DNA of 63,989 nucleotides, the filler included, from Porpidia crustulata (Eukaryota): assembly GCA_964255105.1 (NCBI GenBank). It is 5 parts of 5 records of this genome, joined end to end, with 100 filler letters (N's around TTAATTAATTAA, not from the genome) between each part and the next. Parts side by side here need not be neighbours in the genome. Positions count along the whole stretch, not along the records: positions 1 to 12,777 come from CAXUWE010000485.1; positions 12,878 to 25,653 come from CAXUWE010000486.1; positions 25,754 to 38,526 come from CAXUWE010000487.1; positions 38,627 to 51,392 come from CAXUWE010000488.1; positions 51,493 to 63,989 come from CAXUWE010000528.1. One strand, given 5' to 3'. A program made the position numbers and the translations under genes. Shown here piece by piece: positions 1 through 63,989 of this stretch (the stretch's first letter is position 1; each line of letters begins with the position of its first letter). The notes under the pieces are model-generated. The model saw only the letters and a list, made by a program, of their open reading frames with translations. It was not told the DNA's origin and made no database searches.

Positions 1-747
1 TACTCGTCATCTCCTCACATTTATCATTTTCTTTCCATGTTTACTTTATACCAAAACACATACTTTTATCGCTTTGCGCTAAAATCAAAAATCCAGGATT
101 CTTGGCACCTCTCATCTGAAATTTTCAAGACCTGGACGTTCAATGTTGAAGCGTGGTCGCGATTGGTGGCCTTTCGATATATATAGAATTTATGTACAAC
201 GAAGAAGTTGTGCGACAAGGGGGGATGATTTAGACGAATGGCTCGGTTTAGTTTGGAGGAAAGGCAAGAAGAAAGAGGTGAAACCGTGACAAAAGAGAGC
301 TTCGAAAAAACTAGATAGATAAAGAAACGAGAGAAAGAGAAATGCAAAAAAAAAAAGAAGTTGCACAAAATTTGATTTCCAAAAACCCATCAGTCGTCAG
401 AACACAGCCTCTTCCGCGCCAAATCCCATCCGCGATCCCACGCGCCCCGTCCCGCCGAAACGCAGCAGACGCTGCACCTACACGTACTACGTAATTTGAG
501 GGGCTTAGTCAAAATAACCCTAAATTTTTCCCTCTATGCATGACTTATGACTCATACTCTTACAATGGTGTTGTGGTTTTATATTTTCTGCAGCGTCTTA
601 GAGATTATCGCACCCCTTTTTTCAAGTGGATATGTGATGATACGACCCGTTTGTCTATACACCTTACCCGTACGCCGTACATCGTCCCCTTCCGTATTCG
701 CCTTAGTGCTGGGGTTATACAATCTATCCCTTATTACAAGTATTCAA

Positions 748-852
748 TGCTAGTTCGGCCAAACCCGCAGCTCGGCCACCCTAGCTTAAAATCGGGCATA
801 TAACCCTAACCCTTGGTGTGGTGGCCGAACTGCGGGTTTGGCCGAACTAGCA
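748..852. mobile_element. Hairpin/MITE-like element with 33-bp terminal inverted repeats and telomeric loop (TAACCCTAACCC)
   Basis: Left arm 748-780 TGCTAGTTCGGCCAAACCCGCAGCTCGGCCACC matches the reverse complement of 820-852 at 32/33 positions. TAACCCTAACCC lies at 801-812. Confidence 0.8.
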
Positions 853-1357
853 GTTAACATGTGTGAATCATTTCCTCAGTATGTCGCTTACTATCCCTAA
901 ACCACCTCCCTTAGTCGCTACTCCTACTATTTCGAACAGGTTTCTCTGATGTTGAAGCTACGCAGATGATAGGATGATTATTTCGTTCACGGGCCGAAGT
1001 CTGTGTCTGCCTTATCCTTTTTGCGCAACTTAATTCTCACCCCTCAGCATTTGTTATTAGTCGCGATATCAAACCGCGGCTATCGCGCACTGATATAATC
1101 AAACCCTCTAGATTCCCCTTACAAGCCCCTAAGGCGCAGACATCTGGGACCTTTGCACTCATCAGTATACAATGCTCTTCTCGTGAACTTCTATTGTTCT
1201 CTACGCAATCTCGGCGTTGAGTTTCACATTTACGGGGAGTATTGAGTTTATTTTCTGTCCCTGTAGCTCCTTGATGAGGAGACAAGAGGGATATGCGGGC
1301 TACTCAGACTTCCTCGGAGTTATTCTCTCTCCAAAGGATATTCGATAGTCTCTCGCA

Positions 1358-3712
1358 ATGACAATGATCAATGATAGTTTGGCCTTCGTCCGTGACGAAG
1401 GCCAATCCTTCCGTGATATACACCCTTCATCAACAGATATGCGGCGACAAATGATAGATATTGCAACACATTATGGGTTTTTTCGCTCGCGGTCTCAAGA
1501 CTGGGTGAGTAGAATGCGTTTTTTGGTAAGTGCATTACAATAGAGTAGGCGAGCAAATCTGAGAGTACATGAAAATATCAAGCTCGTCCCACTACTTACA
1601 GTTCTATTAGCAATTATACGAGTCAATTACAGAAGAGAAACAAGAAGAAGCTGGCTCCTTGGAGCCTCCCTTGTCATCATTTATTAGTCCTGCTTCTGGT
1701 AATGACCAGATCATCATGAAATTGGCGGGCAGGTCGGTATTGGCAGATCCAGGAGCGTACGTTGCGGTATTATATTGCTGGAATCGCCAACAAGATCAGT
1801 GGCTCGTCACTCTTGATGATAAGAAGCTTCCACCAATTAAGATACTCAAAGAGGGCACCAGCACCAGCACAAGGCTAAGCATGATGCCGCCTGATGTCGT
1901 CCATCGAGCGATTGCCTACGCAAAGGAGCGAAAAATCAACGTCATCTGGATCGACCAGGAATGCATCAATCAGGATAACCAGAACGATAAAGAAGACGGT
2001 ATCCAGGCTATGGATATCATTTACCAAGGTTCTGATCATCCTATTGCCGTCTTGGAGTTGTGCTTTGAGACTCAGGCCGAGCTTGACGCTCTAGCCTCTG
2101 TCGTGGACACCGATCTCTTTGAATTTGATCCTGCCCAGATAGAAGCCTTGGCAGACATCCTTGGTGCTCTTTCCGATGACCAGTGGTTCGAGCGCGCTTG
2201 GACGTTGCAAGAGTCCACATCGGCGGGTGCGAGTATGGTCCTTCTCATCAGCGTTCCCGAAAACTTCACTAAGCCACCCTGTTTCGGTTCTCTTCCGTGG
2301 GATTTCGAGATGAATATCCAGGATCTTCAAGATGCTATGGTTAACGCGCGAAACTTGATTGAACAAGGTCTGGCCACGGGCGTCTGGGCTGATGATACTG
2401 ACAGCGCCATCTATGCTTCCAATTGTGCCGACGTACTTTGGAGTCGCATTCCCACCATGACCCCAGACCGGGGTCTATCGAGACGACAAGTCTCTTACCG
2501 TCAGGAATGTAATGCTGCCCAGGCTGTGAATTTTCTTGACGATCGTTACAATTCCGTCTTCCCGGACAGACTAGCCATCCTGGCGAACATATGCAATTAT
2601 GAATATCGAATTAATACCAAGATTTTAGTCCAGCCGGGCTATTCGTTTTCCACTTGCGTGCTTACACTAGCTATATTAAATGGTGATATGTCATTATTGG
2701 CGGGTTATGAAGACGCGGACGAAGCTGCCGGAAAGCGAGACAGGAAATCCAACTGGGTCATGGACACCGCCAGAGATGGTCGATCCATTAAGGATCTTCT
2801 TTATGGAAACGATGATGATGATTTGCCGTCAAACAGCTACGGGTTCTCATGGGGCCCCAAGCCTTCTGGAAGCCTAAGCAGTATCACCTATCTTCAGGAA
2901 GGGAAATCCAGGTTTCGACTGCAGCCAGCAAGTCTCTCAGCACACGGATGGAGAATTTGCGGTATATTGTGGCATATGGGATGTGCCGTCAGCGTGCCGA
3001 GAACGCAAATACAATTTGCAACGAGGTGGGAGAAAGAACTACAGCTTCAGGTAGCTGACGAACATGTTTTGGCAGGTTATGACAGACAGCGGCTTCTCCT
3101 GCAGGATTTTACCTGGACTTTGCTCTGTGAGCTCGTCGATCAGAAGTATGTCTCCTTGGCAAAGACATTATGGCACTTCCTCCAGCCACTCGAAAAAGCT
3201 GAGCTATCGGAATTCGATTCAATCACAGCACCTCGGCCTTACTCCTTCGACCATGTCTTGGTGTAGCACCGCCAAGGATAGAAGACTCTAGAACAAAACC
3301 ATCCTCATCAAAGCACGATGAGCAAGAGGTTAGAAATCGCTTACGGGGCGTTCACCTCTCGTTTGATCCCAAAAGTAAAGTACTGGATAGACCTGGCTTG
3401 GAAAGACGGCTCATCGAACAAGTGTGCCGAAGCGGGATATTATCCTGCGGCGTTCCTCTAAATTGCTACAACGACTCCGAACCGCGTGTCTGGTTCGAGT
3501 CCTCAAAAGAGGAGGATCTGCTCTTCACTCCACTTACGACAATTGGCGACGGGATAATCTATTCCAGATACTTCACTCGAGCCATTTCGTGGAAAGTTCG
3601 AAAAGCTGAAGAGTTCGGTGGTGATGATTGCGAAGTCTTGCATTGTTTGGGTCGGCGGCGTGGATTTTGGCGCTTGGAGGGTCTAGAGCCAATAGATTGT
3701 ATTCTGGAATAA
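1358..3712 (+). pseudogene. HET-domain (heterokaryon incompatibility-type) protein with an apparent frameshift near 3258
   Basis: HET motifs YVAVLYCW, IWIDQECINQ, AMDIIY and WFERAWTLQE. Exon 1 (1358-1504) joins in phase through intron GTGAGT..TAG (1505-1610). The frame stops at 3266, but another frame is open from about 3250 to 3712. Confidence 0.7.
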
Positions 3713-4484
3713 AATCCGACTGAATGTAGTGAAGGGATTCATCGTTAGGAAGCACCCAAGGTAGACAAATCCTTGTCCATGAGTCACATCGAAGTGTAAA
3801 TGAATAATTGACTTGGATTGAATCAGAAGGTTTATGATCCACCATGCGAAAGCCGAGGTCGGCTCCCTTTCAATTGGGACATAAAACGAGTACCTTGGAT
3901 ACTAGTAAGCCTAGGGGCTCAATGCACGTCAAGGTGTCCTCAAAGTCTCTGCTGATACTACGTAGTAGTACGTTCTGCTCAGTGAAAAGCATCTTTAAAA
4001 TGACATATTGAGTCTTCGGGCACAAGTAGAAATCAAGAATCTCTCACAGGAAATTTGTTGCCGTATCGTACTGCATACATTTTTGGACTCCACTGCTTGC
4101 AGGAACTTCATTGGGGATTCGTCTGATCAGTATAGTTTTTGAGCGATGAACGCTATTGGCTACAGGATTGCTGTCTGTTCAATGTAGCGATAACACCACT
4201 TCACGTTGCCCCTATTACCCAAGACTGTTCCGTCCGAAATTGCACAGTGTACGATTTAGTATAGCTTTTATAGTTTTATCGAGTCTTGGGTAATCCAAAC
4301 TTGACGTGAAAAAGTTCACAAAATCATCGATACCATGTCTTGCACCCTTAATAGCTCAGCAACTCCCCTTAAAATCAAGATGTGGAGAAGATGTTGCCAT
4401 GGCCGTTGAAAACCATAGCGGTAGCATCATCGAGCTTAGATACGCAAAATGCATATTGCAAGCTTACAAAGATGACGACCTACT

Positions 4485-5786
4485 TCAAATGCTCAAACAA
4501 ACCTTCCCCTCCTTTGCAAGCAAAGAATGCCAGTAATCAAGGGCACGCACCAGACCAGTACTGTGTGATAGTGCCCCGCAGATGACGAGAACGTGCATAA
4601 TCTGGTGGCTCGCCCCATAAAGGTCAAACGCCTTTGGATACCATCGCTCCGGAATACGTGCCGCATAGACGGCTGTTCCAGTGGCATTCAATACACCGAG
4701 ACCGAGGAAATAGCTTATGGACATCCTTTTATTTTGCAGTTCCCAGCCGTTGAGAATGACACCATGGATAGCGGGGACGAATATGGATAGGCCGAGACAG
4801 CCGTACATAGCTGAGCGCAGCGGTCGATATGGAGGTCGCCTGAAACTTGGTCTCATCGTGAAGAAGGCGCACGCGATTGCTGTGGCTGAAGCCTGTTTGC
4901 AAATATGGTCTATTAAACAATGTTGTCAGACAAACAGGATTCCGTAAGAACGTACCATTGTCCAGTAGAAATACTGAAGTTGCTTGTCGCAATAGAAACC
5001 ATAGTAATCGCTGGGAATAGCAGATGCCCAGATAACGATCACGATACCTAAATGGTCAAGTTGGTTTCCTAGGGTGTGAACTTCTTTGCTGTGGTTCAGA
5101 AATATGTGAAAGCTATGGATGATTCGGTGACGTGAGTTGGTCATGCGCAGTGTACGTGGACGACAGAACTAACAGTGTGGAGAGTGAGAAGCATATCACA
5201 ACGCCCGAGCAAAAAATGCCAGTCATGAGGACATCCATCGACGTAGCGACAGCGTACCGAGGAGCAATTTGAAAACAGGAATACAGTAGAAACAGCCAGA
5301 AGAGGACCGCGCCAAGAAGATGGGACCAGATATTAACTGTCTAGCATGAGAAGATTATATCTACGATGACAAATTGTGGTTACCTGTTTCGTTGTGCAGT
5401 CCAAAAATGCTCAGAAACGATCTTCGATAAGAGAACGAAGCTTTTCTAGACATATCGTGAGTAACGCTCTGGAGATATATATAGGAAACGTGTCGGCGCA
5501 CCGATATCCTGTCAATACATATTCATTGTCCCTTTGGTGATTTTAGCCTCGACCTAATTAAGACAGTTCTTTAAAGACTCTCTCGTACCTCTGCCATTCA
5601 GCTGGAACGTAGTAGGAAAATTAGCATAGGTGACAGGTCGGCTTAAGTCAGCCACTACGCACGTAAATCCTTCCACTCGATCAGTTTGTTCTCTCTTAAC
5701 CTCTTTTAAAGTCAAGACTTAGTATCCCATTCTTGTTCTGCCTTAGGCTTCTTGTGATTTTTATTTGAACATACCGTGATAGGCAT
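4485..5786 (-). CDS. PAQR/haemolysin-III family membrane protein (IZH/adiponectin-receptor-like), multi-exon
   Basis: Spliced translation gives LPEWQRDNEYVLTGYR..HNETVNIWSHL, LDHLGI, RIPERWYPKAFD and GASHQIMH, all PAQR hallmarks. Confidence 0.85.
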
Positions 5787-6407
5787 TTCTGCTCCTTCCT
5801 ACAACAGTCAACTTTGTAAGGCTGAGCCGTCCAAGAAAAGTGGTGGAATTTTATTTTATGCGACGTCCGAAAGACGAATTCTAATCGAAGACCTACTCAT
5901 ATAGTCTCAGGATACTGACCAAGAAACAAAACAAGTAATTTGTTCCTCTCATGTTTAGTCATGCGCATTTATCATGTGTGATGTTCGAGCCTGTTCTAGG
6001 CCTCTTAGCCGCCGAACGTGCGTCTATGTTTCGCATCGCACCTACCAAACACTTCACTCTCCTAAAAATACCTCTTCGATAAATGCGGCATACTTTGTTG
6101 TCTCACACTCAAGCAAAGCCAATGACAATGGCGTATTGCATCCCAGGCGCCGAACCTCTTCGTGGCTTGAGTTCTCTAAGGGTCCCTAAGGGAGCAGGAG
6201 CAGCTCTGAAACATGTAGCCTCCCGGCACAGTCGATTCTTATCATGATCGTGAGAAAACCATCGGATTTCTTAAGAGATCTCGCTGCCACTCATATAGAT
6301 TTGCAGATGTGTGTGATTGCTAATTGGGTTTTCTAGCTTATGCTTCTTCCGATAAATCCCGTGTCGATATATCATTTCTGTCTATATACCCCTTGCTACT
6401 TTTACTT

Positions 6408-8289
6408 ATGTCTCTGATTGTATCAATTGCTTTTTTATTATTTCTACTACAATTATCCTTTGCAGTGCCCGTAACGTCTCCCTCGAACAAGTCTACCACA
6501 AAAATCCCTCCTAACACCCCATCTTCGAACTACGTCGGTTTTATTGGTGATCCAAATGGTCGAGGGACTGTTTCACTCTTGGTTAGCTGTCTATTAACAC
6601 TGTTGCTTTGTGTGTGGTCAGCATTGCATCTCAATGTTCCTCATCAGCGCAGCAGTAACTTTGATACATGTCTGCGTAACTTCAGGTGGGTTCTCGCTGG
6701 TATCTACGCGCCTGAGCTTGTAGTTTTTACTGCGTGGCGACAATGGGCTTCCGCGAAGCTACTTGGGAATCTGATCCAGAAGCTCTACACCGTGAATAAG
6801 GAACGGGGTCGCGACACCTTCGATCCTGCGACTGGGGTCATAAAAGCAAAGATATCTTTTAAGAAAAATTACAAATGGACTAGAGTACACGATTTCTTTG
6901 CCTGTACTGGTGGATTTGCTTTCGAAATGGAAGGTGGCACGTGCAGTGGAAGCGAAGAAAAGGATCTCGAATTTCTACCCTCAAGCTGTCCGAATCGTCT
7001 TACTTTGACAACACGAGGGATTGCTCTGCTTGCAGAATGTGGACATCTGCCTGATATTCCCGAGGGCGTGATACTCGACAAGAGTAAGGCTAATGATCTT
7101 GCGAAAGCGATGGTATTGATCCAGGCTTCGTGGATGTTATTACAGACTATAGGCCGTCTGATTACGAAGCTTCCGGTCACGCTTCTTGAAGTCAACACGG
7201 TTGCACATGTGTGAGTAATCCATTCCGGGCTAGCGTGGATATCAAGGTCATATGCTAAAGGTACTATCTAGTGGCTGCGTATTCTTGATGTATGTCTTAT
7301 GGTGGAACAAACCCCTACTTCCCAACGAGCCTATCATTCTACGAGGTGATTGGGTGCAGCCGTTGTGTGCGTATATGTACATGAGCAGTGAGATGAGCGG
7401 AACTTTAGAGAAACGAAAATCGCAAACATTGGTTAAGACTATTTTCGCTTCTATGAATTGGTTCTCCAGAATCCCGGAATTGGAACATATTTGCCTGTCT
7501 ACTGGTCTATCTGGCATGGCTGGTGATTCCACCGAGGGGCAAACAGAGCGTCAGACCGCGAGGATAGAATTAGCTCCAGAGTCATGTCTGGCCGAGCTTC
7601 ACTCCCGCAGAGTTGAGAAGGCAGCCAATACGGCATTCTTCGAGCGCCGTCCGCGAGTCGGCGGAGCCAAATCCCACCTAATCACGCAATCAGCCATCAT
7701 ACAGCGACGATGGGAGCTCATACATACGGCGATCGATCTCTACCCCACGATTCGCGAACAGTACGCTTTATACACACACCAACGCCCGGACCAGAATCAC
7801 TGCCAAAGCAAACGCCAGTGCATCCACTTTAATCCCGCCCCGCTGATCGTCGAGAACGTTCAAAATTGGCCCTCCGACGACCTCCTGCGTAGCGTCAGCG
7901 GGCTCCTGGTCGGAGTGGTCCTGTGGACCTTGAATTTTCTCTATGGCGGCATACACGCCGCCGTGTGGAACAATCACTTCCCTACCGCCGCCGAGAAATG
8001 GCTCTGGCGCACATCGGCAGCGTACATTGGGTTTTGCGGTAGCCTCTGGATCGTGCTCAACTACTTGACCATTCTGTACCCGCCACTGAACGAGTTCTGG
8101 GAGCGCTGGATGGACGGCATTTCGTCCTGGTTCTACTTCGCCGTGCTAGGCTCGTTGGTGTGCATCTGTGGGCTGTCGTTCATATTTGCGCGCGGGTTCA
8201 TTGTCACGGAGGCGTTCATCAGTATCAGGAGCTTGGAGGCGGCGGCGTATGATACCCCGGATTGGACGCAGATTTTTCCGCATTTCTGA
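6408..8289 (+). CDS. Conserved fungal multi-pass membrane protein of unknown function; intron about 7211-7271
   Basis: ORFs 6324-7214 and 7252-8289 are joined by a GTGAGT..TAG intron. Recurrent fungal family motifs: GRGT..SC..TL..CVWSALHLN, APE, DKSKA..LAK, LPVTLLE..T.AH, H..AW...FPT..E..LWR. Confidence 0.75.
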
Positions 8290-8376
8290 TCGATCTATCC
8301 TGAGGGGCCTGAAGGGGGTTACACTTGATAGCGTCACGTCTTGCAAAAGCGCATGAGGGAGCCGATGGCTAGCGCT

Positions 8377-8471
8377 ACTCGTTCCCACCCCCCAACGGTC
8401 CGCTACAGGTAGGGTTAGGGTTATATCGACTAGTTTTAATTGGGGCGGAGCGCTGGGGGGTGAAAACGAGT
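8377..8471. mobile_element. Telomere-loop hairpin element, family A
   Basis: Arms ACTCGTTCCCACCCCCCAACGGTCCGC and GCGGAGCGCTGGGGGGTGAAAACGAGT. Loop TAGGGTTAGGGTTATATCGACTAGTTTTAA. Homologous to the copies at 19565, 29364 and 59024. Confidence 0.8.
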
Positions 8472-8530
8472 GAGGAGGGGCCCCACCCCCCCACTGCGCC
8501 ATCAAAAAGCGGAATACTAAGTCGTTAAAC

Positions 8531-8625
8531 CTACTCAGGCTAGTTTTTCATCCTCGGACACAACTAGTGGGTTTAGGGCGAAATCATCGCTTCTGTGTCC
8601 GAAGATTAAAAACTAGCCTGAGCAG
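8531..8625. mobile_element. Hairpin/MITE-like element, family B
   Basis: 32-bp arms 8531-8562 and 8594-8625 match at 29/32 positions. The loop has GGGTTTAGGG. A second copy lies at 10022-10115. Confidence 0.8.
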
Positions 8626-8634
8626 CCATGGGGT

Positions 8635-8690
8635 TATCCCTTAAGCTGGTGATGGAGCAGCCACCAAGATGTTCGGCCACCTTACCTATA
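8635..8690. repeat. Dispersed repeat, family C (solo arm)
   Basis: TATCCCTTAAGCTGGTGATGGAGCAGCCACCAAGATGTTCGGCCACCTTACCTATA aligns without gaps to 58709-58764 on another contig, and more loosely to 58962-59016. Confidence 0.75.
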
Positions 8691-9047
8691 AAGCTAGAAT
8701 ATAGGTAGGTTCACTCCCCCCACACCACCCCATAACGTACAGAGAACGAACAAGGACTTAGAGCCTGATTGAATTCGGAATGCCTGATTCCTTCAACAAA
8801 ATCGCACTGCATACCTTGCGACATCATATCATCCACGGAACCTCATGGGATCCATACATATCTGCCTTGCCTCGCACACAATAAGCTATGTACGACCGAG
8901 AAACCCTTTGGGACCGAGTTCCCGGAGGACAACTTTGAGGGCGCCCAGCTTCCAAATTACGAGCTCCTTGCGCTGCCTTCCACCGTTGGCAGACCGTGCA
9001 CAGATCGACCTTTCCTGGATGGCTTCGTCGTTAGACCAGCACTGTTT

Positions 9048-9431
9048 TTATCTCGTCGAACCAAGCAAAAGCTTACGTTTGAACACATGTCCCGTGATTT
9101 GGATATGTTTTAATTGTAACACAGCAGCGACGATACCGAAGAAAATGGCAATCAGAGTATCGATGCTAGGGATCCAGGTGTTGGTGCTTGGTAGAGGACA
9201 AGGAGATGCTGGAACGTGGGTCTCATTGGATGACGACGGTAAAGCGAGTCCGGATGTTGCATTAACTTGTATTGGCGTTGAGAAATTTGTTGAGGAGTCG
9301 ACTGTTCGTTTGGTATAGTTGGCACTGATTGTGCTGGAGGGATCCGAGACAGCGCCGGACAGGCAATTTTGAATGCAGAGACATGCTGCCGATGATAGGA
9401 CAAGTGAAAGGCTGAATAGAAAATTCATCAT
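9048..9431 (-). CDS. Small orphan protein: signal-peptide-like N-terminus, Ser/Thr-rich middle, C-terminal hydrophobic helix
   Basis: 127-aa ATG-started ORF. MMNFLFSLSLVLSSAACLC resembles a signal peptide and IDTLIAIFFGIVAAVLQL resembles a transmembrane helix. No family recognised. Confidence 0.5.
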   Translation of the reverse strand: MMNFLFSLSLVLSSAACLCIQNCLSGAVSDPSSTISANYTKRTVDSSTNFSTPIQVNATSGLALPSSSNETHVPASPCPLPSTNTWIPSIDTLIAIFFGIVAAVLQLKHIQITGHVFKRKLLLGSTR

Positions 9432-10021
9432 GGATTCGCATCAGTTTTAAGATTGCAGCTTCCGGTGCCGGGTGGATGAACGTAGGCTAAGAAGAGTGGA
9501 TTGTACGTCTGCTCAGTCGTAGGAATCAGAAAATTAAAGAGTAGGAAGCGTGTTTATATGGACTACAAATGTAAGAATTTCCTATACGATGGCCAGTGGC
9601 ACAATGGCCATGTAGGGATCATTGGCCCAAGGCCACTAATGGCGTTGAAGATTATGCACACCTTATTCGTAGTTCGCAAGGAAATTCCGAATTTGCACGG
9701 GAAAGCCAAAATGAAATCTTTTCTTGCATGATAAATGTTATCGTAATAGGGTTGCGCACGACATACATGAGGCTCAACCAAGGTACGAAGAAGAACCGAA
9801 ATAACCTTATTCGACCAATGATGGCAAAACATCACCGTAAGGCTCGAGGAATGGCCTATGATGCGAGAATATTTTACACTCTATCAGGCTGAAACGCGCA
9901 CTTACATCCTAGCAGCCTGAAACACGACCGAAACTGCCTGCAGATAAGAAGCAAAGGTAACTTTAGGCGGGCGCCTTCTGCTCCAATCAGACAAGATTCC
10001 GCATGAAGGAATGGCTAGAAA

Positions 10022-10115
10022 TACTCAGGCTGGTTTTTAATCTTCGGACACAGAAGCGAGAATACCGGACTAAAATCAACCTTTTGTGTCCGAACACTAA
10101 AAACTAGCCTGGGTA
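10022..10115. mobile_element. Hairpin/MITE-like element, family B (inverted relative to the 8531 copy)
   Basis: Arms TACTCAGGCTGGTTTTTAATCTTCGGACACAGAAG and CTTTTGTGTCCGAACACTAAAAACTAGCCTGGGTA. CAGAAGCGA is the reverse complement of TCGCTTCTG in the 8531 copy. Confidence 0.8.
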
Positions 10116-10437
10116 GGCGCGGGAACATGGTGCTCCAACAGAGCCACAAGCAGCAGTCCCAGATTTCCAGCAGCCCTCGAGACGAAGCTCAATCGCTCAA
10201 CTTCACAGCCAAGAGAGGCAAGGTTGGAAATTCTTCAGACACCATTAAATACAGCGGTGCGCCTTGCGTGTCGACGTTGTGGCTGTACTTTCATGACACA
10301 TTGTTGAAACATGATCTGTTCAAATTCTGCCCCTGAATGGCCAGTGGCCACACTGTGCAGGTCAGCATGTCAGACGTGAACGACATATATCGCCGTTCGT
10401 GTCCCTACACTTCCATTCTATTGTTCCATGAACATTC

Positions 10438-12402
10438 ATGGACTGCTTAGGGATGAATACTAATACAGCAGACGCGAAAGACCCGAGGCTTCCGTTTCGG
10501 CGCCGAAAGAGCCGCTCCCTAGTGGATGAACCAGCCACAGCAGAAGCCACAGCCCCAGCCAGAGCTCAAGCCTCTCAGTCTGATACACAAACTACTCGTA
10601 CCTCTTTTGCTGAGCTCTCCACCATCATCAAAAGTCAGTTGGCTTTTCTGTCAATCCAAGGCCGCACCCATGAGGAACTTCAGGCATACCTCGATCTTAC
10701 GGATCAAGAATTCACTGCTATCGGAGCACTCAGACGCTTCGTTTGCTCGTCAGGTAGTCATGTACTTCCCTCACCGACCACTGCCTACCCTTTCATACAA
10801 ATAGCCCCTCGAAAAGACCACGATGTGTCTCGAAGCAGCGTCCAATCAATTGCCGGATCCTCCATTGTCTCTGCGTCTCCCAGCAATACTAGCGGAATTG
10901 CTTCCCGAAGCTCTGTGGCCAGATCCTCCTGGTCGACCGTTGACTCGAACCCTCCAATTAAAAAGCGCATTAGCGGCAATACCCCAAGCAGCCTGCAAAA
11001 GCAACACATCCCTCTTCCGAACCACCCACCTAATTCAGAGACCGTTCACCAAGTGAGTCCACCGCAATCTAGCTACTGGTGTACTGTCTGCGAACACCCC
11101 CGGCGCTTCGAGACATCTGGCGGATGGATAAAGCACGAAAAGGAGGCACATGAAAAAACCGTCTACGTTTGCATGCCAGATGGTCCTACAGTGCGCCGAG
11201 AGCATGAATCAGTCTGTGTATTATGTGGTGAGATAAATCCAGACGAAAGTCACTTGAAGAAACACAACGTTGCACCATGTCTCATGAAAGCGTCGACCGC
11301 TCGGACATATAACAGGAGATATCAACTCGAGAAACACATGGAAAGCCACGGGGTTGCCAAAGACTCCACCATCACCAAAGGATGGCGACGTGATTGCTAC
11401 AAGCAAGCTTGGGCTTGCGGCTTTTGTGTCGCCTACTTCAGTAGACCAACGGAACGTTTCTACCACATTGCCACGCAGCACTACGATCGTGGAGACGATT
11501 TGAGCAAGTGGGATGCATCAAAGGTCATCCTTGGCTTGCTGCAACAGCCCAAAGTCCGTGACGCTTGGAATATTCGAATGAAGCTCCAATTTCCTCATGG
11601 CAAGCAAGACTTACGATGGGACAGGACTCCTACTAGGAGTTTAATCACTATGTTAGAGCTGGGATTGCGGGGCAACGAAGACGGAGAAGGCTTGGCTACG
11701 GCCGCTTTCATTCAATCGGACCACTATCAAGGCCGCATTGAAACCATTCCTCTCCCTAACCAAGCTCCCCTAACCAGTAAAGTCGCTCATAGGGAATACC
11801 AGATCAATCGAGGGCTCACGCAAGGTTTCCGGCGGCTGAGTAGCGACCTCTTCGATGACCGTGAACATCCGACCTCGGCGCCAGGATATGGCTGGGTGGA
11901 TCCTGATCGGCCACAGCCGTTGAGTAGTCAATCGGGCTATAAAGTCGCGCTGGGACCGGACCTCGGGGTTGAGGTCTCGTCAGGGCTACCTGTGCTTCGT
12001 GAGCAGTCGATCAGCTCAATGATATCGCCTACCTTGAAAAATTTCGAAGCTCATCCAGTAGCAACGCATTCCAGCCAGCAAGTAGAGCACTTACCATGGC
12101 CAGGACTCGTAACCGATCAAACGGACCTTATATCTCTATACGATGTCGACGACCCTAATTTCTCTTGGTCCAGCTTTGTGACCAGTACTACAGGCCTCAT
12201 GAATACTGATCCGCCATGGGTTCCTCCCGAACGTCACCCGAATCTAAACGTCGGTAATAATTTTCCCACGCCACAAACATTCGACTTGGTGAGCAAATTC
12301 TCCCCACAATATGGCACCGCTCATGATCGGCTCGGATCTCCAATGGACCTGGATCTAGATTCGGATGAACTGACTCGATTACTTCTTGGTCCTAGCGAGT
12401 AG
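10438..12402 (+). CDS. Fungal C2H2-type zinc-finger protein (putative transcription factor)
   Basis: 654-aa ORF with YWCTVC..F....GW.KHEKEAH, CVLC..H...H, YNRRYQLEKHMESH and AWACGFC..HIATQH, plus low-complexity flanks. Confidence 0.75.
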   Translation: MDCLGMNTNTADAKDPRLPFRRRKSRSLVDEPATAEATAPARAQASQSDTQTTRTSFAELSTIIKSQLAFLSIQGRTHEELQAYLDLTDQEFTAIGALRRFVCSSGSHVLPSPTTAYPFIQIAPRKDHDVSRSSVQSIAGSSIVSASPSNTSGIASRSSVARSSWSTVDSNPPIKKRISGNTPSSLQKQHIPLPNHPPNSETVHQVSPPQSSYWCTVCEHPRRFETSGGWIKHEKEAHEKTVYVCMPDGPTVRREHESVCVLCGEINPDESHLKKHNVAPCLMKASTARTYNRRYQLEKHMESHGVAKDSTITKGWRRDCYKQAWACGFCVAYFSRPTERFYHIATQHYDRGDDLSKWDASKVILGLLQQPKVRDAWNIRMKLQFPHGKQDLRWDRTPTRSLITMLELGLRGNEDGEGLATAAFIQSDHYQGRIETIPLPNQAPLTSKVAHREYQINRGLTQGFRRLSSDLFDDREHPTSAPGYGWVDPDRPQPLSSQSGYKVALGPDLGVEVSSGLPVLREQSISSMISPTLKNFEAHPVATHSSQQVEHLPWPGLVTDQTDLISLYDVDDPNFSWSSFVTSTTGLMNTDPPWVPPERHPNLNVGNNFPTPQTFDLVSKFSPQYGTAHDRLGSPMDLDLDSDELTRLLLGPSE

Positions 12403-12777
12403 GGAGTTCTATGGAGAAAGGAACAAAATAAGTTCTTGAGACTGAGTATAATGTAATTGAGTAGCGGGAGTAAGAACTATAATCTTGGATAGATAGCTAT
12501 ACTCTTGGATTCATGCCCACTAGGTAGAGTTGCTTCTACCGTAGGGGAGGGTGTGCACACTGGCGCTAGTTCTGGTGAGACACATTTCATGGCGCGCTAT
12601 GATAATATCCAGAATTACCTTGCGCAAGTAAGAACGCAGCGCCACCGAAAGAACCCGTCGCTGAGCGCGGGCACGTCGAATGTTTTTTTTTATTTTTTTG
12701 GATAGTAAAGCCATAGACTTTCCCACAAGGCCTGAAGAACTTGAATCTCCCTTCGATGATATTTAGGACAGTTACGA

Positions 12778-12877
12778 NNNNNNNNNNNNNNNNNNNNNNN
12801 NNNNNNNNNNNNNNNNNNNNNTTAATTAATTAANNNNNNNNNNNNNNNNNNNNNNNNNNNNNNNNNNNNNNNNNNNN
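12778..12877. other. Artificial contig spacer N44-TTAATTAATTAA-N44
   Basis: 100-bp gap containing a six-frame stop linker, identical to three others in the window. Confidence 0.98.
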
Positions 12878-15800
12878 GGGAGAGTTCGATGGAGGAGCAG
12901 ACGACGTGAGTGTTGGCAAGGCCGACGGAGAGCATACCGTCAACGAGGTAGGTGAAGGGGCTGATGCGGTACATGAAGATCCAGAAGCGGGGAAGGGTAC
13001 CAGGGGTGGCGAGGACACTGGTGATAAGATCAGTCTGAGGTGTCAAGGAAGGGGTTAGGAAGAGCTTACCCGCAGAATATCAGAGTAAGGGAGAAGAGAA
13101 GTTGGGCGATATTACCGCCGGTCTCGGCGTTTTCGATTCCGGCGATAACCATGTCGGTGAAGGTCGAAGTGAAGAGCAAAAAAGCCAAAATCAGCAAGAA
13201 CATCAAGCCACCGCGTTCAGTAACTTGATTTTCTGGGATAGCATTACGAAACATGCCAATCGGATAATACCAACTGAAAAATAGGATGACTGCCATCAAC
13301 GTATTCCACGGTAGTTCCACAATGATGTTGGATAGCATGAAAACCGTCCATGAGTATGTTTTCGCCGGTCGCTCGCGGACCTCAAATAAAGAGCGCTGCG
13401 TGACGAAATGAGGCATGATCTGTTGTGTCAAATTGCCAAAGATCGTCATCAACATGAAAATGGCAAACAGTTGGTTTTGCAGACCCTGAAGACTGACGGC
13501 CGAATCCCAGAACGAGAAGCCGATAAAGAGGGCAGAGCCAGCACACAGCACTGTTTTGGAGTAGAGGTAGGATGGTGTCCGCCAATATTGTTGGAAGACA
13601 CGTTGAGTAACGGCGAGAATCTGAGTACTGAAGGGTTCGGCAAACTCTCGTAATGCTGTTGGGTCTTTGCTCACGGGTTCTTTAGATAAATCAATCTTCA
13701 TCTCGGCGAGTGTGGCTTTGATATCTTGCTTTTCTTGTGATTCGCGCCAAGTCTGAGGCCAGTCGATTGTATTCTGAGATCCCGGCGCAGCACCTATAAC
13801 ATCCAACATCCATTCGGCGGGGTTTTCTTCTTCGCCGCATCTCCTTGATCCATTCCTCTCAAAATAAGTTGTCAAGGATTCGGAATTCTCTCCGATGGCG
13901 CCAAAGTAGACCGTACGGCCACCACTTGCCAGGAAGAGCAATCGATCAAAGGACTGAAAGAGTACCGCAGAAGGTTGATGGATAGTACAGAGGATGGCTT
14001 GACCGTTATTGGCCAGTTTTCGGAGCAGATTGCAGATAGACCATGCAGTCTGACTGTCAAGACCAGAAGTTGGTTCATCAAGAAAGAGCAGAAGTGCCGG
14101 CTTGGCGGCAAGCTCCACTCCGATGGTCAGTCGCTTCCGCTGCTCAACATTCAGCCCTTCGCCGGGCACACCGACAACAGCATCTGCATAGGATTCCATC
14201 TCGAGCACCTTGATAACTTCATCTACATAGTCCAATTTCTCTTTCTTGGGTGCAGTCTTGGGCTGCCTCAGCAAAGCGCTGAAATTCAAGGCCTCACGGA
14301 CTGTGGAGGTCGAGAGGTGTAAATCTTGCTGCTGCACGTAGCCAGTCTTGCGCTGGAATCCACTGTCACGCTGATGTCCGTTGACCAGCATTCGTCCAGT
14401 CACAATACCCATGGTGACACGACTAGCAAGAACATCTAACAGAGTGGTTTTGCCCGCACCAGAAGCACCCATCAAAGCAGTCAATGTTCCAGGTTTAACC
14501 CAACCATCCACGTCATCGAGTAACCTTCGATGTTCACTCTTGATCTTGATATCGTAGTTCACGCTGTCCCAATGAAAGATAGCAGTCTGCTTTTGTATAC
14601 TGGCGGGAATCTCTCGGCCAGATATAGTTTCCTCGGCAGCCGTACCTTGAGCGGTTTGACGGTCGTTCGACTGTTCTTCCTCGTCATGTTTACTGGCTAG
14701 TCCTGGTACCTGGCCTCGGGGGAAGACTAGAACCTCGCCTTTTGACCTCTGAGCGGAAATGAATTCGGTGGCGAAGAGATATGTCCCGCATAGAAAGACC
14801 GTCAAAGCAATGATGACCCCCAGATTCCTCCAAAGATGTGGGCGAACATATTGGAAGCTCTGAAGAATGTATGCGTCCCCTTCGACATAATTGGACCCCG
14901 CGACAGCGCCAACGGTTGAGCATATATGCTGATCTGGTGCGACACTGTCGTAGCCAGGGCCTGCGGGCACGAATGTAGTGCAGGGGAAGCGACGATTGTG
15001 GAACTCATTTATCATCAAGCTTTCAAAAGCATATGCGACAGGGTCAATGTAGTTTATCCACCGGAACCAGGGATGCATGTTGCCAATTGGCACCGTGAAA
15101 CCTGTGTAGATGATTAATGCCAAGATGAGAATGGCAGCAGGAGCCAGAGCCTGTGACAGAGTACGAGAGGTGGCGGCAATGGTGCGGAAGAACATGGACA
15201 TTGCCAAGACGCAGGTAAATGAGAATAGGTAGAAGGTGAAGAACGCTGACGGTGTCCTCCGCAGATTTGTCATGAAGTAAAGGGTAAGGTTGAATAGAAG
15301 CGATGTAGTAAGTTTGTTTGGCAAGTCGCAGATCATGGACGCTACAGCCTCGGCGTATGGATGGTAAAATGCGTATTTGGCCTGTTTCTCGACAATAGGT
15401 CGTTGGGCATAAAGTGTAAGAATCTATATGAAAAGGTCAATCTAATCGTCCCCAGTCAGGTAGGTCCAGTGCATACCTCAAGAGAGCTGCTAAAGGCATT
15501 GAGCAGTATGGCGAAGAAGAGTAGTGCACCACGGCTATAGAAGGTGCCGGTGTTTGTCTGAAGATTGTAAAACACACTGCCAATGATCAACGCCATGACA
15601 CTATTTCCAATTATGCCTGACAAGGCAAGGCTCATATCTCCACGTAGTCTTTGAAAACCACGTTGCATACAAATTCCAACCTGCATGGGCACAGATAACG
15701 TGTAAGGAGATTTGATGCGCCTGAGAAGGGTTAGTCACTGCTCTACTAGATCAAAGTCCGATGAAACGTACTGTCTTTTCGCTTGTTGTGCCCGGCGGGA

Positions 15801-17225
15801 ATGCTGGAACTTGGCCAAACTCTCACCTCCAACAGGAAACTCGCGTTCGAATTGTTCAATCTCTTGAAGAAGTAGCGATCGGGCTTCACTTTGCTGCCAA
15901 ACCGTAGCAAACTCCTGGGGCGTTCGTGGAACACGACCTTCAAATCCATCCCGCACAATGCGCTCAACAGGATTGGTCAAGGATGTCAGGAAGTCTCCAG
16001 TTGTAGCACGCTCAGTGCAATAAAAACCCAGATTGACAAAGTAAGCCTTGGCCGCAGTGGTGGGCCCAAAGTAGATTTGGCGACCTTCGTAAAGGACGAC
16101 AACCTTGTCGAAGATGTCGTAAATGGACTGAGAAGCTTGATATATAGCTACTGCAGCAGTTGCTCCCAGCATACTCGTCGATAATCGTAGGGTCTTGACA
16201 AACTCTAAAGCGGTCGCACTGTCCAAGCCACGCGTACTGTTATCCCAGCATTGCAGTGGACTCCCGCCTAAGGATGCCTCTGCAATGCTAACACGTTTCC
16301 GCTCGCCACCAGACACTCCTCGCACGAAATCGTTGCCGACCTTGGTGTTGTATGTATGCGAAAGACCGAAGACGGCCATAATAACATCTGTCATATGCTT
16401 GGCATACTGTTCACGCGTGACTCCAGGGATCCGATTCCTTGGAGCTCTGGCGCGAGCAGCAAAATTCAAAGTTTGCCCGACCGTCAGTTGGGGAAAGTGA
16501 ACATCAACCTCTGCTTGATACATACATTCTCCTCGGAAGTCGTGGTGCATTTTCTTCATGGGTATACCTTGGTAGTTGATACTCGACTTTTCGTCCACAA
16601 AGAAACCATCCGTCTCTCCGGCCATTGTCTTCAATAGCGTCGAACATCCGGATCCTGGTCTCCCAAGTACAACAAGCATCTCTCCACTCTTCACCAATCC
16701 CTCGAAATCCTGTAAGATCTGGATTTTCGTTTGCCCTCTACCAGTGATGCGATTGAAGATACCCGCGACTTCCAGCAAAGCATTTCCAAAAGTTTTCTGG
16801 TAGTCGGTCAAAGTACCAAAGCCATGTACATTGAGATTCTTGTAGGAAATTCCGGCAACTCTCTCCGGATATCTCTCGGGGTCCCGGGATTGTATGCCCA
16901 GCAGTGTTTTGGTCCAGGATTCAGCTTTAAATTGCCCAGACAATGGATCCAACAACGGATCGTTGGTGCCTAGGAAAGGATTTGGGTAGCTTCCGCCATG
17001 TGTTTTGATAGAGCTCTGGGTGAATTGGCGCGCAAGGTTTGTGACTTCTTGATCTCCTAGACCTCTGCCAAGATCCCCGAGTGAGGTATCAGTAATACTG
17101 GATTGGTCTGATTTTTCGCCCATACGGTGGTGGTCTTGACTCGAGAACTTTTCGAGAGCATTTTCGACGCCTTTGACAACACCGTCCGCTTGAGGAATTG
17201 CACCCCACGGCCCCGTTGAAGCCAT
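12878..17225 (-). CDS. Full-size ABCG/PDR-type ABC transporter, 3' end cut off by the contig end
   Basis: NBD1 has [22 protein letters not shown] and [13 protein letters not shown]2 has [23 protein letters not shown] and LDEPTSGLD. TMDs follow each NBD. Introns lie near 15723-15771, 15425-15476 and 13020-13069. Confidence 0.97.
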
Positions 17226-17942
17226 TCAATCTCGTTCGCAAAACAATGGAGGGCAAGCGCAATGAGAGACAGTAGAAAACAATTTCACACTATGCAAAAT
17301 GAAGGAAAAGACGAGAAGAAAGGTGAAAGTGATGACTGGAAAGCTGACAGGCAGCGAAAATAATTCGTAATTACTTTCATTACAGTACACCTCATACGGT
17401 CGGTCATCTTTCCACCGGCAAGCAATAATCCCATATCCGAGCTACGTCCGTTTATAGATGCCTGATTTACCGGATCCCGGTAATGCTTGCCAAGCAGGGT
17501 CTTCATCCAATCAGATAATAGAGAAATATTCATCGCGGTTGTTAATGCATCCGAGCAGCCCTATCATTAAATCTGTTTATTGGAGTATGCAGTCATCGTG
17601 CGGCTTTACTAAGCACGGGCACCTTGGCTATGCGCTCCGATTATACCAGGTCGGACACTAGGTAACTTACAGAATGCCGAAAGGGCCACACTGACCTAGA
17701 TGTGCGGATTCGATGCTTTCCGAGACGGGTACAGGAACAGAAGATAGCTGCCTAAATACTCTGGCTCATGGTCCTGCGACTCCAACTACTACAGATCACG
17801 GTTCGAAATTAATGGTACGGCAATTCGCTGTGCTCAGCCAAATCGCTATGCATTAATGGGGGTATCTACAACGCCTGAAAGAGACTCCAAAATTCTGTTT
17901 AGTTCTTACCCAACTCCAGAGACGATTGCCGTCTCATGCCCG

Positions 17943-19431
17943 TCAGTCTACAGGCCTAGCTTTCGGTGGAGGAAGTGTCCCCGATGTCAAATTTCCCTTC
18001 CTCTTCCGAATATTGAAAACCCTCTTCAATCTCTTAAGTTTTGCCCATCTTTCTTTCTCCATGTCTTCCTTGCTCCTCGACGACTCGGGTATTGCATCTG
18101 AACTTGCGATGCTGGCAACCTCGCTTGCTGCGCCGTCCGTTTGAGGCCGTGGCGGATTATCATTGCCTCTCATGGAGTCTTGGGTATTCACTAGCAGGCG
18201 AAGTAAAGTTTCCCAGCCAGCTAGACCCTTTGTCAACGAAACCGGCCGCTGAGGGGCCGCACTTCCGTTCTGTGAGATGCTATTGATCCATGGACAATAG
18301 TCACGGTGTTCACCGATCACATCGAGCCGAGCCATAGCAGCAGGCTCAGGAGGATAGTCATCGGAAGAAGTCGAGGGACTCTTGAACAACCAAAGACCTA
18401 GTCGCCGAAAACAAGTCGTACATGTCGCCAGGCCAACGACGTGGTTTGCTTCTGCTTGCCAGCCAAAGATAGCCAGCGTGAGCGCTTCCATATTAAGAGG
18501 CTGGGGTTCTGCATAAGGTGGCGGGGCATCGGGTGATGGGGTTGCCGGACTTGGTTGCAGTATTCGAAGTATAGCTCGAGAGAACTTGTTCGTCTCGTAT
18601 GAAGTTGGTGTACAGAGATTGGTAGGCAACTCCGATGCCATACTAGAAAGGGATTCATAGCGTAGGCGTAGGCTATCCAGAGCCGTATTTTGGTGGGCAA
18701 GTGGTAGGCGATAGATTGTGTCTGAACAAATGAGGTCAGCAAGAAGGACTTCAGGGCTCAAACATCTCATGAATACCATCGCAACCTCTTCTGCGCCACA
18801 GACAGCCACCAAAGTGTTCAGTAATAATCATCTCTGCGTATTTCTCCACCAATTGCTCCCGTGCATTATCACGCCAGTCCTCGCTCGGTCCTTCCGGAGA
18901 TGCTTCACCGTCCTGAATGCGGATTTGTTCGGAGTCAAGATCTTCCTCATACTCCATTGGATCTGTCCCCAATTTAATCACCACTTCCCTCCCGCAGCCA
19001 CCCACACATCCGACCCTCTCCTTACCAACGCATGTCCAGCCTCGCTTCGCCCATTGCACTTCGTTGATTATCTCGGGCTTGCCCGTCCACCTGTCGACAT
19101 GGCGAAAAGTCGCCAGCCGGTCTAGGAACTGACCTCGATCCCATGGAGCAAAATTGGGTGCTCTGCGCTCTTTGTTCGTGCTTGAAGGACTCATCTGTCT
19201 CAACGAAGGCCGATTCCCTGTGTTTCGCGCCGCAGCGGCATCTTTAATAGAAGATGAGGTAGGTCGCGCTAAACGAGGCTTTTTGACAGCCGGCTCGTTC
19301 GCGGTGGGAAGTGTTGTTGTAGACGCATTGTTATGGTTATTTTGAGGCGCTAGGGAAGGACTAGAAGCATTGGAAATGGAATCGAGTATCTTATTGAACT
19401 TGCGTTTCGTGGTCGTCAGTGTAAAGACCAT
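17943..19431 (-). CDS. C3HC zinc-finger protein, Rsm1/NIPA-like; one intron about 18724-18777
   Basis: PWDRGQFLDRLATF, WAKRGWTC, CVGGC, H..GCLWRRRGCD, LAIFGW, C..CFRRLGLW and EHRDYCPW. Confidence 0.88.
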
Positions 19432-19564
19432 ATTACCGAGTAGAGTGCAGTGGGGATGGCGGAGAAGGGAAGATCAAAGAAGACAAATATCAATCGCCGT
19501 CAATGCTCTCGCTTAAAAGTACCATAGATGTCTTAGGGCTCGCTAGAAACTACCTACGTTGCTC

Positions 19565-19669
19565 TACTCGTTCCCACCCCCAACTGTCCGCACAGTCCGC
19601 CACACATAGGGTTAGGGTTATATCGACCAGTCTTGATGGGGGCGGACCGTTGAGGAGTGGGAACGAGCA
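19565..19669. mobile_element. Telomere-loop hairpin element, family A, in the divergent Rsm1-like/MET22 intergenic region
   Basis: Arms TACTCGTTCCCACCCCCAACTGTCCGC and GCGGACCGTTGAGGAGTGGGAACGAGCA. Loop TAGGGTTAGGGTTATATCGACCAGTCTTGA. Confidence 0.8.
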
Positions 19670-19780
19670 TTGATCGCATATCATTTCGCATTTCGCCATA
19701 ATCACCCCGAATATCGTCGGAATTTGACAGATTTAGCTCTCAAGTCCTAGACTAACGACCACGAATCGAACAACTCCTTG

Positions 19781-20998
19781 ATGAGACTTCCTGAACTCAA
19801 GTTCGGTTTTCTATTCGCTAAGAAGCGTTCTCTCCGGATCTCTCTTGTCGTCCTGGCACTATCTTCTATCCCGATTTTTGCTTCGCGTCTGAATTTACTT
19901 TCTCGTCATTTCAATCATTCGTCTTTCAGACTTTTCTCCACAACATCTAAGATGTCGTACCAGAAAGAACTTCACGTTGCCGAAATGGCTGTTCAACGTA
20001 CCACCCTCCTCACCCAGCGTGTCTTCCACGAAAAAGCCAAAGGCACCCTCTCGAAAGATGATAAATCTCCCGTCACTATCGGCGATTTTGGAGCCCAAGC
20101 ACTTATAATTCAAGCCATACGTTCCAACTTCCCTAAAGACGAGATTGTCGGTGAGGAAGAAGCTAGCTCGCTGCGGGAAAACCAGCCACTTACTGAGCAG
20201 ATCTGGGATCTTGTAAAAGGTGCAAAGCTTGAAGACGGCACGGCCGAGCGCGAGCTAGGAGGGCCGGTGGAAAGTATGGAGCAGATGCTGCAAGCGATTG
20301 ACGCCGGGAACAGCGCGGGTGGGCCGAAGGGGAGGATATGGGCACTGGATCCCATCGACGGAACGAAGGGATTCTTGCGCGGGGGACAGTATGCCGTATG
20401 CCTAGCTCTGATCGAAGACGGCGATGTCAAAGTCGGAGTGCTGGGGTGCCCAAACCTACCTGTCGATAACTCCGCGCCTCTATCCGCAGACGTCGGAGGC
20501 ACCGGACGGGGAGTATTATTCAGTGCCATCCTCGGATCAGGCGCAGCAAGCAGACCGCTCGGGCGTGGCGCCCTCGAGCCAAGCCAACCGATCCACATGA
20601 AGGAGGTCACAGACATCGCTCAAGCCACATTCTGCGAAAGCGTCGAAGCCGGGCATTCCTCCCACGGCGATCAAGCTGCCATTGCCAAGAAACTCGGCAT
20701 CACGAGCGAGAGTGTGCGGATGGACTCGCAGGCAAAGTACGGCTCGATCGCACGGGGCGCAGGAGATTTGTACTTGAGGTTACCGGTGAGTGCGACTTAT
20801 CAGGAGAAGATCTGGGATCATGCGGCGGGGGACTTGATTGTTAGGGAGGCTGGAGGTGAGGTCACGGATTCTGAGGGTAAAAGGTTGGATTTTGGAAAGG
20901 GGAGGACGCTGAGGGATAATAAGGGGGTGGTGGCGGCGCCCAAAGGTGTACATGCCCAGGTACTGGAAGTGGTGAAGAGTGTATTAAGCTCCAAGTAG
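19781..20998 (+). CDS. MET22: 3'(2'),5'-bisphosphate nucleotidase (conserved core starts at ATG 19952)
   Basis: KDDKSPVTIGDFGAQA, GEE, WALDPIDGTKGFLRGGQYAVCLAL, DSQAKY and EKIWDHAAG. Confidence 0.95.
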   Translation: MRLPELKFGFLFAKKRSLRISLVVLALSSIPIFASRLNLLSRHFNHSSFRLFSTTSKMSYQKELHVAEMAVQRTTLLTQRVFHEKAKGTLSKDDKSPVTIGDFGAQALIIQAIRSNFPKDEIVGEEEASSLRENQPLTEQIWDLVKGAKLEDGTAERELGGPVESMEQMLQAIDAGNSAGGPKGRIWALDPIDGTKGFLRGGQYAVCLALIEDGDVKVGVLGCPNLPVDNSAPLSADVGGTGRGVLFSAILGSGAASRPLGRGALEPSQPIHMKEVTDIAQATFCESVEAGHSSHGDQAAIAKKLGITSESVRMDSQAKYGSIARGAGDLYLRLPVSATYQEKIWDHAAGDLIVREAGGEVTDSEGKRLDFGKGRTLRDNKGVVAAPKGVHAQVLEVVKSVLSSK

Positions 20999-21492
20999 AA
21001 TACGAAAAGTGCGTCTGTATCTTCTATGTGTCGAGGTCTCGAAACATGCAGTCCATTTGAAAGGTGCTGCTTGTATTGCTTTCCTAAATCTCCAACACGG
21101 CAATATAATATCATGGGTTATAACTCATGCATAGAGAGCCAACTTATTGAATCCTGCTGTGAGAGTTCATTGACAGCGAGGACTTTAATCAAAAAAAAAA
21201 AACACTATCTCATCGTTTCGGTGGTTGGATCACCGTGGGACTTCGTCAAAGTGAATAAATCCCCTCCCTCTACGTAAGACTTATGATCCATACTCATACA
21301 GTACGGCATCTTGGATATGGAAACCAAAGAAGTATGAGGTACATGACCGTTATTACCTCAGGGAGTACACATAAAAATGAATGGGCCCAATCGAGTATAG
21401 GAACATTGGGTCAGGGGATTGCATACTTTGTTGGCACTTAGTAGGAACGAAACTGGTAACACAATTGAAGAAGCTATATCTACACCTCCCCA

Positions 21493-22344
21493 TCACTTAA
21501 TCTTCTTCGCCTTCAGCTTTATGGTCTCGTCGTTGACGAAAATACCCTTCCCCTTGTACGGTTCCGGCTTCCTCCACATCCTGATCTTTGCCGCAAACTG
21601 CATGACCACCTCCTTCTCAACACCTTCCAATAAGATACGAGTCGGTTGCGGCGTACTGGCTTTCATACCGAGCGGGACCCCAAGCTCGATGGGATGCGAG
21701 TACCCAACCTTTAGAGACACGAATTGTTGATCGGGGTATTCTGGCTTAACGGTTGAAGCCGTTGGCTCTACTGTAGCGCGATATCCTACGCCTACAAGCC
21801 GTAAGATAGCGGTGTGCCCCTCTGATACTCCCAAGATGTGGTTCTGCAGGTATGCTCGAGTTGTTCCTGTGGCATTTAGAAGCTTTCACCGTAAAAGGGG
21901 ATCGTACAACATACCCCACATCTCGCGCTGCTTCCGTATGGTTTGATCTACTACCTCTAGCGCGGCTTTCCTGGTCTCGTCATTGTACTTGAAACCCATG
22001 TATGGGGGTAGATGTAAGGACATTTTTCCTATCAATCGGTCAGTACAATTTTTGGCATAATAACAATGAATATTTTTACCGAGGGGGCCTTCTATTTCAA
22101 GAACTTTTGGGGGCTCTATTCTAGTTATGGACTTCTTGCGCTTTACAGGAGGTTCGAGAAGTCGGAGATTCACTTCGGAAGGAAGGGAGAGAGGTGCAGA
22201 GCCCACTCGAGATGCGCAGGGCGACGAGCTGGAGAAGCATCGTGAAGTCGTGCAGGAGATTGCAGGAACGAGAAAGTCAGGTAGCAAGATAGCTACTCTC
22301 TGTATGGTTTTGAGAAGCGGTGCGCGGCTCCTTTTGACAGCCAT
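21493..22344 (-). CDS. MRPL6: Mitochondrial ribosomal protein uL6m, two introns
   Basis: Presequence-like N-terminus followed by SRVGSAP, GVSEGH..LRLVGVGYRA, LKVGYSHP and RKPEPYKGKGI. Start codon approximate. Confidence 0.92.
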
Positions 22345-22928
22345 GCCAAGTGTTATCAGTTCTGTCATATATCAGAGTTTCTCGAGCGGAGTGAAGTCAA
22401 TGCCAAGACCGGGTAAATCACGTGTTATCGTGATGCACGTCGCGATTTCGCAAATGACTTTTCGCACCTTCCGCCTCTGATTATCTTCCTAAACCATAGG
22501 AATCAAAGCAAGCGTTGCTTTCTACCTACGTGTTTATGACGATAGCGTGGTAGAACGCCTACCTGGTAGCTACGAAGATTTGATGCCCACGCACTATATG
22601 GAGGCTATTCTACGGCTGACGGCGACATTGCGCTGACCCTCTCGAGCTGCTCTGAGACTACGCCGGTCAAGTCCCCGATGTGTGTGAATCAACTCAACCA
22701 GCCTTAAAGAGGAGGCAGTGGGCTATTCCTTTATCTTCACATATCTAATTCTTCCTACACCGGTCCAAGTCACCTTTCCATTCTACTCAAGGCCAGAGGC
22801 TCCAATGCATTCCTTTATGTTGAGGCCAATTAATTCTTGCTGATTTTGAACCCGGTCCACAAGGACTTGATATTGCGTATTGCCTTCTTATTTATTTGTC
22901 TGCATTGTTATAAGCGGTCGCTGTTGCG

Positions 22929-24983
22929 ATGGCGTTAAGTCTCATCATTCTAGCCACTTTGGCAATTGAAGGGCTGGCCTTCAAATTTCCCTCTTCAGTC
23001 AAAATACCCCCGGAGGATGGCGCTATCACGGATCTGACAGCTCTGGTACGACCATCGCTGAGCGAAAGGTCTGGCGTCTACTCGGACGCACTACTGATTC
23101 TTACCTCGATGCAAGCATCGCCGTCTTGCCACCGGCTTGCAGCATCTAAGCTTTTGAATTCGTGTCAGTCCATTGAAGGGTCTTCTTCTACAATTGAGCA
23201 TTCCCTCGATGATATCAAGTCCACATACGCTGCCCAGCTTGCCATGTGCGAGATTATCAGTGCAGGTTCTGCAGTGCCTCAGCAATGCAAGCCATTGACC
23301 CCGGAATATGAGACAAGTCGTCGACGAGGAGTGTCGAGAGCTGTAGGCGGAGGACGTCAAACATCTGGCCCTGGCCCTAGCCACGAATATCTAAGCCAAT
23401 GTCTGCAGGCTTTGGAGTCCAGGCCACAATGGTGGACAAGTTACAGTAACAGTAGACAGAATGCAGTGGTAATGTGCCGAGCGTCGAGGGTGGAGATCGA
23501 GAAAGGTAAGTATGCTGGTTTCTCATTGAATGAGGTCTAATTATATAATAGACGATCTCATTAAACTGCACAAATCCGTGGTTGAGACAGACTCCGATGT
23601 GAATTTGGCATTATCGAAGGCTCTAGAAGAAGCAAACGCTCAGCTGCAGCAGCAGCAACAATTCGCAGTTGCCTTGAGAAAGTTCCAAGAACAGCTGCTA
23701 CAGGACCTCAATGCTTCCGGTATGGAAGCGCAATCATATTTTCAGAAAATGGTGAAGAGCATGGAAACAGCTGTCCAGAATTTACTGGGTCGACTTTCAA
23801 AGGCTAGCAAGGAGGCCGAAATTGCCGTCATGGGACTGAGTAAAGTGAGTTCAAAGTGATTTTATGGCGCCTACCCTCTTGCGCTGACAAATTGAAGAAT
23901 TTGCAGCAGTCCAACGCCGAAGCTATCGACCTTCAGCAGAATGTTGAGAGAGTCTTTCAGGAGGTTACGCAAGGAAGTAAAGAGCTAGCTGCCTTGCAAA
24001 CAGAACAATGGGATGTCAGTCACGACCTTGCAGCTAGAGTGCAAAGCTCGCTGGAAAGTATGAGAGGAAATGAAGTCAATGCGCTTCTTGGAGCCTTTGG
24101 AGCGATCCATAGCCAACTCGTACGCACCAAAGCTTCCCTTGACTCTCAGAGATAGACTGAATGAATCTAGCAAATATCCAATCAGCTGGTCTCACAAATG
24201 TACTTTAGGCAGGACGAATTGGACCAGGTGAATGCTATAAGTCCAATAATTGAAGTTCATACTGAAAAGCTTCTAGCGTCTTGTCAGCCTTGATCAATCG
24301 TTCGCTGGGCTTGAGACTAAAGCGCAAGCGTTCCACACTGCTCAGACTCTTCAGGCGGAGAGTCAGACTAGACTCCACGACCAAATGCAGGTTGAGATGC
24401 ATGTGACGCGCGGTCTGCTCGCCGATGTGACCTCGAGCGCTGTAAGCCTTCAAGCAGCTGTGGACAGCACGTCTACCAGAATTGCTCACATGGCGACACT
24501 TGGGGGCTTATCCGCTAGAGTCGTACAGTGGAGCTGGCTCATCTTGATCATCTTGATATTCTACCAGTTCAGCCCCAAGGCTGCGAGATATATGATGGCC
24601 GCCACTGGTAAGCCTCTCTCGACTCCTTCGGTTATAGTCATTTCAGTCGGATGTCGTAGTCAGCATTTGAAAAGCTGGACACCTGACTGATTTTGCGAAC
24701 CATAGGTACCCTCCTACTCTACTCCATTTCCGGTAACCTGTCGCCGTTCAGTAGTATATATTCGGATACAGTCCTTGTTCACTACGCTTCCGGCTACCAG
24801 ATACCAGCACAAACATTAGTGAAAGCCGCCATCATCTTCGGCCTTTTCATGATCGCCGCTGCCATCTACCGTTTACGCACACGTTTTAGCAAGATCACGA
24901 GACCCCATTTCAAACTTTCCTCCGATCTACCTTTCTGCGGCATCAGAGCTCCCGGTCGAAGATTCCGAGCGTGGCAATTCTAG
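22929..24983 (+). CDS. KAR5: Nuclear membrane fusion protein Kar5/Tht1-like, multi-exon
   Basis: Signal peptide, Cys-rich domain (SPSCHRLA..LLNSC, YAAQLAMCEI, CLQALESRPQWWTSYSNSRQNAVVMC), coiled-coil exons and C-terminal transmembrane segments. The C-terminal exon structure is approximate. Confidence 0.8.
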
Positions 24984-25530
24984 ACATTTTTCGAGAATTG
25001 AAGAACGGAGTCACCCCGGAAGAGTCGACGTAGCACCTTGCCCAAACAGAAGCCTTGCAGATTACGAACAATAAATTTATCTTGCAACATCTTATTCAGC
25101 ACTCTATCGCTCCCATCGAATTTCGAACATTTATAGCATATGTCTACGCTTTACGCTTCGCGCTGTACATTTAACGAATACCATTTCATGTCCAACGCAA
25201 CGACAGCGCATCCCCTAGACGTACCGAGACCGTCAGCCACGATCCCAGCATCATTTACTTACCCCCCTCAACCTCCGCAACGTTCACAACAGGCGAGAGT
25301 GTTCACAGCGGTATGTCGTGCAAAGCCCCTCGAATTGCATCCACGAGAAGATGGCCGCAAACCGGCAGGATGAATTTCTACGACAATTTTTCCGGCTTTG
25401 AAACTACATCTTTGTCTTTGTCCTTTGTCGTTTTCCCTAAATTTTTGTTGCTTTGACTGCTTTTTCTGCCGATGGATGATGCGGCCGCATGGCACGGCTG
25501 GGTTGTTCGTACTTTTATAGCTTAGCTATT

Positions 25531-25566
25531 TATGAAAATATGAAAATATGAAAATATGAAAATATG
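25531..25566. repeat. Tandem repeat (TATGAAAA)x4.5
   Basis: Read directly from the sequence. Confidence 0.9.
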
Positions 25567-25653
25567 TTGAGATATATGATGGGCTGACTTAGGATGAAAA
25601 GAGTTGTGGATTGAGTCGGTCTAGCTACGTGTCTATATATCGGAGGTCAGGTG

Positions 25654-25753
25654 NNNNNNNNNNNNNNNNNNNNNNNNNNNNNNNNNNNNNNNNNNNNTTA
25701 ATTAATTAANNNNNNNNNNNNNNNNNNNNNNNNNNNNNNNNNNNNNNNNNNNN
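25654..25753. other. Artificial contig spacer
   Basis: N44-TTAATTAATTAA-N44. Confidence 0.98.
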
Positions 25754-25989
25754 GGTTGGGAGGGAGCGGTTGCCGGCGTGTGTGGCGAGGCCGTTGGTGA
25801 GGGTGGCGGAGATGTGAGTCTGTTTGGGGGGTGGTTTCCCTTTTCGTTGTCCTTTGGTCCCTGCGATAATTTTGTTGCTGGTTCCCATTTCGGAGGCGGA
25901 TTTCTCTTGACATTCTAGTTATTGGCCTTCTGGCCTCTTTTCTTATCAAAAAAACTTATTCGACTCACACACCCCCTTTTCCCCCACAG

Positions 25990-27179
25990 CTCCGGCTTCA
26001 AGCCCTTCCTCGAATACGCCGGCGCCTACGCCCTCTTCAACTATCGCCTCGCCTCCCCTGACCTCGGCACCACCTACGCCAACCTCCGCCTGATCCGCGC
26101 CTTCGAACAAGGCCTCGACCCGGCCAGCTCCGAGGCCGGCTTCGTCCTCGTGCATATTGACATGGTCCGGCATTCGGGGCGGCTGGTCCGTGGCGCCGTG
26201 GACGCGCTCACTGGCTGCGGCGAGGGGGATCGGGGGAGATTCAACGCAGGGTTGGAGATGGTGGAGGCGGCGATGCGAGAGGTGAATCGGGGAATGGAGG
26301 GTGAGTTTTGAGAATTCCTGTGTTCATGTGGATGGAGGGCGGGAGGTTTGTGGTGAGAGATGGATGAAATTGACATTTTTCGGCGAGGGATGTGGAGGAA
26401 GAGTCGGCCGGCGGATTACAATGGGTTTCGCACGTTCATCTTTGGGATTACGAGCCAGTCGATGTTTCCGCGTGGCGTGGTGTATGAGGGCGTGAGCGAG
26501 GAGCCCATGTTTTTCCGGGGGGAGAGCGGTGCCAACGATAGCATGGTAATAATCTCTTTCTGAAGTTATCTATTCATTGATACCAGTCCTAAAAAAATCT
26601 AAAGATCCCGCTGTGCGACAATCTCCTGGAGATCAAGATGCCAGACACCCCTCTGACCGAGATCCTGAAAGATTTCCGGTCCTATCGTCCGGGAAACCAT
26701 CGGGAGTTTCTGGAGTGGGTCAAGAACAGAGCCAGTGACATTGGCGTGTATCAATACGCTTTGCAAGACAGAGCTTCTGCCGGTATAAATCATCTCGTTC
26801 GAGAGCTTCTCCGCATAATGCGTCTGACCTGTCTTCACGCCTAGTGCTTTACCTGTGTTGCCTGAACCAGGTCCGCGAATTTCGTTTCCGCCATTGGTGC
26901 TTCACCAGAGAGTATATCTTGAAGAGATCGGCTCATCCCACGGCCACGGGCGGAAGTCCAATCGTTCTGGTAAGCTCCAGATCAAAACCGTTGGTCCTTG
27001 ATTTTGATCTTCTCCAGTGGCTTCCAAACCAACTATTCAGCGTATACGCGCAGATGATGGAGGTGGAGGAGGCTTATGGCGGTCTGCCCAATTGTCAGGG
27101 CATGCTAGATTTGGTCCGCAGCCAGCAGGAAACCCTGCAGAAGGAAGTCCAGAAATATTGCGCGGAGCGAGGAAATTGA
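25990..27179 (+). CDS. Indoleamine 2,3-dioxygenase family protein (fungal IDO-gamma-like), 5' end missing
   Basis: SEAGFVLVHIDMV, YNGFRTFIFGI, FRGESGANDSM, DFRSYRP..H, FRFRHW...REYI and TATGGSPI..WLPNQL across several exons. Confidence 0.88.
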
Positions 27180-27303
27180 ACGAGACTTTTTTGTTCGCTG
27201 TCCGGCCCTTGCTCTGGTGGAGGATGAATTTGTCGGTTCCTTGCCAAATCTTGTAATCGCAATATGAGCCAGAATTCGGCTCTCAAACAATGATGGTCCT
27301 AGT

Positions 27304-29210
27304 CTAATGCATTAACCTCAGCCTCTTGCTCCCGCGCGACAGATCTGGAAAGTTGAAATCGACGATGATGCCTTTCGCTCTCGCATACTCAATGGCGTCC
27401 GAGCTTACATGGTCGCAGTGATTGAGTACAAGATGTTCCATCTTGCTTTCAGGTTTCAAGACAATAGCCTTCACGCCAACCCCTGTGATGTGGTTGTTTT
27501 CAAGGGCCATGTATCGGAGGCACGGTAACTGTGCGATGAGAGTCTCCATATTTCGGTCATCAATCTCAGTGCCTCCCAAATCCAATGAGACCAAATTTTT
27601 AAAAAACCCAAGTTCAGCAAGTGACATTATCTCTCGAGTTTCGAAAAGCCACCCATTAGGGACGTGTAGTTCCTCAAGGTTTCCTTTATTTGGCTTGAGC
27701 AGAGTCGGTAAAGCGTCTTGCCCTAGAGCATAGACGCCCCCTACAATAAGGCTGGTTAGATGGACAAGCTTGTTTTGCTGGATATTAGTCTGACTCTCGT
27801 TGCTGCTGAATGAGTAATTGGAGCAGTTGCGCATGACTAACTTCTGCAATGAATTTGGCAAGAGAGGGAATTCCGGTACAGTCGTGTCGGAAATATCAAG
27901 GACTTGGAGTTCTTCTAAGCAGGAGAAAGCCGGTAACGACGACCACGAGTGGGTCCATCCTTGGAGTGTCAAGTCGCGGATCTTTGGAATCCTATCAAGG
28001 AGGGAAGACTGAGTATCTAGAATTAGTAAGAGTTTCGGGATCAGGATTTGGAACATACTGTGTGTAATAGTTGTCCTTTGCGAGCAGGTTTGAGCGTCAA
28101 CTTTTGAATACCCTTCATATCACTGGCCCAAAGATTTCTAGAGCGACCTTGACTAATGGAACGAAACTCCGCACGTTTCAACTTGCTGCATCGTACAAGT
28201 ATCAGGCTTACAATATCCATAGCGATGTCCCAGCCTTCAGTCATGACAAGAGCCGTCAAATTTTTGGCGAAAGGCACAACTTCTAGCAGCAAGGCTGCGC
28301 CAAAACCAGTGGAAACAACAAGACTGGTCAAATTCTTGCAGTGCGTCGTAACATATTTGAGTACACCCCTCTTCTGATGTTTGAATTGATGAAGTGTAGC
28401 GTGCGTGATATGTCCTCGGGAACACTTGATATATGATTGCACAGCGCCCATTGCCACTGGCCTTGCAGCCATCGAGAAATCCAGGTTGGTCCACAAGGCT
28501 GGTGAACTCTCCAGATATTGGCGCCATAACTTCGAGACGCGGAGCAATGATCTAGCAACATCTCAGCAAATTCGGGTAGCATTTCGCAGGCAGCCACACT
28601 TACACAACTTGACGGAAATTCAACTGCTTCATGATCATGTCTGCAAGCTCGAGCGGTAAGACTGCTAGAGGATCAACTGATCTAGGAGGTGAACATCGTC
28701 TTGACAGCTTTTTCTGCATTCCTTGTAATAACTGCTCAATCACTTTAGAAGGTAACCTCACTTCCACTGCACCGTTCGACTTACCTTGAGATGTGGGTCG
28801 TCGGGGGGCACATTTTGGATGCCATACTTGTAAATACTCAAAGCTACCTCGTCCTTGCCAAGTAGTTGCAGCACTTTGCCTGACCTGAGGTATCCCTGAA
28901 GCGTATCAGTCGCCGGTCCCATGCACTGAATCTGATGGTTTTACCAGACAATTGATTTTCTCTTCCTGTATCATGAGCTTACCATCCCGTAAAGCAGCCT
29001 GCAGATTTCCAAGTTTGGTGTAAGCCGCGGCCCGATTGTCAAGGGTATCAATGTTGTATTTGCCTCCTTGAGCAATGGCCTTCATCAAAGTCAACACGAT
29101 CTGCCGGACTTTTGGGATGGACATACTCTGTTGAAGCATTCAAGCGCCTCTTCGTACTGCTTCTGACGGTACAGCGCCTGACCATGTCTCCGCATGTCCT
29201 CTGAAGTCAT
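27304..29210 (-). CDS. TPR + F-box + LRR protein (Pof3/Dia2-like SCF substrate adaptor)
   Basis: N-terminal TPR (GQALYRQKQYEEAL, LDNRAAAYTKL, GYLR), F-box (DPLAVLPLELA..LRVSKLW) and C-terminal LRRs. Confidence 0.85.
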
Positions 29211-29363
29211 TGTCTCTCGCAATTGTGATCATGTGTGGTTTTATCAGACCAAGGAGACGCGAATTGTCTGTGCGTACCTAGATGAGAACGCGCCCAATTC
29301 GCGATAGCTTCAACGCAGTTACGAGACCACGTGCGGGTGGAGGGGCTCTCACAAAAAGCTACG

Positions 29364-29460
29364 TACTTAATCTCACCCCTCAACGGACCAAAAAATCTAG
29401 GGTTAGGGTTGTATCTATTGATTTTGTTTAGGATGGTCCGTTGAGGGGTGAGAACGAGTA
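29364..29460. mobile_element. Telomere-loop hairpin element, family A
   Basis: 27-bp arms 29364-29390 and 29434-29460 match at 24/27 positions (inner 20 perfect). Loop TAGGGTTAGGGTTGTATCTATTGATTTTG. About 150 bp upstream of the F-box gene ATG. Confidence 0.8.
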
Positions 29461-31109
29461 TTTAAATTATGACGTTCTGTGGTTCTGTAGCTTTACCGTT
29501 GGCTAATTGCCTGACATGATTCTCGCTGAAGCAATAGATAAACGCTGACCCCTAGAAATTTGCTCCTTCTGGTCCACTTTTGCAGCGGTCTTTAGCAGTC
29601 GTACTCTCTGCTCTTCGTGGACAAAAGACCACTATGGCTGCAATGCTTGAGTTCCGAATTTGGTACCCGGAAGGTCTTTCGACTCGAGGATTCAATCCAC
29701 ACCGTCCCCCACTTCGTTTCACAGGTAGCGAGTTTCGCTATATGTAGTCAATTAGATGCACCGATCTTCTGTCGTTGTGAGAGGATCGATTTTTCAGCGG
29801 GAAGACTAAAGGCTTTGCTTCAGAAAATATCGATTTAGAGATAAAATCGATTGTCTGTTCATCCTTTGAACAGCGCTTTGCCTGAAGGCTTGATACTATT
29901 TGTAAACTTTGAGGTGACGTTAGCAGCAGTAGTTCTGTGAGTCCCACGGATACTCATCATGAGGTGAAGCGACAATCCACGGGTTGAGGTCGATATACAG
30001 GATGATCGAATCTGGATGGAGGGTGGTACTGCGACGTCAAGCGAATCTGATATACTCTACATCATTTATGAAAATACAGCTTAACGAGCGGAAACGAACT
30101 GCTTTAAGGCGCAACATCTATGGTGCTGTAAATTTTGAAAGTAGAAGCAACCGAAGAAGACCGGCTACTTTATTTCTCTCAGCTCCATGTGTAGCACTGA
30201 GCTGTATGAGATGGACCCGGAGCGACATGAGACGACATTTAACCCACCAGCTTCGAATGACTTCTTGCGAGGATGCTGTATGCTGCATATTGTCCTGGTT
30301 TACAATTAACCAAAAGGAAAGTCAGTGAGCAAGGCGAATAATGAGTACCTCAAGCTTTCTCTTTCCGTGACAGGAGTGTCACTAGTGGTCCAATGTTCCC
30401 CAACGCCATGTTTTTCTGGATTGAGATCTCCTAGCGATGCAGCCCTTCGCTTTTGCGCTCTCGACTGTTTACATGGCGGCTGCCGCACGCTGACGGAAGT
30501 CTCTATGGCAGGTAAGTGGAGTAGCTAATGAGTAATCGAGTCGTCAGACATTTGGCGACAGGGGTAAGATTTCAGATGCACAAAAGGTTCATTCATGTGG
30601 TGAACGAAGACTTCGTGAGATAATGTAAACGATCGAGTCTTGTTATCAACCAAGCCAGATAACGACATTCTCCATGAACGAGTCCCAGACGGAAGAAAGA
30701 TGATGCGCTACTCATGTACCTGGTGCCTCTGGCCATACCTTATTACAGTAAGCCTCGTTCTGATGAGGTCTCTAATCAATACTCGTTTGCTACTGCGCAC
30801 TTCAAGCCCTATTTACTTCAATCTCAATGCCATCTAAGTACATTATCAACGCGCACCTCATCGCTATCAAATTTGAGAGGAGACCCACCAAGAAAACCGT
30901 GTAAAGCGCCATTGAAGGAATCCCTCCAGCCGGTTTCCCATGCTCATCCCCGCCCCTTATCCATAAAATGTGCGCCACGAGGAAACTGGAGCGGAAACTT
31001 CGGAAGACAAGACACCGGGAAAAACTCCGCTGGATCGTTCCCTTAGCTAAGTTTGAAGTATGTAATCCGCGATTCACTCAATAAAGAAAAGATATTGGCG
31101 CGGGCTAGG

Positions 31110-33409
31110 TCATCTGAGAAAATCGTTGCACACATTGATGAAAGCTCCCGCACCACCCTCTTCGCTAATATCGCTGACAAGGACTTCTGTCTGTTGGTAT
31201 AAACGTTCGATTGCGGCGGAGGAGGATTTTCCTAGTGAGACTGCTCATTTGTTAGCACTCATGGCGCCGCAGCTGGTGCGAGGGCTAACCTAGAATGGCA
31301 GAATTTAATTCCTCCGCCACCGGCACCCTCCCAGCCTGATCCAGCAAGTGTGCGGTAGGACTCTTTCTGGGATCCTCATATGCGAACATTGAGAAAATGT
31401 CTCGAAAAGCATTCTCAACGCTTTTGCTGTGATCATTTCTGAACTCATGTTTGAGTTCACGGCCGTAGCTCAGGGTCAAATCAATAAGACCTTGGTATTT
31501 TAGCCCACTGTCAATTTCTTCGGTTTCCATCTTGTCCCAGTCATCGGCGCTATTCATTTGTTCATCAATATCCATTTCAGGCTCGAAATCGTCATCTGAG
31601 GCCGCTATTGAATGGCCATTCATGGATTTTGGTTGCTTGGAAGTAGAACCGTCAAGGATTTCTGTACCTTGGCGGATCATTTCCACAAATTTGCGGCAGC
31701 GAAGGCGGAAATATATTGGCCGGTTGTCATCCAACACATGCGGGTAATATACATTCGAAAGCTTTAAAGCTCTGTCGATATCTCCGTCGAGTATGGCTGC
31801 TCGTATCCCTACCCAAAAATGAACCTTGAAAACTTCTTTAGTCATGAAGGTGTAAAGGGAGACATACGCTGACGATTTACTGCATCAGTATCTTCCTCAA
31901 TGGCAAGACTGTCAGAAGAAGCATCGGGGGCATTTCTAAGAGCATCAGCCTCGGATTGCACTTCTGCTTTGAATGTCTTTGCTGTTTCGACATAGCCGTC
32001 GTGTGCGAGGAATTGTGCTACAAGCTCCTTCACCAAAGAAGATTCGTCCAGACGAGGATATAGATTTGATACATTCGTCTTGTTAATATTCTCTTCGATA
32101 CTCGACTTCTCTCGCTGCCAAAGATTAGTAATATGTTTGTTTTATGGATTTGCGAACGTACAGCTACCATGCCATCTATATCAAAGACAAACGGGGTCTG
32201 ACCAAAATTGACGCTCAGATGTGCCTGAGGTCGCTTCATGCCCACTGAAGGATATAGACTGACGTCCTTGAGATCGCGGAAAGCGTTACCTGATCGTGAT
32301 TAGACCAAGCTTCAATTTTCAATAGGATCCTCCTAACCTTGGAAAACTCCGTTCTTTGTAAAAAACGCACATCCTGTCATAAAATTGACGCCACAGCCTA
32401 TAATATCCCCGGTAGTAAAAGTAGGTCCATAGGTCTTTCCAGTGCTTTGACAGCAGAAAGACTTCCCATCATCACCATGGTACGCCCAGCTCTCGGGTTC
32501 CCAGCCAGGAAACTTTTCTAGCGAGGCTTTCAGTCCGGAAAAGCCAATTCCAATCATGCTGCCTAGAATTAGTCACTACGTACATCAAGGAAAACGCGTG
32601 TCCTACCCTTCTTTGCCTTTGGAAATAATGGTGACCTCGAAATAATAGATGCCACATTGTGGCGGCATCGGGCGGTCCGCTCGAGCAGCAGCGGCTTCAT
32701 GATCGTGCAACTTTGAAGATCCAACATATTTCACATCGAGACCACCTGAGGCTATTTCCAGACCACCATGTTTATCTACTTCTGCCCATTTCGACGGTAG
32801 TGGTGCTAGGTCACCATCTTCCATAGCCGGTCCACGTTCTATTATCTCATACGTCATGCCACGGTGAGAAGGTGCCAATTTATGCAGGCTTACACTGCTT
32901 GAGCTTGTAGATAATGAATCGGGATTCGATGAGTGGGCGGAAGACGCTTCCCGTTCAGACGCCAGCTTGGCCTTGTGAGCAGCCTCAAGTCTTTCCATGT
33001 ATTTCGACTCTCGAAGGTATGTTGGTTTGAAAAACCCATGGGTATCCATGCTTCCAATACCCCCCCAAGCATACCTTTGGTTGAGACTGTAGTGACTTGG
33101 ATATTGGGCACCTCCTCCTCTTCCCCAAGAATCAGGTATACTGATACCCTCTTCAGCCAGGTTGTCTGTATCGCCCATAGATAACGGTCTCCGGAAATGT
33201 GGATCGGCTGAGGTACTCTGAGGATTGCCGGAGGGGGAAGCATTCGGATTCATCAGATATGAAAATGTTCCTGATCGACCAGGTCCAGGCTGGTTATGAG
33301 TACCAGCAGCCACTGATGCATAAGAAGTTCGACGTGGCATTACTCCAGAGGGACTAGAATAGGATACCTGCGAGGCTCCTAGGGAGCCTTGGGGAACAGC
33401 GTTGGTCAT
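31110..33409 (-). CDS. SPRY-LisH-CTLH-CRA protein (RanBPM/Vid30-like GID/CTLH complex subunit), multi-exon
   Basis: SPRY (CGIYYFEV, PGWEPESWAYHGDDG, VNFGQTPF), LisH (LVAQFLAHDGYVETA), CTLH (IRAAILDGDIDRAL, FRLRCRKFVEM) and CRA (RVPVAEELNSAIL). Confidence 0.9.
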
Positions 33410-34210
33410 GGCACACCCAGGTGCTTTCGAGATGACTCCAAAGACCGAGCTTTCCTCAGATCTTTACACCCTTCAAAGCGAAACCCAGCAACGAACACGA
33501 GATACTCGCGGCTTCAAAGGCAAAGCAATCACTGAAAGCGGTGGGAGACTCTGTCCAGTATTTAGACGGTTACCCGGACATGAAGGCGCCGACATGGTAC
33601 GAAGTTGACATCTTGTCAGTCCTTGAACGGGAGCTGCCTCATGAGATTTGGAAGTAGACTGGGAGGAACTTCTGTGTCCTAGTTGAATTGAGATGGGTAC
33701 CTAGGCATGCCTTGTCGACTTGTGGTTGGATGTGATGTGATGTGACCCGCCTCGCTACGCCCGCCCCGCATCTAAAGCATGTCATACGATTCAAATATCT
33801 ACTTATGGAATTCCATCTTCAACTGTTTTGAAAGCAGGGATAGCTGAAATGAAAGGTTTTATCAAGGTAGAGATTCGTTGCATTTCAATATCTGTGCAAC
33901 CAGACTTTCCACATAGCTACCACGTGATGTCAGGACGAGGTTTCATCCTGTAATCCATTTCATATTGTAATAGCTACCCCTATCCCGGCTCTGACTATCT
34001 TGCACATCGGTGGAATGCCTCAAAGCTGGAAACAAGAAGAGCAGATGTGTATAGACTCTAACACCATCTCAAAATCAAATCTATCGGGAAACTTCCAAGG
34101 TAATCATCCTGACCAGAACTTGACGACAGTAAGACACAACGCCACGCTAAAGTCTTGCAATGCTATGAAAACGACACGACGATGGTACAGCATAATTCGG
34201 GTGGTCCTCC

Positions 34211-35137
34211 TCATGCAGATATGGCGATAGCGGGAATAGGGGAGCTAGCAGTAACTGGGAGGTCAACTTCGCGGCTGTGACTCTTTTCGCTGCCGATGTT
34301 ACTGCTGCCATTGTTATTTTCCTTGCCTTGGCTGGTGGATTCGGGCAAGCTGGACTGCTCGGTGCCAGGTTCTAATTCGGCCTTTCTAGTCCTTGGAGCT
34401 CGCCATGTGCTTATTTCCCAGCCCACGCCGGTGAACGTCTTGACAGAGAATCCCGACTTCTTCCATTTCTTACAAGGTTTGCCAGTTCTATCGAGGGCGC
34501 GTAGTCCAGCATTTATTGCGCCTTGATTAGCCTTGGGACCAAGCTTGTGGGTGGGCGCTGGTGCGGTTCCTGGGGTACCTTTGCCTGCAGGATCACCAAT
34601 GCTATCGGTACCATTATCTCTGACATACACGTTAGTCATCTGGCTTAGAAAGTCAATAAGATTCATGATTGCTTACAATTTTGCTTTCTTCTTTGGCCCT
34701 GGTCTCGCCCGAGATTTCGCCCCTCCTTCGACTCCCGCTCCAAGTTCTCGTTTCGTACCTGTCTTAGAATCGGGCAGCTCCTTCTGAGCACCGTCCGCCG
34801 CCGGTGATGAATGGACGCTGGGTATGTTTGGTACAGGCGTAGCAACCGCTTTAGCTTTCGGCTCCAATTTAGTCTCCGCTTTCGTCACGGTTGGAATTAT
34901 TTGCTCAACAGGAGCAATGGGCTTTGGTATCAAGGGCGGGGCCTTTGTTGGCATAGCTTTGCGTGTGGCTGGCTCATGGGGGAAGCGTGAGAGAACGGGC
35001 GACGGTAGTTTTAATCGTACAATTTTAGTAGGCTTTGATGGCCTACTACTCCGAGTAGTAGATGTCGGGATCGAAACCTTTGACAAAGAACTTGATGCTC
35101 GACGAGGTGGATTTGCTGATTTCGAAGGACCGGCCAT
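34211..35137 (-). CDS. IES4: INO80 chromatin-remodelling complex subunit Ies4-like; one intron
   Basis: KIVRLKL near the N-terminus. KLGPKANQGAINAGLRALDRTGKPCKKW..F.VKTFTGV.W near the C-terminus. Confidence 0.8.
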
Positions 35138-36889
35138 GATCTAACAAGTATCAGCTGCATGTATCGTGTGGGTGCGTTGTACGGACATTTCTGTGAGTGA
35201 ACGTACCGATTTGGTTGTGGACGATGTCTATGGGACGTTGTTGTTGGTTGGTGATGGGGCTGGCTTGTGGTTTTGTTGCAATCGTGCGACCGTGGGACAG
35301 CTGGGTAATTTCGTACAATTCGTCCGCTTGGTGTCCGATACCTTAGTGCTTGAAGCGTCGTGTCATTCCTTCTTGACAATTATTTTATCACGGTCTATAT
35401 TTGTTGGATGGTTTACAGGAAGTGGTGATGATGGGTGTGGCGATCAAGAGAGTTGGAGGATAGGAAGCGTGAAGGCATGGATGATGGTTCAGTTGCAAAT
35501 CATAATAAAGAGAAGCCTTGACCTTAATCCATATGGGGAGACGGCATGTGCGCCAGAGATTATTTGAGTCGCGAAGTCTTGGGCTGGATGCCGCGAATCT
35601 TTCACAATCCTGCTTAGTCATGATGTGTACAGCCCCTTTTCTGAACCACTTGAATCATGTCTTCCCAAGTTGGAATACCGCTGACGTTTCATTTGGATAC
35701 TCTACAAGAGAAAGTGCTGTCAAGTATTACATCTTGCCCATGAAGATTGTACGTTGTTGATTATATTCAATGTATCTTCAAACTATCTATACGATGTCAA
35801 TACTACCATCGGCGAAATGTCAGCTTACTCTTCCCAACCATTCATTCTTGTATCTCACAACTATGGCAGCTTGTTTCGATTCTTTGAGCTTACTCTCTGT
35901 ACAATCTACCGCTTGACATGCTGAGGTCCCGAAACCGACCGTAGCAGTCGGTGGCACATTCAACACGAGGCCGCATCGCTCAGACTGTGTTTGGCAATTG
36001 TCCTCAACGCTTCAAGATATCGCTATCGGTACCTCGAGGCGTGCCCTCCCCACCCCTCTCCAACATTCAGCATACATAGTACGCATCATGAGTCTTATTC
36101 TCTCACGAGGCGATTCTCTGCGCCTGCAAGTATCGATATGGTGCGCTGCTGTCATCATCAGATACGCAGTTTTTAGTGCAACGTCTATTTGATTCCTATA
36201 CCATAGCTCTTCCATCCACAAATTCCGACTCGCATATCTGTACAGGTTCGGTATGGAGCGGTTAATCCAGAGGAGGCCACAACACCGATCAGGTTTCGCT
36301 GTGTGGGGCTGCGGGGTCGACGTGCCTTGATGGCTGTCCCTTGAACGGGTTCCAACACCGAAAAGACTTAGACTGGGGCGACATCAGAAATCCTCATGGC
36401 CGCCTTTCTCTGCATTTCACCAATGAGAATGCAAAAGCGGGATGTTGTTTTTCGGCTGAAGGTTAGGGTTGCGCTCCGGCGGTGCGAGAAAATGCATTGG
36501 GTGGTTGTCGAGGCGCGGGGATCAACTAAGAAACCCCTGCGACGGACACTAAGGCAGTAGAAGGACTCTAGATGGGAGAATGGGACCTGAAACCAATATC
36601 AGCACATCACCTATCACAGCTCATCAGTCTCTATTCCGCCATCACCTTCTTCAACACTGCTCGGGACCGAGCTGAGCGCCAGACTTGGCCATGGCTGCCA
36701 CCTGCTCAGAAGCACGGATGTGGCCCGGAAAAGGGGTGTCCACGAGGTATAAAATTTACATGCTCCTCCTGGATTACTTGGGCTATTATCATTATCCCCG
36801 TTCATTCTTTAGAGCGAGCTCTGCTTTTGGTAGCATTTCATTCATTCACTCCTTTCAAGAAAGCAGGCTTTCTTCTCTTACCAACCGAG

Positions 36890-38526
36890 ATGTTGTTTCA
36901 ATCACCCTCCTTACTTGCCTTAAGTGCAATTACATTCTTTTCTCATGCATCGGCATCAGTCGTTGGCCATGCTCGTCTTCATCATCCTGTACAAGCTCGT
37001 CATGCCAAGGTCTCCCACCAGGATACCACCCAACGTGCAGCCAACGCTCGGAGGCAAGCTCTAGGCATGATTGAAGTCCCTTTGAACCAGGTACAGCTGC
37101 TTCAGCAGGAAACAGCTGCATTCAGAGGCTGGATGCAGGCCTGGCTGAGCACGACAAACCCAGCAGACACTCCGGCTTCTATCATGGAGCTGAGGCAGGA
37201 ATATGAGGCCTATGATCTTTGGCTCTCTGCATGGTTCAACTCTACCGTTGTGAAGAACGGACCAGCTCCTCCAGCACTCCCAACAACTGTATCCATCAGC
37301 GCTCCAATCGCTTCAGGCAGCAGCTTACCAACATCAATCTCGCCTGTTTCTACCCCATTGTCAACATCAGATCTCTCAACAGATGCCCCCGCATCATTAA
37401 AAGCACCGCCGTTCCCCAGTTCAGGTCCGGCAGGACCATCTGACAGCCCCCCTTCACTGGGCCCATCTGTATCGAGCCACTCTAGTCCGCCAGGTCCCAC
37501 TACAACCGAGGGAGGTGTATTCGTTGCAAAATCGGATTTTGGAGGACCACTCCCTGCCACTGTTCCAACTAGCACGACTTCAGTCCATCCAAATGTCGCG
37601 TCGAGTACTCTTGTACCAGTAGCCAAACCATCTACTGCTCCAAATGTAAACCCCATCACTCCTTCCGGTGGCGGTTTCAACCCGAATGCGAAGAACAACG
37701 TCGCTGTCTACTACGGCGCGTCGCCCGCCACTAGCAGTACCACCCTCGGAGCGTTGTGCAAAGACACCAATGTCAACATCGTCGTACTCGCTTTTCTCAC
37801 CGTCTACGACGGTCCAGGAGGCTACCCGACCATAGACTTTGGTGGCGCATGTCCACAATCTCAGACCCCAGAAATGACCGCTGCAGGCGCGACAGGGCTT
37901 CTTTCTTGCCCGGCCTTAGCCAAAGACATTACTACCTGCCAAGGCATGGGCAAGAAAGTCTTGCTCAGTTTCGGTGGCGCTTCAGCTGCGACCACGGCAT
38001 TCACAAGTGACACGGATGCGACGAAATTTGCAAGCACGGTCTGGAATCTCTTTGGAGCTGGCACTGGCGCCAAGGCCGGCCTTCGACCATTCGGAACCTC
38101 CGTTGTCGATGGTTTTGATATCGGTAAGTCTAATCCTTAACTTTCGCCAGATCTACGGCTCTATCCACAGTAACCTAACCCGCACCCACAGACACCGAAA
38201 ACAAACAACCAGCCTCCTACACCACCTTCGTCACCGCCCTCCGCGCCCTCACCAAATCCGCCTCGAAACAATTCTTCATCTCCGGCGCCCCGCAATGTAT
38301 CCGCCCGGATGCCTCCATCCCCCTCGACGCCATGCTCCTCATGGACTTCGTCTTCGTCCAATTCTACAACAACCCAGCCTGCAACATCGGCACCCCCGGC
38401 TTCCCGGCCTCCCTGGCCGCCTGGTCCAAGGACCTCGCCGCCCAGGGCAGCACGGCCAAGGTCTTTGTCGGCGCGCCGGCCTGCGCCGACTGCGCGGGTT
38501 CGGGCTACTTGGAGCCGGGGCAGGTG
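36890..38526 (+). CDS. Secreted GH18 class III (subgroup B) chitinase with long N-terminal extension, 3' truncated
   Basis: Signal peptide from ATG 36890. NVAVYYG, CQGMGKKVLLSFGG and LRPFG..VVDG. The catalytic DGFDIDTE is split by an intron at about 38124-38191. ISGAPQC and FVQFYNN follow. Confidence 0.92.
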
Positions 38527-38626
38527 NNNNNNNNNNNNNNNNNNNNNNNNNNNNNNNNNNNNNNNNNNNNTTAATTAATTAANNNNNNNNNNNNNNNNNN
38601 NNNNNNNNNNNNNNNNNNNNNNNNNN
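38527..38626. other. Artificial contig spacer
   Basis: N44-TTAATTAATTAA-N44. Confidence 0.98.
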
Positions 38627-40133
38627 AACCAACGCCGCACCAATAAACCCCACGCTCGCACTCCCCGACCGAATCCACCCGCCTCGCGCGTATAGCGCAT
38701 TTCCCGCCGCTGTGCCCGTGATCTGCCCGAAGAAGACACAAAGCATAAAGGCGGTATTGACCCTGTTGCGCGCTTTGGGGGCGATGGCGTAGATGGCGGT
38801 GCGGTTGGCGATCTGGCTCGTCTGCAGGCCGAGATCGATGAGGAAGGCCTCGACGATGAGGCCGGCGACGGAGAAGGTGCCGGTGTAGGTGCCCAGGGTG
38901 ACGGCGAGGAGGCACATGAGTTCGCCGGTGATGACGGAGAAGAGGGGGACGAAGCGGTCGATGACGAAGCGGGAGTAGATGGGGCCGAGGCACATGGCGA
39001 GGATACCGATGAGGGCGAAGAGGCCGATGACGAGGGTTGAGTAGTTGTAGGGTGGGGATGAGAGGAGGAAAGTCAGCGTGGTCCAGAAAGAGGTGAAAAT
39101 CGTAGAGTTGCAGAATCCGATCAGGCAGGCTTGCACGAGTACGGGATGATGCCAAAGCATCGTGATGATGCTCCATAGCATTTTGAAATAGTTGAGGCCG
39201 CCGGGGTTGGTGGAGGGGTAGTCGGGCATGAAGAACCAGAGAAGGATGAGGATGAGATATTGCAGGCCGAAGCTGAGCCAGTAGATATTGCGCCAATTGG
39301 TGTATTCAGTGACGACACCGGAGAGAACACGGGCGATGAGAATACCAAGAAGGAGGCCGGAGACAACAATTGAGAGGGCAGTGGCGCGACGATGGGGCGG
39401 TGCGAGTTCACCAACTAGAGGCAGCACTGCGGGACGATAGTCAGACGGGTCTGTCGATGTTCTGGTTTAAATTAGCATACTTATCTGCGGAGTCACCGTA
39501 GTGAGAGAGGTGACAAAGGTGAGGAAGCAAAAGACAGGGAATGAATTCGTAACACATAGAACGATCCTGACGACTTGTTAGCTTTCTCTCTACGTAGTGA
39601 AATAGATATAGCATAATCTATTACACACCATGCCGTAGCAGTAAACCAAACCAGAATCAATACAAACGCCCGTCTGTAGAAGATATCTCCGAGCGGACAC
39701 AGAAAGAGCAAGCCACCGGCGTATCCAGCTTGGGCGAGCGTAGGGATCAAGCTGACCCGTTCCTGGGTGACATGAAATTCGTTTGCCAACTTGTTCAGGA
39801 TTGGATGGTTGTAGTAGAGATTCGCAACTAGTTAAAGAGCATCAGCCACGCTTTAAAATCTCATCACGAAAGACTAATGCTAGATTTACCGGTAAATGTT
39901 CCTGCAAAAGCAAACAACAGGTTCAATGGCATGGAAAAGCTATGAGGTCGGTTCGGATCGTGTCGACATCGTTCTGGCGTGTATATGGCTATCGTATAGA
40001 TTTTACGCCAGATAGATGGCGGTAAGACGGACTTGGGGTCTGATGTCGACGAGGTCGCTGATGGCAAGTCGCTGCCTTCTTCTGGAGGTTGCGTCTTGCC
40101 CTCCACGTCCGGGAGAGTGGCATTTTCTGTCAT
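38627..40133 (-). CDS. Major facilitator superfamily transporter, 3' truncated
   Basis: ANLYYNHPIL, PTLAQAGYAGGLLFLCPLGD, GLLLGILIARVLSG, FWTTLTFLL and ARNRVNT across exons. Confidence 0.9.
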
Positions 40134-40830
40134 TGTCGTATGAAGTGGAAATTATACTGCATCACTGAAGATTAATTGGTGGTGCGACGAACCGTCCGAT
40201 TCCATACTGCTGAATTTGTTGTAATTCTAGAAAGCGAACATTGTCGTTCTTCTGATGCATCAATTGTGAATGATGATGAAATCGGACAAAAACTTCTTAT
40301 CGCCGTGGATCTACTCCAATTGCCCGACAGTCGCAGCGGCCGCCAGTCCCACTGAGGAATCTCGGCATGCTGATCAGGATTCTCGGCCCGACGAACAAAG
40401 CCGTCTGAAGCGACTCAGGGCTTCGTAACCCTAAGCTCTTTAAATTGGGCGATTGATTATTCGAACATATGTCAGAGACGCCCAATAAAATGAGATGGAA
40501 TGCATACCAAGTTTGGAAGACTTTTGGCTCCCAAGTAGGAGTAGCAGCGGAAAAGTCAAACTGGAGAGGCATGTTGCGGACTAATGGAGTGGGATTGGAG
40601 AATTATATATACAGACATCGAGGACCGCTTCTCCGGGAAGTAATTGAGTGGATTGGTGAGCAATCTAATAACAAGATCCTATGATATGAAATTACAAAAG
40701 CGCATACGATACGTGATCGGGGTATCACGATCTCGTAGCTGAATGATGGAAGAAGAGTTCTTTTGATCGTGATCTCCTTGACCTCGTTACCTCATAATCG
40801 TTATCGTTCATTCATGTTCCATAGCAATCA

Positions 40831-42860
40831 CTACTGACGGCGAATTTTGTCAATGGCGGTCATGAAGCCTTTCGCACCTGAGCAACGGTCAGTGAGAAAC
40901 GTAGCAAACGTAAAATGCTGATACAAACCATCTGATTCGTCAAAATGCAGCTCCTGCTCGCCTCCGGGTCCCAGCTGGGGACTATATTCTGTCGTAAATA
41001 TGTACCGTTGAAGTTCGGTAAGGTAAATTGTTCTAGAATCGGCCTTTCGCATCCAAGTGCGTGAAAAAACTTGATGAGTGATGAAAGCAATCCACACGGG
41101 CGCTCTGGCTGGGTTAGTACTGAGACCTGGCGACCATGGATACTAATATTCACTTGTTCAACTTTCCCCCCATCACTGACGCCTGCAGTCGTAACCCGCC
41201 AGAGTCTAGGTCTTTGAACAATCTAAGGGAGTGTTCAAATCCATCGTCGATGATGATGCTAAGCCGCGTAAGCCTAGGTAAGAGGAACCATGAAAAGCAT
41301 GAATCCATACCCGGCAAAGATTTGCTTCTCCCCTTTGAGATTGTCATCAAGAACATGTCTGATCCGATGGCGGCCATTGTCGTGAGATCTCAAAGCCAGG
41401 AACGTGCCGAAAAACAAAACCAATCCTACTCAATTAATTAGCAAATAGTCCTGTATTCAATAGTAGGAGGTGCGACGAACTTTCGTAAGTCGGAAATCTC
41501 AATGTAGCCCATCGCCCATCAAGTTTTCCTGCTTGATCGACGCATATAAAAGTCAGATTCGAAGCGTCTCGCTTGACTGATAATGACGTCAGTGCGAGAC
41601 AGGATTGTTTTCGAGATCGGTTGGAGCGCAGGCTTCGACAATAGAACACCGCTCGCTGGTCGCGCTGCCGGAGGTATAGTCTCACAACGAAGTCTCCCTC
41701 TTCAAAAGGTCTAAATAATCAGCTATTAATAGAGGACTTGTCCAGATCAAATATCCTTACAGTTCCAATAACTTAATGTGCTCTTCCGCTAATCGAAAGC
41801 TAGCATCTGGCGCATCTTTCCCAACACATGTCGACCTAGGACATAGTCAGTATTGGGCGGCTCATTCCCAAAGAGTATAGGGAAACATGCACTTGGCCCG
41901 GAATGTCGAAGGGAGTTGTTGATCGAGTCTGAGAAAACAGTCTAGGCACCCAGTGGTTGATGGAAGAGCCGGTGCTGGATGAGTGCGAGGAAAACGTGGT
42001 TGTTGTCGTGGGGGAAATCGGGACTTCAGGTGCGGCGGGAACATAATCAAAGTAATCTGGCTCATAGGTTGGAGACGTGGGTGACTGCGGCGCGTATCCA
42101 CCTCTCATTCGGTCTCTCAATGGGGAGATTGGAGATGGCGCACGTGGTGGAGGTCGCGGTCGCGGTCTCTCGTACGATGGTCGCTTTTGTATGCCTGTGA
42201 GGATTAGCTTGCTTAATATACATGGCGTGTGTGGAGGCCAGGCTGATGCCGATCGGCTTCATGCGCATCATTTGCTTCTGACGAACCTGGATCGTCGACT
42301 GACAAGTTATTGACATTATCTATAATACCAGCTTGTTGTACTTCCAGCAGGGCTCCGATTTTGTATTTCAGATTTTCGTATTCTCGGTGGTCGAGTGTTT
42401 CTCTGTAGTTGCCATCAATTTCCGAGGATAGGGATACATCAGTGAGTACCAACTGTACTATGATACGTCCAAGTCCTAATAAAAAGTTCCGATAATGCTC
42501 CAACCGAATCAGCAGAGTATTGCCACTTTCGGCCCGGATGTGACGGCCAATGTCTATCCAGACTTCTCGATAAGTCGACCTGCCCAGCCGGCCGAAATGT
42601 TTCTCAACGTCCTCGAAGGTGTAGTCAAGACTGAGGCGGACACTCCGAACATCGTCAACGATCAATTCGAATTGGCGGTTGTACCGATAATCGCCAATGG
42701 CGGTGCTGAGCTCGTATAAGGCTGAACTGATCGCAAAGCATTCGGAGATCAGCCCTGTGATCTCGGTTGCGCACTCGGGCACAGCATCCAAGAAGTGGTT
42801 CAAGCCAGCCGCAATGTCTCGTGCCGTTTCGGCCACGGCGATGAGAGCCGTCGTCGACAT
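40831..42860 (-). CDS. Conserved fungal hypothetical protein, multi-exon (helical N-domain, Pro-rich linker, beta-rich C-terminal part)
   Basis: Chain of minus-strand ORFs with plausible introns: AETARDIAAGL..ISECFAISSAL, WATLRFPTYE, IIDDGFEHSLRL..D.DSGGLRLQASV and PVWIAFIT. Confidence 0.7.
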
Positions 42861-44001
42861 CTCCAAACACCGGCGACCTCTCCGCCGATGTTGATTGATT
42901 CGTTAATGTTTCCCAACCATGCTCTGGGGTAGGAATTCCAGAGAGAGAAATGGGAACGATCTGGCATCGCGTCTAAAAATTGTCGAGAATTCACATGGGG
43001 CTCTTCCGGCGCTGCAAATTGACGTGTTCGCGGTTGTCAGGTCAAGATCATCGAGCGCCAATTGGTAGACCGCTGTGGTGCGTTTTCACTGCTCCTCACG
43101 CTGTCGAATCAATGGCTCGCCCGCCGAAAGTAGTGCGTCCAAAAATGCTTTCTATACCCTTCCCGCATGATTCCTACCGGATTCTGGCCAAGGTGGACCA
43201 GGTCGCTAGAAAACTAATATTGCGGTAGTGGTAAAGTGCTGCAGACAATACCTAGTCCTAACGCTCGAGTGCCAGCTAATATGAACAATTAATCGAGGCC
43301 AGCTTACAGTGCATGTGTAATCCTATTGTTGGAGTCGTGATATTCCGTCATTTCCTACCTCTTCATAGCATGAACTGACCAGACATTTCGAAAGAAAGTT
43401 GGAAAGTCATCGACACATTGGAAGAAGTAGCTGCTGTCCATAAGTGCATCGTAATGAAGACGGAGAAAGTGTCAGGAATCTGTCGTGTTATCTCCGTACA
43501 TTGTGACTCACTCGACTAAACGGCCATGACTCGGATTGAGGTCGGTCCGACTTGTGGCGATGTAGGCATTCTGCAGCAAAGGTAGGCAATGCATGCTCTG
43601 CGTGGACTACTCTCAACCTACTAACTTTGAGTCACAGTTTTTATAACAACTTCCGCGTCACCCATAATGCAAGATGCACAAGTAGAATATTGAGCTATTT
43701 TACATGCTATGACTATCAGCTAAACCGGCCCGGACATATCTCAGCCACGTCAAGTAACATCATCATCTACCCATTGGACCATTGCTGATAATATCATCCG
43801 GTGCTCTAAGAAGGAGCCATTTTCCGCGCCACCACCTTCCTTCCAAGCAACACACCGAGCCAACTCTCCTGTAACAGAGGACGCGCAAGGAAAGAAAGAG
43901 TAATTGGAAGCGAGACCCGCGACGATGGTACGGTCAACAGATCGTTTCTGTCCATGGGGAGGCTGGGGCTCGCAATATCATTAACGTCAGGTTTGATGCG
44001 G

Positions 44002-44502
44002 CTACTCCTCATCTTCCTCCTCAGCATCAGCCTGTGTGGCAGGCAGGTCAGCTTCTGTATTGACGTGCATTCCATCATAGGCGAATATCTTACTCACATT
44101 GTAGCTCGCCTTCTCGTCTTCGTAGCGCTGCTTATCGGCTTTGGCCTGGGCCTCGTACGGCTCGCGTTGCTTCATGTTCAACGCCTTCCATCTCTCGCCC
44201 AATTCCTTGCCAACTTGGCCTGTGGTACGCGGGCGCAGTTAGCAAACACGACTCGCTCCATAAGATGGAGATGGGGCATACCGAAGGTGATTCCTGGGTT
44301 CTCCTTCCTCACATCGTCGCGCTTGGCGTTGGCGAAGAACATGTAGGCAGACAGGCCACGCTTAGGCGCATTGGGATCTGACGACGCGTCAGTGCGCGAT
44401 TGGGGTGATTTTGTAACCAGCGCTGAGCTCACCTTTCTTCTTCTTACCTCCCGCCTCAGTCTTGGCCTTGGTCTTACGGGTGGTGGCCTTTTCCTTAGGC
44501 AT
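44002..44502 (-). CDS. NHP6: Non-histone chromosomal HMG-box protein, three introns in the CDS
   Basis: [72 protein letters not shown], with an acidic tail. Confidence 0.95.
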
Positions 44503-44983
44503 TATATCTGTGGCACCTCCGGAGATATGTTAGCGAACGCGTCAATAGAGACGTCTGAAACTCCATGCAATGCGACATGATAAGCTGTAGGATACGATGT
44601 TGTTGTTGTTGGGAAAGTCGCGTCGGGCGCAATCACAAACAACGGCGAAAATCAACAAAGCGGAAGCGAGGGAGTAAAGCTTACGTTGATTGCTAATGGG
44701 ATGGAAATAGGCTGTGGTGAGGAGTGGTGTAGATCTGCAATGCCAGTATCAGATCAACTGACGAAGACGCCCAATGATAAGATCCATCGCCGGATCGTGT
44801 AGAGACACGTTGGCGACGACATGATGAGAGATCAACAAGGTAGTGATGGGGAGCATGTGTAGAATAACGTGATGAAGGGATTTCAGTATGATGGATTTGT
44901 TAGGGATGATACGTACTCGGCTGCGTTATTCTCAGTATGGAGAGCTGTACTGTGCTTTTTTCTTTTTTGGTGGTAACAGGCAG

Positions 44984-45032
44984 AATTTGGGTGAGAGATT
45001 TGGGTGAGGAAATTTGGGTGAGGAAATCTGGG
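44984..45032. repeat. Short tandem repeat of ATTTGGGTGAG (3 copies plus a partial) upstream of NHP6
   Basis: AATTTGGGTGAGAGATTTGGGTGAGGAAATTTGGGTGAGGAAATCTGGG. Confidence 0.8.
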
Positions 45033-45861
45033 AGGCAGTACAAGTACTTGGAGAGAGGGAGGGGCAGGGTAAGGGAGGAGTGTGGGTGGTAGGTGTGGTA
45101 AGGCCAGGCAAGCAGAACAAGGCAGAGAGTACCTTAGTCGTAGCCCCTTCACCACTTTCATTGCTACTAAGGCACTCATTCCCCCGCACTCCTCAACACC
45201 CATTACTACACAAGCAAGCGAATCATCACCTCCCGATCACTCCTCCTACTACTACCACTACTGCTGCTACTGCTACAACAGTACAGACAGTGCGCATTAC
45301 CCACCGTCATAACCACACATCGTCTCCTGATTTATCCACCTACTCCATTACCGGCGATGATACCATATTTGAAGAGCGATAGGTGATCAACCATGATGCT
45401 GACAGTAGGGCTGGGCTACGTATTCCCATCATTTAGTACCAAAATAAGGACTCCCCTTTGTGCTCCGCAAACGGTGATCTGTAGACTGAGGGTGGAATTG
45501 TGGAATTGGGGCGTTGTGATGGTGACCGGCACTCGGATCAACGTTTAGCGAAGCTAGCAGGCTTTCTGGTCCTCTTATAAAGGTAATCCTCACTCCGGAC
45601 AGGACAGCACTTCGCTTTGATCTTGATTGACGGATCACTCATCGTTGGGCCTTGGAGTTCTACATGATAACGATAGGCCCTCCTAGTAGAAGTTCGTCCG
45701 TAGCATTGCCCGACATTGAGAATCCGTCTCTGATAGTTCAGAGACTTCCTCAAACTTAGAGACCACCAGTCAGCAGAGAGCCATATCTATAAGGGCATAC
45801 CATCTAAAGTCGTTTTCAACATAGACATCCCTTGGGAGGACTCAAGACTGCACGGAGCGCT

Positions 45862-46742
45862 TCAATCACTCCATTCGTCCTCAGTGTCAAGGACCAAGTC
45901 TCGTAGTTGGTCATTCGTAGCCCAATCGATACCGCTTCCGACCACGACCGCTGCAACAACATTCTTCATGGTTCTCCATCTGGTCTTGGCGATATTGGTC
46001 TGAGCTTGAATATCCTTCAACCGGTTTTTCAAATCCGACGCTTCAATTGCACTTGAACGATATAGCTTCGTCTCCTTTGCAAGGTCGAGAAGCGTTATTG
46101 CTTTGACTCGATTCTGCGTCATGACACGAAGATTCTCTGCTTCTGTCAAAGTCGAAGCTTTGAATATTGAAGATAGGCTAGTTGAGATATTCGTATGAGC
46201 GATGGATAGTATATCTCGACGATCAATCAGGGTGTGCAAAGATCTTAGGCTCTCGTGAGAAACCGTATCAGTAAGGCACAGAATACGTAGATTCACCTTT
46301 CTGCTGAAGTTCCGTTGATCCCGGAATGGACAGCTTTCAAGATCGGATCTGTAACAAGGACGTTCTCCACAATGCTGTCTCGCAACAGATATATCGCTCT
46401 GGCTTCGAGGCATTCCTTCTCAACAGCTTTTAGTTCGCTACTCGGATCGAGGTCAAGGGAGGGTTGATCCACTATCGATTGAGCGTTAGTCATCCATTTG
46501 CGGTTTTCTGTCCTAAGTCACCTACTCGAAGGCAATCCTTTGGATGTCTCTGTAAGCGCAATCTCAAGCTTCAGCTCCATCAGATGATCGTAAAGGGCCA
46601 GGATCTGATGTTCCATCTCGTAGAACGACAAGGCATCATGTGGCTCATCTCTGGCAAGTTCGGCGAAAGCAGGCACATCTTCTGTAATGGAAATGTCATC
46701 GCTCGGCGAACTTGGTTTGTTGATCGTTGTGCTGGATTCCAT
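45862..46742 (-). CDS. Centromere protein H (CENP-H/Fta3-like) kinetochore subunit, two introns
   Basis: ILALYDHLMELKLE, VLVTDPILKAVH and the C-terminal RWRTMKNVVAAVVVGSGIDWA...LRDLVL. Confidence 0.75.
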
Positions 46743-46909
46743 GTTGGGTAGCGCCTTTGAGAACCTGAAGAGACAAGGGCGCATGATTCCGTAGTTTTCT
46801 CCGTCATCCCACTAGCCAATCGGAAGTTCCCGCTCAAGTGCCATGGGGTCGAGTTGAACAACACCAACGGAATAAAGCTGTCCAGGACTGGGGAGGAAAT
46901 GCATGGGGA

Positions 46910-49900
46910 ATGTCCCTATACATATTCATAGCACACTCGGGAGTTTGCCTCACGGCGGATCCTCAGTCCTTCACCTCGTAAGTCCCATGAAGCTCGAAAG
47001 GCAGCGGGTTTAAGACGATGGACTTGCTAACGGCGTTCGTAGGATCGAGGGTTTGCAGTTATGGATCCGTCAAAATGCGTCCGTCCAAATAGAACATCAA
47101 ATTTTGATGACTGCGCGGGGAAAGCCAGTCAAATATCAGACGCTACTTTTAGAGGTATGGGCGGTATTCTCCCAGGCGCAGAGAGCACTGCTAATCAACT
47201 TGGAGAATGAACTCTTCTTATACAACCGGCAAATACTTTCCACATCTCCTACCAACCACCCTGATGGTACCGTCCCACAAATTCCCATCCCAGCACCATA
47301 CTCGCCCAAAGCAGCGCCCGACACGTCAGTCGACAGCAATAACCTCGAAGCATGGAAGAGCCTGTTCAAAGACCGGCGCTCTTGGGCTGCTGACCTTACA
47401 AGCACTGCCTCGCAAACGGTGGAAGAGGTTCAGAGAATCGATACTGAGACTAGCGTGATTCAACGGAGTGCAGCGATTGCAGTCGAAAACATCAAGCAGC
47501 ATCTGGCCTTTCTGAGACCAAAATATGAGAGTTCCAAGACGTGGGCCAATGGTACCCTAACAGAGCAAAATTATTTGCTCTCTAATTGGGAAGGTTTTTT
47601 GACAAGATACTCTTCGATTCCGGCAGTGGGGGAACTTGGGCGTTGTATTAGCGGCGCCACAGCAGCTTTGGAAGACAGGGGAGCAACCCATAGTTCAAGT
47701 ATTGGTCTTACTTTAAGGGATCTTCTCGATATCACGACCGTGCGAAAGGACGGCGATGTTAGTCGTAATTTGTCTAAAAGTTTTTCTGATCGCCTTGCCG
47801 ACCTGACTACCACCTTTGAGGATATCGTAGAAGAAGCTAGTGGTCTGGTCGAAAATTTCAGTCAAAGCGCCAACTTATCAGATAGTGATGCGGGAGAGCA
47901 GGCCGCTCGATTGATGGAGGAGATCGAGGCCGTCGCAAAGAAAATCAATGCCGACTATGATTATGTTCTCGGGCTACCAAGCACACCAAAGTCAATGTCG
48001 CATGTATCGAGAACGGCTCTTCTACATAAGAGAAACTTTCTCCCATCTTTGGTGCAGACCATCTCTGAAATTGATCAGTTGTGGCGTCGAAGTATAGAGC
48101 GGAAAAACATGACCGTGTTATCTACATTGCAATACATGCAAAAGATCGCTGCAGTTGAATCAAAGATAGCACTTGTTCAATCCAAGCTAGCCAACTTGGA
48201 TGTGGGAAAAGAAGAAGGGCAAGCTTTTGAAAACTTGAGCTTCCTTATACGACTCCCTTCGATTTATGCCTATCTTTTGGTGGAATGCGTGAGGCGACGT
48301 GAGTGGACGGAGAAGATGACCAAGGATTCGTCCTCTTTAGTAGAAGAGATAGCTAATTTCAAAGAGGAGGAGGCAAGGCGACGGAAGAAGTGGATAAAAG
48401 ATATGGATGGAACCGTTGATCTTGATCCTATCGATCACATGGCACTGGGAGTGGATGTCAACGTGAAAGCGCAGAAGCAGCATTGGCCGATTGTCACCCG
48501 GAGTGACGTTACTCACTATATCCAAAGTCTTATGTATGCAGGCAGCTTTGATGATACTATCAACGAAGTCGAAGAACTTATGCGAGGTCTAGACGCACCC
48601 ACCAAGCAGCAAGCTCGGAAGGCAAAAGCATTTAAGAATGGCAGTATTCAAGGTGCTGCTTATGGCAATAACTCTCTACTGCTACGTGGGGATGATGAAA
48701 CTCTCAAGGCGATGAAGAGTGATAAATCAAAACTCGAGGACAAGCTCAAAAGTTCCGAAAGTCGAGTACGCAAATTAGAAGATCTCCTGCATCGACAAAG
48801 CCAGGTATCGAGACCATCTAGTAGTCATGCATTCGCTATCAGCAATGGCACAATTAGCAATCAGCAAACAACTTCGCCAACGCCAACCTTCGCCGCTGTC
48901 CTGCAAAAGCCCCCAGAAAATGTGTCGCGTCGATCTTCGGTATCTTCGCGAAGATTTTCTATGCATAATGAGCCCGAGGATAAAGCTGCGACTCAAAGGA
49001 TAGCAAATCTAGAGGCCGATGTTGGGGGTTTACACCGTGAAGCCGCGGCAAAAGCAAAGGTGGAGAACGACCTTAGAAGTCAGCTGCAGGATGTAGTCTC
49101 TACTAACAAAGACCTCCTGGGCAATTTCGAAGCCCAGCAACGTGAATTTGATGGGGAGCGCCGATCCCTCGAGGAAGAAAATAATAAGCTGAAGCTGAAA
49201 TTAGAGGAGGCTGAGGACGAAATTGACCGCATGCTTGAGAGCCGCGATCAGTTAGACAAAATACAGTCTCTGGAGAAAGAGCTCGAACGAGTTCGAAAAG
49301 ACGCAGCCGCTCAAGTACAGAAAGCGCAAGGCCAAATAGACTTCCTTCACAACGATTATACCATGCAGCGTGAGAAGGCCAACAAGCTGGAACGTCAATT
49401 AAAGCAACAAGGTAACGAGAATGCCGACCTTGGTGTCAGAAGTAATGAACTATCTACACGACTGCAAGGGCTGGATGAAGCTCAGAAAGAACACCAGCGA
49501 TCTTTACGAGCCACTCTTCTCCATCTGTCCAATGAGAAGAGCGCGCCAGTGGATTTTAACGCTCTGGTCGAACACGTTGAATCCATCGCTGAAAGGTCAG
49601 CAGCTCACATAGTGGAACTCAACAGCTCGATCGCCAAAATTCGTGCACAAAATGCTTCCTTGGAAGAGAGGGCGGCGTCTCGTGACACGAAAGTGCATGA
49701 ATTGGAGGAGAAGTTGGGAGTAGAGGAAATGGAAGGTTTCACAGTGCGCGAGAGCCTTGCAGAGCGGAAAATGCAGTATAGTCTACTGCAAGCCACATTG
49801 GAAAAAGAAAGAAAAGAACGTCATGAATTGCAAGCAAGATCTGCTGCTCGGGATTCTAACTCGGAAGCATTGGAGGCTGAGGTTGCTGATAGGGACGGCA

Positions 49901-51207
49901 GAATTGCCAAGTTGATTGGCACGAAAGATGATCTCGAGGGGATGCTTCAAAGTCTCAATAAAGATCTTACCGAGAGGCAGTCCGCACTTGTGCATTCGCA
50001 GAAACTCTACGACACCCTCAGTGCTCACCATTCCTCTCGAGCGGCTCGCGCTGAAGAAATTTCCAAGAGGCTTTACACGCAAAACAATGTCCTAAGCCGG
50101 CTATTGGAGCTCGTTGGTCTCACCATCACGAGACAAGATGATGGTATGGTGATCTCGAAAACTTCAAGAGCAGTAAACGCTAGTACAGTCATTAATGATA
50201 TCTCAACGTCAATGAACCGCAGTCTTTCAAGTCCATTGCCATCTAAGAGCGACGTCGACACGCCCATAGATCCCGAGATCCTTGGATGGGTCAGATCAGA
50301 TAGTCAGGACGTAGAGGCACGGTACTTTGATCAGTATATCCAAGAAATCTCAAGCTTCGATATGGTGGCCTTCAGCGAAGCTATCACCAAACGAGTCAAG
50401 GAAGCCGATCACATTGCTCGGAAATGGCAAAGAGAAGCCCGAGCGTACCGTGATCGATCACACCGTGCGCAAAGCGAAGCCCATGATAAGATTGCTTTCC
50501 GGTCTTTCAAGGAAGGAGATCTTGCTCTCTTCCTGCCGACTCGCAATCAAGCTACTAGACCTTGGGCAGCATTCAATGTCGGCGCCCCTCATTACTTTCT
50601 ACGCGAGCAAGATTCTCACAAGCTCCGTACAAGAGACTGGCTATTGGCAAGGATATCGAAAGTTGAAGAGCGTATGGTCGACCTCTCTAAATCCATCAGT
50701 GGCACAGGTGCAGCAAGCGATGGAAGGTCTATCGGCGCCGCCAGCGACGGCGGGGCTTCCTTTGATGACGAAAACCCATTCGAACTATCTGATGGCTTGA
50801 GATGGTTTTTGCTCGACGCTGCAGAAGAGAAGCCTGGCGCTCCGATCAACATCGGCCTCAGCAAGGTCACGGTAGCGTCCGCGAATGTAGACGCAAAAGG
50901 TAGCATCCGGATGAAAAAGCCATCGGACGGTAACGGTGCCACCAAGACCTTAACCCGAAGCCTCGACAGTCGTCGAAGTCTTAATAGCCGCCGCAGCAGC
51001 ACAAATTCGAAGAAAGGCGTCGCGGCTACAACCTCGGCACCCGTCGTAGCTCCCGCCCAAAACGAGGGTCCAAGCACCAACGATCCACAAACGCTCATTG
51101 CGCCAAAAGAAACGGCAAACCCACCAAGCGTCCAAGAAGCAGCTGCAGAGCCCTTGGCAAGCCAGGTTGCGGATGAAGTACGCCGGAATCTCCTTTGGGG
51201 CCCTTGA
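46910..51207 (+). CDS. ATG11: Autophagy-related protein 11
   Basis: First exon MSLYIFIAHSG, then a long coiled-coil ORF with LVECVRRREW and the C-terminal Atg11 domain KIAFRSFKEGDLALFLPTRN..PWAAFN..APHYFL..DDENPFELSDGLRW. Confidence 0.95.
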
Positions 51208-51392
51208 TGCTGTAGCCGCCTACACAAAGAATCCGGACTGACTTTTTGCAGCAGGGCAAGGCCAACGCTTCGCCGTTGAAATCTCTTCGAAACGGAGATG
51301 GGCTGGCACGTAGATCGTCGCCGGAGAAACCGAGAGCTAGGGCGTGGGATTCGCTGTGGTCGTATGATGTTAATGTTGAGGGGGGTAGGGGG

Positions 51393-51492
51393 NNNNNNNN
51401 NNNNNNNNNNNNNNNNNNNNNNNNNNNNNNNNNNNNTTAATTAATTAANNNNNNNNNNNNNNNNNNNNNNNNNNNNNNNNNNNNNNNNNNNN
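51393..51492. other. Artificial contig spacer
   Basis: N44-TTAATTAATTAA-N44. Confidence 0.98.
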
Positions 51493-51863
51493 GGATTGGG
51501 CGTGGGATGTGCGCGGGCACTGGCTGTGTTTTAGGAGGAGAACGTGGTTTCTTGTGGACGCTGGTTTGGGCGGAATATGTGTAGTTGTTTCTTTTGGTTG
51601 CTTTTAAAAAAAGGTGCGCCTTTTTCGAGATTCCCTCGTCTGCTTCGTCTCTAGTAGACCTCGTCCTGGTTAAAATGGGCCGCTGGTGTTGTGGTATACA
51701 AAGACCCCCTGGATTTTCCACGCAATCCTCGAGATCGGTAGTACTACAGATGGGCAGCCTGATCGTCTAGCCGGATGCAAACGTCCGAGATCCAGAGGAC
51801 TCCGTTGCCGACCTATCACGCCAAACACCTCGGTGAAACCGGGCCTTATGCTTTTGTGAATGG

Positions 51864-53501
51864 TCAGTCAATCTTGGCTTCTGTCTCTGCAAGTGGCGGT
51901 AGTACGTCGATGACCGGTGTGAATGCATTGGCTCCGGCCACTAGGGCTTCTTCGGATTCCGCGGGAAGTATATCATCGCTTGAGTCGACGACATCTCTTC
52001 TGTTGGATGGAAAATGCATGTCGTCTGCTGGACTTCTGACGGAATTTGGAGTTGATGGAGTTTGGCCTCTTGATACTGAGGCACTGATGTAGTTGGGTGT
52101 GTGTGCGTTTTCAGGTTTCCGTCCAATAAGAACAATGCTAACGACGATTAAATTCAAGAGTATCTCACGCTGTGGGAGAGGTGGCTCACTTGGTCTGGTA
52201 CGAATGTATAGATCGATTCTTCAACTCTGGCCGCATCTTCGCCATCAACACTTTGACTTCTTCTGCTTTCCATTGTAGCCCTCGGGTCATCAAGCCAAGG
52301 CTGATACCTTCGAGCCCCTCAATATGAGCGACCAATTGGAACTTGCTGACTTCTTTCAACAATTTACTCTTCGGCCATGAGTTGGTCGGAGATTTGAAAA
52401 TAACCTGCCGTATGTCCACGAATCCAGCTTTCTCCAGCCAAGCTTTATATTCGTGATGATAAGGTATTGGGCGGTTATAAGTTGTGGCAGCATCACAGAT
52501 TAGTTTAGACCACAACGATAGATTGCTGTCTTCTGGGAGACTTCCATCATCGGAAAGGAAACGGCAGTCGAGCTCTTGTATTTCAAAGTACCCACCCGGT
52601 TTAAGATGTCTGATGGTAAGACAAGTCAGTATAATACCATCGTTCTCAAGACAGAACCTCCTAACCTGTATGCTTTTCGCATTAACCGCTCCCAACTCGA
52701 GATGGACGATATCATAAACCGTGAATGTATGTAGTTGAAGTAATTGTCAGGCCAGACCCACTTGCTCTCAACATCGTCAATTTCAAAGCGAACGTTGTCA
52801 GGAACCCTAGAGACCTTAGCCATTGACGCCCTCCAACTTTCTTCCCGAACCTCACATGAAAGATATTCTCGTACCACATTGGCTGAACGGGCGAGAGATC
52901 AGTCCCAATTACTGTTGCGTCCGGGAACTGGTCTGCCATCTCGATTGCCCATATCCCAGTGCCCGTCCCTATATCAAGAATAGTCTTCGGATTGATAATG
53001 GGTGCAAGATGGAGGTGTCCCCCCATGAGTAGCATTATCACATGATGCTTGATATCAATACGCTCCAACTCTGCCTAGATAGACTTTAGTATCAGCGCAA
53101 CGGTATCCATACTGCACCGGCATGCATGAGGACAGCATGAGCCGCACGGTCTATAGCCGGGTGGGGGCGGAATCCTACATACCTCGTCATTGGGTAATGG
53201 ATACGATCCTGCTTTGTAGGCATGATATCTTCTTCCATTCTCATACTCGTACTCAAAAACACTAGATGTAAGGGACGAAGAATCGAATGGCCTTCGGACG
53301 GGTTGTCAGCCGGAGTGGGAACTGCTTTGACTATTCGCTCTGTGCGGCAACTCACGAAGCCTCATTGTCCACCGAATCGCGCTGCGTCTGTCAGTCGAGC
53401 GGAGTGAAAGCTGGCTGGCATAGACCTACGTCATCCACTTCTAACATTGACATCGGTGGGGTCATGGCGACAATATCAGACCCAACATTATGTTGGGCCA
53501 T
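51864..53501 (-). CDS. LaeA-like (LLM) SAM-dependent methyltransferase, multi-exon
   Basis: YEYENGRRYHAY..Y.LPNDE, LHLAPI, ILDIGTGTGIWAIEMAD, IGTDLSPVQP, VPDNVRFEIDD and HLKPGGYFEIQE. Confidence 0.9.
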
Positions 53502-54632
53502 TGTGCTGAGATAGCCCGCTCACAAGATAAGTGGAATAGGGATAGTAGTCCTCGAGGGTTTCGATGATCGTTAAAGGGTACGCGAACCATGAAGCAGCCG
53601 CATCTGCTGACTTCAAATCACTGGTGGGAAGGCCATGCCGCCACCAACAGCGCCTCCACAATTGAGTTGACCTGCACTCTGTATCTTTAAGCTATAGTCA
53701 CTAGCTCTAGCCATGTCGATCATGCTTAAGCTGACAAACGAATAATTAACATGCAAGTATCTAGCTTTCGAGTTCGCCGAGAATGCCACATGCGACGACT
53801 ATTTGCCACATGATCAGGTCAAAGTTACAGAAAAGTCCGTTTACGAAGCAACGACTTTAAAGCTATTGTACATAGAGCGTAATCAAATGATTAAGCCGCT
53901 ACTCATAAACTGTTTGATCTGCAATTTTGAGTCCTTAATCCACAATTGAGCCATGTAGGATACCAAAACAGGGGCAGCGAGAGACAAAATCTTTGGCAGG
54001 TCTGTTCAGACAGAGTGCATTGTAATGTCACGGTATCTACCTCGGTTGTAGTCACCAGAATCCAGAAAGCTCGTCCTCATGGCAGTCCTAGGATAGCAGG
54101 CTCACCCTGACTTATGGGAGCAGAATTGAGATATCTCTGGAGGCCGTCGGAACGCAATATCATTGCAATGCATGCCTTGCGACAGACCAATCTCCGAGAT
54201 GAGACCGATCCATGTACCAAGAAACAACAATCCAGTCAGTCAGTTTGGATTACCTCGGCGACTCCGCCGAGTGCCAAGTAACAAGGGTGGATTATTGTCC
54301 GCGTCAACTTCGCTTGTATCTCCGTATACAGAGTCCGCACAATTGGCGGAAGCTCAGATCGTAGCTCTCGTAGTGATTTAAAAGTAGTATGTGCGATTAA
54401 TTTGACCCGTACTTTCTTGATAATCAAGGTCGAATGATGCCCCCACAATCGTTGCTGAGAATCAAAAGTGCTCGAGGCACGAGAGGTATGTGGGTGACCG
54501 TCCATGTAGTCAAACCGACCAAACCAAGACTGGATATAGCAGCCAAGACTCGCTGCTGGAGCACAGATTTTCTTTGTATACCGACACCTGGGAGGTCCTC
54601 GAGCACTTGACCTAGCGTGTGCGATCTAGTGA

Positions 54633-54953
54633 TCAGGAGTTTTGTTCGGACCGCCACTCCTCCGGCAATTCCATCCCCACTCTTCGAGCGGTCAACCGGA
54701 CCTTCTCTTCCTCATCCATTGTCATTCCAGGGTTATACCTCTCCAATAGAGTCGCGTACATCCTTTGTGCCTTGGCATATTGCACATATTGATCACCAAG
54801 TTCCAATTGATGCACAGGGTCACCCTGTGGTATGGTACGGAAGGTTGTTCGGATACTCTGCTGTAAGGGTGATGGGGTTGAGAGCGGTCGGTGTGGCAGT
54901 TCGCGTAGAAGGGAACGATATAGCGAACGAAGATGAGTTGGGGTGGGCGCCAT
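54633..54953 (-). CDS. FMC1: Mitochondrial ATP synthase assembly factor (LYR-family)
   Basis: LRSLYRSLLRELP ... Y.KAQRMY.TLLERYNPG ... EEKVRLTARRVGMELP. Confidence 0.85.
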   Translation of the reverse strand: MAPTPTHLRSLYRSLLRELPHRPLSTPSPLQQSIRTTFRTIPQGDPVHQLELGDQYVQYAKAQRMYATLLERYNPGMTMDEEEKVRLTARRVGMELPEEWRSEQNS

Positions 54954-55621
54954 TAGATGGGTGGATGGGAATGCTGAAATGGTGGACATAAAACGGAGTT
55001 GGATGGGAGGTGATAGACATTCGAATTTCAGCCCTACTCTAGGGTACGGGCCGATTCAATCGAAATTTTCGTCTTACAATTTCTCACTCAAAGAGCGCCC
55101 TGCTTTTCATCATTATTCCCATTAGTAGCCTTCATTCCTGATCAATGAGATTGACACATCCTCAATTCGATTGTCAGTCCCCAGAATTTCAGTTGATGAT
55201 GGAAGCGTGAGGTAATCATTGAATACCTATCACAGGGGGTGGTAAATGTTATTAGAGCACTGCAGGGGTTATAGCTCTGTAGAAAGCTTTAATGACTTTT
55301 GGTACCCCTTGTGTATCAATAAGCCATTATGGCTACTCAGTCATCTTGATGTTACGCATATCCATGAACACAAGCTGTCACAGTTGCTTGACAATCTTAG
55401 TGTTTTTCTGTGAATGTATTCTTATATCAATGTACAGCTCTTGGGACAAAAACTCAGGCATGGAGCAGGTCAGGATTAAAGCAAGCCCCTATCAGGTCTC
55501 TTATTCAGTACGGTGCCAGCCATAATTGCGGGTTCCTGAGGCGAGTGGCTAGACTATCTAAGACAGCGTGAGTAGGCGACTCGTTAAATAAATTGGCATT
55601 GGACTTACAAGACAGCCATTG

Positions 55622-56713
55622 TTAAACTTTTTTTCCCTTCACGCGCTTGCTTGTCCTCCTAACGGAATCCGGACTGTTCTCTGATTCTGTCTCATCTGAT
55701 CGTCTTCGCTTCACGAAGGAGAACTCTGCTCGATCATCCTGTGGGGACCCATCCGAAGTATGGCTGTCTGAGCTTCGTAATCCTGCTGTACTACCTTGCG
55801 TCGATTTCGCTGGAGTCGGGTATTCTGATTCGAGCCCGCGCCGCTCACTAATTGGCTTTCTTCTGGCTACAAGCATATGGAGGCACCACAACGCGAGATT
55901 TATTGTCAGATCATCCTCCTTTTCGGCTTTCCAAGGTATCGACTTGTACTCAATGTAGTAACTTTTTGGACCTCCTTCAGTCATTTTATTTGGATCATTC
56001 CTGTCTCCGTGAAACACATGAAGAACCACCAACTCCTCTTGCGTTATGATATAACCATACGGAACCATTGCGCGACGACAGTAGGTAAAAACCTGGTTAA
56101 TTGGGGCTTTGAATCTAGAGTCCTTCCAACCCCATTTACTCTTGAACTTCGTGCTCAATTTTGTGTCTCCTGGAAGGATATTTCGGTAGTGCCTTGCGTT
56201 TCCGACGTTGCTGCGATCGTCGTTGTCAGGACAAGAGAAGAGAATCCCTGCCCAATCAGGGCTTAATCTTGACACAGGAAGCCACGCTTGACCACCTCTG
56301 GCCATGGAAATCTCGTGCGGATGATCGCTCCTGTCGATTGTATTTTGAAACTCGGTATGACCTTGAGCTATAGCCAGAGCGGTACGTACGACCGGATATT
56401 TCCAGCTGATCAAGAGCGCATCAAGAGAGTTTTCGTCGGCGATCTCAATCAGATGGCTTCGATAAGCCAGTAATTCTTCAAATTTCGGCGCATTACCCAC
56501 AGGAAAGGCCAAGGTCTCGCCGAATATGGGTTTCAGACCCTCCCATTTCATGCTTTCCCAGTTAATTACGTCACGGATAAGGACACCATCGTGAGGGCCA
56601 TTGCTTGCACTACGTTTGGTACCTGTACTACCATCAGTCAAAGACCATGTGCTATCGACCGTCGGGTTTGGCCTTTTCAGGTAAGAAAAGAGTAGTGACG
56701 ATTCTTCTGTCAT
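55622..56713 (-). CDS. Fungal accessory protein with a putative PD-(D/E)xK restriction-endonuclease-like fold
   Basis: Intronless 363-aa ORF with SPDWAG ... NILPGDTKLS ... PINQVFTYC ... YGYIITQEELVVL ... IPW ... LTINLALWCL and a basic C-terminal tail. Fold inferred from motif spacing. Confidence 0.65.
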   Translation of the reverse strand: MTEESSLLFSYLKRPNPTVDSTWSLTDGSTGTKRSASNGPHDGVLIRDVINWESMKWEGLKPIFGETLAFPVGNAPKFEELLAYRSHLIEIADENSLDALLISWKYPVVRTALAIAQGHTEFQNTIDRSDHPHEISMARGGQAWLPVSRLSPDWAGILFSCPDNDDRSNVGNARHYRNILPGDTKLSTKFKSKWGWKDSRFKAPINQVFTYCRRAMVPYGYIITQEELVVLHVFHGDRNDPNKMTEGGPKSYYIEYKSIPWKAEKEDDLTINLALWCLHMLVARRKPISERRGLESEYPTPAKSTQGSTAGLRSSDSHTSDGSPQDDRAEFSFVKRRRSDETESENSPDSVRRTSKRVKGKKV

Positions 56714-57200
56714 ATTTCTCTGATTCTGGATGGAGGAATATAAGATAGCTGAGTTGGAATAGCCAGATCCACTGCATCATGGCTACAAGGCAAGCTGTGC
56801 CTCGTACGACCTGAACTAATTGCCGAAAAGATGGTATCTTGAGGACTGTCGTCTCCGACAGTATGCAGCTTCTGTTATCATCAATGGTTGACTAATCGAT
56901 ATGGGTTGCATTGACATGCGCGCCTTTTGCACTCTCCACCGCGATTGAATGATAATGTGAAAAGGGCTGTATTGATTGGGAAATGTTTACAAGAACTCGT
57001 AAATGCGGCACTGATCCCTCTAATATCTACCGCATGAAGAGGGTCTGAGTTGGATTCTTATTCGAGGTATCCGCGCGGGGTTTACATGTATGCAGAGTGC
57101 ACGAACCCGCCAAACACATTTCGTGCTGGTAGCGGTTGATACAAGGAGTGCTGAGAGATAAAAGACCAGATTACCTGCCTGAGGCACTCGTCTATACATA

Positions 57201-58130
57201 ATGGCCCCAAAGCGACGTAAAGCATCGCTACGGCCGAAAATACCAGCTGCAATTAGGTCTGACAATCTTCTGCCTACCTGCGAAGGCCCGAAACTCGGTA
57301 GATTTGAACAAAGCCACGCAGCCACTCGATTCATCAAGTTGCTGAGCGCCGAAACGCCTGGGGTTGACGGGCACGTATTTGAAGTAGTCATTAAATCAAA
57401 GCACTATGCGCTTAAGTTGGTAAGAGACACATTTACTCCAAATATATGTTATACAAAAGCTGATCGAGGATTCCCCGCCCGGCAGTTTAGATTCTTTGAT
57501 ACTCCAACTGACGCGGATGGTTTAGCAGAGATTGGGGTGTCAAATGAAACGTTCATTGGCCACTGCGATCCTTTCTATGCCGAATGCCGTGCGTATGGCT
57601 GTATCGAGAATGCTAAATTGAACGGACATGTCGCTATACGATGTTATGGCTTCATGGCAATTTCAGCTAAACAAGAATCAAAATTGGCAGAGCCCCCGTT
57701 CTATATAGATATCAGTGAGTGGAACCGGCCAGAGCAGGAATACGACTGGCCTACTTCAGCAAGGCAACCATTTCGCGCTATTGTTAAAGAGCTGGTTAAG
57801 AGCAAGAACCGGCTCATTGGGGTCGCACAGATGAGAGAAGACCTCTTCACCTTACACGGCATTGGAGTATTTGTTGAAGACATTCAGGAGAATAATTTTA
57901 TCAATGGAAAGCTGATTGATTTCAGTCGTTCTCGAACAAGGCCGCATATCATGCTAGATCCAGATATACGGTCGCAGAATCTCATCGGCCAGGAAATTGA
58001 AGGAGAGTCGCTGACATTTGATCGTATGGTGGAGAGAGCTGGTCTTTGGAACCGTACGGCAGCCTCGGCCGATTCGAAAGGTGGTAGACTGCGCTCGAAT
58101 ATCAAGAAACCGAGTCGCTATGGCTTTTAA
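57201..58130 (+). CDS. Protein-kinase-like protein of the 'Fta2-domain' type; in-frame 66-nt intron 57420-57485
   Basis: G.DGHVFEV, YALKL/FRFF, DPFYAECRAYG, CYG, RAIVKE, LHGIGVFVEDIQENN (catalytic loop) and LIDFS. Confidence 0.78.
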   Translation: MAPKRRKASLRPKIPAAIRSDNLLPTCEGPKLGRFEQSHAATRFIKLLSAETPGVDGHVFEVVIKSKHYALKLVRDTFTPNICYTKADRGFPARQFRFFDTPTDADGLAEIGVSNETFIGHCDPFYAECRAYGCIENAKLNGHVAIRCYGFMAISAKQESKLAEPPFYIDISEWNRPEQEYDWPTSARQPFRAIVKELVKSKNRLIGVAQMREDLFTLHGIGVFVEDIQENNFINGKLIDFSRSRTRPHIMLDPDIRSQNLIGQEIEGESLTFDRMVERAGLWNRTAASADSKGGRLRSNIKKPSRYGF

Positions 58131-58708
58131 CAGTTAAGGTCCACTTATTTCAATAGCCTCTGCAGAGCGTCATCTAAACCATGGAAGGACATGAGCAACA
58201 TCCTGGATATTCATTGCACGTCAAAGATATCAGAGCGTCCAAATAATTCGGCTGCCACGAAAACTTGCCAGCGCATCTAATTTTCGAACATCAATGCAAC
58301 GCTGCGTTGCAACAGATACTTAGTCTTCTTGATGCCGTCGTCTCTGGGAAATGATGCTCGGAATAAACTGATCCTCATGCTTAGCCATACGGACAGATCT
58401 TGAGCCCATCTTCATGCCCGCTGTCTCAATACAACACTGTCAGGTATGCCATCAACAGCACAATACTCATCATTACCAAGTTTTTACTAACCCGGATCCG
58501 CCGTGAGTAGGTAGGGTGGAAGAATTGGCTTTACAGAATGATCTGGATGAGGCGAAGTACTACTTACGTATCTTCAAGAGCCACGTTTCTCCCTTTCTTA
58601 TCAAGCTAAGGTGCTTGATAAGGTAGTCGTAATTAAGGCACAAAGGTTGCCTAGATGCACGTCCACGCCTGTGGGAACTGAGCTTTGAAGAAGTGGCTGA
58701 GAGTGCGG

Positions 58709-58764
58709 TATCCCTTCAGCTAGTGATGAAGCAGCTACCAGGATGTTCGGCCGCCATTCCTATA
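58709..58764. repeat. Dispersed repeat, family C (solo arm)
   Basis: TATCCCTTCAGCTAGTGATGAAGCAGCTACCAGGATGTTCGGCCGCCATTCCTATA, collinear with 8635-8690. Confidence 0.75.
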
Positions 58765-58961
58765 TATTGGTTACTGAGCTCTGTTCGTTCTTAGAGTACC
58801 ATTATATGTATCGAGTATGTCTAGATAGGGATGGTGAGATGGTGGCCGTCCACCATAACCGTTACTTTTGATTGATGATCTGAGCCTCCTTTTGCAAACC
58901 TCAAGATCTTTGAGCAGTAATCGTGGAATATTGAGCATGGAAAGACTCACATACAACCACC

Positions 58962-59163
58962 TAGCCCTTGAGCTGGCAGTCAGTGTGCCACCAGGATTAT
59001 CGGACACTATACCTATCTAGATATGCTCGTTCTCACCTTCAACGGAAGTAGGTAGGCGGTAGGCTCAAACTAGAGAGAATAACCCTAACCCTTGACCTTC
59101 TGCTCCGTTGAGGGGTAAATACGAGTAATCCTGATGGCATACAAACTGCCAGCTTAGGGGATA
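58962..59163. mobile_element. Family C inverted-repeat element containing a nested family A hairpin
   Basis: Left arm TAGCCCTTGAGCTGGCAGTCAGTGTGCCACCAGGATTA matches the reverse complement of 59126-59163, TATCCCCTAAGCTGGCAGTTTGTATGCCATCAGGATTA. Confidence 0.72.
59024..59127. mobile_element. Telomere-loop hairpin element, family A (reverse orientation, diverged)
   Basis: Arms TGCTCGTTCTCACCTTCAACGGA and TCCGTTGAGGGGTAAATACGAGTA. TAACCCTAACCCT at 59080-59092. Confidence 0.75.
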
Positions 59164-59548
59164 CACACATCTTTGTGATTCTGGGTTATCTACGCTGCCA
59201 TGCTATGCATACCTACCGGTCCGTAGCACTAATATGATCGAGTATTGTCCTCCTAAACTTTGCTTGTGGATTGCAGCCTGTGGAGGGTTTGATATGCGTG
59301 GCCCCTCACCAAGGACTTGAAGGACTCAAAGGACTCTAGGCAAGTAACTCTCCACATAAGTCCATATAAGTAGGAATTGACCCCCACCACGGCTTGACGA
59401 AATGCTGTTCATCTCTTTTATTCGTGGAGACTATTGAAACCACATTTACCAAGAGTCCGATTCGGCCCCCAGCCTGATACTTCTGCACGTCAACCTCGAA
59501 TCACCTCGTCCTTACGGCTTTTTATCACCTACGTCTAGTCACGAAGAT

Positions 59549-60460
59549 ATGGCAAGATCATCGTTACAACTCACGATGGAGTGGTTCCACGACATCATTG
59601 AATTCTCCTACCTTCTTCTCTTCCGGAGAAAATTACGTCCAGAACAGCCCCGCAAACAGCGCAAAAAACGCAAGGCCAATATGCCCAAAAGTTTGTCCCC
59701 GCGGCGCACAGAGCTCTCGCTCTCCTACGACCCAGGCATCAATGCATCGTCAACTTTTCTGGGAAGACTTCCCCTCGAGGTCCGCTGGAAAATCTACAAA
59801 TATGCCCTCGGCGGGCATCTGGTTCATATTACCCTCACTCCTTCTAGAATCACCCATGTTTGCTGTGCTAGGGCTCAATCCACGGACTTCGCCCGTACTT
59901 GCGCTCCTGAAGCTCGCCATGAATTCATCCCTCAATCTATCCCAACTGTGCCTTGTGACATTGCTTCCGCCCTTCTCCGCACATGCCGGCAAATATACGC
60001 CGAAGCTTTCATGATCCTCTACTCTGCCAATACCTTTGACATCGACGATCTCAGTGCATTTGTACTCCTCGCCGGGAACATACCTCCTAGGGGTTTAGCG
60101 GCAATTAAGTCTCTTCAATTGGCTTGGTATTTCGTTTACCCTCCTCTTGGGACCCTACAGGCAAAATCTCCGAAGATGGCCCCGTATGACGATGCCACCT
60201 ACCTCCGTTTCTGGAGTATCCTGGTAAACCAAATGCCCGCATTGAAAGACTTACGCGTGGCGATCGCGGACGTGTGGACTTTAAGGGGGCTAAGGGTGGA
60301 AGAACCGTGGGTGCAGCCCCTGTTGAAGGTCAAAGGGCTGGAGGTATTTGAGTTGCAGGATAATTTGATGGAAAGCAATATATTTGACGGCCGGAAGGGA
60401 ACGGATGAATTTGCTGCTAGGTTAAGAACTGTACTTTGTAGAGCGAGAGTAGGTGCGTGA
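59549..60460 (+). CDS. Fungal hypothetical protein with an F-box-like N-terminal motif
   Basis: 303-aa ORF with FLGRLPLEVRWKIYKYALG and ALLRTCRQIYAEA..ILYSANTF, a common expanded Pezizomycotina family. Confidence 0.75.
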   Translation: MARSSLQLTMEWFHDIIEFSYLLLFRRKLRPEQPRKQRKKRKANMPKSLSPRRTELSLSYDPGINASSTFLGRLPLEVRWKIYKYALGGHLVHITLTPSRITHVCCARAQSTDFARTCAPEARHEFIPQSIPTVPCDIASALLRTCRQIYAEAFMILYSANTFDIDDLSAFVLLAGNIPPRGLAAIKSLQLAWYFVYPPLGTLQAKSPKMAPYDDATYLRFWSILVNQMPALKDLRVAIADVWTLRGLRVEEPWVQPLLKVKGLEVFELQDNLMESNIFDGRKGTDEFAARLRTVLCRARVGA

Positions 60461-61104
60461 AGAGCGAGTAGTTGAAAAGGGACAATGACCGCTTCTGCTA
60501 AGGCTTGATGTGAGATGATTAATTGTACCATTTACCCATAGGTTCGATCAACGTATTGCGCAATTGATAACCACCCACATGCCACCAGCAGGTTATTCTC
60601 AAGAGACTGCACATCCAACAGGCCAAGACGACACCTGTATGTACTTAAATTTGAAGACCGGAAAACCCGAGGAAGTCATGCTCTCGGAATCGTAGCCACC
60701 GTGGCAGCGGTGCCAGCGTTTTGTCTTCCCAGGAATTAACTTGGAGATTGATGGATACTCAGCCGGAGTGTCATCAAATGACTCTGGCTCCTGCCTGCCC
60801 AAGCCATAATGAGACGTCAAAAGATTTCGTTGCGGAAACGGGGCTTTTCTGTTATGCTAAATGTTAATTGACGTTAGCAGATGAATCAGCACAGAGATGG
60901 TCCCAAGGTCGAATAGACAGCTATTGCGCCAAGTGATGGAACTTGATGCCATTCTATCATGATACGAATTGAACATTTAGAATTTCAGATCTTATCACGG
61001 AGCGCGCGTGAGGCGGGCAGCAATCTCTTGGCAATACTTCCGCTAGCCCTGTGGATCACTCCAAAATTACTTGCTACAAAAGACATGGTCCGTTGTTTAC
61101 TCCT

Positions 61105-62227
61105 ATGTCTGCGGTGTACAGGTCGCCCTCCCGTGTCATCCTGAAAGCTGCCCTAACCAGATATGCCCTCTTCCGCCATGCATCCTCCGCAGTTGGGCGC
61201 TTTCGACCTATTTTGGGTCGACGTGCGGAAACGTCCCCGGAGCCTCAATCCTCGACAAGTGTACCGAAAGCAGATAACTTGTCCATGGCTAATCTCTCAT
61301 ACCATTGGGATACCGCTAATCCAACAAAGAGTCAATTGACTCTTGCTGAAAAGTTCTTCCTTCGCTTCCCTCCTTCCCTTCTGTACTCTGCACAGAAATT
61401 CCGGACGGTGAACATGAGCGAGCAGCCAGAGGTGGCTTTCCTCGGCCGATCGAATGTTGGAAAGTCGAGTCTGCTGAATGCTTTGCTAGGGTCTAACATC
61501 TGCCACACAAGTAGCAAGCCTGGCAGGACAAGGACTATGAACTTCTTTGCCGTGGGCGGAGGAGATGGACCGGGGAAGCCAGGAAAACTAACAGTCTTGG
61601 ATATGCCTGGCTACGGGAAAGGAAGCCGGGAAGAATGGGGACCAGAGATCATGAAATATCTTACTGGCAGAAGACAGTAAATGTGCACGATGAGTGGCTG
61701 ATGGATGCGTGCTAATAGAGCATAGACTGAAGCGTGCATTCTTGCTTGTGGATGCTAAACACGGCTTTAAAAGGTCAGATGAGAATCTGCTTGCTCTACT
61801 TCGGGATAACGCAATATCCCACCAAATTATACTGTCTAAAATTGATCGCATACCCCTTCCTTGGCCACCCAGAAACAGTTCAACAGAGACTAAACGCCAA
61901 ACCAATTCTGACCAACTGCATCAAATCCTGGAAGAGATACGTGCAAAAGTTCAACCTGGGAATACCAACAGACCCGAAGCTCTAGGCGAAATAATTGGGT
62001 GCAGTGGTGAAAAGTCGATCAAACCAGGCGGACAGAAGCTTGGCATCAACAACGTTAGATGGGCAATACTCGAGGCAACTGGACTCTCCAAAAACGTCCG
62101 GAGGGTGTCGCCTTCAAAGGTCCTGGTTCAGCCTGCGGAACAAGACGAAGACGGTGTTGCTACGATCGATGACTGGGACGCCGCCCTTTCATCAGAGGAG
62201 CCTATACCCGCATTGCTCGCGCAGTGA
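61105..62227 (+). CDS. EngB/YihA (YsxC)-family GTPase, probably mitochondrial; one intron about 61677-61725
   Basis: PEVAFLGRSNVGKSSLLN (G1), PGRT (G2), DMPGYG (G3) and SKID (G4), with an Arg-rich presequence-like N-terminus. Confidence 0.92.
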
Positions 62228-62240
62228 ACATGGGATTGAT

Positions 62241-62984
62241 TCATGACACCTGCTTATCGATAAGGTACATTACTGGCGTTGATATAGAATTTCCGTCGAC
62301 TCTATCGTGGCTTTTCTGATCCATCGACTCGCATCTTCGATTCTTCTCTGCCCTTGTAGGTTCAATCATCATGGACTTGAGCTGTTTTACATAGCTCCTT
62401 CTTAGGTCTCCCTCGAAGTCGCCTTTGACGGTGACTTCTCTAAATCCGTTAAGCACCCCGAAGGAATCCACGAGATCATCCGGCCAAAATTTGTACTCCG
62501 TTCCGGTCCTGGGCAACGTGCTAAAATACCCAATCTCGAGCTCTTCCAGATGTGGCATGGCAGTCAGCTGTTCGGCCACTGAAGCAAGGGCCTTTCGAAA
62601 GTCTCCGTTTGTAAGACATGCAAGGGCTGGAAGGCCAGAGTCGAATTTCCCATCGAGTAAACCCCATCTGATTACATAGAAATCCAGCCTGCATTTCTTG
62701 AAGGAGGGTACTATTTCCGCTCTCTTGAGTTTCGCAGGTAAATTGCTCAAGGCATCGTAGCCATCGATCCGGAAAACCAAATCGGGGATTGCGAACATGA
62801 TCGACGAAGCCTCACGATTGACCTGCCGGTCTACGAGCGGCAGGTTTGAATTGAACCGATGGGATACGGGGAACTCAGAAGGTGTTGTGTGGTCGATGGC
62901 ATCTGCGTAGATATGATTGCGAAGTTCGCGTGGCAAGTCCTTGAAGCGAAAAACATTGCGGTTCCTGCGCAGTGGCCGCTTCAT
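62241..62984 (-). CDS. Fungal hypothetical protein with an F-box-like N-terminal motif
   Basis: 247-aa ORF with FRFKDLPRELRNHIY and LPLVDRQVNREA. Confidence 0.7.
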   Translation of the reverse strand: MKRPLRRNRNVFRFKDLPRELRNHIYADAIDHTTPSEFPVSHRFNSNLPLVDRQVNREASSIMFAIPDLVFRIDGYDALSNLPAKLKRAEIVPSFKKCRLDFYVIRWGLLDGKFDSGLPALACLTNGDFRKALASVAEQLTAMPHLEELEIGYFSTLPRTGTEYKFWPDDLVDSFGVLNGFREVTVKGDFEGDLRRSYVKQLKSMMIEPTRAEKNRRCESMDQKSHDRVDGNSISTPVMYLIDKQVS

Positions 62985-63989
62985 TGTCTTGCGGTATCAG
63001 CAATAACAAGATCTTAAAAAACATGGGCAGCACATGGATTTCCAAGACTATATATATGGCCGATGGTGCTGGCATGCTTTGCCTGACACGAGCAGCCAGC
63101 ATACACCGCAAGACCGCGTGCATTGTTTACGGTCACACAGATCCACAGCCGGCTCGACGCTTCCGTCGAACTATCTATCTTGCACACCGCTCAATATGAA
63201 AAGGAAGGAAAACGCACCTATCAGAGCTTTTAACGGTTCGGATGGAAGACTGGCGGTGGAAGGAAGGAGGCTGACTCGGATAATAGGTGTGCAGCTGACG
63301 TTAGCGCTTATTTCTCAAATTTCCAAATTCAACATCATCCGTGTTGGATCACAAGGCATCACCGACCATACGGGTGTGTTAAGTTGCGGTCAAACTTTGA
63401 ACGCGCATTCGCGAAATTTACATGTCGCAAATTAGGTTATCAATACTGAACCGTCCTGTTCCGATTTCCAAGAGCCGCATCCATTTCTTCCACTGACTTA
63501 TTTCAACATTCTCTTCATGTTCGAAAAATCCACCATACTCCTTCCCCCTCGCTCTCTCTACACTGACCTCTCCAACCGTCGGGATCCCTCCGTTGGGCCA
63601 TGTCGGTTGGGAAAAGCCACCGGTTGCTGCAGGTGGTGTAGGTCATGCTATTGTCAAATATCGGCTCACCCAACATGACTTTCGACAAACGGAGACAAAA
63701 CAAAATCTACACGATCTCTGGTCATGAAACCCTATCTTGTGTGATCCCTAGACTCGAGACGAGAGAGGGTGGTTTCGTCCGAGCCAAATCTTACGTCTTT
63801 CATCCGATATTCCTCCTTTCATTCGCTTTCCCGGAATTTTCCCTTCCCCTTCACCTCCTTTTCCTCCTCTGGTCCCTCCTCTTTCCCTCCATCCTCTCCA
63901 ACTTCCCCTCTCTACTTCCCTTCCTCCCCTGTTCCAACCTCAACCTTAACACTGGCATCCACACCTTCCCTCACCCCACCCTATCTTAC

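Follow-up and report, generated by a model that had tools for sequence, protein, structure and literature searches.

A family of short TA-flanked inverted-repeat elements with an internal pair of telomere units in Porpidia crustulata

Intergenic DNA of the filamentous ascomycete Porpidia crustulata contains dispersed inverted-repeat elements of about 100 bp that share a pair of telomere units, AGGGTTAGGGTT, in their loops. Here we ask what kind of element this is, and whether the shared 12-mer has a job or is merely inherited. The window, that is, the whole 64-kb stretch of DNA that was analysed, consists of five pieces of about 12.8 kb with runs of N between them, and the pieces are unlinked.

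Anatomy and multi-copy status of the elements

Five inverted-repeat elements of 97-105 bp each, including flanking dinucleotides, were located in the 64-kb window (Table 1), at the places where a first-pass annotation of this DNA had described five hairpins of about 100 bp on four separate contigs. Two copies lie on piece 1 and one each on pieces 2, 3 and 5. The terminal inverted repeats are about 27-33 bp long; within each copy, aligned arms of about 24-30 nt differ from one another at one to six positions, and pairwise identity among the five copies is 56-76%. None of the copies has coding capacity and all five lie between ORFs; the 19565 copy, for example, is positioned between divergent ORFs at 18751-19431 (minus strand, NuBaID/zf-C3HC) and 19778-20998 (plus strand, inositol monophosphatase family).

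Table 1. Coordinates of inverted-repeat elements and related features in the window
Feature	Position	Strand	Details
Family B copy (748 copy)	751..849	minus	TA on both sides; 12-mer 802-813, minus strand
Family A copy (8377 copy)	8376..8472	plus	TA; arms 8377-8403 and 8445-8471; 12-mer 8411-8422; tail; TG
Family A copy (19565 copy)	19565..19669	plus	8-nt insertion in left arm; 12-mer 19608-19619
Family A copy (29364 copy)	29364..29460	plus	TA on both sides; arms 29364-29390 and 29434-29460; 12-mer 29399-29410
Family A copy (59024 copy)	59024..59127	minus	most decayed arms; 12-mer 59081-59092, minus strand
Larger palindrome	58943..59182		arms 58943-58999 and 59126-59182, 57 nt, 72% complementary; encloses the 59024 copy
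Family C element	8532..8624		
Family C element	10022..10117		

An inverted-repeat search returned arms of 27 nt for the 8377 and 29364 copies (89% complementary in the latter) and of 45 nt for the 748 copy with its flanks. The arms of the 19565 and 59024 copies fell below the thresholds of this search, and both are visibly imperfect in the alignment. When the copies were folded as single-stranded DNA, all except the 59024 copy, which two of 200 shuffles equalled, did better than every one of their own 200 shuffles; z-scores were -11.4 for the 748 copy and -5.0, -3.9, -7.7 and -2.9 for the others in coordinate order. The larger palindrome around the 59024 copy probably represents an inverted-repeat element of greater age, into which this copy inserted.

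The 748 copy had been described as keeping the common loop on a different stem, which is correct but calls for a qualification. Its arms, mismatched with each other at one of 30 aligned positions, are strongly diverged from those of family A, but its layout of 36 + 12 + 51 nt has the same geometry, and its inner stem and arms retain about 50% identity with the other four copies.

The flanking dinucleotide is TA in seven of ten cases, and a single transition separates each of the remaining three (TG, CA and CA) from TA. These three exceptions share one side of the element, and the dinucleotide could thus be repeat sequence and not a target duplication. The pattern is consistent with a partly mutated TA duplication or with a dinucleotide that belongs to the repeat.

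Contig sets of four sequencing runs were compared with window positions 1-12777. One run contains the stretch at a share of 0.98 and is possibly its source, and another at 0.08, with no RNA run listed among those that contain it; we refer to the likely source as X1, to a relative as X2 and to the remaining sets as X3 and X4. In X1, 160 contigs align to 1-12777, 108 of these only in part. Summed contig depth, which is not equivalent to copy number, was 129 in the bin of the 8377 copy and 43.8 in that of the 748 copy, compared with about 11.6 elsewhere. In nine X1 contigs the match starts precisely with the T of the TA (8376), and the sequence ahead of it is unrelated. Ten others start matching at 8410, just ahead of the 12-mer, and the consensus preceding them is a family-A-like arm in a different register. 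The element is a dispersed multi-copy repeat, matched by many other contig pieces of X1. No empty orthologous site was seen in X2: the single contig nearing the 8377 site aligns over 4770-8299, stops short of 8376 and continues for 1161 bases, and there is no cover over the 748 site. X3 contigs gave no alignment and X4 contigs short pieces only.

Stowaway-like MITEs are short, non-coding and TA-flanked, with terminal inverted repeats. Based on these features, the five elements very probably constitute a MITE family of this filamentous ascomycete, and their structure suggests that they can be filed as TA-target, Tc1/mariner-type, Stowaway-like MITEs. Mobility would be of the cut-and-paste type, driven in trans by a transposase of the Tc1/mariner superfamily whose gene lies at another genomic location; among 60 ORFs of the window that were scanned (17 + 43), none encoded a transposase, and the window contained no autonomous partner. 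The earlier description of a dispersed, non-autonomous repeat is upheld by the TA flanks, the lack of coding capacity, the intergenic positions and the matching X1 contig pieces. Neighbouring genes are ordinary and include HET, a PDR-type ABC transporter, ATG11, FTA2 and CENP-H. The genome is compact, so that an intergenic position is uninformative, and we therefore claim no association with promoters.

A second hairpin family (family C, about 95 bp) has the same TACTC...GAG(C/T)A ends and is also at raised summed depth in X1. One of its two copies in the window contains a degenerate telomere-like motif, GGGTTTAGGGCG, and the other contains none, indicating that elements of such shape can spread without an intact dimer.

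Occurrence and conservation of the telomere-unit 12-mer

Each of the five elements contains an exact match to AGGGTTAGGGTT, and these are the only exact matches in the 64-kb window, where 0.16 would be expected by chance. There is one further match with a single mismatch, and none of 100 shuffles reached six matches. This one-mismatch site (AAGGTTAGGGTT, position 36459) lacks arms and was rejected as an element copy. The 64-kb window has no TTAGGG dimer other than those in the elements, and single TTAGGG/CCCTAA units show no enrichment (25 observed, about 31 expected by a simple arithmetic estimate). A loop-like fragment at 29529-29561 lacks both an intact dimer and recognisable arms.

In four copies the 12-mer starts 35-36 nt from one end of the element; in the 19565 copy, which has the 8-nt insertion, this spacing is 43 nt. 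The distance to the other end is 50-57 nt in all five copies, including family B. Every copy has exactly two telomere units, without length variation. In an alignment of the five copies, 30 of 114 columns show no change, and the longest such run, of 12 columns, is the 12-mer itself. A 12-column invariant run occurred in 2 of 200,000 column shuffles of the five copies. The loop tails quoted in the first-pass annotation were correct, and apart from the 12-mer there is no long block without change. Using mismatches between the arms of each copy as a clock, we expected 4.3 changes in the 12-mer over the five copies and observed none (P=0.014), a test that is limited to five copies and assumes arms perfectly matched at insertion. 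The statement that the telomeric motif is kept while the rest drifts is thus borne out, with conservation exceeding the prediction from drift. Given that the 12-mer has survived unchanged at a constant position in elements that have otherwise diverged, this short motif probably has a job, and we consider it probable, judging from sequence comparison, that the 12-mer is under constraint.

It could be argued that the dimer is a neutral passenger of the same MITE, derived from a founder, and that its invariance in five copies is an accident of sampling. There are only five readable copies, and they were noticed through the motif; in addition, family C bears the motif in decayed form, and the fragment at 29529-29561 may be a decayed relic. 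However, a search of the 64-kb window with a profile of the five copies, in which the 12-mer was not obligatory, recovered these five and no others, as did a profile of the loop only. Given that the motif-free search added no copies, the motif did not bias the discovery of copies within the 64 kb. The rarity of a 12-column run among shuffles, in copies that are 56-76% identical elsewhere, also argues against a passenger, as do the ten additional X1 contigs whose alignments start exactly at the motif. We regard a neutral passenger as improbable.

Alternatively, the 12-mer might serve the element of the same MITE family itself, as a transposition enhancer or as a secondary site for the transposase or a cofactor; its conservation would then be restricted to active lineages, with free decay after insertion. 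This would account for its constant spacing from the end in both subfamilies, for its presence in A and B despite arms that differ at about half of their positions, as a requirement for propagation predicts, and for the fact that every TTAGGG dimer of the window is element-borne. Known Tc1/mariner transposase sites are located inside the inverted repeats, which counts against such a role. Moreover, the arm clock, a weak test, suggests that the 12-mer has also resisted change after insertion, and an intact dimer appears not to be needed for the spread of family C. We consider a role restricted to the element unlikely, but less so than a neutral passenger.

Pairing of the arms and the hairpin

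The two arms of the elements co-vary. Of 26 arm pairs, 16 have changed on both sides, and 86% of the 130 pair cells are paired, a value reached in none of 500 shuffles. Such changes, together with the long stems, would be expected if the elements encoded a structured non-coding RNA or a microRNA-like precursor of small RNAs, with the stem selected for pairing. Further in favour of an RNA, the 748 copy matches Rfam MIR6440 (RF04070) over the whole model with 45 bits, and it resembles this MITE-derived microRNA precursor in being a perfect hairpin of about 100 nt.

By contrast, co-varying arms are also expected of inverted-repeat transposons, and a conserved loop motif would not be required in a Dicer substrate. 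Among the arm mismatches on the motif strand, 6 are G:T and 10 are A:C, so there is no excess of G:U and no preference for RNA wobble on either strand. Rfam models at gathering thresholds gave no match in the whole window, and at E values of up to 1 the match of the 748 copy to MIR6440 was the sole one. Its score compares with a gathering score of 95, and the opposite strand scores 38 bits; scoring on both strands means that the palindrome is what matches. Nearly all of the similarity is in the long stem, and Rfam returned no match for any of the other four copies. When positions 600-1000 were scanned by themselves, weaker matches to mir-2518 and MIR946 were added. All three identities were rejected as generic palindrome matches, and an RNA gene or precursor is very improbable. 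The hairpin potential follows from the terminal inverted repeats. Of the overall interpretation given in the first-pass annotation, a dispersed, non-autonomous repeat with a conserved 12-mer stands, and the hairpin need not be a functional part of its own, considering the absence of a wobble bias and the sub-threshold Rfam scores on both strands.

That a palindrome coincides with a two-unit telomere seed is the one observation that could point to a fragile site, at which breakage of a hairpin or cruciform exposes the dimer to telomerase. Nevertheless, each of the five copies has an internal position in gene-dense DNA with both flanks intact, and the number of units is exactly two in every copy with no variation in length. 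Addition of (TTAGGG)n at the loop, which had been put forward as a sign of such seeding, was found in none of the X1-X4 contigs or joints examined. Telomere seeding through breakage and telomerase recognition is extremely unlikely.

A candidate Myb site on a probable mobile element

The reading that we prefer is a MITE with an internal 12-mer that would act as a constrained cis-element. This 12-mer has stayed unchanged as the arms and the remaining loop sequence drifted, and families A and B have it in common despite the change of about half of the arm positions in B. The 12-mer is a candidate duplex-DNA site for a TTAGGG-binding Myb protein of the Tay1/Tbf1/Tbf2 type, which the element may bring into gene-proximal intergenic DNA. 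Two tandem TTAGGG units, the sequence requirement of a double Myb according to the half-site consensus, are present in all five copies. We hold the account as a whole, a MITE with a constrained 12-mer as the site of a TTAGGG binder, with moderate confidence. Taken separately, the proposal that a telomere-type Myb protein reads this putative site is a tentative one, to which we give somewhat less than even credence. It is more doubtful still that these elements form a MITE superfamily selected for the internal telomere-unit pair and not for the inverted repeats, and act as mobile carriers of Tay1/Tbf1-type sites. Such a superfamily would scatter sites for telomere or general regulatory factors, with nucleosome-free or insulator properties, through promoters, and its arms would be free to drift if kept complementary, for example by template-switch correction of quasi-palindromes.

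MITEs are common in fungal genomes and are usually of value for annotation only. The Guest element of Neurospora crassa is one of the fungal Stowaway-like, Tc1/mariner-type MITEs, with a comparable size and a TA target. The elements reported here resemble fungal Stowaway-like MITEs in their length of about 100 bp, inverted repeats, TA flanks, lack of coding capacity, gene-proximal or intergenic positions, multiple copies and 56-76% identity. TA-flanked MITE families of the Tc1/mariner type, 81-83 bp long, are present in Epichloe, among them EFT-25m and EFT-29m of E. festucae with a TA duplication and inverted repeats of 24-25 bp; pairwise identity is 60-85% in most of the Epichloe families, and insertions are biased towards the 5' regions of genes (PMC3227409). 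In Mycosphaerella graminicola, 8 of 13 MITE families have TA duplications (PMC4522978).

TA-target MITEs are a common kind of element in fungi, and the conserved internal pair of telomere units is the unusual part. By their descriptions, the inverted repeats of these fungal MITE families are conserved and their interiors vary, whereas the internal 12-mer is the most conserved part here and is common to subfamilies with diverged arms. For example, the interior of EFT-29m is dissimilar to EFT-25, EFT-27mA and EFT-27mB have only their repeats in common (PMC3227409), and superfamilies of M. graminicola combine the same repeats with different interiors (PMC4522978). The literature covered, in which subscription journals are thinly represented and Repbase and Dfam lie outside the scope, contained neither printed arm sequences nor a description of a telomere dimer inside a fungal MITE. 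Neither Rfam nor this literature provided a described family, in agreement, provisionally, with the earlier view that no named family can be assigned. A metagenome scan with a loop-centred pattern returned 19 loci, none with element arms, all of which were telomere junctions or chance matches. A pattern of arm plus motif gave no matches in prokaryote genomes or in viral contigs, where fungal DNA is not expected.

With two tandem TTAGGG units in duplex, non-telomeric and gene-proximal DNA, the elements are also comparable to short interstitial telomeric sequences and to sites of the Tbf1/Tay1/Teb1 type in promoters and subtelomeres. In contrast to these, the predicted site rides a probably mobile element at a fixed position, and the window has none outside the elements. 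At least three Myb/homeobox proteins, Tbf1, Tbf2 and Tay1, are associated with TTAGGG repeats in Neurospora crassa (PMC4650311), which thus has several direct binders of the repeat. Repeat elements bearing one to a few telomere units are otherwise represented by the endonuclease-deficient Penelope-like elements of M. graminicola, which are described as 3.4-3.5-kb reverse-transcriptase elements at chromosome ends with telomere repeats at the 3' terminus (PMC4522978). Unlike these, the elements reported here are about 100 bp long with symmetrical inverted repeats, and their motif is internal (35-43 and 50-57 nt from the ends). A telomere-associated Penelope-like or terminal-repeat retroelement was rejected, given that the motif is internal and the flanks are ordinary genes and not subtelomeric.

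In conclusion, if the motif is a passenger, these elements are one more degenerate fungal MITE family, of interest for annotation only. If the motif outlasts the inverted repeats, they would exemplify, in nature, how a transposon spreads a defined protein-binding site through gene-proximal DNA. This opens the questions of whether TTAGGG-binding Myb proteins of filamentous ascomycetes have non-telomeric targets across the genome, and of whether mobile elements may wire genes to these proteins.

Structure of the elements and of related hairpins

All five inverted-repeat elements described in the first-pass annotation are present at the places it had reported (see the table for their extents). 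The motif sequence AGGGTTAGGGTT, comprising two telomere units, has exactly five occurrences in the window, one per element, against a chance expectation of 0.16. Scans of the window with a whole-element profile and with a loop-only profile each recovered only these five copies. A site at 36459 that differs from AGGGTTAGGGTT by one mismatch lacks arms and was rejected as an element copy.

Positions of the elements, the family C hairpins and the piece joins along the window
Feature	Position	Strand	Remarks
748 copy with flanking dinucleotides	751-849	minus	piece 1
8377 copy with flanking dinucleotides	8376-8472		piece 1
19565 copy with flanking dinucleotides	19565-19669		piece 2
29364 copy with flanking dinucleotides	29364-29460		piece 3
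59024 copy with flanking dinucleotides	59024-59127	minus	piece 5
Family C hairpins, about 95 bp	8532-8624 and 10022-10117	opposite orientations	
Piece joins	12778-12877, 25654-25753, 38527-38626, 51393-51492		N runs in pairs, 12 bases apart

Read with the motif forward, all five copies share one plan. Between two flanking dinucleotides lie, in this order, an arm (about 27-33 nt), a spacer of a few bases, the 12-mer, a tail of about 20 nt rich in T, and the complement of the first arm. In four copies the 12-mer begins 35-36 nt from the left end; in the 19565 copy, which carries an 8-nt insertion, this distance is 43 nt. From the motif end to the right end of the element it is 50-57 nt. On the left, every copy is flanked by TA; on the right, two copies have TA, two have CA and the fifth has TG. 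When folded as single-stranded DNA, four copies beat all 200 of their own shuffles (z -3.9 to -11.4), and the decayed 59024 copy folds at z -2.9, matched by 2 of 200 shuffles.

Four copies (8377, 19565, 29364 and 59024; family A) have common arms starting TACTCGTTC(C/T)CACCCC. The arms of the 748 copy (family B) start TAGTTCGGCCAAACCCGCAG; they differ from each other at 1 of 30 aligned positions, and when they are aligned with the consensus of family A only about half of the positions agree. The earlier description of this copy as having a different stem is thus correct for its arms, but the inner stem, TTCGGCCACCACAC, and the loop can be recognised as those of family A. The flanks of the 748 copy (736-864) form a partial palindrome that extends 15 nt past each TA (45-nt arms, 87%); if the element and a single TA were excised, the palindrome TGCTAGCA would remain.

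A second hairpin family, family C, has arms starting TACTCAGGCTAGTTTTT, an inner stem, TTCGGACACA, similar to that of family A, and ends (TACTC...GAG(C/T)A) identical to family A ends. One of its two loops contains a degenerate GGGTTTAGGGCG where families A and B have the telomere dimer, and this is absent from the other loop. On the minus strand at 29529-29561, we observed a fragment similar to the loop of the 29364 copy nearby, with AGGGGTCAGCGTT replacing the dimer and without recognisable arms.

Dispersal and classification

Contigs of X1, a public sequencing run that contains 98% of the sequence words from window 7000-10000 and is possibly the source, were aligned to window 1-12777 at 80% likeness. 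A total of 160 contigs matched, 108 of them only partly, with 50 differing places, including 33 transitions. Nine contigs start matching exactly at 8376, the T of TA, and carry unrelated sequence upstream of the match. Ten others start at 8410, one base ahead of the 12-mer, and ahead of this position their consensus resembles a family A arm in another register; eight break at 8462 and run on into a family-A-like right arm ending GAGTA. Opposite-strand joints were present in X1 between the two family C copies. Summed contig depth was 129 in the bin of the 8377 copy, 43.8 in that of the 748 copy and about 11.6 in most bins, and it was raised in both bins holding family C hairpins (38.7 and 44.7). 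Because summed depth does not measure copy number, we limit our claim to at least about ten further element copies, and probably dozens.

A weak loop-like match, TTTAGGGTTATTTTGAC, lies on the minus strand at 506-563 (E 0.2-0.8) and adjoins a repeat boundary at 563, the point of divergence for five X1 contigs; in one X1 contig, 563 is joined straight to 8375. The match may be a decayed copy or belong to another repeat. In X2, a run of a relative, the alignment of a contig nearing the 8377 site ends at 8299. An X2 contig of very high depth (2318; neighbour 35) matches 4377-4739 with 44 differences and one gap over 363 bases, and this part of the window overlaps a minus-strand ORF (4488-4925) with a Haemolysin-III-related domain.

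The window is gene-dense filamentous ascomycete DNA, with ORF domains that include HET, which we take to be a marker of this group, a PDR-type ABC transporter, ATG11, FTA2, CENP-H, INO80 Ies4 and similar ones. Since the N runs join five unlinked pieces, each about 12.8 kb long, distances across joins are meaningless. No transposase was found among the 60 window ORFs scanned. The element fits a MITE (a small non-autonomous inverted-repeat transposon) by its size, inverted termini, TA flanks, dispersal, multi-copy status, intergenic sites, transposase-free ORFs and nesting. The nesting concerns the 59024 copy, which is enclosed by a larger palindrome at 58943-59182 (57-nt arms, 72% complementary) that looks like an older inverted-repeat element into which this copy inserted. 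The TA flanks, either a duplication or part of the repeat, point to the Tc1/mariner superfamily and a Stowaway-like element.

Comparable fungal families have been published. In Epichloe festucae, some TA-flanked families measure 81-83 bp, and most MITE families of this species have a pairwise identity of 60-85% and lie preferentially in 5' regions of genes (PMC3227409). In Mycosphaerella graminicola, TA duplications accompany 8 of 13 MITE families (PMC4522978). As described in these two papers, families have inverted repeats in common and differ in their interiors, whereas the elements described here have the reverse pattern. Literature searches turned up neither a fungal MITE that contains a telomere dimer nor a paper giving these arm sequences, and Rfam has no family for the element. 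As the comparison covered the literature and Rfam, a repeat library such as Repbase or Dfam may already contain the element without a name.

Conservation of the 12-mer and of arm pairing

Pairwise identity among the five copies is only 56-76%, yet the 12-mer is unchanged in all. An alignment of the five copies has 114 columns, of which 30 do not vary, and the 12-mer is the longest invariant run; an invariant run of at least 12 arose in 2 of 200,000 shuffles of the 97 well-occupied columns. As a clock since insertion we used the arm-to-arm differences within each copy (1-6 per copy), which presumes perfect arms at insertion. By this clock, 4.3 changes are expected in the 12-mer over five copies versus 0 observed (P=0.014). 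Both tests, each with n=5 copies, support the proposal that the telomere dimer is invariant while the rest drifts.

The arms have drifted in concert. Changes on both sides affect 16 of 26 arm pairs, with pairing in 86% of the pair cells, which was not approached by any of 500 shuffles or any slid register. A structured noncoding RNA had been suggested, but such double-sided changes are not in themselves evidence for RNA. On the motif strand, mismatched arm cells comprise 6 G:T versus 10 A:C, plus 8 of transversion type, so that neither strand is favoured, and Rfam gave no match at gathering thresholds. Weaker Rfam matches were confined to the 748 copy and to microRNA-precursor models. The match to MIR6440 (45 bits, gathering score 95; 38 bits on the opposite strand) was rejected as a palindrome matching a palindrome on both strands. 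It is possible that selection by a transposase keeps the arms matched as they drift. Fold-back copying of one end is a possible origin of subfamilies with matched arms, and template-switch correction of quasi-palindromes is a possible cause of arm matching.

Possible roles of the motif

In each copy, two tandem AGGGTT units are followed by a purine, an arrangement that presumably fits a TRF-type Myb half-site. Several proteins of filamentous ascomycetes are associated with TTAGGG repeats; direct binding to the duplex repeat is shown for Neurospora crassa Tbf2 and Tay1 and inferred by homology for Tbf1 (PMC4650311). Based on the fit of the AGGGTT units to a Myb half-site and on these ascomycete TTAGGG binders, we favour the motif as a candidate protein-binding site on duplex DNA, which the element would carry into gene-proximal regions.

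Such a putative site could serve the element itself, by keeping chromatin open or by enhancing transposition, although family C, with the same ends and a similar inner stem but without an intact dimer, argues against an absolute need of the motif for propagation. It could also have a regulatory or insulating role for the host; against this, all TTAGGG dimers in the 64 kb lie within the elements, and single TTAGGG/CCCTAA units are not enriched (25 observed versus about 31 expected by our own arithmetic). The motif could benefit the element, the host, or both. The proposed telomere seeding or breakage finds no support: the flanks are intact in gene-dense DNA, every copy has exactly two units, and no added telomere repeats were seen at the contig joints on window 1-12777.

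In conclusion, the shape of the element is that of an ordinary TA-flanked fungal MITE, and its unusual part is an internal pair of telomere repeats, highly conserved across subfamilies whose arms have diverged. If the element is a mobile carrier of telomere-protein sites, which is plausible from its sequence and can be tested, the finding would be important.
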